From assembly GCA_023244895.1 (NCBI GenBank), contig JAHFLL010000001.1, forward strand, positions 489,802-553,801: 64,000 bases of DNA, in the 5' to 3' direction. The notes below the pieces were generated by a model that saw only the letters and a program-made list of their open reading frames with translations, searched no databases and was not told where the DNA came from. The translations under genes and the position numbers were made by a program. Numbering within the stretch: the first letter of the stretch is position 1; the number at the start of each line of letters is the position of its first letter. The stretch is from Candidatus Liptonbacteria bacterium (lineage in GTDB: Bacteria > Patescibacteriota > Minisyncoccia > UBA6257 > 2-01-FULL-56-20). Of this stretch, positions 1 through 64,000 are shown piece by piece.

Positions 1-1035
1 AGTGTCGGTGTGCGGGATCGGGAAGTGATAAAGACTGGCCAACTCTTCGCTTGATAGAATCATGGCCTGACCCGAATCAAACTTGCGGAAAATAAAGGGG
101 TAGACAATCTTTTGGAAATTCTTGACTTTAACGAACTTGAATTCGTTGCGCCTGGGACTGGAGAATTGTTGAAATCCAGAGATTATTCCATCTAGAATAT
201 CGTTCGCCTGAAACTGAGTCGCGGCAGAAGCGAGCAAACGAACGTTTACATGGAAAAGCGGCTTAGAAATCTTTGCCTCTAAGGCTTTAACCGCGTCCTC
301 GTCTACCACCTTCTCCTTAATTTCTCCCTTGTCTTTGGTTTCGGTGCTTATTGCCTCTTTTATGTCGTCCCAATCAATATCAAAAGCATTTAAAGCCTTG
401 CGCGCGGACTCTCCCCTTTTTATGCGGTCTATTATTTTTTGGACCGATTTGTTGAGATCTTTCTTGGCAGGACTTACGGCGATTTGCATGGCCGCGCCCT
501 CTCCGAACTCATTCACCTTGGCAAAAGCTCCCAAAATAGGGGCAAAGGTGTCCGACTCCAACTCCTGGTATGTGCGAATGGGTAGATAGGCATTCTCTCT
601 TTGCTTTACGTAAGCGGTGGAGGTGGCGCCATGAGGGTTAAAGATATTGTAGTCTTCATTAGTCTGAACGACGCTCGCGCCTGGCCAAGCAGATTGGATC
701 TGTTTGCTCGTCACCTCCACCGCCTTCTTGGGCACGGATACGTAAAAATGTATTTCTTCTCCGATATGATGCACGGCTATCTCAAAAAGAAAGGGTTCGC
801 GAGCGGAAGCCAGGTTGCTAATCAATTGCTCAAACTTATTTATCTCAAATTTGAAATAGTCCTTCTCGGGCTGATTTTCTTCCTTCTTCAGTTTCGGAAC
901 CTTAACCAAGAGAAGGGCTTGATTTAGAGAACGTATAATTCCCTGACGGCGCAGCCTGCCGTAAAGAAAATATCCGCCCACGCCCAAGAGGGCGCCCAGA
1001 ATCAATATGAAGATAACCGAAAGAAATCCAAGCAT
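1..1035 (-). CDS. N-terminal part of a CPR-type VirB4/TraD(TraM)-like membrane ATPase; runs off the window start
   Basis: Not in the ORF track. ATG at 1035 gives MLGFLSVIFILILGALLGVGGYFLY (TM helix)...FLFEIAVHHIGEEIHFYVSVP...; the same frame ends MILSSEELASLYHFPIPHTDT at base 1. EELASLYHFP is typical of this CPR family; the P-loop would lie outside the window. Confidence 0.7.
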   Translation of the reverse strand, partial: MLGFLSVIFILILGALLGVGGYFLYGRLRRQGIIRSLNQALLLVKVPKLKKEENQPEKDYFKFEINKFEQLISNLASAREPFLFEIAVHHIGEEIHFYVSVPKKAVEVTSKQIQSAWPGASVVQTNEDYNIFNPHGATSTAYVKQRENAYLPIRTYQELESDTFAPILGAFAKVNEFGEGAAMQIAVSPAKKDLNKSVQKIIDRIKRGESARKALNAFDIDWDDIKEAISTETKDKGEIKEKVVDEDAVKALEAKISKPLFHVNVRLLASAATQFQANDILDGIISGFQQFSSPRRNEFKFVKVKNFQKIVYPFIFRKFDSGQAMILSSEELASLYHFPIPHTDT

Positions 1036-1126
1036 CGGGTAACTTAATTATACAGCAACCCGCGGTAAGTAGTAAGTAGATGGCGAAAACTATAAAGAAC
1101 GATGTGATAGACTTTCGCCTACCGAT

Positions 1127-2902
1127 TTACGCAACTTCAGCCTGATAACAGGCTTCACAATATACTATCTCTCCGCGGTCAGGGGCATAGCTGGTTTCAA
1201 ATTTATTTTGACAAGGCTCGGCTCCATGAAAATGAATGTCCGTGTTTTGATAAGTCCCATTCTGCGACCTATTCCCAGCACACCCACAGGTCCTTTTCCA
1301 TAATTTTAAAGGGTTGAGGCGAGAGAAGCGCCTTTTATGGCGACAGTCAGAACACTTGTTTGGCAGGGGTAAATCAAACCGACGCAAGAAGGCAATTTCC
1401 GCGGGGACGAAGCGATAGGCTCGAGCGCAGGACGCGCAGGCGACCACCTCTTTTAATATATCGTCTCCTACTTCATCAATGGTTGCGGGCAGCTTCTCGC
1501 CTCTAATAGTTGCGGTGTGTTCAGAAGGAGCGCCGTCACACCACCTCCATCCCGTCTCCAATGCCCGTTCCTTAGTCAGCGGGAAATACACCTGCGCGTC
1601 CGTTTCGTTGTACCCATAAAGGGAAAAGTCATACGGCATGAACTCGCCATACTTCCAAACCCTGCCCTGCGCATCAACATAAGGATTACGTTCCATGTCC
1701 GCAATAATTTGAGTTCTCAGAGAGCGAAACTCTTCGGGTGTATATTGCTTATTTAAAATGCAATATTTTTTCTTGCGCAGACCAGAACAACCGAGAAGGT
1801 CTGCTACGTCTATACACCAAACACAATATTCAGTGTTTAGCGTGTTGCCGAGAGCGCACACATAAGAAAACTTAGCATTGTGCGTACCAGCACCTACATT
1901 CATGCACTCATAAATAAGCTCTACATTGTCACCCCACATAGTATAGTCATAAGCGTCTTTGGTATGCGCGTCCTTAATAAATTGACAGAAACGAACATTC
2001 TCCAGTCCGCGCGCCTGAAAAGAATCCTTGGCGTTTTTTGATTCATATATATAGTCTCCGGACACGTTCACGTTTTGGAAGCCATGCATAAACTTGTGCG
2101 GCACTGAACGCCAGACCTCCTCCGCTCGCGCCTGGAGCTGCAAGATACCCTCTTGCGTCCTCATACTCCGGCGCAGCGATTCTAATTCTCGGACATACTC
2201 TTCTTTAGAATGAGGCTTGTTCCAGATGTAATAACTCTTATTGCGCAGATTTGCGCAACCGAAACAATCCGTACAACCCCAAAGATTTTTAGAAAAAAAG
2301 ACATTCACGCAGTCGCTGGAATCTTCCGAAAAGAAAAGTCTTGATGACTTACGACAATTCACATCCTCATAACACAGATCCGATTCTCCTACTATCAGGA
2401 GGTCCATGGAGTCTTTTATATTAGACAATCTTCCGCCGTAAAGCACATCTTCGCAATAATCCGCATCAAAAATAAGATAGCAATTCTTAGACTCGCCCGA
2501 CTCGTTCACATATTCGCTATTAATCAGGGTGGGATGATTAGTCCCTAGTGCCACTAGGGGTGTTTCGCGGAGTAAGCCTTCTAACTGCTCAAGAAATGGT
2601 TTATGGGGATCATACTCCCGCCCATAATCTAATGGACTCCACCTGTCCGACCACCAACAAGGCGGACAATAGACCACGCATTGCTTATCGGGAGAATATG
2701 TGGAAAGAGTAATTTTTCTACAAAGTGCGCACTCCCGCTTATAGAGGTGGCGTTCGTTCCGAAACATGAGCCGCCGCTGGAGCCGACAATTGGGACAAAA
2801 CGTAGGTGGCGGCACCTTTATCCTCTCGTAGAAATTGAAATCCTCCGGCTCTATCGTGAAGTCGGATTTACAATTCTGACAGCTTTTTGTTTCTGAATTC
2901 AT
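1127..2902 (-). CDS. Cys-rich zinc-ribbon/beta-solenoid-like protein, paralog 1 (uncharacterised CPR family)
   Basis: N-term CQNC...CPNC...CALC...CPPCWW, central Cys repeats with CFGCxxL, C-term VYCEACY. Start moved to MNSETK (2902) by alignment with the paralogs. Confidence 0.85.
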   Translation of the reverse strand: MNSETKSCQNCKSDFTIEPEDFNFYERIKVPPPTFCPNCRLQRRLMFRNERHLYKRECALCRKITLSTYSPDKQCVVYCPPCWWSDRWSPLDYGREYDPHKPFLEQLEGLLRETPLVALGTNHPTLINSEYVNESGESKNCYLIFDADYCEDVLYGGRLSNIKDSMDLLIVGESDLCYEDVNCRKSSRLFFSEDSSDCVNVFFSKNLWGCTDCFGCANLRNKSYYIWNKPHSKEEYVRELESLRRSMRTQEGILQLQARAEEVWRSVPHKFMHGFQNVNVSGDYIYESKNAKDSFQARGLENVRFCQFIKDAHTKDAYDYTMWGDNVELIYECMNVGAGTHNAKFSYVCALGNTLNTEYCVWCIDVADLLGCSGLRKKKYCILNKQYTPEEFRSLRTQIIADMERNPYVDAQGRVWKYGEFMPYDFSLYGYNETDAQVYFPLTKERALETGWRWCDGAPSEHTATIRGEKLPATIDEVGDDILKEVVACASCARAYRFVPAEIAFLRRFDLPLPNKCSDCRHKRRFSRLNPLKLWKRTCGCAGNRSQNGTYQNTDIHFHGAEPCQNKFETSYAPDRGEIVYCEACYQAEVA

Positions 2903-2944
2903 ATTCTGCATACTACATGCCACATTCTACCTACTGCTTTTTCC

Positions 2945-4705
2945 TTATACCACCTCCGCATTGTAGCACTGCTCGCAGTAGACTATTTCTGGCCGGTCGG
3001 GGGCATACGGGGTTCTGAATTCTATCTGGCATTTTTCAGAACCATGCACGTGAACCACCTGATTCTTATATACGCTATTTAAACTGCCCACACCCGAACA
3101 CTGACATTTTCTTGGCCACAGCCCAATCGGAGTGCGGAATTTATCTCTCTCGGAGTGTCGACACTTCGGACAAAGACGCGGGATAGGTAAACCAAATCTT
3201 TTATAGAATTCCAATTCTTTTTCCAAAATGCGATAGACTCTGGCACACCCTTCACAAGATATTATCTCCTTCACTATTGCCGAGGTTGCGTCCTCTATCG
3301 AGTCCGGCAAAGCGGAAGAAGATGTGGTCGGCTCGTATTCCCGCTCTTCAATTTCTCGCCAACCAAACCCCTGGGACAGAGATTGTTCTTCGGTAAGGGG
3401 CATGTATTCAACCGCGCAAGACTCGTTATAAGCCAAGGGGGATGTCTCGGGCGGTAAAAACTCCCCGTATCTGTATGTCTTTCCCAGGGCATCTTTATAA
3501 GGAAGACTGTTCATGCTCGCGATAATTTTATCTCTTAACTTGTAATACTCTTGCTCGCTATATTGCTTATTAAAAATACAGAACTGCTTCTTCCTTAAGC
3601 TCACGCAACCGAAAAGATTGTTGGAAGAGTGACAGCCTATGCAATACTCCAAATTACTGGAGGAGGGCCAACAATCAAAGCAAAATTTAAGATTACTCAC
3701 ATTCTCACCGCAAGAAATACTTTCATAAATCAACTCGGCATTTATCCCCCAATTAGTGTAATCCATACAGTCTTTAACGCGGTCCGAAGATATTTGGGAA
3801 TATTTTACATTTTCCGCGCTGTCTATAATCAGATAGCTTTCATTTACATTCTTGCAGTTATACAAATACTCCCCCTCGGATCTTTCGTTTCTTTGAACGT
3901 GAGCGTACTTATTGGGATATTTCAGCCAAAAATCAAGAACTGTTTTTCTTATTTTCTGAAAAGCGGCATAGGAGCTGGTGTTAAATTCTTTAATTTTTTT
4001 AGCATACGACTCCTTATCGTAAGGCTGGTTAAAAATATGGTATTTTTTATGTCTTAGGCCAACACAGCCGAAGCAATCATTGCAATCTGAACAATCTTTC
4101 ATAAACCAGCAATTGCTTAGATTATAGCTATCCACCGCGAAACGGGCTTGAAAACAGTTGCCCGTATTGTAATTCTCATAACACAACTCGTTGCTCTGGA
4201 CGTCAGAAAACTCCATGCATTCCTTGAGATATCTACCCATATTACCGTACATGCAATTTTCGGAATCCCCGAAGTCAAAACACAGATAGCAGTTCTTGGC
4301 GCGGGAAGCCTGGTCGCAGTAATCGCTGTTTTCCAAAACCTGAACCGAACGGGATGCCCAGGGCACATCCCTGGAGAGGGTTTTAAATTGTTCAAAAAAA
4401 GTTTTCGAGAAATCATATTCCCGCCCATAGTCCATGGGATCCCAGGCATCCGACCACCAATAATCCCGTTCGTATATTTTTATATTCGAACTGTCCGGAA
4501 AAGAAGAAAATATTGTCTCCCCTTTTATTGCTTCTTTCTTGCGAAAAAGGTTTTTCTCGTTCCAAAAAACTAAGCGTCTTCGAAGCCGACAACTCGGACA
4601 CCAGGTCGGGGGCGGAACCTTCACGCGTTCATAAAATTGAAAGTCCTCCGGCTCGATAACGAATTCCGATTTGCAATTTTGGCAGTTTCTTTCCTCGGCG
4701 ATCAT
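2945..4705 (-). CDS. Cys-rich paralog 2
   Basis: Same architecture: CQNCK..IEPEDF..PPPTWCPSCR; CNDCFGCVGL; YGEFLP; VYCEQCY. Confidence 0.88.
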   Translation of the reverse strand: MIAEERNCQNCKSEFVIEPEDFQFYERVKVPPPTWCPSCRLRRRLVFWNEKNLFRKKEAIKGETIFSSFPDSSNIKIYERDYWWSDAWDPMDYGREYDFSKTFFEQFKTLSRDVPWASRSVQVLENSDYCDQASRAKNCYLCFDFGDSENCMYGNMGRYLKECMEFSDVQSNELCYENYNTGNCFQARFAVDSYNLSNCWFMKDCSDCNDCFGCVGLRHKKYHIFNQPYDKESYAKKIKEFNTSSYAAFQKIRKTVLDFWLKYPNKYAHVQRNERSEGEYLYNCKNVNESYLIIDSAENVKYSQISSDRVKDCMDYTNWGINAELIYESISCGENVSNLKFCFDCWPSSSNLEYCIGCHSSNNLFGCVSLRKKQFCIFNKQYSEQEYYKLRDKIIASMNSLPYKDALGKTYRYGEFLPPETSPLAYNESCAVEYMPLTEEQSLSQGFGWREIEEREYEPTTSSSALPDSIEDATSAIVKEIISCEGCARVYRILEKELEFYKRFGLPIPRLCPKCRHSERDKFRTPIGLWPRKCQCSGVGSLNSVYKNQVVHVHGSEKCQIEFRTPYAPDRPEIVYCEQCYNAEVV

Positions 4706-6459
4706 ACTACTTCGGAATTATAACAGCTCTCACAGTAAACTATTTCCGGTCGATCGGGGGCATAGGAAGTTTCAAACTGATTAGGACATCCGCCCTGGTG
4801 GCTGTGGTTAGGCTTATCGCACATGCACCCTCGGGTCCAAAGTCTGAGCGGATTCCTTTCCGCCAATCTCTCATAGTGCCTGCAATTAGGGCAAAGCCTG
4901 GGCAGAGATAGGTTCATGCGCTTATAAAACTGTAGTTCGGCGGGGATAAGTTTGAAAGCAGTCACACAGCTTGCTTCACAGTTGGCGGTATGATGGTTCT
5001 CTTGGGCATGAAGACACCCTATCACCTCCTCTAGGATGGAGTCAGGGGTGTCTTTGATATGGTCCGGCAGGTCCTGGGGTTGTTTGGTCACGGTGTATTG
5101 CTTGGTATCTGGGTCTCTCCACTTGTATCCCTGAACTAGAGCCTGCTCTTTGGTTAAGGGGAAGTACTCCTGGGCGATGGTTTCGTTGTAGGAGAAGGGA
5201 GAGAGTTCCGGGGGGAAGAACTCCCCGTATTTATATACTCTGCCTAGTTTATCTATATAGGGCATAGTATTCATATGCTCTATGATCTGGGGGACCAGAG
5301 CTTCATACTCCTCCTTGGTGTATTGCTTGTTCAAAATACAGTACTGCTTGTTGCGCAGGGCGACGCAGGCAAAGATGTTCTGACAACCGTGAGAGGCATA
5401 ACTATACTGCACGTTATGCCCGCCCCAAACGAATATATCAAAGAAGAATTTGGTTCCATTTAATCCAGTGTCAACTGATTCATATATGAGCTCGCTTGTT
5501 TCCCCTATGCCATAGCCGTCGTAAGAATCACTCAGGCGCACTCCCCCATTGATACAGAACTTACAGTCGCGAATGCCACCCCAGAAGTCGAAGCATGCTT
5601 TACAGTTGCTGGCCTCTCCCACGTTGTCGCCGGTAGTATTTTCTACCTTATACGTATTGGCATACTTCCTTATCGCCTTAAGCTTGAGCTTCTCAAATTC
5701 CTCCTTTACTCTTAAAACATTTCTATAGCTGCCCAGGTCCAATTCCAGCAATTTCCTACCGTATTCTTCCTTGGAATAGGGCTGGTTGAAGATATGATAG
5801 GATTTACCACGCAGATTAGTACAACCAAAACAATCATTGCACCCCTTGCATTGATATAAAAAGGCGGAGTTGGTGCAATTTTCTGAATTCTGTATATAGA
5901 AAGAGTGGGCTATCTTTTCTGATGAAGAGCCCTCATATACTAACTCTGAGTCAGTAACATTAAGTGAGTCCTCCGAGTCCTTCACGTTGCCGCATTTGGA
6001 AACATAGTTGGAATCTTCTATGCCCCAACATGCATGAGAAAGGTAAGAATTTTTCGCCTCGCCGGTGTGATTGCAATAGTCGCTATTAGTAGCCCGCGAC
6101 AGGAATAATGCCGGCATCGGAACCTTGTTTAGCAGCTCGCGATATTGTCCAAAGAAGGATTTTTCAAAATCATACTCGACTCCATAAGAAAGCGGGTCCC
6201 AGGCATCCGACCACCACATATCCCTATCATAGACGTTTATGCCGCTCTCCGGAGAGAAACAGGTTATGACATCCTTATCGTTCAGAGATTTACGACGATA
6301 CAGAGACCTCTCGTTGCGCCAGCTCATTCTCCTCACGCAACGGCAGTCAGGACAAAATGTCGGCGGGGGCATCTTTATACGTTCGTAGAATACAAAATCT
6401 TCCGGTTCTATCGTAAAATCCTTTTTACAATTCTGGCAATTTCTAATTTCCGGTCCCAT
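4702..6459 (-). CDS. Cys-rich paralog 3
   Basis: Same architecture; its TGA overlaps the ATG of paralog 2 (ATGA). Confidence 0.88.
   Translation of the reverse strand: MGPEIRNCQNCKKDFTIEPEDFVFYERIKMPPPTFCPDCRCVRRMSWRNERSLYRRKSLNDKDVITCFSPESGINVYDRDMWWSDAWDPLSYGVEYDFEKSFFGQYRELLNKVPMPALFLSRATNSDYCNHTGEAKNSYLSHACWGIEDSNYVSKCGNVKDSEDSLNVTDSELVYEGSSSEKIAHSFYIQNSENCTNSAFLYQCKGCNDCFGCTNLRGKSYHIFNQPYSKEEYGRKLLELDLGSYRNVLRVKEEFEKLKLKAIRKYANTYKVENTTGDNVGEASNCKACFDFWGGIRDCKFCINGGVRLSDSYDGYGIGETSELIYESVDTGLNGTKFFFDIFVWGGHNVQYSYASHGCQNIFACVALRNKQYCILNKQYTKEEYEALVPQIIEHMNTMPYIDKLGRVYKYGEFFPPELSPFSYNETIAQEYFPLTKEQALVQGYKWRDPDTKQYTVTKQPQDLPDHIKDTPDSILEEVIGCLHAQENHHTANCEASCVTAFKLIPAELQFYKRMNLSLPRLCPNCRHYERLAERNPLRLWTRGCMCDKPNHSHQGGCPNQFETSYAPDRPEIVYCESCYNSEVV
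5014..5373. repeat. 360-bp direct repeat copy A (copy B 38387-38746)
   Basis: Manual alignment at offset 33373: 7 mismatches, no gaps. Confidence 0.92.
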
Positions 6460-6480
6460 TTATTTTTTACCTCCCGTTTT

Positions 6481-6950
6481 CTATATTCTATCTTCCAACT
6501 TCTAGCTTCTATTCTACCATCCCCCTTTTCTTTAATTCTTCGTATAAATTACCGGCTAAAGCATCATGAAAAACGTCCAGAATATACGGGTTGGATTTGG
6601 CGGCCTCACTTGTCGCTTTTACTATGCCTTCTCGAAATGCCATGCCAAGAAGATTCTCTACCTCCAACTTCGTCTCCGGCGGAGCGGACTGAGCGTATTT
6701 CGGCAAGACCGAATCTTCCGACTTAGTAGGTTCTGCTGACCGGGCTACAGGAGCTACGCCCGTATAGGACTGGATAGACTGCTTGACCAGTTCGTGCCCG
6801 GAAACACCTTTCATCTCCGGATTTTCCTGATGACGCTTCAGCTCCGCGGCTACGCCGTGCAAATCTTGCTCTTGGACAGGTACTTTGATTTCTGGGGTTA
6901 GTTGATCGGGCATGTTGATTAGTAGTTAGAATTTAGAAGCTAGAATATAG
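6481..6950. repeat. Inverted pair of degenerate heptamer arrays (6481-6511 and 6920-6950) bracketing the 6509-6913 gene
   Basis: ctatattcta...ttctagcttcta vs tagaatt-tagaagc-tagaata-tag; 6481-6490 is the exact reverse complement of 6941-6950. Confidence 0.7.
6509..6913 (-). CDS. Hypothetical protein (CPR-type)
   Basis: 134 aa; C-terminal AFREGIVKA...NPYILDVFHDAL...LYEELKKRG. Confidence 0.75.
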   Translation of the reverse strand: MPDQLTPEIKVPVQEQDLHGVAAELKRHQENPEMKGVSGHELVKQSIQSYTGVAPVARSAEPTKSEDSVLPKYAQSAPPETKLEVENLLGMAFREGIVKATSEAAKSNPYILDVFHDALAGNLYEELKKRGMVE

Positions 6951-6993
6951 ACGAGACATCCTAGCGCGATGTTTTTATTGTATAATTTAAACT

Positions 6994-8487
6994 ATGCAAA
7001 AACGCAATGTTTTATGGGGACTGTTTCTGGTCCTGATTATAGCAACCTTCCTCAGAACCTACCAACTGGATAAATTCCCACCCGGACTCTACCCGGACGA
7101 GGCCATGAACGGCAACAACGCCCTAGAGGCCATTAAAACCGGCGATTACAAAGTATATTATCCTGAAAATAATGGCCGGGAAGGTCTTTTCATAAATATA
7201 CAAGCACAGTTTTTGCGCCTGATTGGACTGAATGAACCCTGGGTTTTGCGCCTAACAAGCGCCCTAGTAGGGATACTCACCGTGTTGGGGATTTACCTTT
7301 TTGCCAAGGAACTGTTCTCGCGCAAAGTCGGGCTATTGTCCGCTTTTCTTTTGGCCACAAGTTTCTGGCACATAAACTTTTCCCGCATCGGCTTCCGAGC
7401 CATCTCCGCTTGTATGTTCGCCGTTTGGGGATTCTATTTATTGTGGTACGCTCTTCGCAAATCGAACGAACAAAAGGGCGGCTTGTGGCAAGCAATTTTA
7501 GGCGGAATAATTTTCGGGTTGGGTTTCCATACCTACATTGCCTACCGCGTTACACCTCTCCTGCTACTAATACCGCTTATTTATTTCCGGAAGAATAACG
7601 GCTTCTGGAAAATACTACTAGCGTTTCTGGTCGGCGCTTTCATAGCCGGCTTACCAATTGGTCTTTATTATCTTCAAAACCCAGGCGACTTCTTTGGGCG
7701 CACCTCCCAAATCTCTGTTTTCAGTTCAGACTCTACCCTCAAAGACCTTTCTCTCAACATAGGCAAGACTCTTTTAATGTTCTTCTACGACGGAGACTAT
7801 AACTGGCGGCACAATTACGCCGGTCGCGCGCAACTCTTCTGGCCGGTAGCCCTCATGTTTCTCGGTGGCATAATTTTAGGGCTAGGCGCCATCTTTAAGA
7901 GATATCTGGGTTCAAGGAGCCTCCACGATGAAGATAATTCCGAACTGGGAGCCCGGAAAATGCGCGCTTCTTTCTGGTTAATATTCTTGTGGTTCGGCCT
8001 GGGGCTTCTGCCGGTCATTATCTCGAACGAAGGCCTGCCCCACGCCTTGCGGGCCCTGCTTCTTATTCCCCCTGCCATAGTCCTCGCTGGAGTAGCCGGA
8101 ATATGGTTTTACGAGAAAGCCAAGGAGCGTCTACACCCTAAAATACTGGGAGGGCTGACCGTCCTATTTCTAATCCTTTTGTTTTTGGAAGCATATCAAA
8201 CCTATTTTCTACTCTGGGGACCCAATCAAAATACGCAAGGAGCCTTCGCGGCAAACTACGTGAATATCGGCGAGCAAATCAACCGGACCTCACGCCTGCA
8301 CGACAAATACGTAATAGTAGAAGGAGGCGGCACGGATGTGCGCGGACTTCCTATGCCAACGCAGACCACCATGTTTATAACCGACACCTTCCTGCCTCAA
8401 GACCAAAGGGACAAAAAAATCCACTACGTCCTCCCTGGACAAATTGAGCAAATCCCACCCGGTGCCCTGCGCTTCTATTTAAGATAG
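6994..8487 (+). CDS. ArnT/PMT-like (GT-C fold, GT39/83) membrane glycosyltransferase
   Basis: PPGLYPDEA motif after the first TM, many TM helices, SFWHINFSRIGFR. Confidence 0.85.
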   Translation: MQKRNVLWGLFLVLIIATFLRTYQLDKFPPGLYPDEAMNGNNALEAIKTGDYKVYYPENNGREGLFINIQAQFLRLIGLNEPWVLRLTSALVGILTVLGIYLFAKELFSRKVGLLSAFLLATSFWHINFSRIGFRAISACMFAVWGFYLLWYALRKSNEQKGGLWQAILGGIIFGLGFHTYIAYRVTPLLLLIPLIYFRKNNGFWKILLAFLVGAFIAGLPIGLYYLQNPGDFFGRTSQISVFSSDSTLKDLSLNIGKTLLMFFYDGDYNWRHNYAGRAQLFWPVALMFLGGIILGLGAIFKRYLGSRSLHDEDNSELGARKMRASFWLIFLWFGLGLLPVIISNEGLPHALRALLLIPPAIVLAGVAGIWFYEKAKERLHPKILGGLTVLFLILLFLEAYQTYFLLWGPNQNTQGAFAANYVNIGEQINRTSRLHDKYVIVEGGGTDVRGLPMPTQTTMFITDTFLPQDQRDKKIHYVLPGQIEQIPPGALRFYLR

Positions 8488-9560
8488 CTTACCTTCAGCT
8501 TCTTCTCCTCTCTAAATCTATCTAAAGCCAACTGGATAAGACGGTCTATCAGCTCACCGTAAGGCATACCGGAAGCCTCCCAGAGCTTGGGGTACATACT
8601 GATATTGGTAAAACCGGGCAGGGTGTTTATCTCGTTAACCAGCACTTCGCCGTTCTCTTTCAGGAAGCAGTCAACTCTGCCCAAGCCTTCGCAATTTAAC
8701 GCTTTGAAGGTTCTGATTGCTAGACCCTGCACTTTCTTTACAACATCTTCCGGCAAAATGGCGGGGATTTTCAAATCCGCTCCGTTCTCGTCCAGATATT
8801 TCGCCTCATAAGAGTAAAACTCATGTCTCGCCACAACTTCTCCCGGCACGGAAGCGATGGGGTTCTCATTGCCCAGTACGGAACACTCTATCTCGCGGCC
8901 GGGTATGAATTCTTCCAGGACTATTTTCCGATCATATTGAAAAGCATCTTTTAGCGCCGTCTCGTAACCAGGCTCATCTTTTATCTTATGCACCCCCACC
9001 GAAGAACCCATATTGGCCGGTTTCATAAAGAATGGCGAACCTATTTTTTCAACCACCTCTCCATATCTCATCTTATCTGAGCCGGGAGCTAGGGTTATAA
9101 ATTTTCCGATAGGTATGCCGGCATCACGCAAAATATGCTTCATCACGTCCTTATCCATGCCAACTGCCGAACCTAACACGCTTGGACCAACGAAAGGGAT
9201 ATCCGCCAACTTCAAAAGACCTTGGACCGTGCCATCTTCGCCAAACGGTCCATGTAAGATCGCAAAGGCCACATCTACTTTAGGGAATATATTTTCCGAA
9301 TCCCCAACCCCTCCAAATCTAAATGCAAGCGCGTCTGATTCTTTTTCTATATCCGCCAGCGAGATGGTCGGCTTATCCGCACGAAGTAGGCTCTCTGTTT
9401 TCACCTTATACCACTCTCCTGACTTAGCTATGCCTATCGCCTGCACTTCGTATTTTTCTGGATCCAAGGCGCGTACAATATTACGAGCAGACTGGATGGA
9501 AACCTCATGCTCCGCGGAGCGCCCACCAAAAATAACCGCTACTTTCAGTTTTTGAATCAT
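8475..9560 (-). CDS. ddl: D-alanine--D-alanine ligase
   Basis: FGGRSAEHEVS, LHGPFGEDG, KPANMGSSVG, YSYEAKY, NEINTLPGFT. Confidence 0.97.
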   Translation of the reverse strand: MIQKLKVAVIFGGRSAEHEVSIQSARNIVRALDPEKYEVQAIGIAKSGEWYKVKTESLLRADKPTISLADIEKESDALAFRFGGVGDSENIFPKVDVAFAILHGPFGEDGTVQGLLKLADIPFVGPSVLGSAVGMDKDVMKHILRDAGIPIGKFITLAPGSDKMRYGEVVEKIGSPFFMKPANMGSSVGVHKIKDEPGYETALKDAFQYDRKIVLEEFIPGREIECSVLGNENPIASVPGEVVARHEFYSYEAKYLDENGADLKIPAILPEDVVKKVQGLAIRTFKALNCEGLGRVDCFLKENGEVLVNEINTLPGFTNISMYPKLWEASGMPYGELIDRLIQLALDRFREEKKLKVSYLK

Positions 9561-9586
9561 AGAGATACTTTAACTAGCGTAGGGCT

Positions 9587-9626
9587 AAAAGACAAATCCC
9601 CTACGCCAGCTGGCGCAGGGGATTTG
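9587..9626 (-). terminator. Intrinsic terminator after rplU
   Basis: Minus strand CAAATCCCCTGCGCCA-GC-TGGCGTAGGGGATTTG followed by TCTTTT. Confidence 0.7.
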
Positions 9627-9649
9627 CTTCAAGCTGTATGTTCTAAAAT

Positions 9650-9961
9650 TTACACGCTTACCACCGTCACTTCCGTAAGCTCTTGGCGATGACCCTTCTT
9701 CCTGCGATAACGAGTCTTGGAGTGATACTTAAAAATTATCTTCTTTTTATCCCGCATTTGGCGAGCTACTGTGGTCACAACCTTGGCACCTGCGACATAG
9801 GGATCCCCGACCTCTACCTTATCCCCATCCGCTACCAGTAACACCTTATCAAAAACCAAGTCCGCCCCGGCAACACCTGCCAGTTTTTCCACTTTTATCT
9901 TATCCCCCGCGGAAACCTTGTATTGCTTCCCGCCGGTTTCTATTACAGCAAATTTAGACAT
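9650..9961 (-). CDS. rplU: 50S ribosomal protein bL21
   Basis: AVIETGGKQYKV...GHRQ. Confidence 0.97.
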   Translation of the reverse strand: MSKFAVIETGGKQYKVSAGDKIKVEKLAGVAGADLVFDKVLLVADGDKVEVGDPYVAGAKVVTTVARQMRDKKKIIFKYHSKTRYRRKKGHRQELTEVTVVSV

Positions 9962-10043
9962 TGTATTTTATCGATCCGAACTGTCCCGAATGCCCCAAAT
10001 CACTTCGGATAATTCGGATGTATTCGTAGATTGGGATTACTTT

Positions 10044-10403
10044 TTAATTGACCCCTATTATAGCCGCAAAACCTATAAAAAGCAAGGCTCCTATAAAAAC
10101 ATTAACCCCGGTAACAATGCGGGCCAACATGGTGTCGCGATTCGCCAATTCTAGGGCTAATACTAGATTTAAGAAGGTTAAAATTACTCCAAAACCGCCT
10201 GCCCAGGCCAAATCACCGAAAGAACCATACTGATTTATGCCGTCCAAGTTGTTGAAGTGCACAACGAGAGTTGGTCCGGTTTCATACGAATAGAACACTA
10301 GCCACAAGTAGCCCGCTAAGGACAAAATCGGCCCCAAGAGAGAAATCAGCGTGATTAAACGATGCCTTTTTACTTTATCTAATTGCCGTCCGATAAAATT
10401 CAT
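10044..10403 (-). CDS. Small 3-TM membrane protein (DUF1648-like)
   Basis: Hydrophobic segments and LVVHFNNLDGINQYG; start taken at MNFIG. Confidence 0.65.
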   Translation of the reverse strand: MNFIGRQLDKVKRHRLITLISLLGPILSLAGYLWLVFYSYETGPTLVVHFNNLDGINQYGSFGDLAWAGGFGVILTFLNLVLALELANRDTMLARIVTGVNVFIGALLFIGFAAIIGVN

Positions 10404-10404
10404 A

Positions 10405-11400
10405 TTATTTTTTCCTACCACGCAAAAGCGCAGCGGCAAAGTCGGGATCTATCATGTTTATCTCCACTCCCGTGCCTAACTCGAAACCGGCCTCGGGAGG
10501 AGGTACGTTCGGCATAACCTCAATATGCCAGTGATAGTGGCTATGATCCTCCTTGTTCTTAAGAGGTGCTCCATGGATATAAAAATTAAGGTCTGGATCG
10601 TGCAAGCTCTTGCGCACCATTTTGAGAGTTTTTTGCAAAACCTCTGCAACTCCTATCAAAACCTTATCGCCCGAATCCTCAAAGTTAGGTATGTGGGTTT
10701 TAGGAAATATTCTTATCTCAAACTTCTTACGGGAAGCAAATGGGCAAATCGCAATGGCCTCTTTGTTCTGGCAAACGATTCTGCTTTTATGTCTTTTCTC
10801 GTAAGTCAGCATAGCGCAATGCGCGCATTGATTGTGTTCTTTGACATAGAGATGTGAACCGGACAAAGAGCGGCGGGCTTCGTTTGGAATAACCGGCAAG
10901 GCTAATATCTGGAAGTGGGGATGGTATAGGGATGCGCCCGCGCTCGGTCCCCAATTGTGAAAACCTATCGCATAGCTGAAACAACTATCCTCTGCGAGAG
11001 TGCGATACCGTTCCCGAATAACCCGCAGAACATCAACTGCCTTGCCCGGAGCTAAGTCAGCATAAGGACAATTATGATCCTTCAGTACGACCACGTCATG
11101 CGCGCCGATACCACTTCTGGTTTCATAGGGACCAACCACATTTCTAACCGCACATTTCATACCGTGCGTTACAGCGGGATATTTATTCGGTATAACGACC
11201 ACCTCCCACTTCGCCTCATTTGGCATTGAAATCATGGGTGGCCAGTTGCCGGTTTTCTTTAGATCTTCGAAGGGGCAACCTTCTTTGGGCACGACTACTC
11301 GTTTTGCCATGCCCTTGCGTATATCGTGAGGACGCCGTGCCCGTTCCGGCGCGTTAATTACCCAATCCCCCGTTACTAAGTCTTGTCTGTATTCAGCCAT
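10405..11400 (-). CDS. galT: Galactose-1-phosphate uridylyltransferase-like HIT protein
   Basis: RQDLVTGDWV..APERARRP, CPF, PNKYPA, GASLYHPHFQ, YHWHIE, AGFELGTG. Confidence 0.85.
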   Translation of the reverse strand: MAEYRQDLVTGDWVINAPERARRPHDIRKGMAKRVVVPKEGCPFEDLKKTGNWPPMISMPNEAKWEVVVIPNKYPAVTHGMKCAVRNVVGPYETRSGIGAHDVVVLKDHNCPYADLAPGKAVDVLRVIRERYRTLAEDSCFSYAIGFHNWGPSAGASLYHPHFQILALPVIPNEARRSLSGSHLYVKEHNQCAHCAMLTYEKRHKSRIVCQNKEAIAICPFASRKKFEIRIFPKTHIPNFEDSGDKVLIGVAEVLQKTLKMVRKSLHDPDLNFYIHGAPLKNKEDHSHYHWHIEVMPNVPPPEAGFELGTGVEINMIDPDFAAALLRGRKK

Positions 11401-11446
11401 ATACCATACAGAATATATTATTTAGAAGTTAGAATCTAGTTCTGTG

Positions 11447-11518
11447 TGCGCGCACAAGGGATCGGACCTTGGACCTCTTCGATGTGAACGAAGCGCTCTA
11501 CCACTGAGCTATGCGCGC
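11447..11518 (-). tRNA. tRNA-Val(CAC)
   Basis: Cloverleaf GCGCGCA/TGCGCGC, anticodon arm CTTCG-TTCACAT-CGAAG, T arm CAAGG-TCCGATC-CCTTG; CCA not encoded. Confidence 0.93.
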
Positions 11519-11539
11519 CATTGCCTGGATAATATAAAC

Positions 11540-11571
11540 AAAACGGGCGCATTTTTCAATGCGCCCGTTTT
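11540..11571. terminator. Bidirectional-type hairpin terminator
   Basis: AAAACGGGCGCATT-TTTC-AATGCGCCCGTTTT. Confidence 0.7.
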
Positions 11572-11594
11572 GTGACAGTAATCGCCAGCACGGC

Positions 11595-11993
11595 CTATTG
11601 CGGTTCGCATCCGCCATAAACCGGACCCCAGCTGATCCCCCATATGGGCTTATCTCCCATGTTTTTGCATTCTTCTGCGGAAATTTTATCTGCATAAACA
11701 ACAAAATAACCTCCGTTATCCGGACAGACATCCCCGAAACATTGATAAATCTCATTGACCATTCTACCTTTGTACCAACCTAAAAATTTAAGATGGTTTT
11801 GCGTTTTAGACACCCAATCCGAGTCACCGTTCCTACTGGCATCCAATTGATCCACTCTATTTTTTTCTTTCTGCAGATCTGCCTGAGTCATATTTCTCAG
11901 ATAATTATGGAATCCTAACCTATAATCAACTCCAATAATCATAGCTAGAACAATGATTAAAGCTGAAATAGATACTTTTGCCTTCTTGCTCAT
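11595..11993 (-). CDS. Hypothetical membrane-anchored/secreted protein with four Cys
   Basis: MSKKAKVSISALIIVLAMII anchor; CFGDVCP...C...GCEP. Confidence 0.65.
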   Translation of the reverse strand: MSKKAKVSISALIIVLAMIIGVDYRLGFHNYLRNMTQADLQKEKNRVDQLDASRNGDSDWVSKTQNHLKFLGWYKGRMVNEIYQCFGDVCPDNGGYFVVYADKISAEECKNMGDKPIWGISWGPVYGGCEPQ

Positions 11994-12077
11994 GTTGTAA
12001 ATAATACCATACACACAACCAACGCAAACTAAAACCGCCCCAGATGAGGCGGCTTTAGAACCAAGCGAAGCTAGTTG

Positions 12078-12446
12078 CTACTGAAGTTCGACAGTCGCAC
12101 CGGCACCCTCTAGTTTGGCCTTCAATTCGTCCGCCTCTTCCTTCTTCAGGCCCTCCTTTATCACCTTGGGAGCGGCGTCTACCATGTCTTTGGCCTCCTT
12201 AAGGCCCAGACCGGTCGCTTCCCGCACCACCTTGATAACATTTATCTTCTGCTCGCCCGCGGACTTCAACATAACGTTGAAGGCGGACTTCTCTTCCGCC
12301 GGAGCGGAACTAGCAGCGGCGGCGGCAACCGGAGCCGCGGCGGAGATTCCAAACTTTTCCTCCAGAGCCTTGACCAACTCGGCCAATTCCAGGGCGGTCA
12401 GTTTCTCAATCTCAGAGATTAATTTCTCAAATTTTTCGTTTGCCAT
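12078..12446 (-). CDS. rplL: 50S ribosomal protein bL12 (L7/L12)
   Basis: [12 protein letters not shown]...GLGLKEAKD...[10 protein letters not shown]. Confidence 0.98.
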
Positions 12447-12476
12447 GTTTTTGTATTATTTATCGACTTTAATTAA

Positions 12477-13001
12477 TTACTTAGATGGTTCGGCAGAGCT
12501 CGCCATCTTTGACTTCTGATCTAAGACATACAAGAAAGAGCGAATGGGCGCGGCGAGCATACCCAAGAGCTGGCCCAAGAGGGCCTCTCTCGGAGGCAAC
12601 TTGCCGATGAAGACGGCCTGCTCCGCGGGAATAAACGTTCCCGCCATCACGTCGTATCCTCCCAACATTCTCATCTTGTCTATCTTTCTCTCTATTACTA
12701 GACCCTGAAAGAATTTGTAGACCGAAGCGGAAGCGGATTCCAGGTTGGAAGCGAAAACCGCTCCGACCGGCATCTTAAAATCCGCGTTTTGGAACTCAAT
12801 ATTCTTGTCCTTCAAAAGCAGTCCCAGAAGACGCTTCTTAATGATCAAAAGCGGATTACCGCTCTTCTTGAGTTCTTGGCGCAAATTGCGCAAGTCGGCA
12901 GTCCTGACTTTAGAAAAATCTATAAGCAAAACCACCTGGCTATCCTTTAGCAATTTTCTGCCTTTTTCTAATTCCTCGTTTTTTTGAGCTTTACTTTTCA
13001 T
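12477..13001 (-). CDS. rplJ: 50S ribosomal protein uL10
   Basis: Directly upstream of rplL; LRNLRQEL, KKRLL, LPPREALLGQL. Confidence 0.93.
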   Translation of the reverse strand: MKSKAQKNEELEKGRKLLKDSQVVLLIDFSKVRTADLRNLRQELKKSGNPLLIIKKRLLGLLLKDKNIEFQNADFKMPVGAVFASNLESASASVYKFFQGLVIERKIDKMRMLGGYDVMAGTFIPAEQAVFIGKLPPREALLGQLLGMLAAPIRSFLYVLDQKSKMASSAEPSK

Positions 13002-13090
13002 TTATTGTACAGATGTACTATTTCGACCTTGGCAGTTCCTTAAACGATAAATCGCCCGTTCCAGGGCGACAAAAGCAGACGAAATATCTG

Positions 13091-13143
13091 CCTCCTCGGT
13101 TGGGTTTATGGTCGCTCACGCGACCCACCAACTGTCTTTGGAA
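13091..13143 (-). promoter_or_regulatory. L10 leader (autogenous r-protein regulatory RNA)
   Basis: Minus strand CCAAAGACAGTTGG...TAAACCCAACCGAGG matches the AAGAC..GG / TAAA..CC..CCGAGG pattern of L10 leaders, upstream of rplJ. Confidence 0.8.
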
Positions 13144-13152
13144 CTTGGCAAG

Positions 13153-13181
13153 ATATTAACCCAAATAGACCCAAAAGTCAA
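13153..13181 (-). promoter_or_regulatory. sigma70-type promoter of rplJ-rplL
   Basis: TTGACT-17nt-TAATAT just upstream of the L10 leader. Confidence 0.7.
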
Positions 13182-13201
13182 CATTTAGGAACATGTCGGA
13201 A

Positions 13202-13636
13202 CTATCGAACCTGCACCGACTGCGCCGTAATACTACCGTCCGGGTTTTGGCTGCCCATAACCGTAACCTGCCCACCCGAGACCAGATCGGACATAGAACC
13301 GGCGGTTGACTTTAGAACTTGAGTAGAACTGGAAACAAATACTATTCTGGAACCGCCATCCCTCAATTTAACGGTGATACTCTTGTCGTCCAGACTGATT
13401 ATTTCTCCCCCCACGAAGCCGCCTCCTCTTAGATTTCCCATCATCCTATTCTGTCCGCTATACGCGCCGCCCATCATTCCGACCACACGACCCTGGAAGT
13501 TGCGCGCATCCTGATTCGGAAGGTTCAGAGAATTCTGTCCGCCGGACCTGAATCCCAAATAGAACGCAAACACTCCAACTACAACCGCTGTTATTATGGC
13601 TAACGGAACCCGGCCGATATCTTTTATTTTTTTCAT
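13202..13636 (-). CDS. Membrane-anchored DUF5666-like OB-fold protein
   Basis: TM, Gly/Met-rich linker, GEIISLDDKSITVKL...GSQNPDGSITAQSVQ. Confidence 0.75.
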   Translation of the reverse strand: MKKIKDIGRVPLAIITAVVVGVFAFYLGFRSGGQNSLNLPNQDARNFQGRVVGMMGGAYSGQNRMMGNLRGGGFVGGEIISLDDKSITVKLRDGGSRIVFVSSSTQVLKSTAGSMSDLVSGGQVTVMGSQNPDGSITAQSVQVR

Positions 13637-13667
13637 TTTTTGTTTTTTATTTTTACGACTTTATTTT

Positions 13668-14891
13668 TTATTCGTATCTTAAAGCCTCAATTGGATTCAG
13701 GCTCGCGGCGCGGCGGGCGGGATAATAACCGAAAACTATTCCTATCGCCGCGGATACACCGAAAGCCAAAAGAATGGAATTGTAGGATATCTGCGTTGCT
13801 ATGCTGGCAAACTGAGAAACTGCCAGTGCCAAAAGCCAGCCTAAAATTACGCCGAACACTCCGCCCAAAAAAGTAAGCATAACCGACTCCGCCAAAAACT
13901 GAGTGCTGATATCAGATTTTTTGGCGCCAATCGCTTTACGTAAACCGATTTCCCTGGTTCTCTCGGTAACGGTCGTAAGCATCATATTCATGATTCCGAT
14001 GCCGCCCACCAGAAGAGATATGCTGGCGATAGCGCTTAGCAGAATAGTGAAAATACTTGTCACCGAAGATGCGGTAGCTACAATATCGGACTGGTTTAAT
14101 ACATTAAAATCTTTGAGCTGGGGGTCGGAGATATGGTGGCGCGACACTAGCAAGTCCGTGACCTGTTGCTGCATGTCGGTCATAGTTTCCTGGTTTTCAG
14201 CCTGGATACTTATGGTCGTAACGTACGTATCCCCCGCTAAGAAGCGCTGAGCGGTAGAGAGTGGAACGAAAATCATATCATCCTGACTGCCGAAACCGCT
14301 GCCGCCTTTGGCCTTCGTAATGCCGACTATCTTAAAATCAACCTTATTAATTCGGATAGTCTGTCCGATTGGGATAGTGTCTGACCCGAATAAATCGTCT
14401 CGCACGGTCGGCCCGATCACGGCCACCTTCGCGATACTGCGGACGTTCTGATCGGAGATAAAGGATCCTTGATCCACTTCTACGTTCCTGACCCCGGGAT
14501 ACGCGGACACGGTTCCCACAACCTGGGTGTTGGTATTCTTGCCGGGAGAAGTCACCTGGTATCTCCTGGATATTTCCGGAGCAACCGCTTTGGCACTCGT
14601 AATGTCTTTTATGATGGCGTCCGCATCTTCCTGGGTTAAAGTTTGAGCCGAACCTCTTCCGGCGCTCACCTGTACTCCCGGCCCGCGTTGCGCGCCAGGC
14701 ATAACTAGAAGCAGATTAGAGCCTATTGACTGGATACTGGTCTCAATCGAGCTCTGCGCGCCCTGGCCGATGGAAACCATGGCGATAACTGAACCAATCC
14801 CGATTACAATACCTAAGATAGTCAGCCCGGATCGAACCTTGTTTACCGTGAGCGAGGAGTATGTTTCTTTAAACAGATCAGAAATGGTCAT
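13668..14891 (-). CDS. MacB/FtsX-family ABC permease
   Basis: RSGLTILGIVIGIGSVI, GGIGIMNMM..VTERTREIGLRKAIGA, PARRAASLNPIEALRYE. Confidence 0.95.
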   Translation of the reverse strand: MTISDLFKETYSSLTVNKVRSGLTILGIVIGIGSVIAMVSIGQGAQSSIETSIQSIGSNLLLVMPGAQRGPGVQVSAGRGSAQTLTQEDADAIIKDITSAKAVAPEISRRYQVTSPGKNTNTQVVGTVSAYPGVRNVEVDQGSFISDQNVRSIAKVAVIGPTVRDDLFGSDTIPIGQTIRINKVDFKIVGITKAKGGSGFGSQDDMIFVPLSTAQRFLAGDTYVTTISIQAENQETMTDMQQQVTDLLVSRHHISDPQLKDFNVLNQSDIVATASSVTSIFTILLSAIASISLLVGGIGIMNMMLTTVTERTREIGLRKAIGAKKSDISTQFLAESVMLTFLGGVFGVILGWLLALAVSQFASIATQISYNSILLAFGVSAAIGIVFGYYPARRAASLNPIEALRYE

Positions 14892-15601
14892 GCCTTGTGA
14901 TTGTGAACTATTAGCTTACGAACGTTCTTCTTGTCTTCCAATATCATTCCGTCCTGGATGTGGATTATCCTATCGGCATGCTCCGCAACATATAGCTCAT
15001 GAGTGATTAAAACAATGGTATGCTTGTGTTCTGAGTTGAGTTCTTGGAATGTTCCCAGCACAACCTCGCCGGTCTTGGTATCTAAGTTTCCGGTTGGCTC
15101 GTCCGCTAAGATTAAGGCGGGGTTGTTGACCAGCGCCCGAGCTATCGCAACCCGCTGCATCTGGCCCCCGGAGAGCTGGTTGGATAAATGGTTCCAGCGG
15201 TCTTCCGGCAGCCCGGCTGAGGTTAACGCAGCAGCAGCACGCTCCTCTCGCTGTATAGGCGGAACTCCGGCATAAATCAAAGGTAGGGAAACGTTGCGTA
15301 AAACTGTAGAGCGAGACAGAAGATTAAAAGACTGAAATACGAAACCTATTTTGTTGCGGCGGATTTCTGCCAGCTCGTCATCGCTTAATTTAGAAATATC
15401 GTGTCCATCCAGGTGATACGAACCAGAAGTAGGCGTATCGAGCGCGCCCAAAATGTGCATCAGGGTTGACTTGCCCGAACCGGACGGACCCATTATCGCA
15501 ACAAATTCACCGCTCTTGATGCTGAAAGTTATGCCTTTCAAGACTACGGTTTCTACGTCTCCGTTTACATAAGACTTGCCGATATTTTTGCAATCAATCA
15601 T
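14888..15601 (-). CDS. MacB/LolD-type ABC ATP-binding protein
   Basis: [35 protein letters not shown]. Confidence 0.96.
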
Positions 15602-15604
15602 GTT

Positions 15605-17404
15605 TTATCTTCCGCCTAAGCCAGGCAGCCTAATACCACCTGCAGCGGATTGGGTCGTTTGAGCCGCAGTAGAGGAAGAAATGGTTCTTACCACTACCAG
15701 GTCTCCCTCGTTCAAACCGCTCAGAATTTCGGTTGCAGATTCGTTAGATAGTCCGATTTCTATGGTCTTGCGTGTAGGCGGAACTTTAGATGCAATCCCC
15801 TGGCTGGAAGTAGATAATCCGAGCGAACTGTCTAGAATTTCCACATACTGAGATCCATTGCTGATTTTAATCGCGGAGTTAGCCACCGTTAGAATATCCT
15901 GTTTCGAGTCGGTGATTATGGAAGCAGATACGCTCATGCCTGGTTTAATTTGATCGTCGTCGGTATCAAAAGAAATCTTCACCCCATACGACACCACGCC
16001 CTGACTCACCGTGCCGATAGAATCTACCTGGGCTACTTGCCCGGTGATAGCAAGGTCCGGGAATGCATCAAAAGTCAGAGTCGCCTTTTGGCCAACTTTT
16101 ATTTTAGCGACATCCACCTCATTTAAAGAAACTTCCGCTATCTTCTTGTCGGTTATAACCGTAGCTATCACGGTCGCAGGAGAAGCAGGATCTCGCAACT
16201 CAACATTCATTTTCCCGACCACTCCGTCGAACGGAGCTCGGACATAATAGTCGGATAGATTCTCCTGCGCATCCAAAAGACTATTCTGCTTTTGCTTCAA
16301 AGATAACTGCTGGGATTGGATATCTAAAACATCCGCGCCAGCTTTAAGCTTAGCTAAAGATTCTGTTTTTTCTTTAATCGACATATCGGCGTTCGTAATA
16401 GAATCTTTGTCATTCTGGATGCTGTTCTGAATATTGAGCAGATTACCCAGATGGGTATTAGCCGTACCAGTATAGGTTTGCAAACTTGATTCATGGGAAG
16501 CAAGAAGCGCGGGCGGATGAGCGGATTGGGAATTAGTCGTTAGGGTGTCGTTCACCAAATCTAAGAATGTTTTAGTGTTTTTTATTGCCTCAGAAATCTG
16601 TTTAGTCGTTTCGTAAGTCTCCTTAATTAAGGATTCTATCGTCGCCTTGGCCGAATAGCGGCTTACATTTTTATAGTCCTGCAGATTTTTATCATAAGAT
16701 GTCCTGGCTTTTTGATAACTGGCTATCGCAAGATCCCGAAACTGATCCGCATCCGGCCGATATCCTTTTATTAAACTGTAATAAGCATCCGCGTTGCTTT
16801 GAGAATTGTTTAGAGCGCTGCCGTTCAGAATCGTGTTTAAGCCAGTAATCAAGCCCGGAATATCTATAAAAGCATTAGAAACGGTGTTAAAACCATCATC
16901 ATAGACTTTCGCCAGATCAGACAAGGCATTCTGTTTGGCCTGGTTAGCAGAAGCCAAGCTGTTCTCAGCCTGGGTCATAGAAAGAGCATCCGCCGGTTGA
17001 ACCAGTTTTTGCAAAGCCAGCTGGGCGGACTCTAAGGCAGACTGTGCGTCTCGAACCGATTTCTCGGCCGCGGTGGCATCAAGCTTTACGAGCAATTGAC
17101 CGGATTTTACAGAGTCTCCCTGCTTCACTCCTATAAACACGATGTCTCCAGAAGCTTTAGGCTTTACGTCTACCTGGCTCTCTGCGGAAACCTGACCCGT
17201 GCCGGACACAGAAGCAATCAGTGTTCCCTTCTGGACGGAGGTAAGCACATAACGAGTCTCGCTACCCGCGGCAAACATTTTTCCATATCCATAATATGCC
17301 ACCCAAACCAAAACTATAGCTATTAGTACCGATGCTATCTTATGGCTGATAGCCCACGCCCAACATTTCTTAAAATAATGCCTTATGCCCGATATTTTAT
17401 TCAT
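15605..17404 (-). CDS. MacA/HlyD-like membrane fusion (adaptor) protein with long coiled coil
   Basis: TM, lipoyl halves (VKQGDSVKSGQLL / VRAPFDGVV), beta-barrel KPGMSVSASI. Confidence 0.9.
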   Translation of the reverse strand: MNKISGIRHYFKKCWAWAISHKIASVLIAIVLVWVAYYGYGKMFAAGSETRYVLTSVQKGTLIASVSGTGQVSAESQVDVKPKASGDIVFIGVKQGDSVKSGQLLVKLDATAAEKSVRDAQSALESAQLALQKLVQPADALSMTQAENSLASANQAKQNALSDLAKVYDDGFNTVSNAFIDIPGLITGLNTILNGSALNNSQSNADAYYSLIKGYRPDADQFRDLAIASYQKARTSYDKNLQDYKNVSRYSAKATIESLIKETYETTKQISEAIKNTKTFLDLVNDTLTTNSQSAHPPALLASHESSLQTYTGTANTHLGNLLNIQNSIQNDKDSITNADMSIKEKTESLAKLKAGADVLDIQSQQLSLKQKQNSLLDAQENLSDYYVRAPFDGVVGKMNVELRDPASPATVIATVITDKKIAEVSLNEVDVAKIKVGQKATLTFDAFPDLAITGQVAQVDSIGTVSQGVVSYGVKISFDTDDDQIKPGMSVSASIITDSKQDILTVANSAIKISNGSQYVEILDSSLGLSTSSQGIASKVPPTRKTIEIGLSNESATEILSGLNEGDLVVVRTISSSTAAQTTQSAAGGIRLPGLGGR

Positions 17405-17432
17405 GAAATAAATTTATGCCCACATACCCGAA

Positions 17433-17465
17433 AACGTTCCCGCTTCTTGTTTGAAGCGGGAACGT
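17433..17465. terminator. Strong hairpin between the 17480 gene and the adaptor gene
   Basis: ACGTTCCCGCTTC...GAAGCGGGAACGT, 13-bp perfect stem; lacks a long U tract. Confidence 0.5.
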
Positions 17466-17479
17466 CATTCGAGAGAAGA

Positions 17480-17923
17480 CTAGGATCCGAAACCCATATG
17501 TCTGCCCATCATACCGCGTCCGGCCTTTTTTACTTTGCCCGCATTACTTTCCATGAACTTCAGCCTCTGGTCCGCCTGAGTTTGAGTTATCACGCCTTTA
17601 TCTACCAGAATCTGCAAACTTTCCTTCATTTGTTTCAGACGAACCGCTTTCATTTTGGCCTGAAGCTGTTCTTGGGTTACACCCTTCTCCTTAGCGACTT
17701 CCAGAAGAGTCTTACCATTCGCCCAGGCGTTCTTCACCTCATCTACGCCTACTCCCAGAATATCCGCTTCGGACTGAAACTTAGACTGCTGATTAGACAC
17801 GAGCTGCTCCGGGTCCATATTGCCCATACCCCAGCCAGCGGCGGAAGCGGTGCCGTATCCCAGAATACCCAGTCCGATAATTGGCAAAGCCGCGTACATT
17901 AATATTTTTGTTTTGCTTTTCAT
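17480..17923 (-). CDS. Secreted helical hypothetical protein
   Basis: Signal peptide ending TASA; LVDKGVITQTQADQR; Gly/Met tail. Confidence 0.75.
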   Translation of the reverse strand: MKSKTKILMYAALPIIGLGILGYGTASAAGWGMGNMDPEQLVSNQQSKFQSEADILGVGVDEVKNAWANGKTLLEVAKEKGVTQEQLQAKMKAVRLKQMKESLQILVDKGVITQTQADQRLKFMESNAGKVKKAGRGMMGRHMGFGS

Positions 17924-18027
17924 ATTCTTTTTTTATCTATTATTTTTTAATTTTACTTAACCTTTAAGTTGGCACGACCAGATTGATTTGCGCAGAACCC
18001 TTCTATTCGCACGCAACTACTTATTAC

Positions 18028-18054
18028 TACAGACCTCGAGGTCTATTTATTTCA
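18028..18054 (-). promoter_or_regulatory. Putative ECF promoter type A (TGAAAT-N16-CTGTA)
   Basis: Shares TGAAATAAA and TGTA, with the same spacing, with the site upstream of the ECF gene at 19364. Confidence 0.55.
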
Positions 18055-18802
18055 TTACCGGAAACATCTTGCCCGAACGGCGGAAACCAGAGTCTAAGTC
18101 AAAATCGCCTATCTCTCTTATGCCGAATGCACGAATAGTGCCAGATTCATCCTTTTGCCCAAACACAACAATGGTGTCTCCCGTTTCAAAATCGGCTCCA
18201 TATGGCAAACGTGTTTCCGGATAGATAACAACCGTGGAGGTGCCTCCAAAAACATCCTGCATTTGGAGTCCGTCCGAGTTTCTGCCAATCACCTCTCCGC
18301 GGTGCACTTCCCCGGGTCGTTGAGGCGGACCGAAATTCTTATAGAATAAACCCATCATGGGTAATTTATTTTCCTGAGCTGATCTGAAAAAACCGCGGTG
18401 CATAGGCGCCATAAAAGCACCTCCCAGTAAAACCAGTAGCAATACCGCGGAGGCGGAATATAAAAGCGGCTTGCGATAAGCAAAAGAATACTTTTTTACC
18501 AGCACTTCCAAAACAACTATAAATATGCCGGAGAGGCAGATAAGTAATAATGGCAACGAGCGCAAGAACACCAGCCAACCGCGCGGACCAAACACCGGCA
18601 CAAACCAGTTGCCAGCTTGTTGCATAGTGAAGAAAATAAAACTTATAAGATAAAACAGAAATAGAAACATTAAAGCTATGCCGGTTATAAGCAAAACTGC
18701 CCTCAACACAAAGTGCCAGCGCGGACGCATCCTAATTTTGCCACGCTTTATGGCCTCTAAAACACCGCCGCCGATATTCTTCCTGTCTTGTTCTTCGTTC
18801 AT
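18047..18802 (-). CDS. Membrane protein, probable anti-sigma factor
   Basis: Starts 1 nt after the ECF gene; three TM helices plus a C-terminal OB-like domain. Confidence 0.7.
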   Translation of the reverse strand: MNEEQDRKNIGGGVLEAIKRGKIRMRPRWHFVLRAVLLITGIALMFLFLFYLISFIFFTMQQAGNWFVPVFGPRGWLVFLRSLPLLLICLSGIFIVVLEVLVKKYSFAYRKPLLYSASAVLLLVLLGGAFMAPMHRGFFRSAQENKLPMMGLFYKNFGPPQRPGEVHRGEVIGRNSDGLQMQDVFGGTSTVVIYPETRLPYGADFETGDTIVVFGQKDESGTIRAFGIREIGDFDLDSGFRRSGKMFPVMK

Positions 18803-18803
18803 T

Positions 18804-19364
18804 TTATTTATCCGGCCTAATGTTTTTCTTGAGCAACGCTCGCCCGCGACCCAAACGCACGCCCACCGTAGAAACAGGAATCTGTAGAATATCCGCGATT
18901 TCCTGATAATTCATCTCCTCAAAATAGTAAAGGACCAGGGGCTCGCGATATTTGGCATCTAAAGAATTTAAAGACTTTTCCATCCAATCCTTGATCTCTC
19001 GTGAATTAGCTCTTTCATCTGCCGTCTCTCTGGCTATGGGATGAGGGAAAAGCACATCTATATCAAAAAGAGAAAAAGTCTCCTTGCCCTTTTTGCTCTT
19101 AATTACGTTCAAAAACTCATTGTGCGCTACCCGGTAAAGCCAGGGCGAGAACCTTCTTTTCGCGTCAAAGCTTTGCAGATTAGAATAGGCCCTAATAAAA
19201 ACATCCTGCACTAAGTCTTTAGCGTCATCCTGACCGAATAGGAATTTGCGGGCGTAACGCAATAATTTCTGCTCGTAGCGTTCCACAACTACGCCAAAAG
19301 CGTCCACGTCCCCGCCCTGCACCATAGCGACAACTTCCTCATCGGTCCGATCCGCCAGGCTCAT
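18804..19364 (-). CDS. ECF sigma factor 1 (SigW-like)
   Basis: DLVQDVFIRAY, FSPWLYRVAHN, YQEIADILQIPVSTVGVRLGRGR. Confidence 0.95.
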   Translation of the reverse strand: MSLADRTDEEVVAMVQGGDVDAFGVVVERYEQKLLRYARKFLFGQDDAKDLVQDVFIRAYSNLQSFDAKRRFSPWLYRVAHNEFLNVIKSKKGKETFSLFDIDVLFPHPIARETADERANSREIKDWMEKSLNSLDAKYREPLVLYYFEEMNYQEIADILQIPVSTVGVRLGRGRALLKKNIRPDK

Positions 19365-19372
19365 AGTATTAA

Positions 19373-19399
19373 TACAAGATCTAATAGATGTTTATTTCA
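19373..19399 (-). promoter_or_regulatory. Putative autoregulatory ECF promoter type A (TGAAAT-N16-TTGTA)
   Basis: Immediately upstream of the ECF1 ATG. Confidence 0.55.
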
Positions 19400-19401
19400 A
19401 G

Positions 19402-19734
19402 CTAGGAACCCACCTCATCCATTTCGTCCATTATTCGCATCACTTCATCATAGATATCCGTCTCTCCTGCGCTATATAACTGAACGCGCATAGTTTCTAA
19501 AATATCCCAAGCCTCCCTGGTAAACCCGGCCGCACGATAGAGCTTAGCTCTTTTGACGTCAAACTCATTGTTGGCGCGGGGAGAGTTAATCTCGTTGGCG
19601 CGCACTTCTTCTGCTTGCACCCAAGCCACCAAAGACTCTCTCGCTTCCTGGTTATCCGGACCAAGGCTTTTAAGCCTGTCTATCAGTTCAAGTTCCGCTC
19701 CGGAAAATTCCAATGTTTCAATTCTTTCTGACAT
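19402..19734 (-). CDS. Hypothetical acidic helical protein
   Basis: 110-aa ORF in operon spacing; no family recognised. Confidence 0.6.
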   Translation of the reverse strand: MSERIETLEFSGAELELIDRLKSLGPDNQEARESLVAWVQAEEVRANEINSPRANNEFDVKRAKLYRAAGFTREAWDILETMRVQLYSAGETDIYDEVMRIMDEMDEVGS

Positions 19735-19739
19735 ATAAA

Positions 19740-20402
19740 CTACTTAAGCGTGATGGACTCTATTACTACTGGACTAATTGGTCGGTCGTTCTGATCGGTC
19801 GGGACGGAATTGATGGCCATAACCACGTCCAGACCCGCGGTTACCCTGCCGAAAACGGTGTGTTTCTGGTCTAAGAAGTTGTTAGCGGAAACATTAATGA
19901 AGAACTGACTACCATTGGTGTCTGGCCCCGCATTTGCCATAGCAATCGTACCCACGTCATTTCTATTGCTCGCAGTTATTTCGTCCTCAAAAGTATAGCC
20001 TGGTCCGCCGGTCCCCCATCTCGCCATCTGAGAATCGTCCTTACTTAGGGGGTCGCCACCCTGATTCATAAAACCCTTTATAACCCGATGGAATTTAGTT
20101 CCGTTATAAAAACCCTCTCCCGCCAGCTTGACGAAGTTCGCCACAGTCTTGGGTGTGGTCTCTGGGGTAAACTCAACACTGAAATCTCCCTTATTGGTGT
20201 GTATGGTTGCGTTCATAATTTTATTGTCTGTGTTTATTGGATTAACGACTGGTTTGTTATCTTCTGAAACCGCCCCGCCCAAGTCGCCCGGCACCACCCC
20301 CGGTCCCGTTACTTTAGTTCTATTATTATCCGAAATCCAATATATCCCAAAACCGATTATGAGCGCGCATATTATTAGTAAAACAATTTTATTGGTCGTC
20401 AT
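19740..20402 (-). CDS. Membrane-anchored cyclophilin-type peptidyl-prolyl isomerase
   Basis: FHRVIKGFMNQGGDP, AMANAGPDTNGSQFFI, HTVFG. Confidence 0.95.
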   Translation of the reverse strand: MTTNKIVLLIICALIIGFGIYWISDNNRTKVTGPGVVPGDLGGAVSEDNKPVVNPINTDNKIMNATIHTNKGDFSVEFTPETTPKTVANFVKLAGEGFYNGTKFHRVIKGFMNQGGDPLSKDDSQMARWGTGGPGYTFEDEITASNRNDVGTIAMANAGPDTNGSQFFINVSANNFLDQKHTVFGRVTAGLDVVMAINSVPTDQNDRPISPVVIESITLK

Positions 20403-20539
20403 TGGAACATTCTAACACTTTCGGTTGGAGCTGTCTCAAAGGATTACAAAATCAGAGCATATTACAGGTTCTTATAAACTTTGATAATTACCCGAAATAG
20501 ACCCGAGAAACTGGGCCCGTTTAAAGCTTCTTGAGCTCT

Positions 20540-20565
20540 TGTAATATCTGGGGGGACGTCTCGGC
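20540..20565 (+). promoter_or_regulatory. Putative ECF promoter type B (TGTAAT-N16-CGGC)
   Basis: One of six copies with identical spacing. Confidence 0.65.
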
Positions 20566-20622
20566 TCTATATCATATGGCAAAGGTCGAACCATCCACAT
20601 CAACAATCAAAAAATAAAAACA

Positions 20623-21243
20623 ATGAAAACAACGAAAAAGTATCTGCTCTTATCTTTAGTGACCGTCCTTACGGTTACGGGCATGAGCATCGGTTCTTTG
20701 GGCTTCGCGCAAACAGTCACGCCTTTGGTCTGTACTTTAGGAGTGTCTTCCGTAAGGGCAAATCAGGCGGAGATTTTAACTGCGACGGGCGGCAACGGAA
20801 CCTATTTCTGGTCTGGTCCGAATCTGAACATTACCAATACAGCTGGCAATCAGTTCGCGGTCAGCTATCCGGATCCCGGTACCTATTTGGTAACAGTTGC
20901 GAGCGCTGGTCAAACAGCAACCTGTAGCGTAATCGTTACGGCGGCGGCATCTACTGGCAGCATCGCCTGTTCCCCGGCAGTGCAAAGCGTCACATTGGGA
21001 CAAACCGTTTCTGTTTCGGCAACGGGAGGTAATAGCGTATATGTCTGGTCTTCTCCGGATTTGACCATCATCAATCCGAATGGCTCGGGCTTTAGCGCTA
21101 ATTACGCGTCCAGCGGACTTAAAACCTTGACCGTCACAAGCGCGGGACTAATGGATACCTGCGCGGTGAATGTCTTGAGCGGTGTCGTTACTCCTCCGGT
21201 TACTCCTGGCTTACCGAGCACGGGCGGTGGTTTCGGTCAATAA
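20623..21243 (+). CDS. Secreted two-repeat Ig/PKD-like protein ending in LPSTG
   Basis: Signal peptide; two repeats C..ATGGN..Y.WS.P.L.I.N..G..F...Y...G....TV.SAG...TC; C-term PGLPSTGGGFGQ. Confidence 0.8.
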   Translation: MKTTKKYLLLSLVTVLTVTGMSIGSLGFAQTVTPLVCTLGVSSVRANQAEILTATGGNGTYFWSGPNLNITNTAGNQFAVSYPDPGTYLVTVASAGQTATCSVIVTAAASTGSIACSPAVQSVTLGQTVSVSATGGNSVYVWSSPDLTIINPNGSGFSANYASSGLKTLTVTSAGLMDTCAVNVLSGVVTPPVTPGLPSTGGGFGQ

Positions 21244-21275
21244 AGAAATAAGCAGGCCGAACGCCTTTAAGTGAT

Positions 21276-21971
21276 ATGAGCGCTAATTCTACAAAAACAT
21301 TTTCCTGGAAAGCGGCGATTCTCTTATCTTTGGGCGTAGGCCTGCTCGTAGCAGGCCTTTCCATTTTCCTGCAAACCAGAAGTCAGACCCGGCAAATCTT
21401 CCCTATAGGAGCAGAAAGCCCCGGGTCTATCGCAGAGGTTGTGGAACCAGTGGCAGAAGATCCAAAGCCCATGGCCGCGATTCCCGCGGCAGTGAGTCTT
21501 GGATCTTCTTTTGATGTCCCTAGTCAGCCGACACGATTACTCATTCCCGCTATCGGGGTGGATGCCAATATTCAGAGCGTAGGACTTTCTTGGAGGAATG
21601 ATGGAACCATGGGCATCCCCACCAACTTCACGGATGTCGCCTGGTATAATTTGGGACCCAGGCCCGGTATGCCGGGTAGCGCCGTGATTGACGGTCACTT
21701 GGATGGCAAGAAAGTTAAAGAGGCCGTCTTTTATAATCTCGGCAATTTGAAACCAGGCGATTCCGTAGGGGTGGTGGATCGGGCGGGTAAGACGGCGCAG
21801 TTCCGGGTTGTGGAAACTAAAATCTACGAACACGATGCCGTAACTACTGATATTTTTTCTAATGATTCCGGGAAGACTAGGCTCAATCTAATAACTTGCA
21901 CAGGAGATTGGATCAAAGACCAAAAAATGTATGACCGAAGAATCGTGGTGTTCACCGAACTTATTAACTAG
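21276..21971 (+). CDS. Class F sortase
   Basis: N-term TM; PTRLLIPAIGVDA, VAWY..GPRPG..GSAVIDGH, LNLITC, YDRR. Confidence 0.92.
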   Translation: MSANSTKTFSWKAAILLSLGVGLLVAGLSIFLQTRSQTRQIFPIGAESPGSIAEVVEPVAEDPKPMAAIPAAVSLGSSFDVPSQPTRLLIPAIGVDANIQSVGLSWRNDGTMGIPTNFTDVAWYNLGPRPGMPGSAVIDGHLDGKKVKEAVFYNLGNLKPGDSVGVVDRAGKTAQFRVVETKIYEHDAVTTDIFSNDSGKTRLNLITCTGDWIKDQKMYDRRIVVFTELIN

Positions 21972-22043
21972 ACGCCTAGCGAATTCAGGTCACGTAAACT
22001 CCCTCAAATATTCAAGGGTAAATATTTTTCCTCTCTACCTCGG

Positions 22044-23891
22044 CTAAACCGTACGCTCTTTTGAAATTACCGCCAGCGCGGTCAAGACGAATAGGAGGAG
22101 ACCCGAGATTACGATAATGTCTCCCGAGAATGTACTATCTTCTGGAAGGAATCCTGCGTCAGGAAGACTGGGGGTGGTCACTAGAACATCAGCGAAGGCG
22201 TAGCCCAGCGCGGTCAAACCATTAGCCTTACCTTCTGCAGTAGCGATATTCCTGGTTGAAGCTGGAACGTTTGTCCGGCAGGTATACGCCCAGATTTCAC
22301 TCGGCTCAAGCAGATTATTACTGTTCAGATCTCCAGAGATACGAGAGACTGGAGCGCACTTGTCGTCCGTTACGACCACATCGTGCAACGCAACTACGCC
22401 CGGATTTATTACGGTATAAGCATAGGTAACATCACCTCCTCCGAATGGGAACGGGGTCAGGCGATCGGGCACCTTTATGATATTAATGAGCGGGGGCGTG
22501 AGTGGTGCGCCGACGACCACCGTTGCGATTGCGGTGGCGATCGTGGCTTGGTTGGCGCCGTCGTCGCTATGCCCAATCGCAATCGCGGTATTGGTGGTAG
22601 TGTTCGCGAGCGTTGCGGCGCAACTGTATTTCCAGTATTCGCCTGGATCAAGCTTGGCGTTGTTGTTAAGGTCGCCGGAAACAAAATTTACCGGAGCGCA
22701 CTTGTCGTCCGTTAGTGTAACATTAGTCAGAGACTGCTGACCTCCAACATTCCAAGCCGTATAGTTGTAAATGACCGAGCCGGGACCCGCAGGCAAGGCT
22801 AATGGCGTAGGAACTTTGACTATCCCAATCAGGGGTATAATCCTGCCGCCTCCGGCACCGATAAGAACTGGCGCCGCCAGAGGAACGAAGGTGTTAACAA
22901 TAGTACAGGTCCTGTTTTCGCCCGCGGCGAGCGTCACGTTCCCGCTTGAGTTACAAGCCCCGCTGAAACTTCGCACATAGGAAGTATTCGCATCTTCGCT
23001 AACCGCGTACGTGCCCGCGGCGAGAGAATAAGAAATTCCAGGCGCCGCGACTCCCGCTGCCGGGCTTCCCGACACCTCCGTACTGGAAGAATTTTTCACG
23101 TGCACGCTGAAACTTGAAGAAATCGCCGCACCGCCACCGCCGTTAACAACCAGCTTAACCACATTAAGAGTAGCGGGTAGTGACCCGCAGGTCGGTACGG
23201 TGATAGTGTTCGTATCAGTAGTGATGGTTCCACCAAACGCCAAAGACCTCCCTGTCCAAGTAGTGTTGGCGCCTACGGTTACCCCCGCGTTACTGATAAC
23301 GGTACCCGCTAATGTGGTGTTGGCGGCAAATGTTGCGGCTTGCGTTGGCGTCCAGAAAACGTCGCAAGCAGACGCTCCCGTGAGAGTAACGGTCGCACCC
23401 GCTGTGGAAGTAAGCGCACCAACTGGCCTGAAGATGTATGTTCCACTCCCGTTTAACGTAAGCGGACCTCCTATGTCCATCGCTCCCGAGCTACAATACA
23501 CTCCGGGCACGTACACGCCAGCAGTGCCATGGGTTATGTCGGTGGAGAGATTAATCGCTCCTCCCCCGAAAGTAAAAGTACATAATTGAGAAGCCAGAGC
23601 AGATAGAGCGCTCCCCTGGTCCGCGCCCGCGATAGCGTACGGAGCACCGGAGCCATAGTTTATATGTGTGCCCAAAGGAGCAACTGCTGGTCCGGTAGTG
23701 AACCCTACTCCTCCATTAATCGTGGTCCCTGCGGTAGTGTTGGTATAGGTACTACCCAGCACGCCATAAGCTGCCGCCGCTCCCAGAGATGGGGTTGTGG
23801 CCGCCAGCGCGGCAATTGGCCCAGCAAAGCCGAGCACGAATACCACGGTTAATATGGCTACTATTATTGTATTTCTACTAGGCTTTTTCAT
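22044..23891 (-). CDS. DUF3494 ice-binding-like surface protein with repeat stalk and LPDAG sorting signal
   Basis: LGAAAAYGVLG, PGVY, GTYIF, ACDVFW, GRSLA; two LTDDKC..GDLN.N..L.P.E.W.Y repeats; LPDAG + TM + KER tail. Confidence 0.85.
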   Translation of the reverse strand: MKKPSRNTIIVAILTVVFVLGFAGPIAALAATTPSLGAAAAYGVLGSTYTNTTAGTTINGGVGFTTGPAVAPLGTHINYGSGAPYAIAGADQGSALSALASQLCTFTFGGGAINLSTDITHGTAGVYVPGVYCSSGAMDIGGPLTLNGSGTYIFRPVGALTSTAGATVTLTGASACDVFWTPTQAATFAANTTLAGTVISNAGVTVGANTTWTGRSLAFGGTITTDTNTITVPTCGSLPATLNVVKLVVNGGGGAAISSSFSVHVKNSSSTEVSGSPAAGVAAPGISYSLAAGTYAVSEDANTSYVRSFSGACNSSGNVTLAAGENRTCTIVNTFVPLAAPVLIGAGGGRIIPLIGIVKVPTPLALPAGPGSVIYNYTAWNVGGQQSLTNVTLTDDKCAPVNFVSGDLNNNAKLDPGEYWKYSCAATLANTTTNTAIAIGHSDDGANQATIATAIATVVVGAPLTPPLINIIKVPDRLTPFPFGGGDVTYAYTVINPGVVALHDVVVTDDKCAPVSRISGDLNSNNLLEPSEIWAYTCRTNVPASTRNIATAEGKANGLTALGYAFADVLVTTPSLPDAGFLPEDSTFSGDIIVISGLLLFVLTALAVISKERTV

Positions 23892-23949
23892 GTGTTTTTA
23901 CCGGCAAGTTAGCTTTAGTTAATTATTTGTAACTAGCCTTTATACAAAC

Positions 23950-23975
23950 GCCGTCTCGGCAGGCGCCTTATTACA
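23950..23975 (-). promoter_or_regulatory. Putative ECF promoter type B (TGTAAT-N16-CGGC)
   Basis: Upstream of the ice-binding-like gene. Confidence 0.65.
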
Positions 23976-24013
23976 ACATGTCTAAGCCTGGAGTATTATC
24001 GCCTACCCTGCTT

Positions 24014-24364
24014 TTATTTTTCGTCAAGTTTTGCCGCCGCCTCCGGAGTTGACACTGTTTTGCTCATAAGAAACAGCCGGACAATCGCGAGGGCAATCAT
24101 CCAATAGACCAGCATCGCAAGCAGGGTGGTCCACTCAAAGATACTGCCCTGCACGACGGTCCTCGGAAACACCGCGAGAAATGGAGCGGTAAAGGGCCAG
24201 GTTAGGGCGTATATGAAGCTGCTAAACCCAGCCGTGGGGTTTGCCCCCGTCAGCTTGAGCACAAAACGGAATACGAGCAATACTTCCAAAAGAGAAACAA
24301 GATACCATACGATCTGAGTGCCTTTAAACAACGGCTTAGTAGTGGGAGAGTTATATGAGTCCAT
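24014..24364 (-). CDS. YggT-family membrane protein
   Basis: RFVLKLTGANP..F..FIY.LT.PF.APF. Confidence 0.8.
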   Translation of the reverse strand: MDSYNSPTTKPLFKGTQIVWYLVSLLEVLLVFRFVLKLTGANPTAGFSSFIYALTWPFTAPFLAVFPRTVVQGSIFEWTTLLAMLVYWMIALAIVRLFLMSKTVSTPEAAAKLDEK

Positions 24365-24408
24365 AGTTTTTAATGTTAATTAGTGTGTTTCCAGAACGAC
24401 TATTTATT

Positions 24409-24657
24409 TTAGCGACGCAATATCCGCAGAATAAAGATGAACACGCACGCTCCTAGGAGTGCGACTAGAAAACTGTAGATATTAAATCCTCCCACCCCGC
24501 TTTCTCCGATGATACTCATCAGCCACCCGCCGATGAAGGCGCCGGCTATACCGACCAGAATATTAAGCAACGCTCCCTGCTCGGCATCCGTCTTCATTAT
24601 TAGAGAGGCTACCCAACCAACTAGAGCACCAAACACTATCCATATAACAATTCCCAT
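24409..24657 (-). CDS. GlsB/YeaQ/YmgE (transglycosylase-associated) stress membrane protein
   Basis: WIVFGALVGWVASLIM...NILVGIAGAFIGG...VALLGA. Confidence 0.92.
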   Translation of the reverse strand: MGIVIWIVFGALVGWVASLIMKTDAEQGALLNILVGIAGAFIGGWLMSIIGESGVGGFNIYSFLVALLGACVFIFILRILRR

Positions 24658-24674
24658 ATTTTTGTAATTAAGTG

Positions 24675-25784
24675 TTATTTTGTTTTGAAGACCATCGGTT
24701 CTCCGCGCACAAGTCCAAGACTATTCTGCGCCACCCCGCGAAAATAGTAGTTAGTTCTCGGAATCAACTCGGACGCTCTTGCATCAACCGATATTACACT
24801 TGATCCTGCCCCAACCGACTTCTGCTCGGTTGAGCGCAATAAGGCAGAACTAAAGATGGAGTCCGGACTGTACTCATACCAGTATCTGGTTTCCGCGCCA
24901 TTTGGATTAACCGTACCCCGCAAGGTAACGGAAGAAGTGCTTATATTAATAGCGCTCCTCGTAATGACGGAGGGTGCAGCTGCCGAGACTGGGCCAGTGG
25001 TTTTGAAGTTAAGTATCATGCCATTCACGGTGCCAAATTGATTTTGGGCGTTGAGGCGAAAATAATACGTGGTATTGGGGTCCAGACTAGCAAGAGATGC
25101 GGACACCGACACCCTGTCCATACCGTTTCCAGCGGAAATAATTGCCGTGGTATTCCCCAGGTCAGCGGTTTTGCCATACTCAAACCAATATTGCGTAGAT
25201 ACTTTATTGGGGGTTACTTCTCCGTTCAGATTGGCAGTAATTCTTGATATTTGATTTGCCGCTAAGGTTTTTACTACCGGAACACTGCCCACTATCGGAG
25301 GATTGCTGGGACTAGTCTGGAAGGAATACTGCGTGCCAACCGTTTGGCCATATTGATTTAGAGCCACCAGGCGGAAATAGTAGGTTGTGTTTTTAGCTAA
25401 TTCCGTAATATAGCCAGGCGCAGAGATTGAGACGAATCCAGACCCAACCGTTTGGCTTTTACCCGATATTTTATTGTTCAGATCAGAAGAAGTACTGTAC
25501 TCATACCAGTAGCTGGTCAAGGCACCATTTGGAGTTACAACGCCACCTAAAACCGCGGCTATGTCAGAAGCGGCAACATTGGCGCTGGTCGTCACTAAGG
25601 GCCTTCCGGGTTGGCGCGCCTGGACTGGAGGTGTGCTGGTTGGACTTACGTCCACCACCACTTCAGTAGTTGATGTGGTGTTGGCGCCAGGAGAAAACCA
25701 GGTCGTATTCTGACTGGCATATACGATAATCCCGCCGATTACCAATAGAACAACTACTCCGACCGCGACCGTAACTTTGTTCAT
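24675..25784 (-). CDS. Membrane-anchored protein with three FN3-like repeats
   Basis: Three repeats of L.G.V.PN...T.YW[YF]EY...T.YYFR..A.N..G. Confidence 0.85.
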   Translation of the reverse strand: MNKVTVAVGVVVLLVIGGIIVYASQNTTWFSPGANTTSTTEVVVDVSPTSTPPVQARQPGRPLVTTSANVAASDIAAVLGGVVTPNGALTSYWYEYSTSSDLNNKISGKSQTVGSGFVSISAPGYITELAKNTTYYFRLVALNQYGQTVGTQYSFQTSPSNPPIVGSVPVVKTLAANQISRITANLNGEVTPNKVSTQYWFEYGKTADLGNTTAIISAGNGMDRVSVSASLASLDPNTTYYFRLNAQNQFGTVNGMILNFKTTGPVSAAAPSVITRSAINISTSSVTLRGTVNPNGAETRYWYEYSPDSIFSSALLRSTEQKSVGAGSSVISVDARASELIPRTNYYFRGVAQNSLGLVRGEPMVFKTK

Positions 25785-25836
25785 AATATTTGTATTAGTT
25801 GGTTAATAAATTTACGCGAACTTTCCAGAAGACGCT

Positions 25837-25862
25837 GCCGTCTCCGCGACAAAGACATTACG
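25837..25862 (-). promoter_or_regulatory. Putative ECF promoter type B (CGTAAT-N16-CGGC)
   Basis: Upstream of the FN3-GlsB-YggT run. Confidence 0.6.
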
Positions 25863-25971
25863 ACTATTCTTCGTTTTTGCCGTATTCGCTCTCCGGCAAG
25901 GCGCTGAGAGCACGACGCAGGATTTGCTGTAGGAATCGTAGTATCGTGATCTTAGCTCTGGCCATTTGGGG

Positions 25972-26553
25972 TTATGGCTTTCCTTTTAGTGCATTAATCT
26001 CCTGTTCTAATTTCCCAATGTGGGCTTCCAGCTTCTGGGTCCGCTCCATAAGCTTGGCTTCCAGTTGATTGGTGTGGCTGGCCAGCGTTTCCGCCACCGC
26101 CATCATTTCCGTAACGTCTTCCATGGCTAAAAGTATGATGGGCGGGAATATTCCGGAGACAATATCGTCTTCGTTATGGATCTGCCGCGCGTTCAAAATC
26201 ATTATTTTGCGTCCAATCAGAGGGAATTCGTGGTCAACTTCAAAACCTTTAAAAAAGGTGTTTTTGGGCAAAATACTCTCCAGTAGCTTGCGTAGGGCAG
26301 GGATATTCCACTGACCGTCTCCGAGTTCATAAACAATCTTGCCCTCGGTATCTTTCGGCCCAACCTGAAACATCTTATAGAAAGACTCATTGCCCGCCAT
26401 CACGCGAAGGTCCTTATCTAAAATCAAAATCGGCTCTCGTACCACGTCCACCACGGTCTTAATATATGTCCAGCTCTTCTCCCAAAGAGGACCCAAAAAA
26501 TCGGCTCCGGTTGTCTTAGTTTTTTGCACAATATCTTCTTTGTTTGTTTCCAT
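25972..26553 (-). CDS. Stand-alone PAS-domain protein with C-terminal coiled coil
   Basis: VREPILILDKDLRV..N.SFY..F...GQWNIPALRKLLE..FEVDHEFP.IGRKIMILNARQI, resembling the PAS of CheB/CheR fusions. Confidence 0.85.
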   Translation of the reverse strand: METNKEDIVQKTKTTGADFLGPLWEKSWTYIKTVVDVVREPILILDKDLRVMAGNESFYKMFQVGPKDTEGKIVYELGDGQWNIPALRKLLESILPKNTFFKGFEVDHEFPLIGRKIMILNARQIHNEDDIVSGIFPPIILLAMEDVTEMMAVAETLASHTNQLEAKLMERTQKLEAHIGKLEQEINALKGKP

Positions 26554-26562
26554 AATAATTAC

Positions 26563-26588
26563 GCCGTTATAGGACTTAAATTGTTACA
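26563..26588 (-). promoter_or_regulatory. Putative ECF promoter type B (TGTAAC-N16-CGGC)
   Basis: CGGC ends 9 nt before the PAS gene ATG. Confidence 0.6.
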
Positions 26589-26640
26589 TAATACATCTCA
26601 TAAATAGGTTCTCTCCTTGGGGTTACCCGCCCTGCTCCCA

Positions 26641-27159
26641 TTACCAGTATTTCCTCATAAATTGCGCGACGATAACTGGTTCTACCCCGCCCTGAACCAA
26701 ATCCCCCGTAATGGTGACTATATCGCCCGCCCGGACGTCTTCTAGGGCCTCTTTCTCGCCCCGGGAGGTTATGAATTCCGTAAACGATTTAGTCTGTATT
26801 CCCCAGGTAAAAGAAATAGAATCCCAAGCCGTAACTACACGCACGATGCCGTTGGAAGAGGACACGACCCGTGCCCCGCGCAAAATGATCAAGCCGTTAT
26901 TCGCAATATTAACACCCAGCGTTGGTTGCTTTGAGAGCGGGGTTACGGGAAGAGTTGCTGCTCGAGTGGTGGAAAAATACGTCGCGCCCGAAGGGAGAGC
27001 TCCCAACGGGGACTCCGTGGAATTACGGACTGAAAATTGAGCGTAGACCTGGTATAGATAAGGACCAAACCAGAAAAGTGCCGTGACCACAACGGCCGTG
27101 ACCAAGAAAACTATTTGCAAATTAACACTTTTCCGTAAAACTTTTTTATCCTTTCGCAT
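26641..27159 (-). CDS. Membrane-anchored hypothetical protein (OB-like C-terminus)
   Basis: Start taken at MRKDKK (27159); one TM; DVRAGDIVTITG. Confidence 0.65.
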   Translation of the reverse strand: MRKDKKVLRKSVNLQIVFLVTAVVVTALFWFGPYLYQVYAQFSVRNSTESPLGALPSGATYFSTTRAATLPVTPLSKQPTLGVNIANNGLIILRGARVVSSSNGIVRVVTAWDSISFTWGIQTKSFTEFITSRGEKEALEDVRAGDIVTITGDLVQGGVEPVIVAQFMRKYW

Positions 27160-27168
27160 ATAACCATA

Positions 27169-27194
27169 GCCGCCCCAGACCCGGAATTGTTTCA
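27169..27194 (-). promoter_or_regulatory. Putative ECF promoter type B (TGAAAC-N16-CGGC)
   Basis: CGGC ends 9 nt before ATG 27159. Confidence 0.6.
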
Positions 27195-27406
27195 TTGGTC
27201 TGAAATAGAGGCCCAAAGCTATGAAAGTTCTAGGACGCTCAAACGGGCTATTAAACGCGTAACGTGCTACACTCAAGAACCAATTACCTACTCCTTAGCG
27301 CGCGACTCTGTAATCTCGGTGCGCTGAAGCACCCCATATCCGGTCGGTCACAAACGCAGGAGAGCCTATATATATCCTCGTTTTTACCGCGCCGTTGTAA
27401 TGCCCG

Positions 27407-27432
27407 TGTAATATTGCACGCAAACGGGCGGC
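27407..27432 (+). promoter_or_regulatory. Putative autoregulatory ECF promoter type B (TGTAAT-N16-CGGC)
   Basis: 29 nt upstream of the ECF2 ATG. Confidence 0.65.
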
Positions 27433-27461
27433 TTAGATACCGAGGACCTTTAAAACTCAAT

Positions 27462-27977
27462 ATGATAACCCCCGAGGAAGAAAAACAACAAAAAGAGGTT
27501 TTGGCCACGGCCTACCAAAGCTACAGCAAGGGGCTTAATTCATACGCCTTTTTCAAAGTTAACAACCAGGGAGTTAGTCAGGAGTTGGTGCAAGATGTTT
27601 TTATGAAAACATGGAGATACCTCCTTAAGGGTGGCAAGGTGGATATAATGAAGGCGTTTCTGTATCACGTCCTCAATGATCTGGTAATAGATGAATATCG
27701 CAAACACAAAACAACTTCGCTCGACCTCCTTTTAGAGAAAGGATTTGAGCCGGGCACGGATGATTCTGGGCGTCTTTTCAAAATTCTAGACGGCAAGGCG
27801 GCACTTTTCTTAATCCAGCGCCTCCCGGAAACATATCAAAAGGTAATGCGCATGAAGTATGTGCAAGATCTTTCGCTTCAGGAGATGTCCCTCATTACCG
27901 GACAATCCAAAAACACCATCGCCGTACAAACGCACCGCGGACTTGAGAAGCTCAAACGGCTATACAAAACTACATAA
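27462..27977 (+). CDS. ECF sigma factor 2
   Basis: ELVQDVFMKTWRYL, AFLYHVLNDLVIDEYRK, LSLQEMSLITGQSKNTIAVQTHRGL; start taken at MITPEE. Confidence 0.92.
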   Translation: MITPEEEKQQKEVLATAYQSYSKGLNSYAFFKVNNQGVSQELVQDVFMKTWRYLLKGGKVDIMKAFLYHVLNDLVIDEYRKHKTTSLDLLLEKGFEPGTDDSGRLFKILDGKAALFLIQRLPETYQKVMRMKYVQDLSLQEMSLITGQSKNTIAVQTHRGLEKLKRLYKTT

Positions 27978-27999
27978 ATGATGGCAGGCTACCACCAAG

Positions 28000-28455
28000 G
28001 TGAATTTTCCAAACCAAGAAGATAGAGGTAGCGAATTTGAAGAAGTTATAGAAAAACTCTCTTCTTTTTCCAGCGCTCGCAAAGAGCTGGTCATAGAATA
28101 TCTCAAAAAGATGCTCTCGGACGATAAGCCCGCCGGGGCAACTCGTCGTAGAACAGCTTCAACCATATCTAGCCTGGAACAATTAGTAACGCGCTATCCC
28201 AACATAGATTTCGCGGGGTTTATCTCCCGAGAAAACGACAAGGAACAATACCAGCTATGGAAATTGATTGACGCGTTTGAAGAAACGTCTAAACAACTTG
28301 GGCCGGGCGCTTTCGAGAAGCTGCGCATTACCCTGATCGTATTTGGCGAGAAAATTACCTATGTAAGCGACGGCACCATTGCCATAAACTACGAGCGGTT
28401 TTCCAAGGGAAACCTGGTAAAACAGCTGGTCGCGATGGCGCAACAGCAGGGCTGA
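28000..28455 (+). CDS. Hypothetical cytoplasmic protein
   Basis: 151-aa ORF 22 nt after ECF2; no family recognised. Confidence 0.6.
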   Translation: MNFPNQEDRGSEFEEVIEKLSSFSSARKELVIEYLKKMLSDDKPAGATRRRTASTISSLEQLVTRYPNIDFAGFISRENDKEQYQLWKLIDAFEETSKQLGPGAFEKLRITLIVFGEKITYVSDGTIAINYERFSKGNLVKQLVAMAQQQG

Positions 28456-28479
28456 TATCCGCCCTAAAACAGAAACAAC

Positions 28480-29451
28480 CTAGCCGGAATAAAGCCGAAC
28501 CATATTCATTAGTTGGATTACGAGGAACGCGGCGTAGAAGCTAAGCAATATTAGGCCTTCTTTTCTGGTGACAACCCATTTGGACGAGGCAAAAAAATAG
28601 AAACAGATAAGACCGGCCATGGTTAGAATGACCGTAAGAATAAACTCACTCGCCTCCACCACAAAACTTCCGTTTACCAGAACCAAAACCCCGAATATCA
28701 GGGTATTGGTCGCGGCCGAACCGATATAGTCCCCAAAGGCTATATCTTTGCGTTTCTTCAGGATTGACTGGGCAGCAACCACCAACTCCGGCACATTGGT
28801 CCCGATAGATAAAAGTATCAAACCGATAATGGAATTTGGCACATGGAGAGCGTTCGCGAAGTACACGGCCTGTTCCACTAAGAAGTGCCCGGCTATAAAA
28901 ATAAAGATCCCGCCCAACAATATTTTTGCTCCATCTCTCCAACCGATATTATTCCCAAGAAGGTCCTTTTCAATTATTTGCACATCCGCCCTAACGGAGT
29001 CTTTTTGGTTTTCAATCAGAAAGAGTAGAACCGCAAATGCCAATATGGAAGACAACCCTTCCAGTCTGGTGACTCTTCCATCAATTACAAATAGGGCAGG
29101 CAGAAGAATGGCCAAGAGAGACAGCTGCAAATTGCGGTGAGATAAGGTGTGACGCAACTGGACGCCTTTTCCGGTTACAGCTAAGAAAGGAATAATAAAA
29201 AGCAGAATCACGAAAGAGGCACCGATTAAGTTACCTACCGAGACCTGAGGCACACCCTCAATCCAGGAGTTGGTCGCAACCGATATCTCGCTGATGGACG
29301 TCAAGAAACCCAATATAAAGAAGGCTATCGCAAAACCACTTTTGTGAAAGTGTTTCGCGACCCGGTCCACGGATTCAATAAGCATGCCCGCGAAAAACCA
29401 GATGACCGCGGAGGAGAATAAAAAAAGAAGAATATGGGCGAGCGTATTCAT
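28480..29451 (-). CDS. Na+/Ca2+ (CaCA family) antiporter
   Basis: Two alpha repeats TSISE..VGNLIGA and GTNVPEL..GDYIGS; about 10 TMs. Confidence 0.88.
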   Translation of the reverse strand: MNTLAHILLFLFSSAVIWFFAGMLIESVDRVAKHFHKSGFAIAFFILGFLTSISEISVATNSWIEGVPQVSVGNLIGASFVILLFIIPFLAVTGKGVQLRHTLSHRNLQLSLLAILLPALFVIDGRVTRLEGLSSILAFAVLLFLIENQKDSVRADVQIIEKDLLGNNIGWRDGAKILLGGIFIFIAGHFLVEQAVYFANALHVPNSIIGLILLSIGTNVPELVVAAQSILKKRKDIAFGDYIGSAATNTLIFGVLVLVNGSFVVEASEFILTVILTMAGLICFYFFASSKWVVTRKEGLILLSFYAAFLVIQLMNMVRLYSG

Positions 29452-29481
29452 GCTTTGATTATACCAGGAAACATGGAAGGG

Positions 29482-30318
29482 TTAGGCCTTGCTCTTGAGC
29501 ACCTCAACCACATCCCAAGACTTCTCCCGGCTCATATCCTCTCTGCCCAGGCGGTATAACCCTGCCTCGTTCGGCAAACGAGAATATAGGGGAGAAAAAT
29601 GCGGATAGTAGGGCGGTTGAGATACGGCGTGAAAAACCTCGCGCGGGTTCTCATACGCAAGCTTTTTCTCTAAAAGATGATTGTTGTCCATCTCGCGCAA
29701 TAGAACCAGAACTGCTTGTGTTCCAATGATAATCAAGCTAACGATTAAGCTCATAAGCATACTCCCGTCTCGGATAGCTAAAATAGTTGTTATCATCAAA
29801 ACCGCAAGCGTTATAAGAACAATCCAGTGACCAGTGGTCAGATTGTTTTTCGCGGCCAGTGATATCTCTTGCCGACAAGAAATAATTTTATCTTTCATGT
29901 CTAGGATGCGTTCCAGATATTCTTTTTCTTCAGGACCGACTGCGAGAGCGTTGATGGCCGTCTCTATTCGGTCTACTTCTTTCTCTGTTTGAAAAACATG
30001 ACCGAGCGTTCCAAGGTTTAACTGAGCAATCATATATTGATCAATGGCCTGATGCACGCTCTCCGATTTGTTGTCGCCTATCTTCCTCGCGGTGTCCGCT
30101 ATGGAAATAAGCGAGGCGTTTTCTTCCGCTATCAGGGTCTGTAGACGCAAGTAGTTAGACATGGCGTCCGCAATAAAAAATCCGGCAACAATCGCGAAAA
30201 CCGTGGAAGTTGCGCTCACTAACGTACCCAATTCGTTACCAATCTTAAAAAGTGGCAACAAAAAAGAGACTAAAACAAGACATATCCCGAGCGCGATATC
30301 TTTTTTAAACACACGCAT
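29482..30318 (-). CDS. 4-TM membrane protein (DUF4239/bestrophin-like topology)
   Basis: TM pair, helical insert (LIAEENASL), second TM pair, LLREMDN. Confidence 0.6.
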   Translation of the reverse strand: MRVFKKDIALGICLVLVSFLLPLFKIGNELGTLVSATSTVFAIVAGFFIADAMSNYLRLQTLIAEENASLISIADTARKIGDNKSESVHQAIDQYMIAQLNLGTLGHVFQTEKEVDRIETAINALAVGPEEKEYLERILDMKDKIISCRQEISLAAKNNLTTGHWIVLITLAVLMITTILAIRDGSMLMSLIVSLIIIGTQAVLVLLREMDNNHLLEKKLAYENPREVFHAVSQPPYYPHFSPLYSRLPNEAGLYRLGREDMSREKSWDVVEVLKSKA

Positions 30319-30337
30319 ACTCTTATTGGAATAGTCC

Positions 30338-30451
30338 CTATACGCGCTTCTTTCTAGCCGCGAGCATCTGCCTCTTTATCTCCAAGCGCTTCTTGGTCTT
30401 ATGGGAATGCGATTTCTGAGGAGTACCTACTGTCGTGAATCTTTTTGCCAT
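30338..30451 (-). CDS. Small basic protein, 37 aa
   Basis: MAKRFTTVGTPQKSHSHKTKKRLEIKRQMLAARKKRV; fills the gap and is below the ORF-track cutoff. Confidence 0.6.
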   Translation of the reverse strand: MAKRFTTVGTPQKSHSHKTKKRLEIKRQMLAARKKRV

Positions 30452-30527
30452 ATGTGTATTTGTTGATTAGTTGATTACTTGGTAAGTGTAGCAGGAATAC
30501 CGTTAAAAGAAAATATTTGAGCGGAAG

Positions 30528-30986
30528 CTAGATCTCTAAGACGGCTTGGAAATTGCCCCGGAAAGCCGGGTTCTCGGCGTCTCCCTCGCCCAGCTCTCCG
30601 ACCTTAACCACCACTCTCCCGCCCTCCTTAAAAACACCAATTTCATTTCCCCCGCCCGCAAACCAGCACTGCACGCGCGAAACCTCGTTCGGGTCGGCGG
30701 ACTCGCTTAGTATGCCGGTCTGACCAGCCTCCACCTCGTGACAACTACCGGTATATTTACCCACTGCGCGAGTATTTCCATTTGTAGTGATACTAATGGT
30801 TGTATAGGGAACGCTCTGTTCGTCCGGTTCGGATTCCACAAAACTCCATTTGTAGGACTGGGCAGGAGCTGCTAGCACTTCAGCCCTATTCGTTCCCGCC
30901 TGCTCCCCTGTCTTCTGCATATAGAAATACACGGCCGAAATAGCTACCACCAGAACAACAACCGCGATAATTATTTTTTTACTCAT
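30528..30986 (-). CDS. Membrane-anchored hypothetical protein
   Basis: N-term TM; GKYTGSC...VQCWFAGGGNEI. Confidence 0.7.
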   Translation of the reverse strand: MSKKIIIAVVVLVVAISAVYFYMQKTGEQAGTNRAEVLAAPAQSYKWSFVESEPDEQSVPYTTISITTNGNTRAVGKYTGSCHEVEAGQTGILSESADPNEVSRVQCWFAGGGNEIGVFKEGGRVVVKVGELGEGDAENPAFRGNFQAVLEI

Positions 30987-31076
30987 AAGGTTAATATTTT
31001 ATCATCCTATCCGAAGAAGAGAATGGAAACAAAAAGCTAGGCGTGAACACTCAACCTTTTTGTTTGTCCGAAATTA

Positions 31077-31895
31077 TTATTCGATCTCGTAACGAAGCGT
31101 GACATTAACCGTAATCTCCTGACTCCCTGGCTCAACCGTAGGCGCAGGCGGAGCCTTTACGGACGAAGCGGATTCGGTAGCGGCATAATCAAGCGCGGAG
31201 TTATACACTCGATACGGGGCATAGCCCTCGTCCACGGAGAGCAATCTTCCCAATCTGAATCCAGCGGCGGTGGCAACTTTTTCCGCCCTAGCTTTTGCTT
31301 TCTGTATCGCCTGTTCGCGCGCCTGCTCCTGAATAGTGCTCGGATCATCAATCTGGAAGGACAATTGCGAAACATCGTTCACGCCCCGCGAGACAACACC
31401 GCTCAGAATATCACCAACCCTAGCGAAGTCACGCGCCTTTACCTGTACGGTTTGGGTAATCGTATATCCGACTATCTCGGCAGGCGGACAAACCTTAGAA
31501 ATCACATTCTCCGCCCCCGGTATTAACGGAGCTGGCATAATCTCGCGGCAGGTCGCATACTGATAGCGCGGAGAAAGGCTGTATCCCTGTGTCTTGATAT
31601 CTTTCGCATCCACACCGCTCGATTTCACAAATTCGATTGCCTGGTTAACTTTTTCCGTGTTTTTAGCCTGCAAAGACGCGATATCTTTCCCACCCTCACT
31701 TATCACACTGAAGGTAAATACCGCAACGTCTGGAATAGCAACAATCTTCCCTTCCCCGACAGCCGAAAAACTGCGGAACGAAGACGGCTGAATCGATTTA
31801 TCGTAAGAGCTGACATAGGAAAGAGCGGAATAACCAAACACTAGAACCCCGACAACGATAGCCCCACCTAGAACATTTTTAATTTTTTGATTCAT
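31077..31895 (-). CDS. SIMPL (DUF541) domain protein
   Basis: GEGKIVAIPDVA, DIKTQGYSLSPRY, AREQAIQKAKARAE, EPGSQEITVNV. Confidence 0.93.
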   Translation of the reverse strand: MNQKIKNVLGGAIVVGVLVFGYSALSYVSSYDKSIQPSSFRSFSAVGEGKIVAIPDVAVFTFSVISEGGKDIASLQAKNTEKVNQAIEFVKSSGVDAKDIKTQGYSLSPRYQYATCREIMPAPLIPGAENVISKVCPPAEIVGYTITQTVQVKARDFARVGDILSGVVSRGVNDVSQLSFQIDDPSTIQEQAREQAIQKAKARAEKVATAAGFRLGRLLSVDEGYAPYRVYNSALDYAATESASSVKAPPAPTVEPGSQEITVNVTLRYEIE

Positions 31896-31990
31896 TTTTG
31901 TAAGTTATTTTTAGCCTTTCTATTAGTTTACAGCATATCCGAGAGAAGACAAAGCAACTATTTGTTTGGGTGTTAATCGCCAATAGTGAG

Positions 31991-32085
31991 AGGAGTCTCA
32001 CACGCTCCCCTTCGACAAGCTCAGGGTCGTTTTTGAGACCCTCCTGTTCCAATACCTCCGCCCTTGGAAAACTCCCGTTTTCCAA
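31991..32085. repeat. Cluster of REP-like palindromes downstream of tRNA-Trp
   Basis: aggagtctca...tgagaccctcct enclosing cccttcgacaagctcaggg (32008-32026); ttggaaaac-tccc-gttttccaa. Confidence 0.5.
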
Positions 32086-32155
32086 CTCCTTTCCCTATTC
32101 GATTCCTACCGCCAAAAATGTTTCAACCCGCCACAAGGGCGGGGCAAAACATTTG

Positions 32156-32226
32156 CGGGGGCACTAGGAATCGAACCCAGATCTCTTCTTTTGGAGAGAA
32201 GCATTCTACCACTGAACTATGCCCCC
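32156..32226 (-). tRNA. tRNA-Trp(CCA)
   Basis: GGGGGCA/TGCCCCC, anticodon arm CTTCT-CTCCAAA-AGAAG, T loop TTCGATT. Confidence 0.96.
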
Positions 32227-32253
32227 AATGGTAACGGTTAAATTTAACAGGAT

Positions 32254-32285
32254 AACTTAAAACCCCGCAAGTGCGGGGCTTTAAG
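32254..32285 (-). terminator. Intrinsic terminator after rpmG
   Basis: Minus strand AAAGCCCCGC-ACTT-GCGGGGTTTT. Confidence 0.7.
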
Positions 32286-32294
32286 GTTGAAAAT

Positions 32295-32474
32295 CTATTT
32301 CGCGGTTATCTTGGCTTCCTTGTGGACGGTGTGCTTTCTGCACCAGGCGCAAAATTTCTTGTAAGCGATTTTACGCTCCACGGTCTTCTTATTCTTGGAA
32401 ATATAATAATTCCGCCTCTTGCAGGTTTCGCACTTCAATCCGATAAGCTTGTCGGAACGCTTTACTTTGGCCAT
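32295..32474 (-). CDS. rpmG: 50S ribosomal protein bL33 (Zn-binding type)
   Basis: LKCETCKRRNY..SKNK...KKFCAWCRKHTVHKE; start MAKVK at 32474. Confidence 0.95.
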   Translation of the reverse strand: MAKVKRSDKLIGLKCETCKRRNYYISKNKKTVERKIAYKKFCAWCRKHTVHKEAKITAK

Positions 32475-32531
32475 TTTATTAGTAAGTAGTGAGTAGAAAG
32501 TAGTAAGTAGGATACTACTTAGAACTGGGAT

Positions 32532-32560
32532 ATGGTACCCCAAAAGAACGTTTTAGTCAA
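32532..32560 (-). promoter_or_regulatory. sigma70-type promoter of rpmG
   Basis: TTGACT-17nt-TACCAT. Confidence 0.6.
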
Positions 32561-32568
32561 TTATAATC

Positions 32569-32721
32569 TGAGCCGTTGGCCGGAATTTCACTACTCGCCT
32601 CTCGGTAACCTCGGAGCTGCGCTTTCGGAACCCACGGTTCCGAATAACCTCCTTCTTCGGAGGGAACCCGGTAGCTTTCCCTCCGACACCTCCTTTCGTT
32701 CAAATTGAGCCGTTGGCCGGA
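32569..32721 (-). repeat. 16-bp duplication of the tRNA-Thr 3' end flanking a hairpin-rich insert (137-bp period)
   Basis: tgagccgttggccgga at 32569-32584 and 32706-32721; perfect hairpins at 32624-32644 and 32657-32686. Confidence 0.8.
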
Positions 32722-32965
32722 TTTGAACCGGCGACCTACTCCTTCGCTTACACCCCTATTTTCTAGACACTATTAGGGGACTAGACTGTATCTTATCCCG
32801 CGGAGCGGGACCCCTTGTCAGTCGTTCGAGCCGCTAAGCGGCTACGGTCTTAACCTGTGCAGGTCTTTAACCGTTATTCGGGATTCATCCGCGATGTTGC
32901 CATCGGGATGGGCAGGAGACTTGCGTCCCACCATGGAGTTGCTCTACCAACTGAGCTACAACGGC
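32708..32965 (-). tRNA. tRNA-Thr(GGU), intron-containing (exon 1 32930-32965, exon 2 32708-32744)
   Basis: Joined exons give a 73-nt cloverleaf: GCCGTTG/CAACGGC, ACTCC-ATGGT^AA-GGAGT, GCCGG-TTCAAAT-CCGGC. Confidence 0.92.
32745..32929 (-). ncRNA. Group I intron (185 nt) between tRNA positions 36 and 37
   Basis: Exon ends in U, intron ends in G; P7 GACTG/CAGTC with J8/7 TAAGATA; P2, P4, P5, P6, P8 and P9 stems all visible. Confidence 0.9.
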
Positions 32966-33576
32966 TTATCTACCTTATCAATAAGCCCGACCATTATATC
33001 CCTTAACTTTGTATTTGAAAAGTGGACAGTTATTACCCCGTACCTACTCTTCTTTCGGTAGGTTCCCAGCTTACCAGACCTGGTTACTGTTGGTTTATAA
33101 AACTGGCTCACTCCAACTCCCAGCTCTTTTTTCCAAAAATCCATAGCCTCTTTGGTATCTATGTCCGAGAACGTATGCAAATGGAATTTGAAATTGTTTT
33201 TATCTATCCCGAAAAATCTTTTAAGAAACTTCATAAACGCCAAGATTAGCTTGGGGTCAGAATTGCCCAACCGAACCTGATTTTTATCTGCCTTGGTGCC
33301 CTCGCCCCAATAGAGCCCTACGCCCAGCCCAAATAATCTGAAATCCTCTGGGGTTATGGGCGCGAAAAACTTGAATGGGTCTCCGTTCGGGTTGCATCTA
33401 GCGTAAACCGCATCACTAATGCTCCGTTTTTCTATCGCATATTTCAAAAGCCAATAATTAACTTTATTTTCGGAACAATTCAATATTTCAGAAATCTCTT
33501 TAGCGGATCTCTTCTTCGTTAGGTACAAATCTACAAGCATCTGCTCTGCAATTATCCCTCTATTACCCTTATTCAT
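32956..33576 (-). CDS. HTH + single-motif LAGLIDADG-like (homing-endonuclease-like) protein
   Basis: N-term HTH (SAKEISEILNCSENKVNYWL); LGVGLYWGEGTK helix and RLGNSDPKLI; stop codon lies inside tRNA-Thr(GGU). Confidence 0.7.
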   Translation of the reverse strand: MNKGNRGIIAEQMLVDLYLTKKRSAKEISEILNCSENKVNYWLLKYAIEKRSISDAVYARCNPNGDPFKFFAPITPEDFRLFGLGVGLYWGEGTKADKNQVRLGNSDPKLILAFMKFLKRFFGIDKNNFKFHLHTFSDIDTKEAMDFWKKELGVGVSQFYKPTVTRSGKLGTYRKKSRYGVITVHFSNTKLRDIMVGLIDKVDKPL

Positions 33577-33701
33577 GGCATTTATTTAAATATCGGTTGA
33601 CCTCTTTATTATATACAATTATATCAAACAATATAAGTAAAACAAACTAATGAGATGAAAACTCACGATCCATCTCCCCCCTCTCCTCTGCCCCATAGCT
33701 G

Positions 33702-33774
33702 AGCCACCTCCCGGACTCGAACCGGGGACCTTCACTTTACAAAAGTGTTGCTCTACCAACTGAGCTAAGGTGGC
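33702..33774 (-). tRNA. tRNA-Thr(UGU)
   Basis: GCCACCT/AGGTGGC, anticodon loop TT-TGT-AA, T arm CCCGG-TTCGAGT-CCGGG. Confidence 0.95.
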
Positions 33775-33923
33775 GCTACGAGCCCAATAATAAGGAAAAG
33801 CGGGGTTTTTGTAAAACGGCTAATTGTTAAATTTGGGTAATTTTTGTACAATGAACCCGGTTGGAAAACCAGCCGAATCTCCCTAAAATCCCGCCCTGCG
33901 GGATGGTGGGCAAAACAATATTT

Positions 33924-36900
33924 ATGGCTAAATTTACTCACTTACACACCCACAGCCACTACTCCCTCTTAGACGGCCTGACCCAGATAGACGCTATGGT
34001 AGGTAGGGTCAAAGAGCTGGGGATGGATTCAATTGCTCTTACCGATCACGGCGTACTCTATGGCGCGGTGGAGTTTTACAAGAAAGCTAAGAAGGCTGGC
34101 ATTAAGCCTATTTTAGGCGTAGAGACATATGTCGCTCCCAAAGACCGCTTCAGCAAGGAGGCGGGTGAAAGATACTACCACCTCATTCTACTCGCCAAAG
34201 ACAAGCAGGGCTGGAAAAACCTTATTAAACTAGTCACCGCCGCTCATCTGGAAGGATTCTATTACAAGCCCCGGGTAGACAAGGAACTCTTGCGCCAAAA
34301 TCACGAGGGGCTAATCGCCTCTTCCGCTTGTCTGGGCGGAGAGATAGACCAGGCACTACTGGCCGACAAATTTGATGAGGCGGTAAAAATAGCGAAAGAA
34401 TACGAAGAAATCTTCGGCAAGGGAAATTATTATTTGGAAATTCAAAAGCATCCCCACATACCGGAAGCGGAAAAAGTTTGGCCGCTTAAAATTAAATTAT
34501 CCAAAGAAACCGGAATCCCCCTTATCGCCACCCAGGACAGCCACTACACCTACCCGGAACAGGCGGAATATCATGATATTTTGCTTGCGGTTCAAACCGG
34601 CAATAAACTTTCGGACGACGACCGCCTATCGCTTAAGGAAGACGACTTCTCTATCGCTGGCCCGGACACAATGGCGGAGAGATTCGCGGAGGTGCCGGAG
34701 GCGATCTCCAACACTCAAGTTGTCGCGGACATGTGCAATGTGGAGCTAGAGTTGGGCAAGGTGCTACTGCCGGATTTTCAGAAACCGGACGGCAAGACTG
34801 CCAATCAGTATTTGCGAGAACTGGTTGAAAAAAGAATTGGCAATCGCTTCAAGCCGGAAGAACAGACCAAAGAGGTGCACGACCGCGTGGAATACGAATT
34901 AGGCGTGGTAGAAAAAACTGGTTTCGCGGACTACTTCTTAATAGTGCAAGATCTCATTAACTGGGCCAAAGACCATGGCATAGCGGTCGGTCCCGGCAGA
35001 GGCTCGGCGGCGGGCAGTTTGGTTTCTTATATTCTGAATATTACCGACGTTAATCCCCTGCCCTATGACCTATTGTTTGAACGCTTCCTAAATCCGGAAC
35101 GTATTCAAATGCCAGATATTGATATTGACTTCGCGGACAAGCGCCGGGACGAGGTTTTAGCCTACGCGCGCGACACCTACGGCGAAGATCGAGTGGCCCA
35201 AATTATTACTTTTGGAACCATGGCGGCGCGCGCCGCTATCAGAGACGCGGGCAGAGCCATGGGCATGACTTACGGCTTTTGCGACCAGATTGCCAAGCTA
35301 ATACCTCTCAACGAAAAATTGGCGGTGGCCATTAAAAAAGTGCCGGAGCTCAGTGAATTTTACAATACCAACCCGGATGCCAAAAAACTACTTGATGCGG
35401 CGGCGCACCTGGAGGGAGTCGCCCGCCACGCCTCCGTGCACGCTTGCGGAACAGTGATATCTAAGGAGCCATTGGTAAATGTGGTGCCGCTTCAATTCGC
35501 TCCGCAGGAAAGGAGTAATGTCATCACCCAGTTTGAAATGCACTCCGTAGAAGACCTGGGATTGCTCAAAATTGACTTCTTGGGGTTGCGGAATCTGACT
35601 ATTATTGAGAATACGGTGCGTCTCATAAAAGATTTGCACGGCGTGGATTTGGATATATCCAAACTGCCGCTTAACGACCAAAAAACTTTTGAGCTGCTGC
35701 AGGTCGGCAATACCACCGGAGTATTCCAGTTTGAGTCCAGCGGTATGCGCCGTTATATGAAAGAGATTGTGCCAACCGAATTTGAAGACCTGGTGGCGCT
35801 GGTGGCGCTATTCCGCCCCGGCCCAATGGAACTTATCCCCTCCTATATTAAGCGCAAACACGGCAAGGAGAAGATTACCTATCTACACCCCAAGCTGGAG
35901 CCAATTCTAAAAAACACCTACGGCATAGGTGTCTACCAGGAACAGATGATGCGTATCGCGCGCGACTTGGCCGGCTACTCTCTGGCGGAAGCGGATACTC
36001 TACGCAAAGCTATCGGCAAGAAGATTAAGGAGCTGCTGGACGAACAGGAAAGCAAGCTAGTGAACGGTATGATAAAAAATGGCATAGACAAAAAAATCGC
36101 CAAGGCCATTTGGGAGTTGTTCCCGCCCTTCGCGCGTTATGGCTTCAATAAAAGCCACGCGGTCTGCTATGCTCTAATCGGTTACCGCACTGCCTATCTT
36201 AAAGCGCACTATCCGGAAGAGTTCATGGCGAGCTTATTAAACGCGGAGGTAAATGATATTGAGCGGATTTCTTTGCTTATTAACGAGGCACGCCAGAATA
36301 AGGTAGATATACTGCCTCCCGATGTGAACAAAAGCTTTGTGGACTTCACCCCAGAAGGAGAAAAGATAAGATTCGGCTTACAAGCCATTAAAAACGTGGG
36401 CGAGGCTATCACGCAGGCCATTATTGAAGAAAGAGTAATGCGCGGACCGTTTACTTCTTTTAGTGAATTTTTAACTCGCACCCAACACAAGGATTTAAAT
36501 AAAAAATCTTTGGAGAGCATGATCAAGGCGGGTGTATTTGACTCGCTCGGGCTGGAACGCAATCAGGGACTTTTCAACTCGGATGAAATAGTTAAATTCG
36601 CCTCTAATTTCCGCAAGTCCCAAGAACAAGCCAGTAGCTCTCTCTTCGGAGCAGGCACCATGCCAACGCCAACCCTGATTCTCAAGGAGTGCCCACCCGC
36701 TACCTCCGCCCAAAAATTATCCTGGGAAAAAGAATTGGTAGGCTTCTACCTTTCCGACCACCCACTTAACAGCTATTTAGATGTTATAAAAAGAGTTAAC
36801 GCCAAACCCATCGCCGAAGTGCGCCAAATGCAAGACAGCGATGAAAAAGTGATTATCGCGGGCTGCGTTTCCAGTCTGAAAAAGATCACCACCAAGAGCG

Positions 36901-37094
36901 GACGCGCTATGATATTTGCCAGCGTAGAAGATTTTTCCCCTCAACCCATAGAAGTCGTAGTCTTTAACAGCACTCTCACTAAAACTCTCCCGGTCTGGGA
37001 AGTGGGAAACGTGGTTTTGGTGGAGGGTCATATGTCTTCTCGCAACGACGAGCCCAAGCTGGTCTGCGACAGAGCGCAGAAGATTAATAAATAA
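33924..37094 (+). CDS. dnaE: DNA polymerase III alpha subunit
   Basis: HLHTHSHYSLLDG PHP, GPGRGSAAGS, PDIDID, KIDFLGL, YGFNKSH; start MAKFTH. Confidence 0.98.
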   Translation: MAKFTHLHTHSHYSLLDGLTQIDAMVGRVKELGMDSIALTDHGVLYGAVEFYKKAKKAGIKPILGVETYVAPKDRFSKEAGERYYHLILLAKDKQGWKNLIKLVTAAHLEGFYYKPRVDKELLRQNHEGLIASSACLGGEIDQALLADKFDEAVKIAKEYEEIFGKGNYYLEIQKHPHIPEAEKVWPLKIKLSKETGIPLIATQDSHYTYPEQAEYHDILLAVQTGNKLSDDDRLSLKEDDFSIAGPDTMAERFAEVPEAISNTQVVADMCNVELELGKVLLPDFQKPDGKTANQYLRELVEKRIGNRFKPEEQTKEVHDRVEYELGVVEKTGFADYFLIVQDLINWAKDHGIAVGPGRGSAAGSLVSYILNITDVNPLPYDLLFERFLNPERIQMPDIDIDFADKRRDEVLAYARDTYGEDRVAQIITFGTMAARAAIRDAGRAMGMTYGFCDQIAKLIPLNEKLAVAIKKVPELSEFYNTNPDAKKLLDAAAHLEGVARHASVHACGTVISKEPLVNVVPLQFAPQERSNVITQFEMHSVEDLGLLKIDFLGLRNLTIIENTVRLIKDLHGVDLDISKLPLNDQKTFELLQVGNTTGVFQFESSGMRRYMKEIVPTEFEDLVALVALFRPGPMELIPSYIKRKHGKEKITYLHPKLEPILKNTYGIGVYQEQMMRIARDLAGYSLAEADTLRKAIGKKIKELLDEQESKLVNGMIKNGIDKKIAKAIWELFPPFARYGFNKSHAVCYALIGYRTAYLKAHYPEEFMASLLNAEVNDIERISLLINEARQNKVDILPPDVNKSFVDFTPEGEKIRFGLQAIKNVGEAITQAIIEERVMRGPFTSFSEFLTRTQHKDLNKKSLESMIKAGVFDSLGLERNQGLFNSDEIVKFASNFRKSQEQASSSLFGAGTMPTPTLILKECPPATSAQKLSWEKELVGFYLSDHPLNSYLDVIKRVNAKPIAEVRQMQDSDEKVIIAGCVSSLKKITTKSGRAMIFASVEDFSPQPIEVVVFNSTLTKTLPVWEVGNVVLVEGHMSSRNDEPKLVCDRAQKINK

Positions 37095-37158
37095 GATTTA
37101 GAACTTAGTCATTAGGACCTAGCGGGAGATATACTTCAAACGGAAAATTTGCCCGATT

Positions 37159-37563
37159 CTATCTTTTAAGTAGGCTGGAATGATAAACGTTCGGTTCAAA
37201 AGATTTCATAACCTTCACCTCCGGATGCCAATCAAACTCATCTAAGTGGGATCGAAGAGAATCTGCCAGCTGGACTTGGTCGTAGCCCAAAGCGATAACT
37301 TCCGGACGATGCTGCCTCACCACTCCCCAAGTTTCTATTTCCGCGTCCCCTATCACCACCTGGTCCACCTCGTCTTCGTCCAACAAGTGCTGGAACCTTT
37401 CTTCTAGATTCATTTCCGGTAAATGACCCTTTAAATGTTCAATCACATGGTCCTGCGCCACAACGGCGATCAAGTACTGACCCTGATTTTTAGCTTCTTT
37501 TAAAAACTCGCGATGCCCGCGATGTATACCGTCAAATGTTCCAAACACCATTACCTTACGCAT
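37159..37563 (-). CDS. Cytidylyltransferase-family protein (RibL/FAD synthase-like)
   Basis: FGTFDGIHRGH (HxGH), IALGYDQ, YHSSLL. Confidence 0.88.
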   Translation of the reverse strand: MRKVMVFGTFDGIHRGHREFLKEAKNQGQYLIAVVAQDHVIEHLKGHLPEMNLEERFQHLLDEDEVDQVVIGDAEIETWGVVRQHRPEVIALGYDQVQLADSLRSHLDEFDWHPEVKVMKSFEPNVYHSSLLKR

Positions 37564-37595
37564 TGCAGAATGAATTATGAATTAAGAATTGGGAA

Positions 37596-38039
37596 TTAGG
37601 GATAGTGGATGAGGATGCCCGCGGACTTGCTAAATTCGTGTTCGTCTTTAGCGCCTTCTGAATCTTCCCAGCGCGGACCCATAAAAATATCCGTGACGTA
37701 GCCCGAACCCAAAACATCTCTCCAGAATATTTTAAAATCAGCGTCTGGCAGTGATTCCAAGTTTATGGCGCCGTACACGTCTTCGCTAAATACATCTACC
37801 GCCGAAAAAATAGGAAAGTCATTAGCCTTCCTAAGCTGCTCCGCGAAATCATCTAGGGCGCGAATATTCTCCCATATTTTATCCCGCCCATCCGAAGCAA
37901 TCATTCCAGCTACATATCCTAGCTTCTCTTGATTACCTCTAAACTCCTTAATCGTTGAAAGCAGGGTGGCCTTTAGACTATCCAAGTCTTTTATGGAGTC
38001 TATCTCGGATTGTATTTTATCTCTTATTTTTTTGTGCAT
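37596..38039 (-). CDS. DUF4406/nucleoside deoxyribosyltransferase-like protein
   Basis: GYVAGMI...IFMGPRWEDSEGAKDEHE...GILI, matching the WExSxGAxxE motif. Confidence 0.6.
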   Translation of the reverse strand: MHKKIRDKIQSEIDSIKDLDSLKATLLSTIKEFRGNQEKLGYVAGMIASDGRDKIWENIRALDDFAEQLRKANDFPIFSAVDVFSEDVYGAINLESLPDADFKIFWRDVLGSGYVTDIFMGPRWEDSEGAKDEHEFSKSAGILIHYP

Positions 38040-38116
38040 GTTAAATAGTTGGAATTAGGATTTATTTAGAAATTAGAGCAATTAGAAATTTACTTTCTAC
38101 GCTCTACTCTGTGTCT

Positions 38117-39835
38117 TCAAGCCACTTCCGCATTATAACACTGCTCGCAGTAAACCATCTCTGGCCGGTCGGGCGCGTAACTGGTTTCAAACTCATTGGA
38201 GCAACCCGGCTTCATACACTTGCGATGCCAGAGCTTATAGGGATTTTTAAGCTTGAGGCGTTCGTAGTGCCTACAATTAGGACATAATCTAGGAATAGGT
38301 AATCCTATCTTCTTGTAAAACCCCAGCTCTTGGGGTATCAGCTTGAAAGCCGACGTGCATTGATGATTGCATCTTGCCCCATGCCCACACCCTATCACCT
38401 CCTCTAGAATAGAGTCGGGGGTGTCTTTGATGTGGTCCGGCAGGTCCTGGGGTTGTTTGGTCACTGTGTATTGCTTGGTATCTGGGTCTCTCCACTTGTA
38501 TCCCTGAACTAGAGCCTGCTCTTTGGTTAAGGGGAAGTACTCCTGGGCGATGGTTTCATTGTAGGCGAAGGGAGAGAGTTCCGGGGGGAAGAACTCCCCG
38601 TATTTATATACTCTGCCTAGTTTATCTATATAGGGCATAGTATTCATATGCTCTATGATCTGGGGGACCAGAGCTTCATACTCCTCCTTGGTGTATTGCT
38701 TGTTCAAAATACAGTACTGCTTGTTGCGCAGGGCGACGCAGGCAAAAACGTTTGAAGAGGCGTTGCAAAAGTCGGTAAATTCAACATTGGCCAGGTTGCC
38801 AATAGAGTTGGTGGAAAATTTTATGCCAGTGCTTTCTCTTCCTCCGGTCGCATATTCGTAGGATAAATCAGAATAAATGAGTCCGCTTATATCCATACTA
38901 TCTTTTAGATAGTATACGCGCATGGCGTTCTTGACGTTTTCAAGCTCCCAGCCCTCAAAACAGTTATGGCAATTTTTGGCGTTAGAAATAGCATCTCCAT
39001 CGGAATTAGCGCACTTTATGACGTCCGCCCAACGATGTAGACAGTTTTCCATCATCACCCTAAATTCAGTTTTAAATTTATCTAGATTAGAATGGCTTCC
39101 AAAATCGAATTCTTCCGACACTTTTTTACGATATTCTTCCTTGGTATATTGCTTATTGCGTATCACATACCTCTTATTCCTTAGGTTGTGAGACATTACG
39201 CAGTCCTGGCAATTCACGCAGTCAAACAGAAACCAGGAATCCACACAGTCAGTAGCGCGAAAAATAAAATGGCAGTTATTACATCTACCCGAATATGCGT
39301 CCCCGTAACACATATTGAGGCTCTCTGCATTTAAACAATCATAAGCATGAACAGAATTATCTACTGCCCGAGAATAATAAACATCTTCACAGTTAACGAC
39401 CGAGTACCCTAAGTAAACATTCTTAGATTCTCCGGTCATGTTGGAATAGCTGACGTTCTCGGAGTTATGGCGTTGCCACAGAGCCATGTGCGGTACCGCT
39501 CTGCGCAATTCCACAAACTGCTCAAAAAATGTCTTGGAAAAATCATACTCCCGACCATACTCTATCGCTTCCCACCCATCCGACCACCAGCAATCATTGC
39601 AATACACGACCAACTCCTTGTCTGGGGAACAGAAGGTAATAGTGCTCTTCCCACAAAGCGCGCATGCCCCCTTATACAGAGAGCGCTCATTGCGAAAGCA
39701 GATCCTTCTCTGTAGTCGGCAATCCGGACACCAGGTTGGAGGCGGAACCTTAATACGCTCATAGAAACCAAAATCATCCGGCTCTATTACAAATGCGCTG
39801 TGACAACTTTGGCATGTCTTGGTTTCCGGTTCCAT
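38117..39835 (-). CDS. Cys-rich paralog 4
   Basis: Same architecture as paralogs 1-3. Confidence 0.88.
   Translation of the reverse strand: MEPETKTCQSCHSAFVIEPDDFGFYERIKVPPPTWCPDCRLQRRICFRNERSLYKGACALCGKSTITFCSPDKELVVYCNDCWWSDGWEAIEYGREYDFSKTFFEQFVELRRAVPHMALWQRHNSENVSYSNMTGESKNVYLGYSVVNCEDVYYSRAVDNSVHAYDCLNAESLNMCYGDAYSGRCNNCHFIFRATDCVDSWFLFDCVNCQDCVMSHNLRNKRYVIRNKQYTKEEYRKKVSEEFDFGSHSNLDKFKTEFRVMMENCLHRWADVIKCANSDGDAISNAKNCHNCFEGWELENVKNAMRVYYLKDSMDISGLIYSDLSYEYATGGRESTGIKFSTNSIGNLANVEFTDFCNASSNVFACVALRNKQYCILNKQYTKEEYEALVPQIIEHMNTMPYIDKLGRVYKYGEFFPPELSPFAYNETIAQEYFPLTKEQALVQGYKWRDPDTKQYTVTKQPQDLPDHIKDTPDSILEEVIGCGHGARCNHQCTSAFKLIPQELGFYKKIGLPIPRLCPNCRHYERLKLKNPYKLWHRKCMKPGCSNEFETSYAPDRPEMVYCEQCYNAEVA
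38387..38746. repeat. 360-bp direct repeat copy B (copy A 5014-5373)
   Basis: 353/360 identical by manual alignment. Confidence 0.92.
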
Positions 39836-39873
39836 TTTTTTACTTTTTACATTCTACCTACCACCTTCCATCT

Positions 39874-41598
39874 TCACGCTACTTCCGCATTGTAGCATTG
39901 CTCGCAGTAGACGACCTCTGTCCCGTCGGGACGGTAGCTGGACCTAAACATATTGGGGCACCTGCCCTCGGGATGGTTGGTATGGCTCGCGGTATTTTGA
40001 TACACCTTATAGTCACATCTGCATTGCTGAGGGGCGGAAAGGCGATTCGGACCGCGGGCGGTCATGCGTCGGTCGTGACGACAATCGGGACACATCCTGG
40101 GAATTGGAATATTCAAACGCTTATAGAATTGCAACTCTGGCGGAATAATACGATAGTTTTTATCGCATTTTACGCAAGAAAATATCTCCCTACTCACATC
40201 CGCCACGTTAAGGTCTCCTATGGCGTCCGGAACGTTATCCCATTTCAAAGTTTCTTTGCCATAGGTACCGCGGGGATATTCTTCCCAGCCGAATCCCAGC
40301 GCCTCCGCCCTCTCTTTCGTAAGCGGAAACTGTTCTTGAGCAACAGTTTCGTTATATCCGAAGGGACCGAGTGAAGATGGGAAAAATTCTCCATATTCTC
40401 CGCTCACCTTCATGTCCCCCACTATCTTATCTCGCAAAGATTCATATTCATCTTTGGAATATTGCTTATTCAAAATGCAATAATCCTTTTTGCGCAAACC
40501 GGCGGAACCCAGGCAGTGGTTGGAATTAAAACAATTAAGGGCATACTCCATAAAGGTAGAACTCCAGGCCTGCGCGCAGGACACACAGTTAGACACGTCT
40601 ATGCCGGTATTAATGGAATTATAGATTGTGCTTGCGTTTCTGCCCGCGGTGCTCACGTCCACGCAATCCTTAGCGTTGCGCCAAACATGCTCTCCGTAAG
40701 CGCAATCTTCCGCTTCATAAGAATGGAAACACTCTCGGCAGTTTTTCGCGTCGGATATGTAGTTCCCGGATGAGCCCGGCGCGTTTACAATCTCCGCGTA
40801 TTTTCTGGGCTGGGTTTTAATAAATTCTAAAAACTTGGCGCGCATAGCCTCTACCCCGCTTGCGGTATCAAGCCGTGCCTCCGTTATAAACCCTTCATAT
40901 TCTTCTTTGCTTAAGGGCTTATTGAAGACATAGTATTGGCGATTACGCAGATTGACGCATCCAATACAGTCACTGCAACCCCTACAGTCGTACAGAAAAT
41001 AGGAGTTTCTGCTGTCATAACAAACTTTACTATAGACAAGCTGATAACAGTTGTAGCAATCGTCACTTTCATAAGAAAGTTCGGTCTGGTGCGAGAAAGA
41101 AAGGTCCAGCGAGTCCCGACATTGCTGTACCCAATAGGAATGAATACAACCTTCATTGTTGGAGGACTCTACCAGCATATAGCAATCCTTATTATCCGCG
41201 GAAATATTCACGTACTCCGAGTTCACGCTACGCACGTAAATCAGCGCCACCTTGGGCACTTTTTTATAAATCTCATTAACCTGCTCTAGAAATGGCCGGC
41301 TTGGGTCATAATCCTGACCGTATTCTGTCGCGTCCCAGTCATCTTTAAACCAGCACTCATAGCACCAAACCGGATATGGTTTATTGGGACTATACATGGA
41401 AACCACCTCCCGCTTGCACTTATCGCAGGCGCGCTTATAGAAGACACGCTCGTTACGAAAAGCTAGTCTGCGCTGGGCGCGACACAAGGGACACATTTTC
41501 GGCAAAGATACGCCGATTTTTTCGTAAAACGTAAAATCATCCGGCTCTATCGTAAAGTCCTTTTTGCAGCTCTGGCAGGTTTTAGCTTCCGGTCCCAT
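39874..41598 (-). CDS. Cys-rich paralog 5
   Basis: Same architecture. Confidence 0.88.
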   Translation of the reverse strand: MGPEAKTCQSCKKDFTIEPDDFTFYEKIGVSLPKMCPLCRAQRRLAFRNERVFYKRACDKCKREVVSMYSPNKPYPVWCYECWFKDDWDATEYGQDYDPSRPFLEQVNEIYKKVPKVALIYVRSVNSEYVNISADNKDCYMLVESSNNEGCIHSYWVQQCRDSLDLSFSHQTELSYESDDCYNCYQLVYSKVCYDSRNSYFLYDCRGCSDCIGCVNLRNRQYYVFNKPLSKEEYEGFITEARLDTASGVEAMRAKFLEFIKTQPRKYAEIVNAPGSSGNYISDAKNCRECFHSYEAEDCAYGEHVWRNAKDCVDVSTAGRNASTIYNSINTGIDVSNCVSCAQAWSSTFMEYALNCFNSNHCLGSAGLRKKDYCILNKQYSKDEYESLRDKIVGDMKVSGEYGEFFPSSLGPFGYNETVAQEQFPLTKERAEALGFGWEEYPRGTYGKETLKWDNVPDAIGDLNVADVSREIFSCVKCDKNYRIIPPELQFYKRLNIPIPRMCPDCRHDRRMTARGPNRLSAPQQCRCDYKVYQNTASHTNHPEGRCPNMFRSSYRPDGTEVVYCEQCYNAEVA

Positions 41599-43327
41599 TT
41601 CTTTTTTTTACTTCCTACGTTTTGCCTACCACTTTTTATCTTTACGCCACTTCTTGATTATAACAACTCTCGCAATACACTATTTCCGGTCGGCCGGGGG
41701 CATAGCTGGTTTCAAACTCATTGGGGCAGTCCGACTTCATGCATTTGCGGTGCCAGAGCCTGCGGGGATTGCGCATTTTAAAACGCTCTGTTCTGCGACA
41801 GGGATAACAATATTCCGGAACCGGGATACCCATTTTGCGATAGATCATAAGTTCCGTAGGGTGTAAACGGAAAGCACCCACGCAAAGCGGGTTCCTTGTT
41901 TTTGCTTCTTCATCTTCTTGTGTTCGACAACCGATAGTTTGGCTTAGGATATCATCCGAAGCCTCAGCTACGGTGGACGGCAATTGGTCTGGAGTCATAG
42001 TGACTTTATGGTTGGTAGCCGGCTTGTCGTACCAACTATAACCCTTTTGAATTGCCTCTTCTCTAGTCAACGGAAAGTAGTCCTGCGCCATAGATTCGTT
42101 ATAGGCGAACGGGGAGACATCCGGAGGATAGTATTCGCCCCACTCCCCGGTTTTTCTCATATGCTCTACGATCTTCTTTTTTAAATCCAAATACTCCTCC
42201 TTGGAATATTGTTTATTCAAAATGCAATACTGTTTTTGTTTCAATCCAAAACAGCCGAAACAATTATTAGCACCAAAACACATGTCGCAATAACAGGAAT
42301 CAGTTATGGTGCTAAAGCAACTGCGAGCGACGATGGTGCGATGCGGGGTATCCACCCCTTGCGTCTCGTAGGATAGTTCGGCATTTATTATTTCCGTGCA
42401 ATCCCTACAGTCCTCAGTGTTTCGCCAAGCATCCTGCATATAGGCCACATCCTTATTGTCGCGACAGTTAAAACAATAATTCGCTCTTTGAGTGTTCTCC
42501 AGGTAGTCTCCGGAAGATTCCTGAGCCTGGGTACCGTGATAGTTTTTTACCGGCTTAGTTAATCTAAAGCCAGCGAATTTTTTAAGTTGCTCCCGGATAG
42601 ACAATCTTGTCCGGGTAAACTCTTTCTTTCTTTGCTCGTATTCCTCTTTAGAAAGCTGTTCGTTAAACCAACAATATTGCTTATTTCTTAATCCCCAACA
42701 GCCGAGACAATCGACGCAACCTCGACAGTCATCCGAAAAATAGATGTTTACACAGTCGGCGCAATTGCTTATCCAGGCGCAATTGGAACATTTTGCCAAG
42801 TTAATGCTCTCGTAGCAGAGTTCGGAGCTCTCTATCATGTAGCAATCAGAACACATAAAGCACTTGCGCTGGTTCCAACTGCCATACATGCACTTTTCGC
42901 TGGTATCGCTCGTGACCAGCATGTAGCAGTCCTTGTTATCTTGGGACTGATTTGTGTATTCACTATTTACGCTATTCGCATTAACCAAAGCAAGATGAGG
43001 AACTACTCGGCGCAATTCTTCGTATTGCTCAAAAAACGGGCGGTTGAAATCAAAGTTCCGCCCATAAACGGATGCGTCAAAAGCGTCCGATTTCCAATAG
43101 TCCTGCTTGTAGACCGGAAATGAGACGTCTGGTCGGTAAATGGAGATTATGTCCTCCCCGGTAGCATCGCACTTGCGCTTATAAAAGTTGTACTCGTTTC
43201 TATCCGAAAGCCGCCTAATATATCTGCACTCCGGGCAAAGAGTCGGAGGCGGCACATCTATTTTTTGATAAAACGTAAAATCATCCGGCTCTATCGTAAA
43301 GTCCTTTTTGCAGCTCTGGCAGGTTTT
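41525..43327. repeat. 59-bp identical direct repeat at 41525-41583 and 43269-43327 (5' ends of paralogs 5 and 6)
   Basis: taaaacgtaaaatcatccggctctatcgtaaagtcctttttgcagctctggcaggtttt in both. Confidence 0.9.
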
Positions 43328-43345
43328 TACTTGAGATTCGGTCAT
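41642..43345 (-). CDS. Cys-rich paralog 6
   Basis: Same architecture; ATG overlaps the NUDIX stop. Confidence 0.88.
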   Translation of the reverse strand: MTESQVKTCQSCKKDFTIEPDDFTFYQKIDVPPPTLCPECRYIRRLSDRNEYNFYKRKCDATGEDIISIYRPDVSFPVYKQDYWKSDAFDASVYGRNFDFNRPFFEQYEELRRVVPHLALVNANSVNSEYTNQSQDNKDCYMLVTSDTSEKCMYGSWNQRKCFMCSDCYMIESSELCYESINLAKCSNCAWISNCADCVNIYFSDDCRGCVDCLGCWGLRNKQYCWFNEQLSKEEYEQRKKEFTRTRLSIREQLKKFAGFRLTKPVKNYHGTQAQESSGDYLENTQRANYCFNCRDNKDVAYMQDAWRNTEDCRDCTEIINAELSYETQGVDTPHRTIVARSCFSTITDSCYCDMCFGANNCFGCFGLKQKQYCILNKQYSKEEYLDLKKKIVEHMRKTGEWGEYYPPDVSPFAYNESMAQDYFPLTREEAIQKGYSWYDKPATNHKVTMTPDQLPSTVAEASDDILSQTIGCRTQEDEEAKTRNPLCVGAFRLHPTELMIYRKMGIPVPEYCYPCRRTERFKMRNPRRLWHRKCMKSDCPNEFETSYAPGRPEIVYCESCYNQEVA

Positions 43346-43788
43346 TTTGCTAAACGGAGATATTCTTTTACGCCCCTGAGCCAGCCACCCTTAAACTTTT
43401 CCTCCGGGCGGAAAGTTCTAACATCTTCCCAGCTCATTTCCGTATGACGTTTTGATAATTTAATTTCTCCTCCAGTCAACTTTGCTTCATAGCCGATTGC
43501 GAAAATCTGGACCTTCAACTTTCCCCCACTCACGCTCTCCTGTCTTTCGTGGCGCATAAAAACAACCGGCTGACCGAGTTTATACTTCACGCCTCCCAGC
43601 TCCTCTTTGATTTTCCGAGCGATAATCTTCTCTATCGGTCTGCCGAACTCTTCCGGCAACATTCTGCCACCCGGCAAGTCCCAGCACCCAAAAGAATCCT
43701 TTAAAATCAACAGCTTGTCTGCCTTGCGTAAAAAGACCTTAAAAGCCACAAAATACAGGCCTTTACCGTTTAAGCTGTCCGATTTCAT
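43342..43788 (-). CDS. NUDIX hydrolase
   Basis: WDLPGGRMLPEE...ARKIKEELG, a variant Nudix box. Confidence 0.85.
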   Translation of the reverse strand: MKSDSLNGKGLYFVAFKVFLRKADKLLILKDSFGCWDLPGGRMLPEEFGRPIEKIIARKIKEELGGVKYKLGQPVVFMRHERQESVSGGKLKVQIFAIGYEAKLTGGEIKLSKRHTEMSWEDVRTFRPEEKFKGGWLRGVKEYLRLAK

Positions 43789-44071
43789 TGCTTAATATTA
43801 CCACCCACCAGCTAAAAGATGCCAGAAAAATAAAGGTCATCACCTTGACCTCAAATGTATGTTTTAGCCTCTACCTCTGTAGCAGAAGTGGGGGCAAACA
43901 TATTGTTGCTGTCCATATAATCTGTCGCAGGAAATAGGTTTTTATATAAATTTATTGCCTATTTTATAAAGTGTGTTGCTGTTAGTGATTTTGGGGATAA
44001 GTGCCCTATTCTTGCAATATATTATTTTGAGTAAAATGAAATTGCCACAGAGTATGTGGTTTTTTAATTAG

Positions 44072-44190
44072 AACAGCTCTTTTGCACGGGATAAGATAGC
44101 TCAATAAGACTGGCTCCGACAGAAAACCTTAACCTCCCAAAATCGTCTTATCTGACTGATCAATCTCTTATCCCGTACAAAGGAGCCGTT
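44072..44190 (-). other. Long imperfect hairpin, candidate structured RNA or MITE-like element
   Basis: 25-bp terminal inverted repeat with 3 differences (2 are G-U on the minus strand); inner ATAAGAC/GTCTTAT stem; TGCTATAAT at 44210-44218 upstream. Confidence 0.5.
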
Positions 44191-44267
44191 GATAAAGTAT
44201 CCTAATGTGATTATAGCACTCCGTAAATAGGAGGTCTGTTGATAACCCCATTTTAGCCTTATAAAGC

Positions 44268-45719
44268 CTACTTTCCCTGCGGACGCATTAGAGGAAAAAA
44301 GACGGTCTCCCGCACGGGCTTGTCCATTAGGACCGCAAAGAGTCGCTCGGAAGTGCCAAAACCCGCCGCGGGTGGCATGCCGTACTCCAACGCCTCCAGA
44401 AAGTCTTCGTCCAGCATTTGAGCCTCCTTGTCCCCTGCCTCACGCAATTTCATCTGGTCCTCAAAGCGCGCGCGCTGGTCAATCGGGTCATTGAGTTCCG
44501 AAAAGCCCTTGCCAAGCTCCGTGCCCGCGGCCAAAATCTGGAACCTCTCTACCTGACCGGGTTTTTTATCACTACGCTTGGCCAATGGCTCAATCTCTAC
44601 TGGCGGGTCTATCAAAAAGCAGGGCTGAAGCAATTTCGGCCGAACGGTCTTTTTATATATCAAATCTATGAGCCGTCCCTTGCCTAAATTTTCTTCCAAA
44701 TCAATCTTCAAAGATTTGGCCTTCTTCTTCAACTCTTCCACGCTCGCATTCACGGGATTCAAGCCATTTTCTTTTTCAAATATTTCTACATAGTCCACAG
44801 AGGGCCACTTGCCCGACCAATCTATTTCCTGCCCACCATAAGTGGTTTTTAGACTACCCGTAACGTTTTTAATGGCCTTTTGATACACATCCCGCATTAG
44901 ATCCATCGCGTCGTGATAGTCGCGATACGCCCAATAAAACTCCATCTGAGTGTAGTCCTGTAAGTGCTCCTTATCTATGCCTTCGTTGCGAAAGATGCGT
45001 CCGATCTCAAACACCGCGTCAAATCCGCCCACTAAAAGCTTCTTAAGAGGAAGCTCCAGGGAAATGCGTAGATAAAAATCCGTATCCAGCGCGTTGTGGT
45101 GGGTCACGAACGGCTCCGCTTCCGCTCCACCAGGAATCGCTTCCAGAACCGGAAGCTCTACTTCCGTAAATCCATTTTTAGTAAGCTCGGTACGAAATGT
45201 TTGCCAGAAAATATTTTTCTTTTCAAAAGTCTTACGCAGGTCCTGGTCCATTACTAAATCAAGATAACGTTTGCGCAAGCGGGTCTCCGCGTCTTCCAGA
45301 CCGAAATGTTCGGTCGGTAATGGCCTTAGACTCTTTGAAAGCATAACCACCTTCTTGGCGGACACACTCTTGGTGCCACGATTAGTGACCATCAGTTCTC
45401 CGCTAACGGAAATAAAGTCGCCCCGGTCCAGATTAGCCTGCCAGAAATCAAAATCACCCAAATCCTGCTTGCGCAAGACCGCCTGGATTTCGCCGGTAGA
45501 ATCCCTTAGGTCGGCGAAGATCACGCCCCCCTGATCGCGCAAGGTGATAGCGCGGCCCGCCAAAGATACGGTCTCGGCGCCAGCCATTAGAGCGTCAAAG
45601 CCAGCCAACGCCTCGCCTATACTGTGGGTACGCTCGGTTTTTATGGGATAGGCCGATACCCCCGAGGCGTTTATCCGGTCCAGCTTTTTCTTACGTTCCT
45701 GTATTATTTCGTCTAACAT
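44268..45719 (-). CDS. lysS: Lysine--tRNA ligase (class II)
   Basis: GGAEAEPFVTHHNAL, YLRISLEL, GRIFRNEG, SELNDP, ALEYGMPP. Confidence 0.98.
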   Translation of the reverse strand: MLDEIIQERKKKLDRINASGVSAYPIKTERTHSIGEALAGFDALMAGAETVSLAGRAITLRDQGGVIFADLRDSTGEIQAVLRKQDLGDFDFWQANLDRGDFISVSGELMVTNRGTKSVSAKKVVMLSKSLRPLPTEHFGLEDAETRLRKRYLDLVMDQDLRKTFEKKNIFWQTFRTELTKNGFTEVELPVLEAIPGGAEAEPFVTHHNALDTDFYLRISLELPLKKLLVGGFDAVFEIGRIFRNEGIDKEHLQDYTQMEFYWAYRDYHDAMDLMRDVYQKAIKNVTGSLKTTYGGQEIDWSGKWPSVDYVEIFEKENGLNPVNASVEELKKKAKSLKIDLEENLGKGRLIDLIYKKTVRPKLLQPCFLIDPPVEIEPLAKRSDKKPGQVERFQILAAGTELGKGFSELNDPIDQRARFEDQMKLREAGDKEAQMLDEDFLEALEYGMPPAAGFGTSERLFAVLMDKPVRETVFFPLMRPQGK

Positions 45720-45786
45720 GTTAGTTTATGCACCTAATAATACCCTATTTTGTAGGAAAAACGCCATAATCCAATGGCTTAGCGGG

Positions 45787-46245
45787 TTAGTCTATTTTGA
45801 GAACCTTGTAGACAGATTTACCGGAAGGCGTAACTATGGTCACCTCTTCACCCACGCGCCTATCTATCAATGCCCTGCCAATCGGAGATTCATTAGAGAT
45901 CTTACCCTCTTCCGGCTTGGATTCACTGGAGCCAACAATATTATAAGTAAACGAATCCTTGTCTTTTTTTAGAACAACCACCGAACCAACCTGGACCCGA
46001 TCGCCTATACCGGTCTTTTCAATCACCACCGCTTTTTTCAAAAAGTCCTCCAGTTCCGCGATGCGCGACTCCAGCTTAGCCTGCTCGTCTTTAGCCTCGC
46101 TATACTCCGCATTTTCGGACAAGTCGCCGTACTCCTTGGCGCGCTTAAGGTGATCCGCGACTTCCATTCTCTTATTGGTGCGCAAATCTTCCAGCTCCCT
46201 ATTCAATTCTTCCAGTTTTTCTGAACTGACGTAATACTGATTCAT
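45787..46245 (-). CDS. greA: Transcription elongation factor GreA
   Basis: GDLSENAEY, ISNESPIGRAL. Confidence 0.97.
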   Translation of the reverse strand: MNQYYVSSEKLEELNRELEDLRTNKRMEVADHLKRAKEYGDLSENAEYSEAKDEQAKLESRIAELEDFLKKAVVIEKTGIGDRVQVGSVVVLKKDKDSFTYNIVGSSESKPEEGKISNESPIGRALIDRRVGEEVTIVTPSGKSVYKVLKID

Positions 46246-46258
46246 TTGTTTATTATTT

Positions 46259-47011
46259 TTACGACGTTTGCGCCTCCTTCTTTTCTTTATAAACCCCCGT
46301 CCACAACCACCAGCGAATACGAACCGTGTCCCAAAGAGTGGTAATGTAGGCAGACATACCTACGGTTGAATTAATATCATTTACCCAATGGACCGGAACT
46401 TCTTTAATCCTGAAACCGAACTTCTTGGCCAGAGCTAGAATCTCTACGTCAAACCCCCAACCTGCGATACGTGATAGCTTAAAAATCTTTTCCGCGGCTT
46501 CCGCCGAGAATGCCTTGAAACCGCACTGCGAATCCCAAACGCCGGGCAAAACCAGTATCTGAATAATCAGATTGCCTATCTTGCCGGGAATTTGGCGATA
46601 GATCGGCTGAGGCGGATCCAACTTACTCTCTTTATGCGCCCTGGAACAAATTACCACTCCATAACCCTCGTCGAAAAACGGGCGCATCTTTTCAAAGTGA
46701 TCAACCGTAGTGGCATTATCCGCATCCATGAAGAGGCGGTATTTGCCCTGCGCGACCAGCATACCCTGACGCACGGCGTTACCCTTGCTACCGATCTGCA
46801 ACTCCATCAAACGCAAGCCTTTTATAGTCGGCATCATTTTGCGGACTATCTCAGCGGTATTATCTTTAGAACCATTCTCCACCACTAAAATCTCATAATC
46901 GTAATCCACTCCCGACATACGCTTATCAATGTCAAGTAAAGTTATAGGCAGGCGCTTGGATTCGTTATGCGCCGGTATAATGACGGACAGAAAGGGCTGG
47001 CTAGGGCTCAT
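46259..47011 (-). CDS. GT2 polyprenol-phosphate glycosyltransferase (Alg5-like)
   Basis: LSVIIPAHNE, LFMDAD, DSQCGFKAF, GWGFDVE. Confidence 0.9.
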   Translation of the reverse strand: MSPSQPFLSVIIPAHNESKRLPITLLDIDKRMSGVDYDYEILVVENGSKDNTAEIVRKMMPTIKGLRLMELQIGSKGNAVRQGMLVAQGKYRLFMDADNATTVDHFEKMRPFFDEGYGVVICSRAHKESKLDPPQPIYRQIPGKIGNLIIQILVLPGVWDSQCGFKAFSAEAAEKIFKLSRIAGWGFDVEILALAKKFGFRIKEVPVHWVNDINSTVGMSAYITTLWDTVRIRWWLWTGVYKEKKEAQTS

Positions 47012-47179
47012 GCTGTTAATAATTTAGCCCGCAGAGCAGGCCTTTTTTAATACTTCGTCTGTCTTATTGTATCATGCCTAAAATATCAGAGCAACCTCCA
47101 GGAGGCCTTATTTTATAAGGCTAAAAATGGGTCGTCCCAGAAGACCCATCCGGGGGCGCAAGCATGGTTCGTAACGTTA

Positions 47180-47950
47180 TTACAAGGTCAACACCCTTGG
47201 GCCAGTCTTAGTTATGGCTATAGTATGTTCGAAATGCGCAGACAGAGAACCGTCCGCGGTGCGCACCGGCCACTCGCCCGGACGAGAACGGAGTTTGTAG
47301 CTTCCTGCTGTAATCATTGGCTCTATCGCCAAAACCATTCCTTCCGCCAATTCCAATCCTGTCCCCGGCCTGCCGAAACAAGGAACCGCCGGTTCCTCGT
47401 GAACAGCGTAACCAACTCCATGTCCTATCAGGTCGCGCACCACCGCGAAACCCGCCTCTTCGGATGTCTTCTGAATAGCATGACTTATGTCCCCTATACG
47501 ATTACCGACCCGCGCGACCGCAATGGCGGCTTCTAGCGCGCGTTTGGCAGTTTTGGTTAAACGTTCCGCTTCTTCGGAAACCTTGCCTATCATCACTGTA
47601 ACCGCCCCGTCCGAGTAGAATCCATCCAAGTTTACGCCCAAATCCAAACCCACAATATCCCCTTCCTGCAAAATAATATTGGGCAAGGGCACGCCGTGCA
47701 CCACCACGTCATTTACGGAAGTACACAAAGATGCCGGAAACTCATCTTCATCGTGGCCGGTATAACCTTTAAAACTAGGCTTCCCGCCAGAACGCAAAAT
47801 TTCCTGCTCCGCTATTTTATCCAGTTCCGCCGTAGAAACACCCGCCCGGGCTTCTTTTACCGCTAAAGCCAAAGCGCGCGCTAAAATATTACCGGAAGCG
47901 GCAATCTTTTCCACGTCTTCCCTGGACTTAAGCTTAAACGGTGGCTTCAT
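47180..47950 (-). CDS. map: Methionine aminopeptidase type I
   Basis: CTSVNDVVVHGVP, DLG..DG, GHGVG..HEEP, AIEPMI, SAHFEHT. Confidence 0.97.
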   Translation of the reverse strand: MKPPFKLKSREDVEKIAASGNILARALALAVKEARAGVSTAELDKIAEQEILRSGGKPSFKGYTGHDEDEFPASLCTSVNDVVVHGVPLPNIILQEGDIVGLDLGVNLDGFYSDGAVTVMIGKVSEEAERLTKTAKRALEAAIAVARVGNRIGDISHAIQKTSEEAGFAVVRDLIGHGVGYAVHEEPAVPCFGRPGTGLELAEGMVLAIEPMITAGSYKLRSRPGEWPVRTADGSLSAHFEHTIAITKTGPRVLTL

Positions 47951-48543
47951 AAAACTTTGGATAAATAATCGGCTATACGTTTCTTGACCTCTTGGCGAGA
48001 GCCTAAGCCTGATATCTTCTTATGCTTATATTGAGAGTTGAAAAATTTTACCACCCGTGCGATATCCGTGCGATAGTACTTCATTCTATTTTTCATAGCT
48101 TCCGGGCTGTCATCCGGACGTCTAGTCAATTTACCATTAACCTTCTCTACTCTCAATTTCGCACGCCTAACTATTTCAACAAAGGGAATGAAAAGATAAA
48201 TAAAAAGCGGTTCGGAACGATTAGTTTTTTTAAGCAAGCCAGCCACCAGCTTAGCCTCGCTTATTTTCTTGGGTGTACCATTAAAAAGAATGCCTCGGTT
48301 GGTCGGTATTTTATTCAGTAAAAAATCACGGAATATGCCCCGCACAACCTCAGCCCTAGCGAGAATACCCTTGCCAGAACGATTAGCATAATCATATTTC
48401 TTGATTGAAATCGGCTTGCGTAGCTCGGCGCCCATATCAAGATTAAAAAGCTTGTATTTCTTTATCAAAAAACCAGCCTGGGTGGCTTTGCCCGCGTTCG
48501 GGTCCCCGAGCAGTATTATGTTTATCAGCTTGTTTTTACTCAT
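47947..48543 (-). CDS. Adenylate-kinase-like protein, divergent and very basic copy
   Basis: LLGDPNAGKATQ P-loop, FNGTPKK, RRPDD. Confidence 0.8.
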   Translation of the reverse strand: MSKNKLINIILLGDPNAGKATQAGFLIKKYKLFNLDMGAELRKPISIKKYDYANRSGKGILARAEVVRGIFRDFLLNKIPTNRGILFNGTPKKISEAKLVAGLLKKTNRSEPLFIYLFIPFVEIVRRAKLRVEKVNGKLTRRPDDSPEAMKNRMKYYRTDIARVVKFFNSQYKHKKISGLGSRQEVKKRIADYLSKVL

Positions 48544-49117
48544 GTATATCCAAAACCCTAAAGATCTCCTCGGTTACCTCTTCTATGGAGGGAGTTCCGT
48601 CTATCTCAACAAATTGAGTCTTTGTCTTCATGTAATCCAAAATCGGTAGGGTGGCAGTTTCGTGTTCTTTAAGGCGGGACTCTATAGACTCACGGGTGTC
48701 GTCCGCCCGATGCTCTATTTCCGCACGCAAGAGCAAGCGCTTAATAGATTCCTCTCGAGGCAGGTCAATATATAAGGTCATAAGATTTTTGTACTCCCGA
48801 CCGGCAAGATAATTGAATAAATATTCCGCCTGGCCCATTCGGCGTGGGATGCCGTCAAAAATTATTCCCTGTGCCGAAGGCAATGTTTTAAGCCTGGGTT
48901 CAATCACTTCAATTAATTGCTTGTCGCTGAGGTAATTTCCAGCATCCATAATTTCTCCCGGGGTTAGCCCGTCGGATAACTTAAACTCCTTGGAAGCACG
49001 CAAAATGCCACCCATTTCCCAATAATACATATTTAGTTTTTCAGCCAAAATACGGGCCTGGGTGCCCTTACCACAGCCCTGCGGACCCATAATGAAGATA
49101 ATCTCGGGGGTTTGCAT
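48536..49117 (-). CDS. adk: Adenylate kinase (short-LID type)
   Basis: GPQGCGKGTQ, FDGIPR, RADD; follows secY. Confidence 0.88.
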   Translation of the reverse strand: MQTPEIIFIMGPQGCGKGTQARILAEKLNMYYWEMGGILRASKEFKLSDGLTPGEIMDAGNYLSDKQLIEVIEPRLKTLPSAQGIIFDGIPRRMGQAEYLFNYLAGREYKNLMTLYIDLPREESIKRLLLRAEIEHRADDTRESIESRLKEHETATLPILDYMKTKTQFVEIDGTPSIEEVTEEIFRVLDIHE

Positions 49118-49155
49118 GGAGCTAATAATAACCCGAAACTGGCCCCAAAATAAAG

Positions 49156-50430
49156 CTATTCAATACCCTCGTATTCACGCACCGTGAGCTGAGAACTGAT
49201 CTGGCGCATAGATTCCAAGGCTACAGCAACAACGATTAAAAGCGCTGTGCCGCTTACATTCAAGACGGAAACCTTGGTTATATATTGAACGATGATAGGC
49301 AGAATAGCTATCAATCCCAAGAAGCCAGCACCGAAGAAGGTCACCTTGTTAACGATGGAAGAGAAGAATTTAGATGTGGCCTCGCCGGGTCTAATGCCGG
49401 GCACGAATCCACCGCCCCTTTGCAAATTCTTCGCGATTTCTTCAGGGTTAAAGGTAATGGCGGTGTAGAAATAGGTGAAAGCAAAGACCAGCGCGAAATA
49501 AACTATTCCATACAAAATCTGGTTGGCCATAAATTTAGACACCCAGCCGTTTAGGGTTAAAGCCAAAGCGGGAGAAAAAACAGAAGAGATTTGGGCGATA
49601 AATTGCGGGAAGAGTAAAACGGAGATGGCGAAGATAAGCGGTATCATGCCAGCCTGGTTTACCTTTAAAGGTAAGTAGCTGGAAACTCCGCCGAACATCT
49701 TTATGCCACGCACACGTCTAGCATAAGTCACGGGGATCTTACGCTCGCCTTCATTCAGATAAACCACGCCCGCTATGACCAGCACCAAAACTATCACAAA
49801 TCCGATGTAGGCCGGCAAAAGGGAGGGCTGATAGCCGTTCCAAGCCTGTTGGATACTCCGAGGCAAGCCACTTACGATACCCGCCAAGATAATTAAGGAA
49901 ACACCGTTGCCGATTTTCTGTTCGGAGATAAGCTCACCCAGCCAAAGAGTCAACATTGACCCCGCGGTTACGGCCAAAACGTTTGCGACCAGACCCCAGG
50001 CAGTGTCGGGACGAGTTATCGCGCCTTGCGAAACTAAAATATTTAAGAAACCGTAAGACTGAAGTAGGGCCAAAGGTACCGTTAAAATTCTGGAATACTG
50101 ATTGAACTTCGCCTGCCCGCGCGCGCCATCTTCGTAGTACATCTCCTTGAACTTCGGAAAGATGATGGTGAGAAGCTGCATAATGATGGTGGCGGTAATA
50201 TAAGGACCGACACCGAGCATCGCTAGAGATAAATTGGAAAGACCGCCACCCGAGAAAAGATTTAAGAAACCCAATAGCTGGTTGGATTGGAACAGATCCC
50301 GCAAACGCATAATATCTACCCCGGGAATAGGGATGTTGGCCAGTAGTCTAAAAGCTACTAAAAGACCCAAGACAATTAGCACCTTGCGGCGCAGGTCCGG
50401 TATTTTGAATATTTGGATTAGTTTATTCAT
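49156..50430 (-). CDS. secY: Preprotein translocase SecY
   Basis: LGVGPYITATIIMQLL, IGNGVSL, AGMIPLIFA, PGIRPG. Confidence 0.98.
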   Translation of the reverse strand: MNKLIQIFKIPDLRRKVLIVLGLLVAFRLLANIPIPGVDIMRLRDLFQSNQLLGFLNLFSGGGLSNLSLAMLGVGPYITATIIMQLLTIIFPKFKEMYYEDGARGQAKFNQYSRILTVPLALLQSYGFLNILVSQGAITRPDTAWGLVANVLAVTAGSMLTLWLGELISEQKIGNGVSLIILAGIVSGLPRSIQQAWNGYQPSLLPAYIGFVIVLVLVIAGVVYLNEGERKIPVTYARRVRGIKMFGGVSSYLPLKVNQAGMIPLIFAISVLLFPQFIAQISSVFSPALALTLNGWVSKFMANQILYGIVYFALVFAFTYFYTAITFNPEEIAKNLQRGGGFVPGIRPGEATSKFFSSIVNKVTFFGAGFLGLIAILPIIVQYITKVSVLNVSGTALLIVVAVALESMRQISSQLTVREYEGIE

Positions 50431-50511
50431 ATTGGTTGGAAGATAGAAGCTAGTAGCTAGAAGTTAGTGCCCGGACCATGCTTCATATTACCAAATTCTA
50501 ATTCCTCATCC

Positions 50512-50949
50512 CTAGTTTACAACCTTACCGCCCGCCTTCTCAATCTTAAGCTTAGCGCTCGCGGAAACTTTCAAGCCCTTCAGAGTAATCGGAAAATCTA
50601 TATTGCCATCACCCAGTATCTTGATTGGACCATTAAAGCGCATGGGCACAACCTTGAGGGCGCGCAGGGTTGCTAAGTCTAGTAATACCGACTTATCCCC
50701 CACCTTGCTCTTAAGGGAAGCTAAATTGGATAAATTAATAACGAAGGACTTCTCGGTAGTCGGTTTATTGCGAAAACCACGTTTCTTAGGCAGGCGGATG
50801 ATAAGATCCCGCAAGGCCGGACGAATCTTGTGCCCAGCGCGAGACTTTTGACCCTTAATACCGCGACCGGAGTAAGAACCTCTCTTGCCGCTACGGCCAA
50901 TACGAGGCTTGGGAGATTTAGTTGTTTTTGTAAGGTTGTGGAGTTGCAT
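50512..50949 (-). CDS. rplO: 50S ribosomal protein uL15
   Basis: SGRGIKGQKSRAG, LPKKRGF, KIEKAGG. Confidence 0.96.
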   Translation of the reverse strand: MQLHNLTKTTKSPKPRIGRSGKRGSYSGRGIKGQKSRAGHKIRPALRDLIIRLPKKRGFRNKPTTEKSFVINLSNLASLKSKVGDKSVLLDLATLRALKVVPMRFNGPIKILGDGNIDFPITLKGLKVSASAKLKIEKAGGKVVN

Positions 50950-50957
50950 GTCGGTAT

Positions 50958-51425
50958 TTATTTGGCGGACGGTTTAATCTGGCGCAAGGCTTCCAGCGCA
51001 GCCAAAGCATTGGTTAGCTTATTGGGGGTCCTGCCTAAACATTTCGCGGTGGCATCCTTTATGCCGGCCAAGCTCAAAACGAAACGAACCGCGCCACCCG
51101 CCTTAAGACCATGACCGGAACCAGCTGGCTTAATGACCACCTTGGCAGCACTATACTTAGCATGAACTTCATGAGGAATGGTGCGACCATCTCGCAAGAC
51201 AACCGTAACCATACTTTTCTTGCCCTCCAGCTTGGCCTTGTTGACGGAGCTAGCTACGTCTAAGCCCTTGGCCACACCCACACCCACTCTGCCTTTCTCA
51301 TCGCCAATCACCACGGTGGCACGGAAGCGAAATCTTTTTCCGCCCGCAACCACGCGCGTTACACGGCGTAAGTCCAAAACCTTTTCTTTGAATTCGTCTT
51401 TTTTAGCGTATCTGTCGCGTACCAT
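50958..51425 (-). CDS. rpsE: 30S ribosomal protein uS5
   Basis: RVTRVVAGGKRFRF, AGGAVR. Confidence 0.97.
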   Translation of the reverse strand: MVRDRYAKKDEFKEKVLDLRRVTRVVAGGKRFRFRATVVIGDEKGRVGVGVAKGLDVASSVNKAKLEGKKSMVTVVLRDGRTIPHEVHAKYSAAKVVIKPAGSGHGLKAGGAVRFVLSLAGIKDATAKCLGRTPNKLTNALAALEALRQIKPSAK

Positions 51426-51429
51426 ATTT

Positions 51430-51792
51430 TTACATTTTTATTCCTCCCTTACGTACCGTCTCCGCCAATGCCTTTATCCGACCATGATAAGCATAACCGC
51501 GGCGATCAAAAACAACACTTGAGACCTTGGCGGCTTGCGCCTTTTTAACGATAATTTCTCCCAGCATTACCGCTTGCTCGGTCTTATTTTTCTTTAAAGA
51601 CGCCTTCTCTAGCTCGCGGGAAGTAACGGCAAACAACGTCACGCCCTTCACATCGTCAATCGCCTGGGCGATCATCCCCTTATTGCTGCGAAAAACCGTA
51701 AGGCGGGGACGCTCCGCGCTACCGGATATGCGCGCGCGAGTGCGCCCGATGCGGCGAGTGCGTATTTGATTTAGTTTCTTAGAAGAGTTCAT
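51430..51792 (-). CDS. rplR: 50S ribosomal protein uL18
   Basis: RPRLTVFRSNK, FDRRGYAYHGRI. Confidence 0.97.
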   Translation of the reverse strand: MNSSKKLNQIRTRRIGRTRARISGSAERPRLTVFRSNKGMIAQAIDDVKGVTLFAVTSRELEKASLKKNKTEQAVMLGEIIVKKAQAAKVSSVVFDRRGYAYHGRIKALAETVRKGGIKM

Positions 51793-51810
51793 ATTGATTC
51801 AATTTATTCT

Positions 51811-52356
51811 CTAGCCTCCGGAAGTGGTAGCTTTCTTGCCGGCCTTACGACGGATTACCTCGCCCCGATAATGGATACCCTTGCCCTTATACGGCTCCGG
51901 CTTCTTGAGCTTACGAATCTCCGCGGCAACCTGACCGACTTGTTCCTTATTGTTGCCAGAAATGGAAATGGCATTTTTCTCTACCGTAATGGTTATGCCC
52001 TGAGGGATCGGGAACCTAACCGGATGAACATAGCCCAGAGAGATAACGAGAGCCTGACCTTCCAGCGCCGCCTTATAGCCTACGCCTTCTATCTCTAGAA
52101 CCTTGCCATAACCTTCTGTTACGCCCAAGATGGAGTTTCTGGCCAAAGACCAAACCGTCCCCACATTAGCACGATTCTGCTTTGCGGTCTTCTCGGTGCT
52201 AACGGATATTTCATTGCCATTCACGGCAACGTTTATCCCATATGGGATGTTTACCGTGAGCTCCCCCTTGGGGCCTTTAACACTCAAGACAGAACCATCC
52301 GAAGACACGGTTACGCCGGAAGGAATTATTAGTGGTTTTTTAGCTAATCTAGACAT
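51811..52356 (-). CDS. rplF: 50S ribosomal protein uL6
   Basis: VKGPKGEL, PEPYKGKGI. Confidence 0.98.
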   Translation of the reverse strand: MSRLAKKPLIIPSGVTVSSDGSVLSVKGPKGELTVNIPYGINVAVNGNEISVSTEKTAKQNRANVGTVWSLARNSILGVTEGYGKVLEIEGVGYKAALEGQALVISLGYVHPVRFPIPQGITITVEKNAISISGNNKEQVGQVAAEIRKLKKPEPYKGKGIHYRGEVIRRKAGKKATTSGG

Positions 52357-52359
52357 GGT

Positions 52360-52740
52360 TTACCAAACTTCACACAAATATTCTCCTCCGACCTTATCTT
52401 GCTTTGCCTTCTTGCCGGAAACAACTCCCTGAGGGGTAGAAAGAATAGCGTTGCCATAGCCCTGACGAACCGGTTTAAGAGAGCGATAATCCGAATAGAT
52501 ATGACGGCTAGGCTTGCTTATTATTCTAAAATCGGTCATGCCCGGACGGCCGGCGCGATATTTCAATTTTATCTCTAACAAAGATTTCTTGGCCGAGCCG
52601 CGCTTTTCCGCTTCCTTTATATATCCTGTTTCAACCAAAACCTTCCCGACCGCCAAATCAAAATTAGAAAAAGGCATCTGGAAAGATTCCTGGCGGGCAG
52701 CTTGAGCATTTTTTATTCTGGCCAATAAATCGTAAAACAT
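52360..52740 (-). CDS. rpsH: 30S ribosomal protein uS8
   Basis: MFYDLLARIKNA...ISKPSRHIY...STPQG...VGGE; start corrected to 52740. Confidence 0.96.
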   Translation of the reverse strand: MFYDLLARIKNAQAARQESFQMPFSNFDLAVGKVLVETGYIKEAEKRGSAKKSLLEIKLKYRAGRPGMTDFRIISKPSRHIYSDYRSLKPVRQGYGNAILSTPQGVVSGKKAKQDKVGGEYLCEVW

Positions 52741-52772
52741 TTTTTTGATTAATTCGGATATTTCTTTCGTGA

Positions 52773-52958
52773 TTACCAAGACGACTTTCTTACTCCTGGA
52801 ATTTCGCCTTTGGTAGCCATCTCTCGGAAGCAAATACGGCAAATCCCGAAGGTGCGCATGAAGCCACGCTTGCGTCCGCAACGAAAACAACGCCGGACCT
52901 CTCGGGTGGAAAACTTGGGCTTCTTTTTACTGCGCGCGATTACGGATTGTTTAGCCAT
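52773..52958 (-). CDS. rpsN: 30S ribosomal protein uS14 (Zn type)
   Basis: RCFRCGR...[16 protein letters not shown]. Confidence 0.97.
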
Positions 52959-52959
52959 A

Positions 52960-53469
52960 TTATTTCTTAAATGGTACCCCGAGTTCCTTATACGACTCCA
53001 GACTCTCTGCGCGCTTATGCTTACGTGGTACCAGGTTCACGCCTAGAGAAAAAGCGAATCCGGATTCCTCCGGGTTTATCTCCGGGAAAACATACTGGTC
53101 CCGAAAACCAATATTAAGCACACCTCCCTTATCTACCGAGTCCTGACTTATACCGCTAAAGTCGCGCACGCGAGGCAGGACTATTGTAAGCAACCTGGTC
53201 AAAAAATCAATCATTTTCTGGCGACGCAAAGTCACCCGCAGACCAACCACCTGTCCCTCGCGAATCTTGAAACCCGCGATGGACTTACGCGCCCGACGAA
53301 TCTGAGGTTTTTGGCCAACGACAACAGATAAATCCCGGATGATCTGGGGCAGAACCTTGTCTTCAAAATTGGGTTGCTGGCTGGCGCGCCCAACACCCGC
53401 GTTTATTATTATTTTTTCAAACGCGTTGCGGGGACTTATAGAAGATTTGTGGGCTGGCTTAGTAGTCAT
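52960..53469 (-). CDS. rplE: 50S ribosomal protein uL5
   Basis: [34 protein letters not shown]; start taken at 53469. Confidence 0.96.
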
Positions 53470-53471
53470 AT

Positions 53472-53777
53472 TTATGTGGAGGATTGGCACTTGCGGCAAA
53501 ATCTGACCTTTTGATTGCCCTCTTTGCGCATACCTAAACGCGTCGGCTCCTTACAATTGCTGCAAATCAGAAGAACGTTGGAAGCATTAAGCGGACGAAC
53601 CACGGTCACGGTTTCTCCTTTCTGGCCCTGCTTTTTAGGACGCATTCTCTTTTTATAGGAGTTGATGCCTTCTATTGAAATCCTATTCGCCTCAGAAAGA
53701 ACCTTAAGCACGGTCCCGGTCTTACCCCGATCCTTGCCTGCGATTATTTTTACCTGATCTCCCTTTTTAATACGCAT
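53472..53777 (-). CDS. rplX: 50S ribosomal protein uL24
   Basis: IKKGDQVKIIAGKDRGKTG. Confidence 0.97.
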   Translation of the reverse strand: MRIKKGDQVKIIAGKDRGKTGTVLKVLSEANRISIEGINSYKKRMRPKKQGQKGETVTVVRPLNASNVLLICSNCKEPTRLGMRKEGNQKVRFCRKCQSST

Positions 53778-53779
53778 GA

Positions 53780-54148
53780 TTATACTATTTCTTCCGCCAT
53801 GGTCATCAGTTTTTCGTAACCTTTGGCTTTAAGCTCGCGCGGCATTGGACCGAAAACGCGGGTCGCGACTGGTTCCTTCTTGGCATCCACTAATACCACT
53901 GCGTTCTCGTCAAAACGAATGTAGGAACCATCCTGGCGGCGCAAGGCTTTCTTCTGGCGGACGATAACAGCCTTAACAATATCTTTCTTCTTCACGCTCT
54001 TGCGGGGCTCGGCGGACTGAACGGAGGCAACAATTATATCCCCTACTTGGGCATAGCGGCGACGAGTACCACCCAGAATTCGGAAACAGCGCACCATTTT
54101 CGCGCCACTGTTGTCCGCTGCTTTTAATATCGCTCTTTCTTGTATCAT
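53780..54148 (-). CDS. rplN: 50S ribosomal protein uL14
   Basis: ADNSGAK, IRFDENA, TRVFGP. Confidence 0.98.
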   Translation of the reverse strand: MIQERAILKAADNSGAKMVRCFRILGGTRRRYAQVGDIIVASVQSAEPRKSVKKKDIVKAVIVRQKKALRRQDGSYIRFDENAVVLVDAKKEPVATRVFGPMPRELKAKGYEKLMTMAEEIV

Positions 54149-54149
54149 G

Positions 54150-54410
54150 TTAGTCCTTGATTATTTCCCAGCGCTTATCGCGAGAAAGCGGCCTGGTTTC
54201 ACGGATAGTTACCTCTTCGCCCTTTTTGGTCGCATTCATTTCGTCGTGCACCTTGAATCTCTTGGTTACCTTGTAATAGCGCAAATACTTGGGGTGCTTA
54301 CGCAGTCTAGTAATAGCTACCACGCGGGTTTTATTCATCTTATCCGAAACCACCACTCCCACGAGGGTGCGACGGATAACCTTTTTGTCTGTTGGAGTAA
54401 TTACGGCCAT
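54150..54410 (-). CDS. rpsQ: 30S ribosomal protein uS17
   Basis: GVVVSDKMNKT, HPKY, ETRPLSRDKRW. Confidence 0.97.
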   Translation of the reverse strand: MAVITPTDKKVIRRTLVGVVVSDKMNKTRVVAITRLRKHPKYLRYYKVTKRFKVHDEMNATKKGEEVTIRETRPLSRDKRWEIIKD

Positions 54411-54412
54411 GA

Positions 54413-54616
54413 TTATTTAGATTCTGGTTTTTGATGAATAAAAGTAAGCAAGCGCGCGATGGTTTTGCGCACGTGTCGCAACTCACTCACATTCTTAACC
54501 TTTCCAGCAACCAAGTCAAACCGAAGCGTGCGCAGTTTCTCATGCTGTTCTTTGAGCATCTTCTCCTGCTCTGCCAAAGGCTTGCTCTTCAATTCTTGAA
54601 CTTCTTTGAGTTTCAT
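54413..54616 (-). CDS. rpmC: 50S ribosomal protein uL29
   Basis: LRFDL...VRKTIARLLT; operon position. Confidence 0.95.
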   Translation of the reverse strand: MKLKEVQELKSKPLAEQEKMLKEQHEKLRTLRFDLVAGKVKNVSELRHVRKTIARLLTFIHQKPESK

Positions 54617-54617
54617 A

Positions 54618-55028
54618 TTAGCGGGATATTATTCTGGTTTTAAAAGGCAGCTTGTAACCGGCCAAACGCAAAGCTTCGTGGGCCTTTGCGGCGCTCGGCG
54701 CATCCATCTCAAAAATGACTCTACCGGGTCGAACAATGTAGACATAATATTCTACCGCGCCCTTTCCGCCACCCATGGTGGTCTCGGGCGGACGCTTGGT
54801 AATCGGCTTATCCGGGAAAACTCTTATCCAAAGACGTCCCTCACGCTTCATAAAGTTGGTAATCGTGCGCCGGGCGGATTCAATTTGGCGAGAATTAAGG
54901 CGGGCGGACTCCAGAGCCTTGATACCGTAGTGGCCGTAGCTCAATTCCAAACCACGCGTCTCAATCTGACGATCCTTGTTGCGGCCCTTGTGCCACTTTC
55001 TGTGTTTTACCTTCTTGGGAATAAGCAT
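54618..55028 (-). CDS. rplP: 50S ribosomal protein uL16
   Basis: QIESARR, WIRVFPDKPIT, MGGGKG. Confidence 0.97.
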   Translation of the reverse strand: MLIPKKVKHRKWHKGRNKDRQIETRGLELSYGHYGIKALESARLNSRQIESARRTITNFMKREGRLWIRVFPDKPITKRPPETTMGGGKGAVEYYVYIVRPGRVIFEMDAPSAAKAHEALRLAGYKLPFKTRIISR

Positions 55029-55062
55029 GTTAACTAAATAAAATTAAAATATGGGAACGGAA

Positions 55063-55821
55063 TTATCTGTATCTGTTATTTCTGCGTTCGTTGCGGCTAT
55101 TTTGTTCCTTCTCTTTGTCCGCCTGTTTGTCTTCAAAAACCTCTCCCTTATAAACCCATATCTTGACTCCAATAGTACCGTAAGTAGTAGTCGCGGTCGC
55201 GGTACCGTAGTCAATATTCGCGCGCAAGGTCTGAAGCGGGAGTGGACCCTGCTTCATGCTCTCGGTGCGGGCTATTTCCGCTCCGTCTAACCGGCCGGAA
55301 ACCATAATCTTGGCGCCCTTCACGTCCCGGCTCTGCATCATCTGTTCCAAATACTTTCGGATAGTCCGGCGGAAGGTCATTCTGCGCTCCAGGTCCCATG
55401 CAATTTGTTGAGCGACATAGGCGGCAGAAACATCTGTGCGCTTCAACTCCTCCACATTAACAGACAGAGAAGAGCTGGACTTGGTTTTATATCCCAAGCG
55501 CACGCTTCGCAATGCTTTCTCTATTGCCTTGCTTAGATCCTCTATGCCCTTACCGCCCTGCCCGATTACAAAACCAGGACGGGCCGCGCGGATTAAGACG
55601 CGCAAGTTGTTGGTAGTACGCTCAATCTCTATGGCAGCTATTCCGGCCTGGCCTATTTTTTCACGGATTATATTGCGGATAGCTTCGTCCTCCGCCAGGT
55701 AGCGATGATAGAAATATCTGCCGGTGTGCGAACCCTCCCCTTTCCCGGCGAAAAACCAGCGGGCTGGCCACTTTTTGTTTACCTGCAGACGATACGAAGT
55801 TGGATTAATCTTGTGACCCAT
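55063..55821 (-). CDS. rpsC: 30S ribosomal protein uS3
   Basis: MGHKINP, GRLDGAEIAR, PLQTLRANIDY. Confidence 0.97.
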   Translation of the reverse strand: MGHKINPTSYRLQVNKKWPARWFFAGKGEGSHTGRYFYHRYLAEDEAIRNIIREKIGQAGIAAIEIERTTNNLRVLIRAARPGFVIGQGGKGIEDLSKAIEKALRSVRLGYKTKSSSSLSVNVEELKRTDVSAAYVAQQIAWDLERRMTFRRTIRKYLEQMMQSRDVKGAKIMVSGRLDGAEIARTESMKQGPLPLQTLRANIDYGTATATTTYGTIGVKIWVYKGEVFEDKQADKEKEQNSRNERRNNRYR

Positions 55822-55870
55822 AGTTGTTTAGCTTGCCTATTCTACTTAAAAATTTATTATCCGTAAACCT

Positions 55871-56380
55871 TTAGACCGCCTTACGGTTGAAGTTACGACG
55901 GAAGAAGCCGGGCTTGGACGAAGCCGCCTTTTCCGAACTTTGTTCCGACTCTTTGGCTTCTTTCTTGCGGCGGGACTTGGACTTATCTTCGCTGGACTTC
56001 TTTTTCTTCTGCGCCATTATCTTGAAGCGGGAGTCTTTCTTCTCCGGCATATCCGCCAAGGTTAAAGTGATATGGCTCATCTTTTTCTGAATAGGGCTGG
56101 CCACGCCGCGGGCGCGAGGCAAGTGACGCTTCAACATTGGACCCTGGTCAACCTGAATGGATTCCACTTTTAAAGATTCCGGGTTGAGATGCTTTGTAGT
56201 CTGAGCCGCGCTAACTGCGGAACGCAAAAGCTTCAATATGGGTAAGGTAGCGCGACGACGCATCATTAAAAGTTGCGCTTCGGCTTCGTTTACCGAAAGA
56301 CCGCGGATAAGGTCCGCAATCGCGCGCACCTTGCGGGGCGCCATTCTCAAATATCTCAGTTTTACGGTTTGAGTGGTCAT
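55871..56380 (-). CDS. rplV: 50S ribosomal protein uL22 with Lys-rich C-terminal extension
   Basis: RMAPRKVR, PRARG, SHITL, plus a charged tail of about 55 aa. Confidence 0.96.
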   Translation of the reverse strand: MTTQTVKLRYLRMAPRKVRAIADLIRGLSVNEAEAQLLMMRRRATLPILKLLRSAVSAAQTTKHLNPESLKVESIQVDQGPMLKRHLPRARGVASPIQKKMSHITLTLADMPEKKDSRFKIMAQKKKKSSEDKSKSRRKKEAKESEQSSEKAASSKPGFFRRNFNRKAV

Positions 56381-56386
56381 GTCAGT

Positions 56387-56719
56387 TTATTTCTTGGCTG
56401 CGGGCGCGGCGGCAGCTGCGGGCGCGGCGGCAGCGGCTTGAGATTTTTGCTCCTGCTCCTTTTGCATTTTACCGCCATGTTTTATGAACTTGCGGGTTAA
56501 AGAAAACTCTCCCAAACGATGCCCCACCATGTCCTCCGTCACGCGAACCTCAATAAAGTCTTTGCCGTTATGAACAGCGAAAAGATAGCCAACCATTTCC
56601 GGAGAAATTTCGGAAGCGCGAGACCAAGTCTTGATAGCTCCACCGTCTGGCTTTTGCTTGGAAACTTTTTTGAGAATGTTCGGATCCACGAACGGACCCT
56701 TTTTGGAACTTCTGCTCAT
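56387..56719 (-). CDS. rpsS: 30S ribosomal protein uS19
   Basis: [24 protein letters not shown]. Confidence 0.98.
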
Positions 56720-56724
56720 GATTT

Positions 56725-57555
56725 TTAGCGTTTGGGACGACGTTTGGTAATAAACTTACTCGACCGGCGCTTGGGATCACGGGTCCTGTGGCCCCCGGTA
56801 ATCTTGCCCCAAAGCGTTTTGGGCTTGCGGGTACCACGCTGAGTGCGGCCTTCGCCACCACCATATGGATGATCCACCGGATTCATAACCGAACCGCGCA
56901 CGGTCGGGCGAACGCCCAGCCAACGCGAGCGACCGGCTTTTCCAAGATTAACCAGATTGTGCTCCGGATTGGAAACCTGACCAAGCGAAGCATAGCCCTC
57001 GGAAGAAACCCGGCGCAATTCGCCGGAAGACATTTTTATATCAGTGTAACCCTGCGCGTTACCCAAGACTTCCGCGTAGGAACCGGCGGAACGAGCCATC
57101 TGTCCGCCTTTGCCGACGTTCAATTCTATATTGTGAATCTGATAACCGATTGGAATATTTTTGAGTTGCATGCGATTACCGGGCTTGAAAGGCGCGGCAG
57201 GAGCTATTGCCAAAACATCTCCCTGTTTTACGCCGTGCGGAGCCAGGATGTAAGCCCGAGAGCCGTCACTGTAAACAATTTTCGCGATAAAAGCGGTGCG
57301 ATATGGATCGTATTCTAGAGTCTCCACGCGCGCGGACTGGTTAATCTTATTCTGTTTGAAATCAATCACGCGATAACGTCTCTTATTACCACCTCCCTGA
57401 TGACGCATGGTTATACGACCAGCGGAGTTGCGTCCGGCATGCTCTTTTAACTTGCGCAGAAGCGGCTTGTGGGGCTTAACCTTGCTTAACTCACCGTAAT
57501 GAATATTGGTTAAGTGGCGACGGGAAGGAGATGTGGGAGAATAAGACTTAATCAT
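56725..57555 (-). CDS. rplB: 50S ribosomal protein uL2
   Basis: [32 protein letters not shown]. Confidence 0.98.
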
Positions 57556-57559
57556 TTTT

Positions 57560-57838
57560 TTATCTGGCTAGGTCTATTTTTTGACCGGCCTTGAGCGTAA
57601 CGATTGCTTTCTTGTAGCCCGGCTTTTCGGACCTCATGCCACGATAGCGGCGGGACTTAGCGGGAATGTTTACGATATTAACCTCCGTAGCGTCTACCTG
57701 GTAAAGCTCTTTGACCATCTTTTTCATTTCGTTCTTGGTGGCGTTGTCCTTAACTAAAAACACGTACTTACCCTCTTCGTTCAAGCGAGTAGACTTTTCG
57801 GTTATCCAAGGCTTTTTAACTAAAAATGAGTCTTTCAT
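57560..57838 (-). CDS. rplW: 50S ribosomal protein uL23
   Basis: PWITEKS, YKKAIVTL. Confidence 0.96.
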   Translation of the reverse strand: MKDSFLVKKPWITEKSTRLNEEGKYVFLVKDNATKNEMKKMVKELYQVDATEVNIVNIPAKSRRYRGMRSEKPGYKKAIVTLKAGQKIDLAR

Positions 57839-57839
57839 G

Positions 57840-58481
57840 TTAGAAGGAGTAGTGCTTGGTTATAACCTCTACCGCCTTTTGGTCTACAAAAATATTCTTG
57901 TGATTCAAAATGTCATATACATTTAAGGAAGTCGCACCCAAAACTTTAGCCTTGGGCAAGTTGCGCGCGGCGCGAGAGATATTCTTGTTTTCCGTTTCCG
58001 GCACGAACAGTAAATCATATTTCAAAACTTTCTTGGCGGTGAAGAATGGCTTTAGATTTTTAGTCACAATCTTAGTTTTTGGCTCGGCAATGTTTAGAGT
58101 ATCAAAAAACTTAATCTCCCCATCCTTGAATTTGCGGGAAAGAACGGCCGCGAGCGCAGCCTTTTTCATTTTAGCGTTAACTTTCTGGCTATAGTCGCGT
58201 TCGTTGCGCGGACCATGCGCCTTGCCACCACCTACCCAAATAGGAGAACGGGTGGAGCCATGACGAGCGCGCCCAGTACCCTTCTGACGCCAAGGCTTCT
58301 TACCGCCACCGCGCACTTCGCTGCGGTCGCGCGCGTGCGCCCAGGGGCGACGCTTATTAGCCAACTGCGCCATAACAACCTGATTAACCAGAGCCTCATT
58401 CCAACGCTTGCCGAAAATACTGTCCGGCAACTCGATCGTGCCAACTTTACTATTTTCCCAGTTATACAAATCCGTCTTCAT
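57840..58481 (-). CDS. rplD: 50S ribosomal protein uL4
   Basis: GGGKKPWRQKGTGRARHGS. Confidence 0.98.
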   Translation of the reverse strand: MKTDLYNWENSKVGTIELPDSIFGKRWNEALVNQVVMAQLANKRRPWAHARDRSEVRGGGKKPWRQKGTGRARHGSTRSPIWVGGGKAHGPRNERDYSQKVNAKMKKAALAAVLSRKFKDGEIKFFDTLNIAEPKTKIVTKNLKPFFTAKKVLKYDLLFVPETENKNISRAARNLPKAKVLGATSLNVYDILNHKNIFVDQKAVEVITKHYSF

Positions 58482-58496
58482 ATCTAGAGTATAAAA

Positions 58497-59066
58497 TTAC
58501 TTAGACTTCTTGCTTCTGATTTTGACTATTTCTAAAAGTCCTCCGCGCGCGCCCGGCACCGCGCCACGCAACATAAGCAAACCCTTCTCCGCATCCACTT
58601 CCGCAACCATTAAATTACCAACCGTAACCCGTTCCGTGCCCATGTGGCCGGCCATGCGCCTGCCCGGGACAACTCTCTGAAAAGCGGTGCTTCCGATAGA
58701 ACCCGGCGCGCGGTGCCGATTCTTCTGACCATGAGTCTTGGGGCCTCCCGCGAAACCATGGCGCTTTACCACGCCCTGGAATCCGCGACCCTTGGTTAGA
58801 CCGGCGACGCGCACAATGTCTCCCGCCGAAAAAATATCAACCTTAACCTCGTCTCCAACTTTAAACTCACCCAGAGCCTCCACTCCGCGCGGGCGGAATT
58901 CTTTAGCTGTTTTGCCTAATTTGATTTGAACCGCCGCGTAGCCGTCTTTTTCTTTGGTACGCAAAATCGCCACCTTGTTGGCGGGTACAGAAATGATCGT
59001 GACCGGCAGGATTTTTTCACCTTGCCAGAGCTGATCCATCTTTACTTTTCTACCCAAGATCATCAT
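58497..59066 (-). CDS. rplC: 50S ribosomal protein uL3
   Basis: KGRGFQGVVKRHGF, HRAPGSIG, RMAGHMG. Confidence 0.98.
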   Translation of the reverse strand: MMILGRKVKMDQLWQGEKILPVTIISVPANKVAILRTKEKDGYAAVQIKLGKTAKEFRPRGVEALGEFKVGDEVKVDIFSAGDIVRVAGLTKGRGFQGVVKRHGFAGGPKTHGQKNRHRAPGSIGSTAFQRVVPGRRMAGHMGTERVTVGNLMVAEVDAEKGLLMLRGAVPGARGGLLEIVKIRSKKSK

Positions 59067-59177
59067 ATTTTTACTATTAAAAAATCGCCTAAGGCGCAGC
59101 CCGGCGATTCCGGTCCGTCCTTGTGAAGCGCCCCCTTATGTTTCGTCTCTCTGGGCACCCATTAAAGCGACCGGGAT

Positions 59178-59206
59178 ATGATAGTTTAAAAATAGGTTTG
59201 TGTCAA
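59178..59206 (-). promoter_or_regulatory. sigma70-type promoter upstream of rplC
   Basis: TTGACA-17nt-TATCAT. Confidence 0.7.
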
Positions 59207-59348
59207 CCCCGTAGCGACCCGTGCAGTTTTTTCTGTTTTGACATCTTGAATATAAAAATTTATGCGGTAGATAATAATGTAAATAACGAACATAGACCTA
59301 CTGCCGGGTCTAGTACGGGGTCAATATTTAACTGGGAATAAACGACGA

Positions 59349-59378
59349 GCGGCTCCGGGGATGACCCACGGAGCCGCT
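59349..59378. terminator. GC-rich hairpin after the orphan gene
   Basis: AGCGGCTCCG...CGGAGCCGCT, 10-bp stem. Confidence 0.6.
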
Positions 59379-59381
59379 GAC

Positions 59382-59693
59382 TCATGCCGCTCGCTGAAGA
59401 CGTGTCCGCAGAAGCCTATACGCGTCCAGCTCCTTGTAGTACGGACTGTCCTCTTCTCCTGGCCGGGTTGCTCTCTCCCCTTTCACTTGGCAAATCGGGA
59501 TGCCACACAGGACATCCTTGGGAGCACCGTCCACCACGACCGTTATCGTGGCTTCGACGGCTCCAACCAAACACGCCATAGCTTCCAGATCGCTATCGCT
59601 AGCTACCTGGACAAGCTCGTTCCGTCGCTGGACGAACTCCGCTTCCGAGATCTTGCCTTGCCCACGCGAGAGCAGTAGGTCAAACCAGTTCAT
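59382..59693 (-). CDS. Orphan hypothetical protein (103 aa) between rpsJ and rplC
   Basis: AGGAGGT 3 nt before ATG 59693 (MNWFDLLL...), followed by a hairpin. Confidence 0.6.
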   Translation of the reverse strand: MNWFDLLLSRGQGKISEAEFVQRRNELVQVASDSDLEAMACLVGAVEATITVVVDGAPKDVLCGIPICQVKGERATRPGEEDSPYYKELDAYRLLRTRLQRAA

Positions 59694-59746
59694 GGGACCT
59701 CCTACCGGGCAGATTAGCACCCGGGAACTTTTTTGCAAATCAGAAA

Positions 59747-59776
59747 AACTTAAAACCCCCTTACGGGGGCTTTAAG
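59747..59776 (-). terminator. Intrinsic terminator after rpsJ
   Basis: Minus strand AAAGCCCCC-GTAA-GGGGGTTTT. Confidence 0.7.
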
Positions 59777-59805
59777 CGTCTAACTTCTAGATTCTATCTT
59801 CTGCC

Positions 59806-60138
59806 CTATACTATCTTTATTTCAATATCCACCCCTGCTGGCAGATTCAGATTAGACAGAGACTCAATGATTTTCTGATTGGGATTCAGGATATCTATCA
59901 GGCGCTTGTGCACCCTAAGCTCAAACTGTTCCCTGGAATTCTTGTCAATAAAAGTAGAGCGGTTGACCGTGTACTTTTTGACTTCGGTCGGCAAGGGAAT
60001 CGGACCCACAACCTTGGCATCGTTTCTTTCCGCGGTTTCAATAATCTGACGCGCGGAATTATCGATGAGCTTATGGTCGTAAGCGCGAATCCTTAGCCTT
60101 ATCTTTTGAGGAACTTCCTGATCCTTCTTCTTAACCAT
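59806..60138 (-). CDS. rpsJ: 30S ribosomal protein uS10
   Basis: [33 protein letters not shown]. Confidence 0.98.
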
Positions 60139-61338
60139 TTACTTGTTGATTTTAGTGACTACGCCCGCGCCTACAGTCTTGCCACCTTCACGGATGGCGA
60201 AGCGCTGCTTCTCTTCCAGCGCGACCGGAGTGATGAGCTTGACGCCCAACTTCACGGTATCACCCGGCATAACCATCTCGGTGCCTTCCGGTAGGAAGAC
60301 CTCGCCGGTCACGTCCGTGGTGCGGATGTAGAATTGCGGCTTATAGCCTTTAAAGAACGGGGTATGTCGACCGCCTTCCTCCTTGGAAAGGACGTATACT
60401 TCACAGTCAAACTCGGCGTGAGGCGTAACGGATCCCGGCTTAGCCAAGACCTGACCGCGCTCCACATCTTCTTTCTTCAAGCCACGCAGAAGGGCGCCGA
60501 CGTTGTCGCCAGCCTGACCTTCGTCCAAAAGCTTGTTGAACATTTCAATACCGGTTACGACGGTTTTCGCAGTTGGGCGCAAACCTACGATTTCAATTTC
60601 CTCGTTAACCTTAACTCTGCCGCGCTCCACGCGACCAGTCACAACGGTGCCACGTCCTTCAATCGAGAAGATATCTTCAATCGGCATCAGGAACGGCTTC
60701 TCTAGTTCGCGAACCGGGTCCGGGATGTAGGTGTCCAAAGCGGTCATCAAATCAATGATGCACTTTGCATCCGGATCATCCGCAGACTTGGCATTTAAGG
60801 CCTTGAGCGCGGAACCACGGATAACCGGGGCGTTGTCGCCGTCAAACTCATATTTCTTAAGCAACTCACGAACCTCGGTCTCTACTAAGTCAATCAGTTC
60901 CGGGTCGTCCACCATATCGCACTTATTAAGGAACACAATCATATTCGGAACACCTACCTGGTGAGCCAAGAGCACGTGCTCGCGAGTCTGAGGCATAGGA
61001 CCATCCGTCGCGGCAACCACCAAAATCGCACCGTCCATCTGAGCGGCGCCAGTAATCATGTTCTTGATGTAGTCCGCGTGTCCTGGAGCATCGATGTGCG
61101 CATAGTGGCGCTTGTCGGACTCATACTCGGAGTGATGCAAAGCAATCGTGATTCCACGTGCTTTTTCTTCCGGCGCATTGTCAATCTGGTCTACGCCTTC
61201 CGACTTCTTGGCTAAACCCCTCATGAATTGAACGCTCGTAATAGCCGCAGTCAAAGTCGTTTTGCCATGGTCAACGTGACCGATAGTACCAACATTTACG
61301 TGCGGCTTGCTTCTGCTAAACTTTTCTTTTTCTGCCAT
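60139..61338 (-). CDS. tuf: Elongation factor Tu
   Basis: [31 protein letters not shown]. Confidence 0.99.
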
Positions 61339-61401
61339 TTTAGAAATTAAAAAACTGCTTCGACGTTTTGTTTATTTTTTATATACCAACGATACCGATA
61401 A

Positions 61402-61429
61402 ATTGTAGCGAAAACCTGCACAAAGTCAA
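61402..61429 (-). promoter_or_regulatory. sigma70-type promoter of tuf-rpsJ
   Basis: TTGACT-16nt-TACAAT. Confidence 0.6.
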
Positions 61430-61507
61430 CCCCCATGCTAAATAAGCCGTAAGATACGCTCACCCTCTTTGATGCGAGGGTCGCAATCTTAAGCTCCAAA
61501 ATCTGTT

Positions 61508-61906
61508 TTAGGAGTTCGTCATCCGAGCACGAATCAACTTTTCAACCGCGTACGGGTCCTTAATGCCCCGGAAAATTATTTCCGCTTCGGGCGAACCGGC
61601 GGAGCTCACATAAATTGTGCCTAAGCCCAAGACGCGCTCTATCACGCCTTGACTCACTTTCAGATCTTGTATTTTTAGGTACTCGATAAAGGCCTGACCC
61701 GTAGAGATAAAGCGCAAGCTCTTTTCCACTCCCTTCTCCCCTAGCGTCATAGTTTCCGCTCTACGGGAAAGCTCGCTAATAGCAAGCATAATTATACCCA
61801 ACAATGGATACCAATAGTTATAAGCGAATCCCAGACAGAAAACCAAAAAACTCAGGGCGTAGTAGCCAAGATAAGAGAGCGGATGAGGATGCCAAGACTG
61901 CGGCAT
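61508..61906 (-). CDS. Bacterial PH-domain (bPH_2) membrane protein
   Basis: Two TMs, then KIQDLKVSQGVIERVLGLGTIYVSSAG...I.DP. Confidence 0.85.
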   Translation of the reverse strand: MPQSWHPHPLSYLGYYALSFLVFCLGFAYNYWYPLLGIIMLAISELSRRAETMTLGEKGVEKSLRFISTGQAFIEYLKIQDLKVSQGVIERVLGLGTIYVSSAGSPEAEIIFRGIKDPYAVEKLIRARMTNS

Positions 61907-61929
61907 GTCTCTATTTTAGCACACGAGTA

Positions 61930-64000
61930 TTATTTCTTCTTACCCTCTATAATCTGCTGTTCCACATTCCTGGGGGCAGGAGTGTATTCGCTAAACTCCA
62001 TCGTAAAGCTTCCCCGGCCCTGAGTCATAGAGCGTAATTGGGTCGCATAACCGAACATTTCTGAAAGCGGAACCTGTGCGTCAATAACTTTGATGTTGGT
62101 GCGGTCGGAGATGTTCTCAATCTTACCGCGGCGGGAATTCAAATCGCCCGTGACCGTACCCTGAAACTCGGTTGGAATCAAAACCTGCACCTTCATAATT
62201 GGCTCCAAAACTACCGGCTTGGCCTGACGAGCGGCTTCTTGAAAAGCCATTGAGCCCGCGATTTTGAAAGCCGCTTCGGAAGAGTCTACTTCGTGATAGG
62301 AACCGTCAAAAAGAGCAACTTCTATGTCTACCATGGGGTAACCGGCCACCACGCCTTTATCCATCGCTTCTTTAACACCCTTACCGGTCGGAGCAATAAA
62401 TTCCTTGGGGACCGAGCCTCCCTTAATTTCATCCAAAAATTCATAACCAGACCCACGTTCCCGCGGTTTAATTCTCAACCAAACGTGCCCGTACTGACCA
62501 CGTCCGCCAGACTGACGGATGTACTTACCCTCCGCTTCCGCACCGATAGTAATAGTTTCTTTATAGGCAACCTGCGGGCGGCCAACATTCGCGTCCACGC
62601 TAAATTCGCGCTTCATACGGTCCACGATAATATCCAAATGCAACTCACCCATACCTTCAATAATGGTTTCACCTGTATCTATATCTCCCCTCACCCGGAA
62701 GGTTGGGTCCTCGTCCGCCAAACGATGCAAAGCCACGCCCATTTTTTCCTGGTCGGCTTTGGTTTTAGGCTCAATGCGAATTCCAATAACTGGCTCCGGA
62801 AAAGTAATCTGCTCCAAAACTATCGGTTTGTCTATGTCGCACAAAGTGTCTCCGGTTGTGGTGTCTTTCAGACCTACAATGGCGGCGATTTCTCCCGCGT
62901 ATATCTCCTCCACTTCTTCTCTCTGGTTAGCATGCATACGCACTAAACGGCCGATTCTTTCCTGCTCGCCCTTGATGGAGTTGTAGACATAAGAACCACG
63001 CTTTAACGTGCCGGCGTAAACCCGGTAGAAAGTTAAAGCACCGACATAGGGGTCGGTTGCAACCTTAAAGGCCAAACCGGTCAAAGGTTCGCTGTCTTCC
63101 GGCTTGCGGGTTATTTCCTCTCCAGTCTTGGGATCGGTGCCCTTGGTGGGTGGTATATCTAAGGGCGAGGGTAAATAATCCACCACCGCGTCCAACATGT
63201 ATTGCACGCCCTTGTTTTTTAAGGCGGAACCGCACATAACCGGAACGATTTTGTTGTCTATAACACCTTTACGCAAAACGCGCTTCAAATCTTCCAGGCC
63301 AATTTCCTGTCCTTCTAGATACTTGGACATGAGCGCGTCATCGTTCTCCACAATTTTCTCCACTAATTCATGACGATGCTTTTTCACGTCTTCCATCATG
63401 GAGTCCGGTATTGGAATCTCCACTATTTTTTCGCCATGCTCGCCCTGAAACTCAAAGGCCTGCATGCGCAGTAAATCTATAATCGCCTTAAAGTCCGCCT
63501 CCGCTCCGATTGGTAACTGTATCGCGACCGCGTTCGGGGTCAGGCGCTCCCGAATGGAACCGAAAGACTTTTCAAAATTCGCACCCATGCGATCCAATTT
63601 ATTAATAAAACAAACCCGCGGTACGTGATATTCGTCCGCGTAGTGCCAGTTGGTCTCGGACTGCGGCTCCACGCCTGCCACACCGTCGAAAACAACCACC
63701 GCGCCGTCCAAGACACGCAAGGAGCGCTTAACCTCCACCGTAAAGTCAATGTGTCCCGGGGTATCAATCAGGTTAATACGGATCTCCTTACTTTTATCTC
63801 CTTTCGCGTAGGTTGGAATCCAAAAAGCGGTCGTGGCGGCAGAGGTAATAGTAATACCGCGTTCGCGTTCCTGTTCCATCCAATCCATAACGGTGTCTCC
63901 GGTGTGCACTTCTCCAATCTTATGAGAAACGCCCGTATAGAAAAGCACGCGCTCCGAGACGGTTGTCTTACCCGCGTCAATATGGGCAATAATTCCGATG
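61930..64000 (-). CDS. fusA: Elongation factor G; start lies beyond the window end
   Basis: Frame is open to the edge ([13 protein letters not shown]); ERGITI, DTPGH, GMGELHL, VDSSE. Confidence 0.99.

Follow-up and report, generated by a model that had tools for sequence, protein, structure and literature searches.

The window analysed here, a 64,000-nucleotide stretch of a Candidatus Liptonbacteria genome, contains six members of a family of paralogous Cys-rich proteins, arranged as two groups of three (A1-A3 and B1-B3; Table 1). All six open reading frames are intact, lie on the minus strand and code for proteins of 567-598 aa with 31-39 Cys each, and their pairwise identities are 37-55%. 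They show the shared motif layout described in an earlier, sequence-only reading of this DNA. Copy A3 probably starts at the ATG at position 2902, giving a protein of 591 aa. The highest 19-residue hydropathy among the six copies is 1.03, so that by hydropathy none shows an obvious signal or membrane segment, in line with the earlier statement that none has a signal peptide. Period-7 TAG-rich runs occur at many intergenic positions in the genome, the run upstream of A1 being one of them, and heptamer repeats are enriched at gene flanks (9/20 vs 66/440).

Table 1. Positions of the family genes and related features (window coordinates, except for the last row).
Feature	Position	Strand	Remark
Copy A3, 598 aa from GTG	1127..2923	-	orthologue at 70% in G016
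Copy A2, 586 aa	2945..4705	-	start codon shares ATGA with the A1 stop
Copy A1, 585 aa	4702..6459	-	
Copy B3, 572 aa	38117..39835	-	copy used for folding and complex prediction
Copy B2, 574 aa	39874..41598	-	conserved type; orthologues in five other genera, 61-78%
Copy B1, 567 aa	41642..43345	-	orthologues at 71% (G015) and 67% (G017)
Solenoid 1 of B3, aa 126-214, 12-residue coils	39194..39460	-	ATPase predicted to dock on its conserved face
Solenoid 2 of B3, aa 267-368	38732..39037	-	
A1 tract, 366 bp, 97.5% identical to B3	5014..5379	-	framework after solenoid 2; read as gene conversion
B3 tract matching A1, 366 bp	38387..38752	-	
B2 5' end tract, 68 bp, 97% identical to B1 (43260-43327)	41516..41583	-	
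5' part of the 794-aa VirD4-like ATPase gene (ATP795)	1..1035	-	directly downstream of A3
Period-7 TAG-rich repeat run	6481..6516	-	just upstream of A1
Family-specific 480-aa ATPase	G000 373941-375383		outside the window

In the model of B3, zinc-finger modules at both ends enclose two beta-solenoids with 12-residue coils, and the coil positions give each solenoid a conserved face and a variable one. The conserved CxxC pairs suggest that the terminal modules bind zinc. The protein ends about 5 residues past a folded zinc finger, with an acidic or hydrophobic EV(A/V) end. Gly, Asn, Ser, Asp, and aromatic residues abound on the variable face, which lacks a basic character. Over the 15 pairs of the six copies, mean identity was 48.9% in the framework, 29.5% in the solenoids, and 14.1% on the variable face. 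The model and the coil-position identities therefore support the earlier picture of a conserved framework with divergent repeats, in which a Cys-laddered beta-solenoid would carry a surface that varies while its scaffold stays constant. Foldseek gave no match at E<=0.001 in the PDB or the viral set, and the best score in the VIA fold comparison was Z 5.3; these results only weakly indicate a new fold, because the domains were folded within the whole protein and not alone. Small beta-helices such as the Tenebrio antifreeze protein (1EZG) have the same 12-residue coil with a Cys/Ser ladder pointing inward (Z 5.1, rmsd 8.2 over 71 aligned residues), but this score is within the range of common arrangements, and the present proteins have no evident signal peptide and bear type-specific faces.

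The terminal modules weakly matched the treble-clef families zf_Tbcl (PF13451), zf_Tbcl_2 (PF23477), and CxxC-x17-CxxC (TIGR04272), but all six copies were below the cut-offs (best 19.3 vs 27, 17.3 vs 24, and 18.9 vs 36), and the fingers are only a small part of the protein. No family was assigned over cut-off by Pfam, NCBIfam, or PADLOC, PHROGs gave one match of unknown function for B1 only, and the ESM Atlas gave unnamed clusters only. A description of the family was not found in the literature searched, mainly open-access main texts, and supplementary tables could list it.

The six copies are part of a larger set of 17 full-length paralogues (553-607 aa, 30-41 Cys per copy) at 8 sites, one of which, some 2.7 kb to the left of the window, is a further quartet. 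Together they take up 29,658 bp (29.7 kb), or 3.5% of the genome, a larger scale than the six genes and about 10 kb noted earlier. Genomes with the family carry 1-34 copies and make up about 5% of the sampled genomes of the phylum and 13% of those of the class. An all-or-none copy number was ruled out by G054, with one match, and G271, with one full copy. A search for shorter family forms gave 1 match among 3 candidates, which says little. Next to the orthologues, no conserved neighbour fit to be cargo was found.

For several copies, orthologues were found in other genera, the best being at 78% for B2, 71% for B1, and 70% for A3; stable orthologues in related genomes, which the sequence-only reading had named as evidence against itself, are thus present in part. 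On the variable face, paralogues share 13% identity, but most cross-genus orthologue pairs, in which synonymous sites are saturated, share 62-95%, and within orthologous types this face is under purifying selection. This points to a fixed specificity for each type rather than ongoing diversification. The best within-genome identity has a median of 45% and reaches at least 60% in 2/140 copies; by this measure the copies are ancient, and recent in-place duplication was rejected. Exchange between solenoids 1 and 2 is rare, with 2 discordant pairs seen in 149 copies. An assembly artefact was rejected as the source of the tract shared by A1 and B3, and the copies of the relatives yielded no further tract at 92% or more over 60 bp. 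No differences were seen between the long contigs of three runs. The reverse transcriptase expected of a diversity-generating retroelement (PF00078) had 0 matches in the 96%-complete single contig. The idea of a ligand-recognition repertoire is supported by our results, whereas that of a repertoire still diversifying is not supported, in view of the orthologues in other genera, the purified variable face, the missing reverse transcriptase, and the agreement between runs.

Genomes that carry the family nearly always carry one particular clade of VirD4-like ATPases as well, and vice versa, and the two kinds of gene are often adjacent. Counted as both, family only, ATPase only, and neither, the numbers were 7/1/0/22 in 30 relatives, 15/1/1/283 in 300 genomes of the phylum, and 30/2/4/214 in 250 genomes of the class, in samples that overlap in a few genomes and include kin that are not independent. 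In 20/30 class genomes with both, the clade ATPase was at most 3 kb from a listed family match, and the link also holds across classes and where the genes lie far apart. The family was present without a detected clade ATPase in G022, G343, G557, and G322; G343 also had no match for the paralogous ATPase, so its absence there may be an assembly gap. Conversely, G295 and G515 have an intact tailed ATPase and no family match. It is highly improbable, and already largely refuted, that the genes form an array that is hypervariable or spreads selfishly, or serve as a metal store, and are linked to the ATPase by history alone: the conversion tracts, the Cys content, and the heptamers at gene flanks would suit such an origin, but the copies are ancient, their variable face is purified within types, and the ATPase link is kept across classes and over large distances.

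The partner ATPases form a clade, here called 'EKFD', with a tree support of 100/99. They pass the Pfam cut-offs for TrwB_AAD_bind (PF10412), T4SS-DNA_transf (PF02534), TraG-D_C (PF12696), and DUF87, and their GKSGxGKS and DEF motifs are invariant. No N-terminal membrane anchor is evident from the sequence, as the 480-aa form opens with a polar segment, likewise the 727-755-aa forms. In this genome the 480-aa ATPase lies about 32 kb from the nearest family copy and far from virB4, a VirB4-like gene being found near dnaA, about 450 kb away. Within the class, the all-alpha domain is 95% identical vs 75-80% for the nucleotide-binding parts, and those of the other two ATPase types are likewise well conserved (83% and 88%). 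A C-terminal EPLI tail was present in 19/19 complete ATPases read from family-positive genomes and lost in 4/7 from family-negative genomes. An 'EARK' motif was discarded as a marker of the clade, as two family-positive ATPases are without it. A PF23477 finger scores over cut-off in the adjoining 618-aa ATPase. The 794-aa ATPase next to A3 has an N-terminal hydrophobic segment and is of a widespread type that occurs with or without the family; it was rejected as the specific partner after the query matched 30/31 genomes irrespective of the family.

A complex of B3 with an ATPase monomer, the ATPase being presumably ring-forming, was predicted with a score of 0.70 (runs 0.70, 0.71, and 0.58), compared with 0.00 for the best control; the mark was reached by 116/157 solved complexes and 2/215 mismatches. 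Contacts agreed to at least 90% between runs, the partner pLDDT was at least 89, and neither protein has sequence relatives in the PDB. In the model, the EPLI tail sits in a pocket between the two zinc modules and solenoid 1, and a helix of the all-alpha domain runs along solenoid 1, where 18/20 contact residues are outside the variable face. The tail and the all-alpha domain are thus predicted to dock on the conserved face and to leave the variable face free. All-alpha domains and C-terminal extensions are known docking sites for substrates and adaptors of coupling proteins (PMC8740702). The ATPase resembles the type IV coupling proteins VirD4, TraD, TrwB, and DotL in its Pfam domains and in the predicted use of these recruitment sites, but the 480-aa form differs in having no evident membrane anchor and in not lying near virB4.

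The near-constant co-occurrence and the predicted docking suggest that the copies are interchangeable, target-specific adaptors for the motor. We give an even chance to the reading that they form an adaptor repertoire, in which each copy docks on the dedicated VirD4-like motor and selects cargo by its type-specific face. The family travels with this ATPase and is predicted to dock by its conserved face, and the opposite face of each type would bind a conserved ligand specific to that type, most probably a protein given the composition of that face. No RNA holder was among the matches listed. Each copy would pass its ligand on to the ring motor, in the way that TraM and IcmSW-LvgA serve TraD and DotL, and the motor may then thread the cargo toward membrane ATPase partners or a type IV secretion system (T4SS). 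The repertoire itself would change by gain, loss, and relocation of whole types and by occasional framework conversion. Binding to a C-terminal extension, a trait of coupling-protein adaptors, is predicted by the complex (0.70 vs 0.00). A likeness to TraM or IcmSW-LvgA was not seen among PDB sequences at E<=1 or among the fold matches listed. Known systems employ one adaptor (TraM, IcmSW-LvgA) or a short signal (XVIPCD, BID) on varied enzymes, whereas the present family has 1-34 copies, type-specific faces, and no solved relative.

It is rather unlikely that the proteins are themselves secreted substrates, recruited by the conserved face and sent through the Patescibacteria T4SS into host cells, there to bind a conserved host target with the variable face. 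Effector sets are typically patchy, multi-copy repertoires of binding-repeat proteins, the predicted contact with the all-alpha domain resembles VirD4 binding by X-Tfe effectors, and a VirB4-like gene is present. However, the unstructured, often basic C-terminal tail required by known T4SS substrates is missing, the chain ending just past the folded finger; the adaptors of the F and Dot/Icm systems attach to the C-terminal extensions of their coupling proteins; and none of the 17 copies has an added catalytic domain.

The defence role suggested earlier is unsupported, since PADLOC 2.0 returned 0 families for the three copies tested and the copies are set among housekeeping genes rather than in islands. 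The same results weigh against an intracellular sensor-motor, in which the copies would sense a conserved phage protein or a metabolite such as a nucleotide and switch the ATPase for defence or signalling with no transport, and which we consider improbable. Fixed specificities with one shared ATPase would fit such a split receptor, and the clade ATPase has weak HerA and mad8 matches in PADLOC, but the paralogous ATPase gives the same weak matches. A neighbourhood of nucleotide-processing genes is weakly supported: NUDIX genes stand next to 3/8 sites, but the genome has 17 NUDIX matches, and in five relatives about 5/64 lie within 2 kb of a family copy. Overall, the earlier interpretation is partly supported; its main omission is the partner ATPase clade, the chief feature, which was not visible to it.

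Returning to the adaptor repertoire, F-box and cullin-type receptors offer an analogy, with a constant docking module, a variable repeat domain, and many receptors per engine, although there is no homology and the engine here is a RecA-fold translocase, not a ligase. A counterpart of this kind is conceivable but doubtful: tens of swappable solenoid receptors, each for one conserved protein, might plug into one motor derived from a coupling protein, which would move or unfold the targets they capture at the contact with the host. In the one species in which this was tested, the T4SS of Patescibacteria is essential (PMC12857230). In this phylum, 5,713 VirD4-like proteins were counted in 2,918 genomes, 148 of them near virB4; most are unlinked to it, and their role, including possible co-option, was left open (PMC12102498). 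The ATPases described here are of the same orphan kind, but with a single clade linked to a single gene family, whereas the relevant passages of that source neither separate clades nor name partners. A specific ATPase clade, its partner family, and a predicted interface, formed by a four-residue tail and a Tyr-lined pocket, can now be named and are testable on purified proteins without culture of the organism. A streamlined genome here puts 3.5% of its DNA into what may be a receptor repertoire; if the F-box-like reading is true, this would give the epibiont a swappable menu for host exploitation and would be a first job for the orphan coupling proteins of Patescibacteria.

The six Cys-rich ORFs described by the sequence-only reading are present in the window as described, and their proteins align end to end at 37-55% identity, in agreement with the claim of paralogues sharing one layout. 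When all 3,698 ORFs of at least 50 aa in the whole genome (G000, a single contig of 840,672 bp) were searched with a profile, 17 full-length copies of 553-607 aa were identified at 8 sites, which take up 29,658 bp, or 3.5% of the genome. They stand alone or as runs of at most four between housekeeping genes, and the G+C content of the window copies (43-48%) is close to that of G000 (48%). With copy B3 as the query, 7,992 of the 8,000 candidates scored were matched; the best non-self matches were only 56-57% identical, and none of the matches carried an informative name. By the names given to close homologues, the organism belongs to Patescibacteria.

Several features recur beside these genes. 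TAG-rich intergenic repeats of period 7 (TAGAAGT-like) form 97 strong runs genome-wide and occur in 9 of the 20 short spacers that flank family genes vs 66 of 440 other spacers; they recall the TAACTGA heptamer repeats of PMC4679880. NUDIX genes adjoin 3 of the 8 sites, and the 17 NUDIX matches in G000 are a large set for 840 kb. Genes named by eye as cutA-like and leucyl-aminopeptidase-like recurrently adjoin family genes in four relatives (L025, L048, L056, L081). In six genomes from other classes (L094, L102, L105, L108, L109, L110), TrmB-type regulator genes, often divergent, adjoin the family arrays.

Coordinates of the Cys-rich genes, the ATPase locus and neighbouring features
Feature	Position	Strand	Remark
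A3, A2, A1	window 1127-6459	minus	Cys-rich triplet
B3, B2, B1	window 38117-43345	minus	Cys-rich triplet; B1 at 41642-43345
Period-7 repeats	window 6481-6516, 38046-38085
NUDIX genes	window 43342-43788; G000 339414, 479102, 479529
Adenylate-kinase-like genes	window 47947-49117		two in tandem, both under NCBIfam cut-offs
Sortase region	window 21276-25784		sortase next to an ice-binding-like/DUF7507 and a fibronectin-III-like protein
464-aa protein	L052:5982-7376 = G000 371981-373375		upstream of clade ATPase; no Pfam match
Clade ATPase	G000 373941-375383		480 aa
618-aa ATPase	L052:9944-11800 = G000 375943-377799		adjoins clade ATPase

An AlphaFold2 model of B3, built on a 125-row alignment, reached a pLDDT of 87 and a pTM of 0.85. 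Fold searches gave no significant structural match to it; weak matches linked residues 124-237 and 273-394 to small beta-helices, including a beetle antifreeze protein with a 12-residue coil. In an alignment of 149 full-length copies from 24 genomes (leaving out those below 520 aa or covering fewer than 480 profile positions), variability had a period of 12 in both repeat blocks (autocorrelation 0.56 and 0.39), which together with the weak matches upholds the proposed beta-solenoid. Over eight coils, conservation was high at offsets 0-4 (1.1-2.2 bits), and positions 7, 9, and 10 were hypervariable (3.4-3.8 bits); the resulting variable face is not basic, and offset 6 is 36% aromatic. Small or hydrophobic residues occupy offsets 5 and 8, and therefore presumably point inward. 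The N-terminal and C-terminal CxxC modules are alike (E 1e-10) and probably bind zinc. Solenoid 1 of B1 matched PHROG 15341 (E 1.6e-9), a group of unknown function, so related coils may be present in phages.

The idea of a variable surface on a constant scaffold held between paralogues: over 136 pairs in G000, mean identity was 45.9% in the framework outside the solenoids, 29.5% in the solenoids and 12.6% at the variable face. Between orthologues the order was often reversed, with framework, solenoid and face identities of 75/87/95% for B2 and its G017 orthologue, 67/81/92% for B2 and G015, 66/82/85% for A3 and G016, and 72/78/77% for B1 and G015. Counter-examples were one pair with a face identity of 38% despite a framework identity of 71%, and A2, whose face is only 22% identical to its best relative. 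When all pairs were binned by framework alone, face identity was 66% in the 65-70% bin (n=14) and 76% in the 70-75% bin (n=5). In six orthologue pairs the face had a pN of 0.02-0.21, with synonymous sites saturated; within types, then, the face is fixed. The best within-genome identity had a median of 45% and reached 60% in only 2 of 140 copies, whereas 51 of 149 copies had a relative of at least 60% identity in another genome, so the copies are not recent duplicates. Neighbours there were usually different, and given the low pN of the face, the types are therefore old, under purifying selection and reassorted. A neutral role, or one as a metal store, is highly improbable for this family. No reverse transcriptase was found in G000. 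A1 and B3 share a 366-bp tract, 97.5% identical and confined to the framework, and B1 and B2 share one of 68 bp (97%). The 366-bp tract formed one collapsed unitig at about 1.5x depth in two sequencing runs and was spanned by a contig of a third with zero differences; the runs come from one study, and one is possibly the source of the assembly.

G000 contains three VirD4-like ATPase paralogues. The gene downstream of A3 codes for a VirD4-like ATPase, which was rejected as a family-specific partner, as the query matched 30 of 31 genomes. The soluble-looking 480-aa ATPase was 76-95% identical in seven family-positive relatives, and was absent from the same secDF locus in the four family-negative relatives read. 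In a tree of 37 rows it formed one clade with 727-755-aa forms from other classes (support 100/99), the hallmarks being W-x-EKFD within the all-alpha domain and P-[LMIV]-[IV] at the terminus. The neighbouring 618-aa ATPase has a CxxC-x17-CxxC finger resembling those of the family (PF23477 over cut-off). The 464-aa protein, 47-55% identical in family-positive relatives vs 31-44% in negative ones, is a possible split N-terminal partner of these ATPases.

Among 30 relatives, 8 were family-positive (4-34 matches each, fragments counted), 7 of them with an intact clade ATPase, and 2 of the 22 family-negative ones had ATPase copies of 60% identity. A single-sequence ATPase search of 300 phylum genomes matched 7, of which 6 were family-positive. 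With a 9-row clade profile, 16 of these genomes stood above a score gap (648 to 599 bits): 15 had both, 1 the family only, 1 the ATPase only and 283 neither. Seven of the 16 carriers had contributed to the profile; eight of the remaining nine were family-positive. In 250 class genomes (scores of 665, 624 and 572 bits around the gap), the counts in the same order were 30, 2, 4 and 214; only G271 of these is in the profile, and a few genomes are shared with the earlier samples. At least 20 of the 30 genomes with both had the ATPase within 3 kb of a listed family match, at most about five candidates having been scored per genome. Kin are non-independent, but presence varied inside several taxonomic families (7/18 in f1, 3/7 in f29, also f65, f25, and f181), and the ATPase was undetected in four family-positive genomes. 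The C-terminal ATPase tail (EPLI) was present in all 19 complete clade ATPases read from family-positive genomes and lost in 4 of 7 family-negative carriers (G009, G020, G337, G371), three of which also lost EKFD. It was kept in G418, which has a relic of the family some 700 bp upstream, and in G295 and G515, which had no family match. Our results indicate that the family and the clade ATPase very probably work together.

The predicted complex between residues 48-480 of the ATPase and residues 6-572 of B3 had a score of 0.70 (0.70, 0.71, and 0.58 in the runs), and the best of three controls 0.00. Of 157 solved pairs, 116 attained the score mark, as did 2 of 215 mismatched ones; these numbers are rough for our own alignments. 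The runs shared at least 90% of contacts, with partner pLDDT of at least 89. The tail (472-480) is modelled among B3 residues 53-66, 130, 141-142, and 494-519, where Y130, Y141, and L142 are conserved at 87, 99, and 78%, and the helix preceding EKFD (190-214) along B3 172-210. In the model, 18 of 20 contacts of solenoid 1 (aa 126-214; solenoid 2 spans 267-368) lie off the variable face. Conservation of the whole interface was barely better than average (1.97 vs 2.12 bits). The model agrees with independent evidence, namely tail decay on family loss and the 95% identity of the all-alpha domain within the class. Binding of B3 to the clade ATPase is thereby supported rather than proven.

According to PMC8740702, the all-alpha domain of characterised coupling systems binds substrates directly, substrates require an unstructured tail, and C-terminal extensions of coupling proteins recruit adaptors (TraM, IcmSW-LvgA). 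Unlike known substrates, the family has no free tail and is predicted to bind by a folded pocket; its copies also have no catalytic add-on. That they are exported effectors is thus a doubtful possibility, and a role as intracellular sensors seems improbable. Because the type-specific face is also free in the model, we favour, at about even confidence, adaptors that choose cargo for the ATPase motor; the face would stay free for this selection. Cargo, transport direction and any connection with the VirB4 locus close to dnaA are putative. No description of the family or of its pairing with the ATPase was found in the literature searched, in main texts, and the terms searched gave no mention of the family in the available part of 10.1101/335083. 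The pair would work like a coupling protein with its adaptors, but belongs to no described system; this analysis contributes the counts of co-occurrence across genomes, the decay of the ATPase tail, the finding that specificity faces are fixed, and a prediction of the interface.

Follow-up and report, generated by a model that had tools for sequence, protein, structure and literature searches.

The tRNA-Thr(GGU) gene of a Candidatus Liptonbacteria bacterium (GCA_023244895.1) is split in its anticodon loop by 185 nt, which raises the questions of whether the insert removes itself from the transcript and how an element without a reading frame of its own could spread. The window analysed here is a stretch of 64,000 nt (JAHFLL010000001.1, 489,802–553,801), to which all positions refer unless the contig is named. 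The gene lies on the reverse strand, with a 5′ exon of 36 nt at 32930–32965 (tRNA positions 1–36, the last base, U36, being the U at −1), the insert, without ORF and ending in G, at 32745–32929, and a 3′ exon of 37 nt at 32708–32744 (positions 37–73, beginning with A37). Excision of 32745–32929 in silico left a 73-nt tRNA-Thr(ggt), in which ARAGORN found the acceptor, D, anticodon, and T stems all paired. A DNA search of 60 relatives detected orthologous inserts (L002–L011) as well as intron-less alleles (L012, L016, L017, L019, and L020), which run uninterrupted over the exact junction and thus fix the splice sites. The coordinates and the 36/37 position given in a first-pass annotation of this DNA were therefore right. 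Judged by splice sites, covariation, and the match to a family model, the insert is almost certainly a group I intron.

The genome consists of one contig of 840,672 bp. ARAGORN reported 44 uninterrupted tRNAs in it, Thr(GGU) not among them, and the split gene is the sole tRNA-Thr(GGU) over the whole contig; ACC is the most frequent Thr codon in the long open frames of the genome (4786 of 11578). Neither ARAGORN at default settings nor Rfam at gathering scores detected the split gene, in line with the earlier warning that tRNA finders could miss it, and the intron mode of ARAGORN detected both tRNA halves with wrong boundaries. The covariance-model check proposed in the first-pass annotation gave a divided answer: Rfam Intron_gpI (RF00028) did not match the Liptonbacteria copy even at E ≤ 10, the 50-bit gathering threshold not being reached, while the same model matched 4 of 20 members of the intron family described below at 22–27 bits. 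None of 200 dinucleotide shuffles folded as well as the 185-nt insert (z −3.16), in whose minimum-energy structure P1, P2, P4, P5, P6, P7, P8, P9.0, and P9 were all present. The family covariance model R1 gave the Liptonbacteria copy 169.8 bits, the copy itself belonging to the training set, and found no second intron of the Thr family in the genome at E ≤ 10. Core-motif matches elsewhere in the genome were rejected as further introns, as they are situated in protein genes. A seemingly missing initiator tRNA was likewise rejected as a sign of another concealed intron, since a second CAT tRNA emerged at a lower ARAGORN threshold; the two CAT tRNAs stand back to back at contig positions 642273–642493. 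A tRNA-Ile with a UAU anticodon was seen at contig positions 27922–27996.

All intron elements are on the reverse strand. P1 and its extension occupy 32911–32929, that is, an extension hairpin (32929–32914) followed by the internal guide GCC (32913–32911), which pairs with the exon GGU and leaves a U–G wobble at the splice site, as had been proposed. P2, closed by a GCAA tetraloop that is predicted to dock on a plain P8 helix, lies at 32886–32910. The 5′ strand of P3, CCCG (32879–32882), meets C-AA-GGG (32817–32812) in three pairs, a 2-nt bulge and one further pair. The P4-P5-P6 domain (32828–32874) comprises P4 (32874–32869 with 32849–32844), P5 (within 32868–32850), P6 (32843–32829), and A-rich J4/5 and J5/4. 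P4 was originally drawn as ACGGT/ACCGT; the helix is there, its actual length being 6 bp (ACGGUU/GACCGU). Similarly, P7, given as GACTG/CAGTC, is present and was incomplete: in the segment 32783–32825, ACGACUG (32825–32819) pairs with CAGUCU (32788–32783) in six pairs, including an extra A–U pair past a bulged C. The G–C pair after this bulge is the predicted guanosine-binding pair, as we take it from established group I knowledge. The same segment holds P8 (32811–32795) and J8/7 (32794–32789), so that a P3–P7 pseudoknot core with P8 and J8/7 is present, with an unusually short P3. The last segment, 32745–32782, contains P9.0 (GU, 32781–32780, with GC, 32747–32746), P9 (32779–32753), and the ωG (32745).

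With this fold, a guanosine bound in P7 would attack after U36 and open the 5′ site at the U–G wobble, U36 of the 5′ exon would next attack behind the terminal G, which P9.0 holds in place, and the exons would be joined. This is the two-step, guanosine-initiated chemistry of group I introns, as described in the available text of two papers (PMC3984707; PMC13168695). The intron thus very probably splices itself from the precursor to yield mature tRNA-Thr(GGU), and it is equally probable that it does so without the help of a protein. Unaided activity is not certain because P3 has only three contiguous pairs plus one. Model group I introns have a P3 of 6–8 pairs. A search for RNA runs containing the organism found none; three runs from the same study yielded nothing but short fragments of other organisms, with no junction at this site, and thus speak neither for nor against splicing.

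GTDB was searched with a pattern made of intron core bases only, without any exon base, and at least 120 loci matched (about 420 by estimate); where match titles gave a taxon, it was nearly always CPR/Patescibacteria among the matches listed. Together with 11 loci from relatives, the 120 listed matches made up the 131 loci examined, of which 126 were resolved by script (123 uniquely, and three that tied with other sites and were set by hand) and one more by hand; four, cut by locus ends, were left unresolved. Among the matches listed, all 127 resolvable loci, 123 of them distinct, carry the insert after U36 of tRNA-Thr(GGU) and end it in G, both counts being partly by construction as the splice-site scoring gave a bonus to U and G ends. 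Likewise, U36 stands opposite a GCC (120) or GCT (3) guide in 123/123 distinct members, P1 being invariant in the tRNA set, and the terminal G, also recognized at first sight, is the last intron base in 123/123 (partly because the scoring favoured G), preceded by a covarying P9.0 that is Watson–Crick in 89% and 94% of the 123 introns versus approximately 50% when shuffled. Lengths of the 123 distinct members among the matches listed range from 171 to 266 nt with a median of 194; that of L022 is inflated by its doubled tRNA 5′ half. The description of the intron as “minimal” holds in so far as 185 nt is below the 205 nt of the Azoarcus intron; it is not the smallest, since 29/123 members are of 185 nt or less, the shortest having 171.

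With a covariance model built from 64 members, the family was detected in 14 of the 149 other genomes sampled from the order and in 8 of 149 from the phylum, and seven of these last eight introns were parsed as Thr(GGU) 36/37. With these frequencies, with 93 of the 123 members below 205 nt and with group I introns of CPR tRNAs already in print, the rarity and novelty implied in the first-pass annotation were overstated. An intron-less allele was found in 108 of the 150 genomes of the order sample and in none of the 14 intron-bearing ones, the remainder showing neither; without an intron-less copy to fall back on, the intron-bearing genomes of this sample depend on removal of the insert. In two loci (L065 and L057), the intron-bearing tRNA-Thr is followed by an integrase-like frame, and L022 has the doubled 5′ half mentioned above; islands may carry intron-bearing tRNAs. 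The locus labelled Niastella populi (L065) was rejected as a native Bacteroidota intron; it precedes the integrase-like frame and may stem from an island or from misassembly. Other group I introns were also seen in genomes of the order (L316–L328), by eye in tRNA-Asn, tRNA-Asp, and tRNA-Tyr at 35/36, those of L324 and L328 lying outside tRNA genes. The Asn, Asp, and Tyr introns scored 20–37 bits with the family model and have the P4 region in common with it; their longer P3 and different P7 mark the Thr family as a separate lineage.

In the alignment of 64 members, 93.7% of the cells pair, versus 79.8% after shuffling and 30–42% in slid controls, and 28 of the 51 pairs have changed on both sides; these pairing and covariation counts ignore kinship. 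Two-sided changes occur in P2 (9 of 10 pairs), P5, P6, P8 (5 of 5 pairs), P9, and P9.0, which bears out P2 with its GCAA loop as well as the P5, P6, P8, and P9 first proposed, all of the latter being in the minimum-energy fold. In P3 and P4, changes are limited to one side. P1 and P7 are invariant and yield no covariation in the tRNA set, where the search pattern fixed P7 and the 3′ strand of P3. A second set, 43 introns selected via the neighbouring ORF, kept P7 unchanged in 42 cases. In this set, where the search did not set the P3 3′ strand (apart from some bases that the parser still kept constant; one row was parsed wrongly), P3 was compensated as CUCG/ACAAGAG in two introns and CCUG/ACAAAGG in one, and two further cases in the phylum sample bring the total to five. 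These compensatory changes indicate that P3 is real but short: the weakness suspected in the first reading exists, as a family trait. A longer P3 formed with the base preceding CCCG was rejected, as this base did not covary.

The contact between L2 and P8 is backed by covariation across the 123 members: a receptor-like P8 accompanies 43 of the 47 GAAA loops and none of the 65 other GNRA loops, and 11 introns are unclassed. As a rule, the type of a GNRA loop goes with the type of its receptor, and the GCAA loop and plain P8 helix of the Liptonbacteria copy are as this rule predicts. A P10 between CUCCU and AGGAG, also proposed at the outset, is possible in the Liptonbacteria copy. Its first pair (U with A37) can form in 78% of the family and longer pairing is about equal to that with shuffled exons, so that a long P10 was rejected as a family trait: among the 123 members it exceeded shuffled exons in only 1 of 12 position-by-register cells (0.75 versus 0.65). 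P9 has a plain GNRA loop in 17/123 members; in most of the rest the loop is enlarged and A-rich, often UAUAA...GAA, and a CC pair in P5 is retained alongside the enlarged loops. These two features together perhaps make up a substitute loop–receptor contact.

The same fold was encountered in phages. Twenty-four viral contigs (L331–L354, from IMG/VR) contain a core motif of 17 bases, and all of them score 80–138 bits with the family model. Twelve of the 19 distinct phage copies have the first P4 pair changed from A–U to U–A, the remainder of P4 being identical, and the exon/guide changes GAU/GUC and GCU/GGC preserve P1 in L339, L353, L342, and L345 (by eye; in two of them also by script). Automatic splice-site picking was unreliable here and was not used for the phage intron boundaries. 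PHROGs matched the upstream frames in 4 of 8 contigs scanned, namely two major head proteins, one ribonucleotide reductase, and one endonuclease. Matches in phage protein genes show that the fold is not confined to tRNA, and transfer of the lineage between phage and chromosome has likely taken place. Two intron copies 468 bases apart were seen in both L345 and L352, and in L333 a C–A may, by eye, replace the U–G at the 5′ splice site.

Among known systems, the 205-nt Azoarcus intron (PMC13168695, available text) is similar in its anticodon-loop site after U36, the lack of an ORF, and an architecture of P2–P9 and P9.0 without large peripheral domains. The Thr family differs from it in its host gene, tRNA-Thr(GGU), in size (the Liptonbacteria copy is 20 nt shorter, and the family reaches down to 171 nt), in the 3+1-pair P3, in the P7 5′ strand ACGACUG with its bulged C, in the GCAA loop facing a plain P8 helix in the Liptonbacteria copy, and in the usually enlarged P9 loop. 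Introns of subgroup IC3 lack P2.1, P5abc, and P7.1/P7.2 and have an L2–P8 loop–receptor contact. The parse of the 123 members showed the same, which makes the family IC3-like (Azoarcus type) by features only, and we do not file it under IC3. Covariance models for 14 group I subgroups have been published (PMC6125680, as far as its available text shows).

According to the accessible part of Williams 2020 (tFind; 10.1101/2020.01.27.920355), whose genome set included unnamed phyla, the number of intron-split bacterial tRNA classes rose from 4 to 21, and position 5 (36/37) is the classical Arg and Ile2 site. In that naming, the Liptonbacteria site is Thr.5Ug and the intron is the same kind of element; the thresholds of 18–20 bits on Intron_gpI stated there would catch the family members that scored 22–27 bits. 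A review (PMC9698310) refers, in its available text, to Castelle et al. 2018 on insertions within tRNA genes of CPR, Lui et al. 2021 (PMC8172020, seen likewise in part) report group I introns in some CPR tRNAs, the same type of element in the same phylum, and a preprint by Nakagawa et al. 2025 (bioRxiv 10.1101/2025.07.03.662931) deals, by its title, with Patescibacteria tRNA introns. The supplements of PMC8172020 gave no match, and a literature search found no text naming a Thr(GGU) group I intron; the likeliest papers lie outside its coverage, so this is not evidence of novelty. The Thr(GGU) 36/37 class is quite likely already in print. The Liptonbacteria intron is a copy from a common family, of an element type already published for CPR tRNAs; less described, perhaps, are the shortness of P3, how small the members can be, the connection with phages, and the putative nuclease docked on the tRNA. 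In practice, tRNA-Thr(GGU) escapes tRNA and Rfam scans run at default settings in about one in ten genomes of the order (14/149), and this affects counts of genome completeness. With a 3+1-pair P3 and as few as 171 nt, natural members would undercut the size of the Azoarcus intron, the standard model, and for loop–receptor swaps the family provides a covariation set ready for use.

Directly adjoining the tRNA, an ORF of 206 aa (32956–33576, reverse strand) ends with its stop codon inside the tRNA-Thr 5′ end. Its product has an N-terminal helix-turn-helix and one LAGLIDADG-fold domain whose first helix ends in an acidic residue, which makes it a candidate free-standing homing endonuclease. It scored 15.7 bits with Pfam LAGLIDADG_3 against a cut-off of 22.5, and 2 of 76 homologues reached E ≤ 0.01 with Pfam LAGLIDADG; Foldseek, PDB sequence profiles, PHROGs, and a protein atlas gave no clear family for it. 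Homologues adjoin tRNA-Thr in many loci and are enriched beside intron-bearing alleles. A second, distant gene of the HTH-LAGLIDADG-like type lies in the same genome at contig positions 675969–676328, before a tRNA-Gly(GCC). Pfam, run on 20 distant paralogues, gave mostly HTH matches and no LAGLIDADG match. In L199 and L200, unrelated sequence replaces the tRNA after the ORF, possibly by later insertion.

The frequent neighbourhood of ORF and tRNA, together with a P3 of only 3+1 pairs, could mean that the intron is unable to splice alone and needs a host chaperone, or the LAGLIDADG-fold protein as a maturase; LAGLIDADG maturases and host splicing factors are indeed known (PMC3984707, available text). 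Such dependence is nevertheless improbable. No close ORF homologue stands beside the tRNA in 11 of the 14 intron-bearing genomes of the order sample, and because most introns lack a neighbouring ORF, splicing does not need it. Moreover, in 20 of 70 classed loci the allele next to the ORF is intron-less, paralogues of the ORF adjoin other, intron-less tRNAs, and phage genes contain this short-P3 fold as well. Far less probable still, to the point of being hardly tenable, is a protein-spliced tRNA intron of the archaeal/eukaryal type or a dead insertion in a pseudogene, with which the missing Rfam match of the Liptonbacteria copy would agree. Protein-spliced (bulge–helix–bulge) tRNA introns are short, usually at 37/38, and without a ribozyme core, whereas this insert has 185 nt, lies at 36/37, and possesses a full covarying group I core. 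It interrupts the sole Thr(GGU) gene of a single-contig genome, and the exons are perfectly paired in nearly all family loci, which also argues against a pseudogene.

Concerning the mobility of the very probably self-splicing group I intron, we propose that this ORF-less element, present or absent among relatives, would spread passively, that the protein encoded against the tRNA 5′ end would aid the spread in trans by cutting intron-less alleles, and that islands bringing an intron-bearing replacement tRNA would be an additional route. The ORF and the intron likely form a case of collaborative homing with a candidate endonuclease, against one counter-example, G063, where an intact ORF adjoins an allele that lacks the intron and carries the most frequent anticodon arm. 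The arrangement resembles collaborative homing in phages (PMC3984707, in the text available) in that a nuclease-fold gene directly adjoins an ORF-less intron, and differs from it in the bacterial chromosome, the tRNA target, and the single LAGLIDADG-fold domain with an N-terminal HTH. The rival view, that the ORF product is no active endonuclease for this site and instead either a WhiA-like, DNA-binding regulator that has been domesticated or a decayed passenger, and that the intron is mostly inherited vertically with losses, or is island-borne, concerns mobility only and leaves the intron call unaffected. It has a real though minor share of probability, and several observations fit a selfish nuclease: the patchy presence of the ORF (6 of 150 genomes), its frameshifted copies (L007, L032, and L059), the invariant G-E-G acid of its homologues at the end of the first helix, and the docking of the distant paralogues (L149–L170), which in 18 of 21 loci stop no more than about 30 nt away from the 5′ end of a tRNA, the tRNAs concerned being of at least eight kinds. 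The common anticodon arm, too, is found in 0/20 ORF-adjacent intron-less alleles versus 26/50 intron-bearing ones. The arm is changed in 23 of 24 ORF-adjacent intron-less alleles, G063 being the exception.

That the neighbouring protein cuts intron-less alleles at the anticodon arm and so helps the intron in trans is conceivable at somewhat short of even chances, G063 counting against it. If it does, the spread of ORF-less tRNA introns in bacteria would have an explanation, and collaborative homing, which has been described in phages, could be tested on a chromosome. The broadest reading is slightly more tentative than this: a distinct lineage of very small group I ribozymes (171–266 nt, 3+1-pair P3, in CPR tRNA-Thr and phage protein genes) would spread in Patescibacteria via a docked HTH-LAGLIDADG endonuclease that cuts intron-less anticodon arms, with the intron and anticodon-stem changes as immunity, and this endonuclease would be one branch of a family, the other branches of which dock on other tRNA genes. 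A literature search found no paper on tRNA-docked genes of the HTH-LAGLIDADG type in CPR.

Downstream of the tRNA, a hairpin-rich, repeat-like element (32569–32707, reverse strand) ends in a copy of the tRNA 3′ end that is identical in 18 of 19 positions (32587–32569). Such a 3′-end copy is present in 5 of the 123 intron loci, and look-alikes of the element occur in several genomes of the family, for example, in L018. It is probably a separate small tRNA-linked mobile repeat, situated outside the intron.
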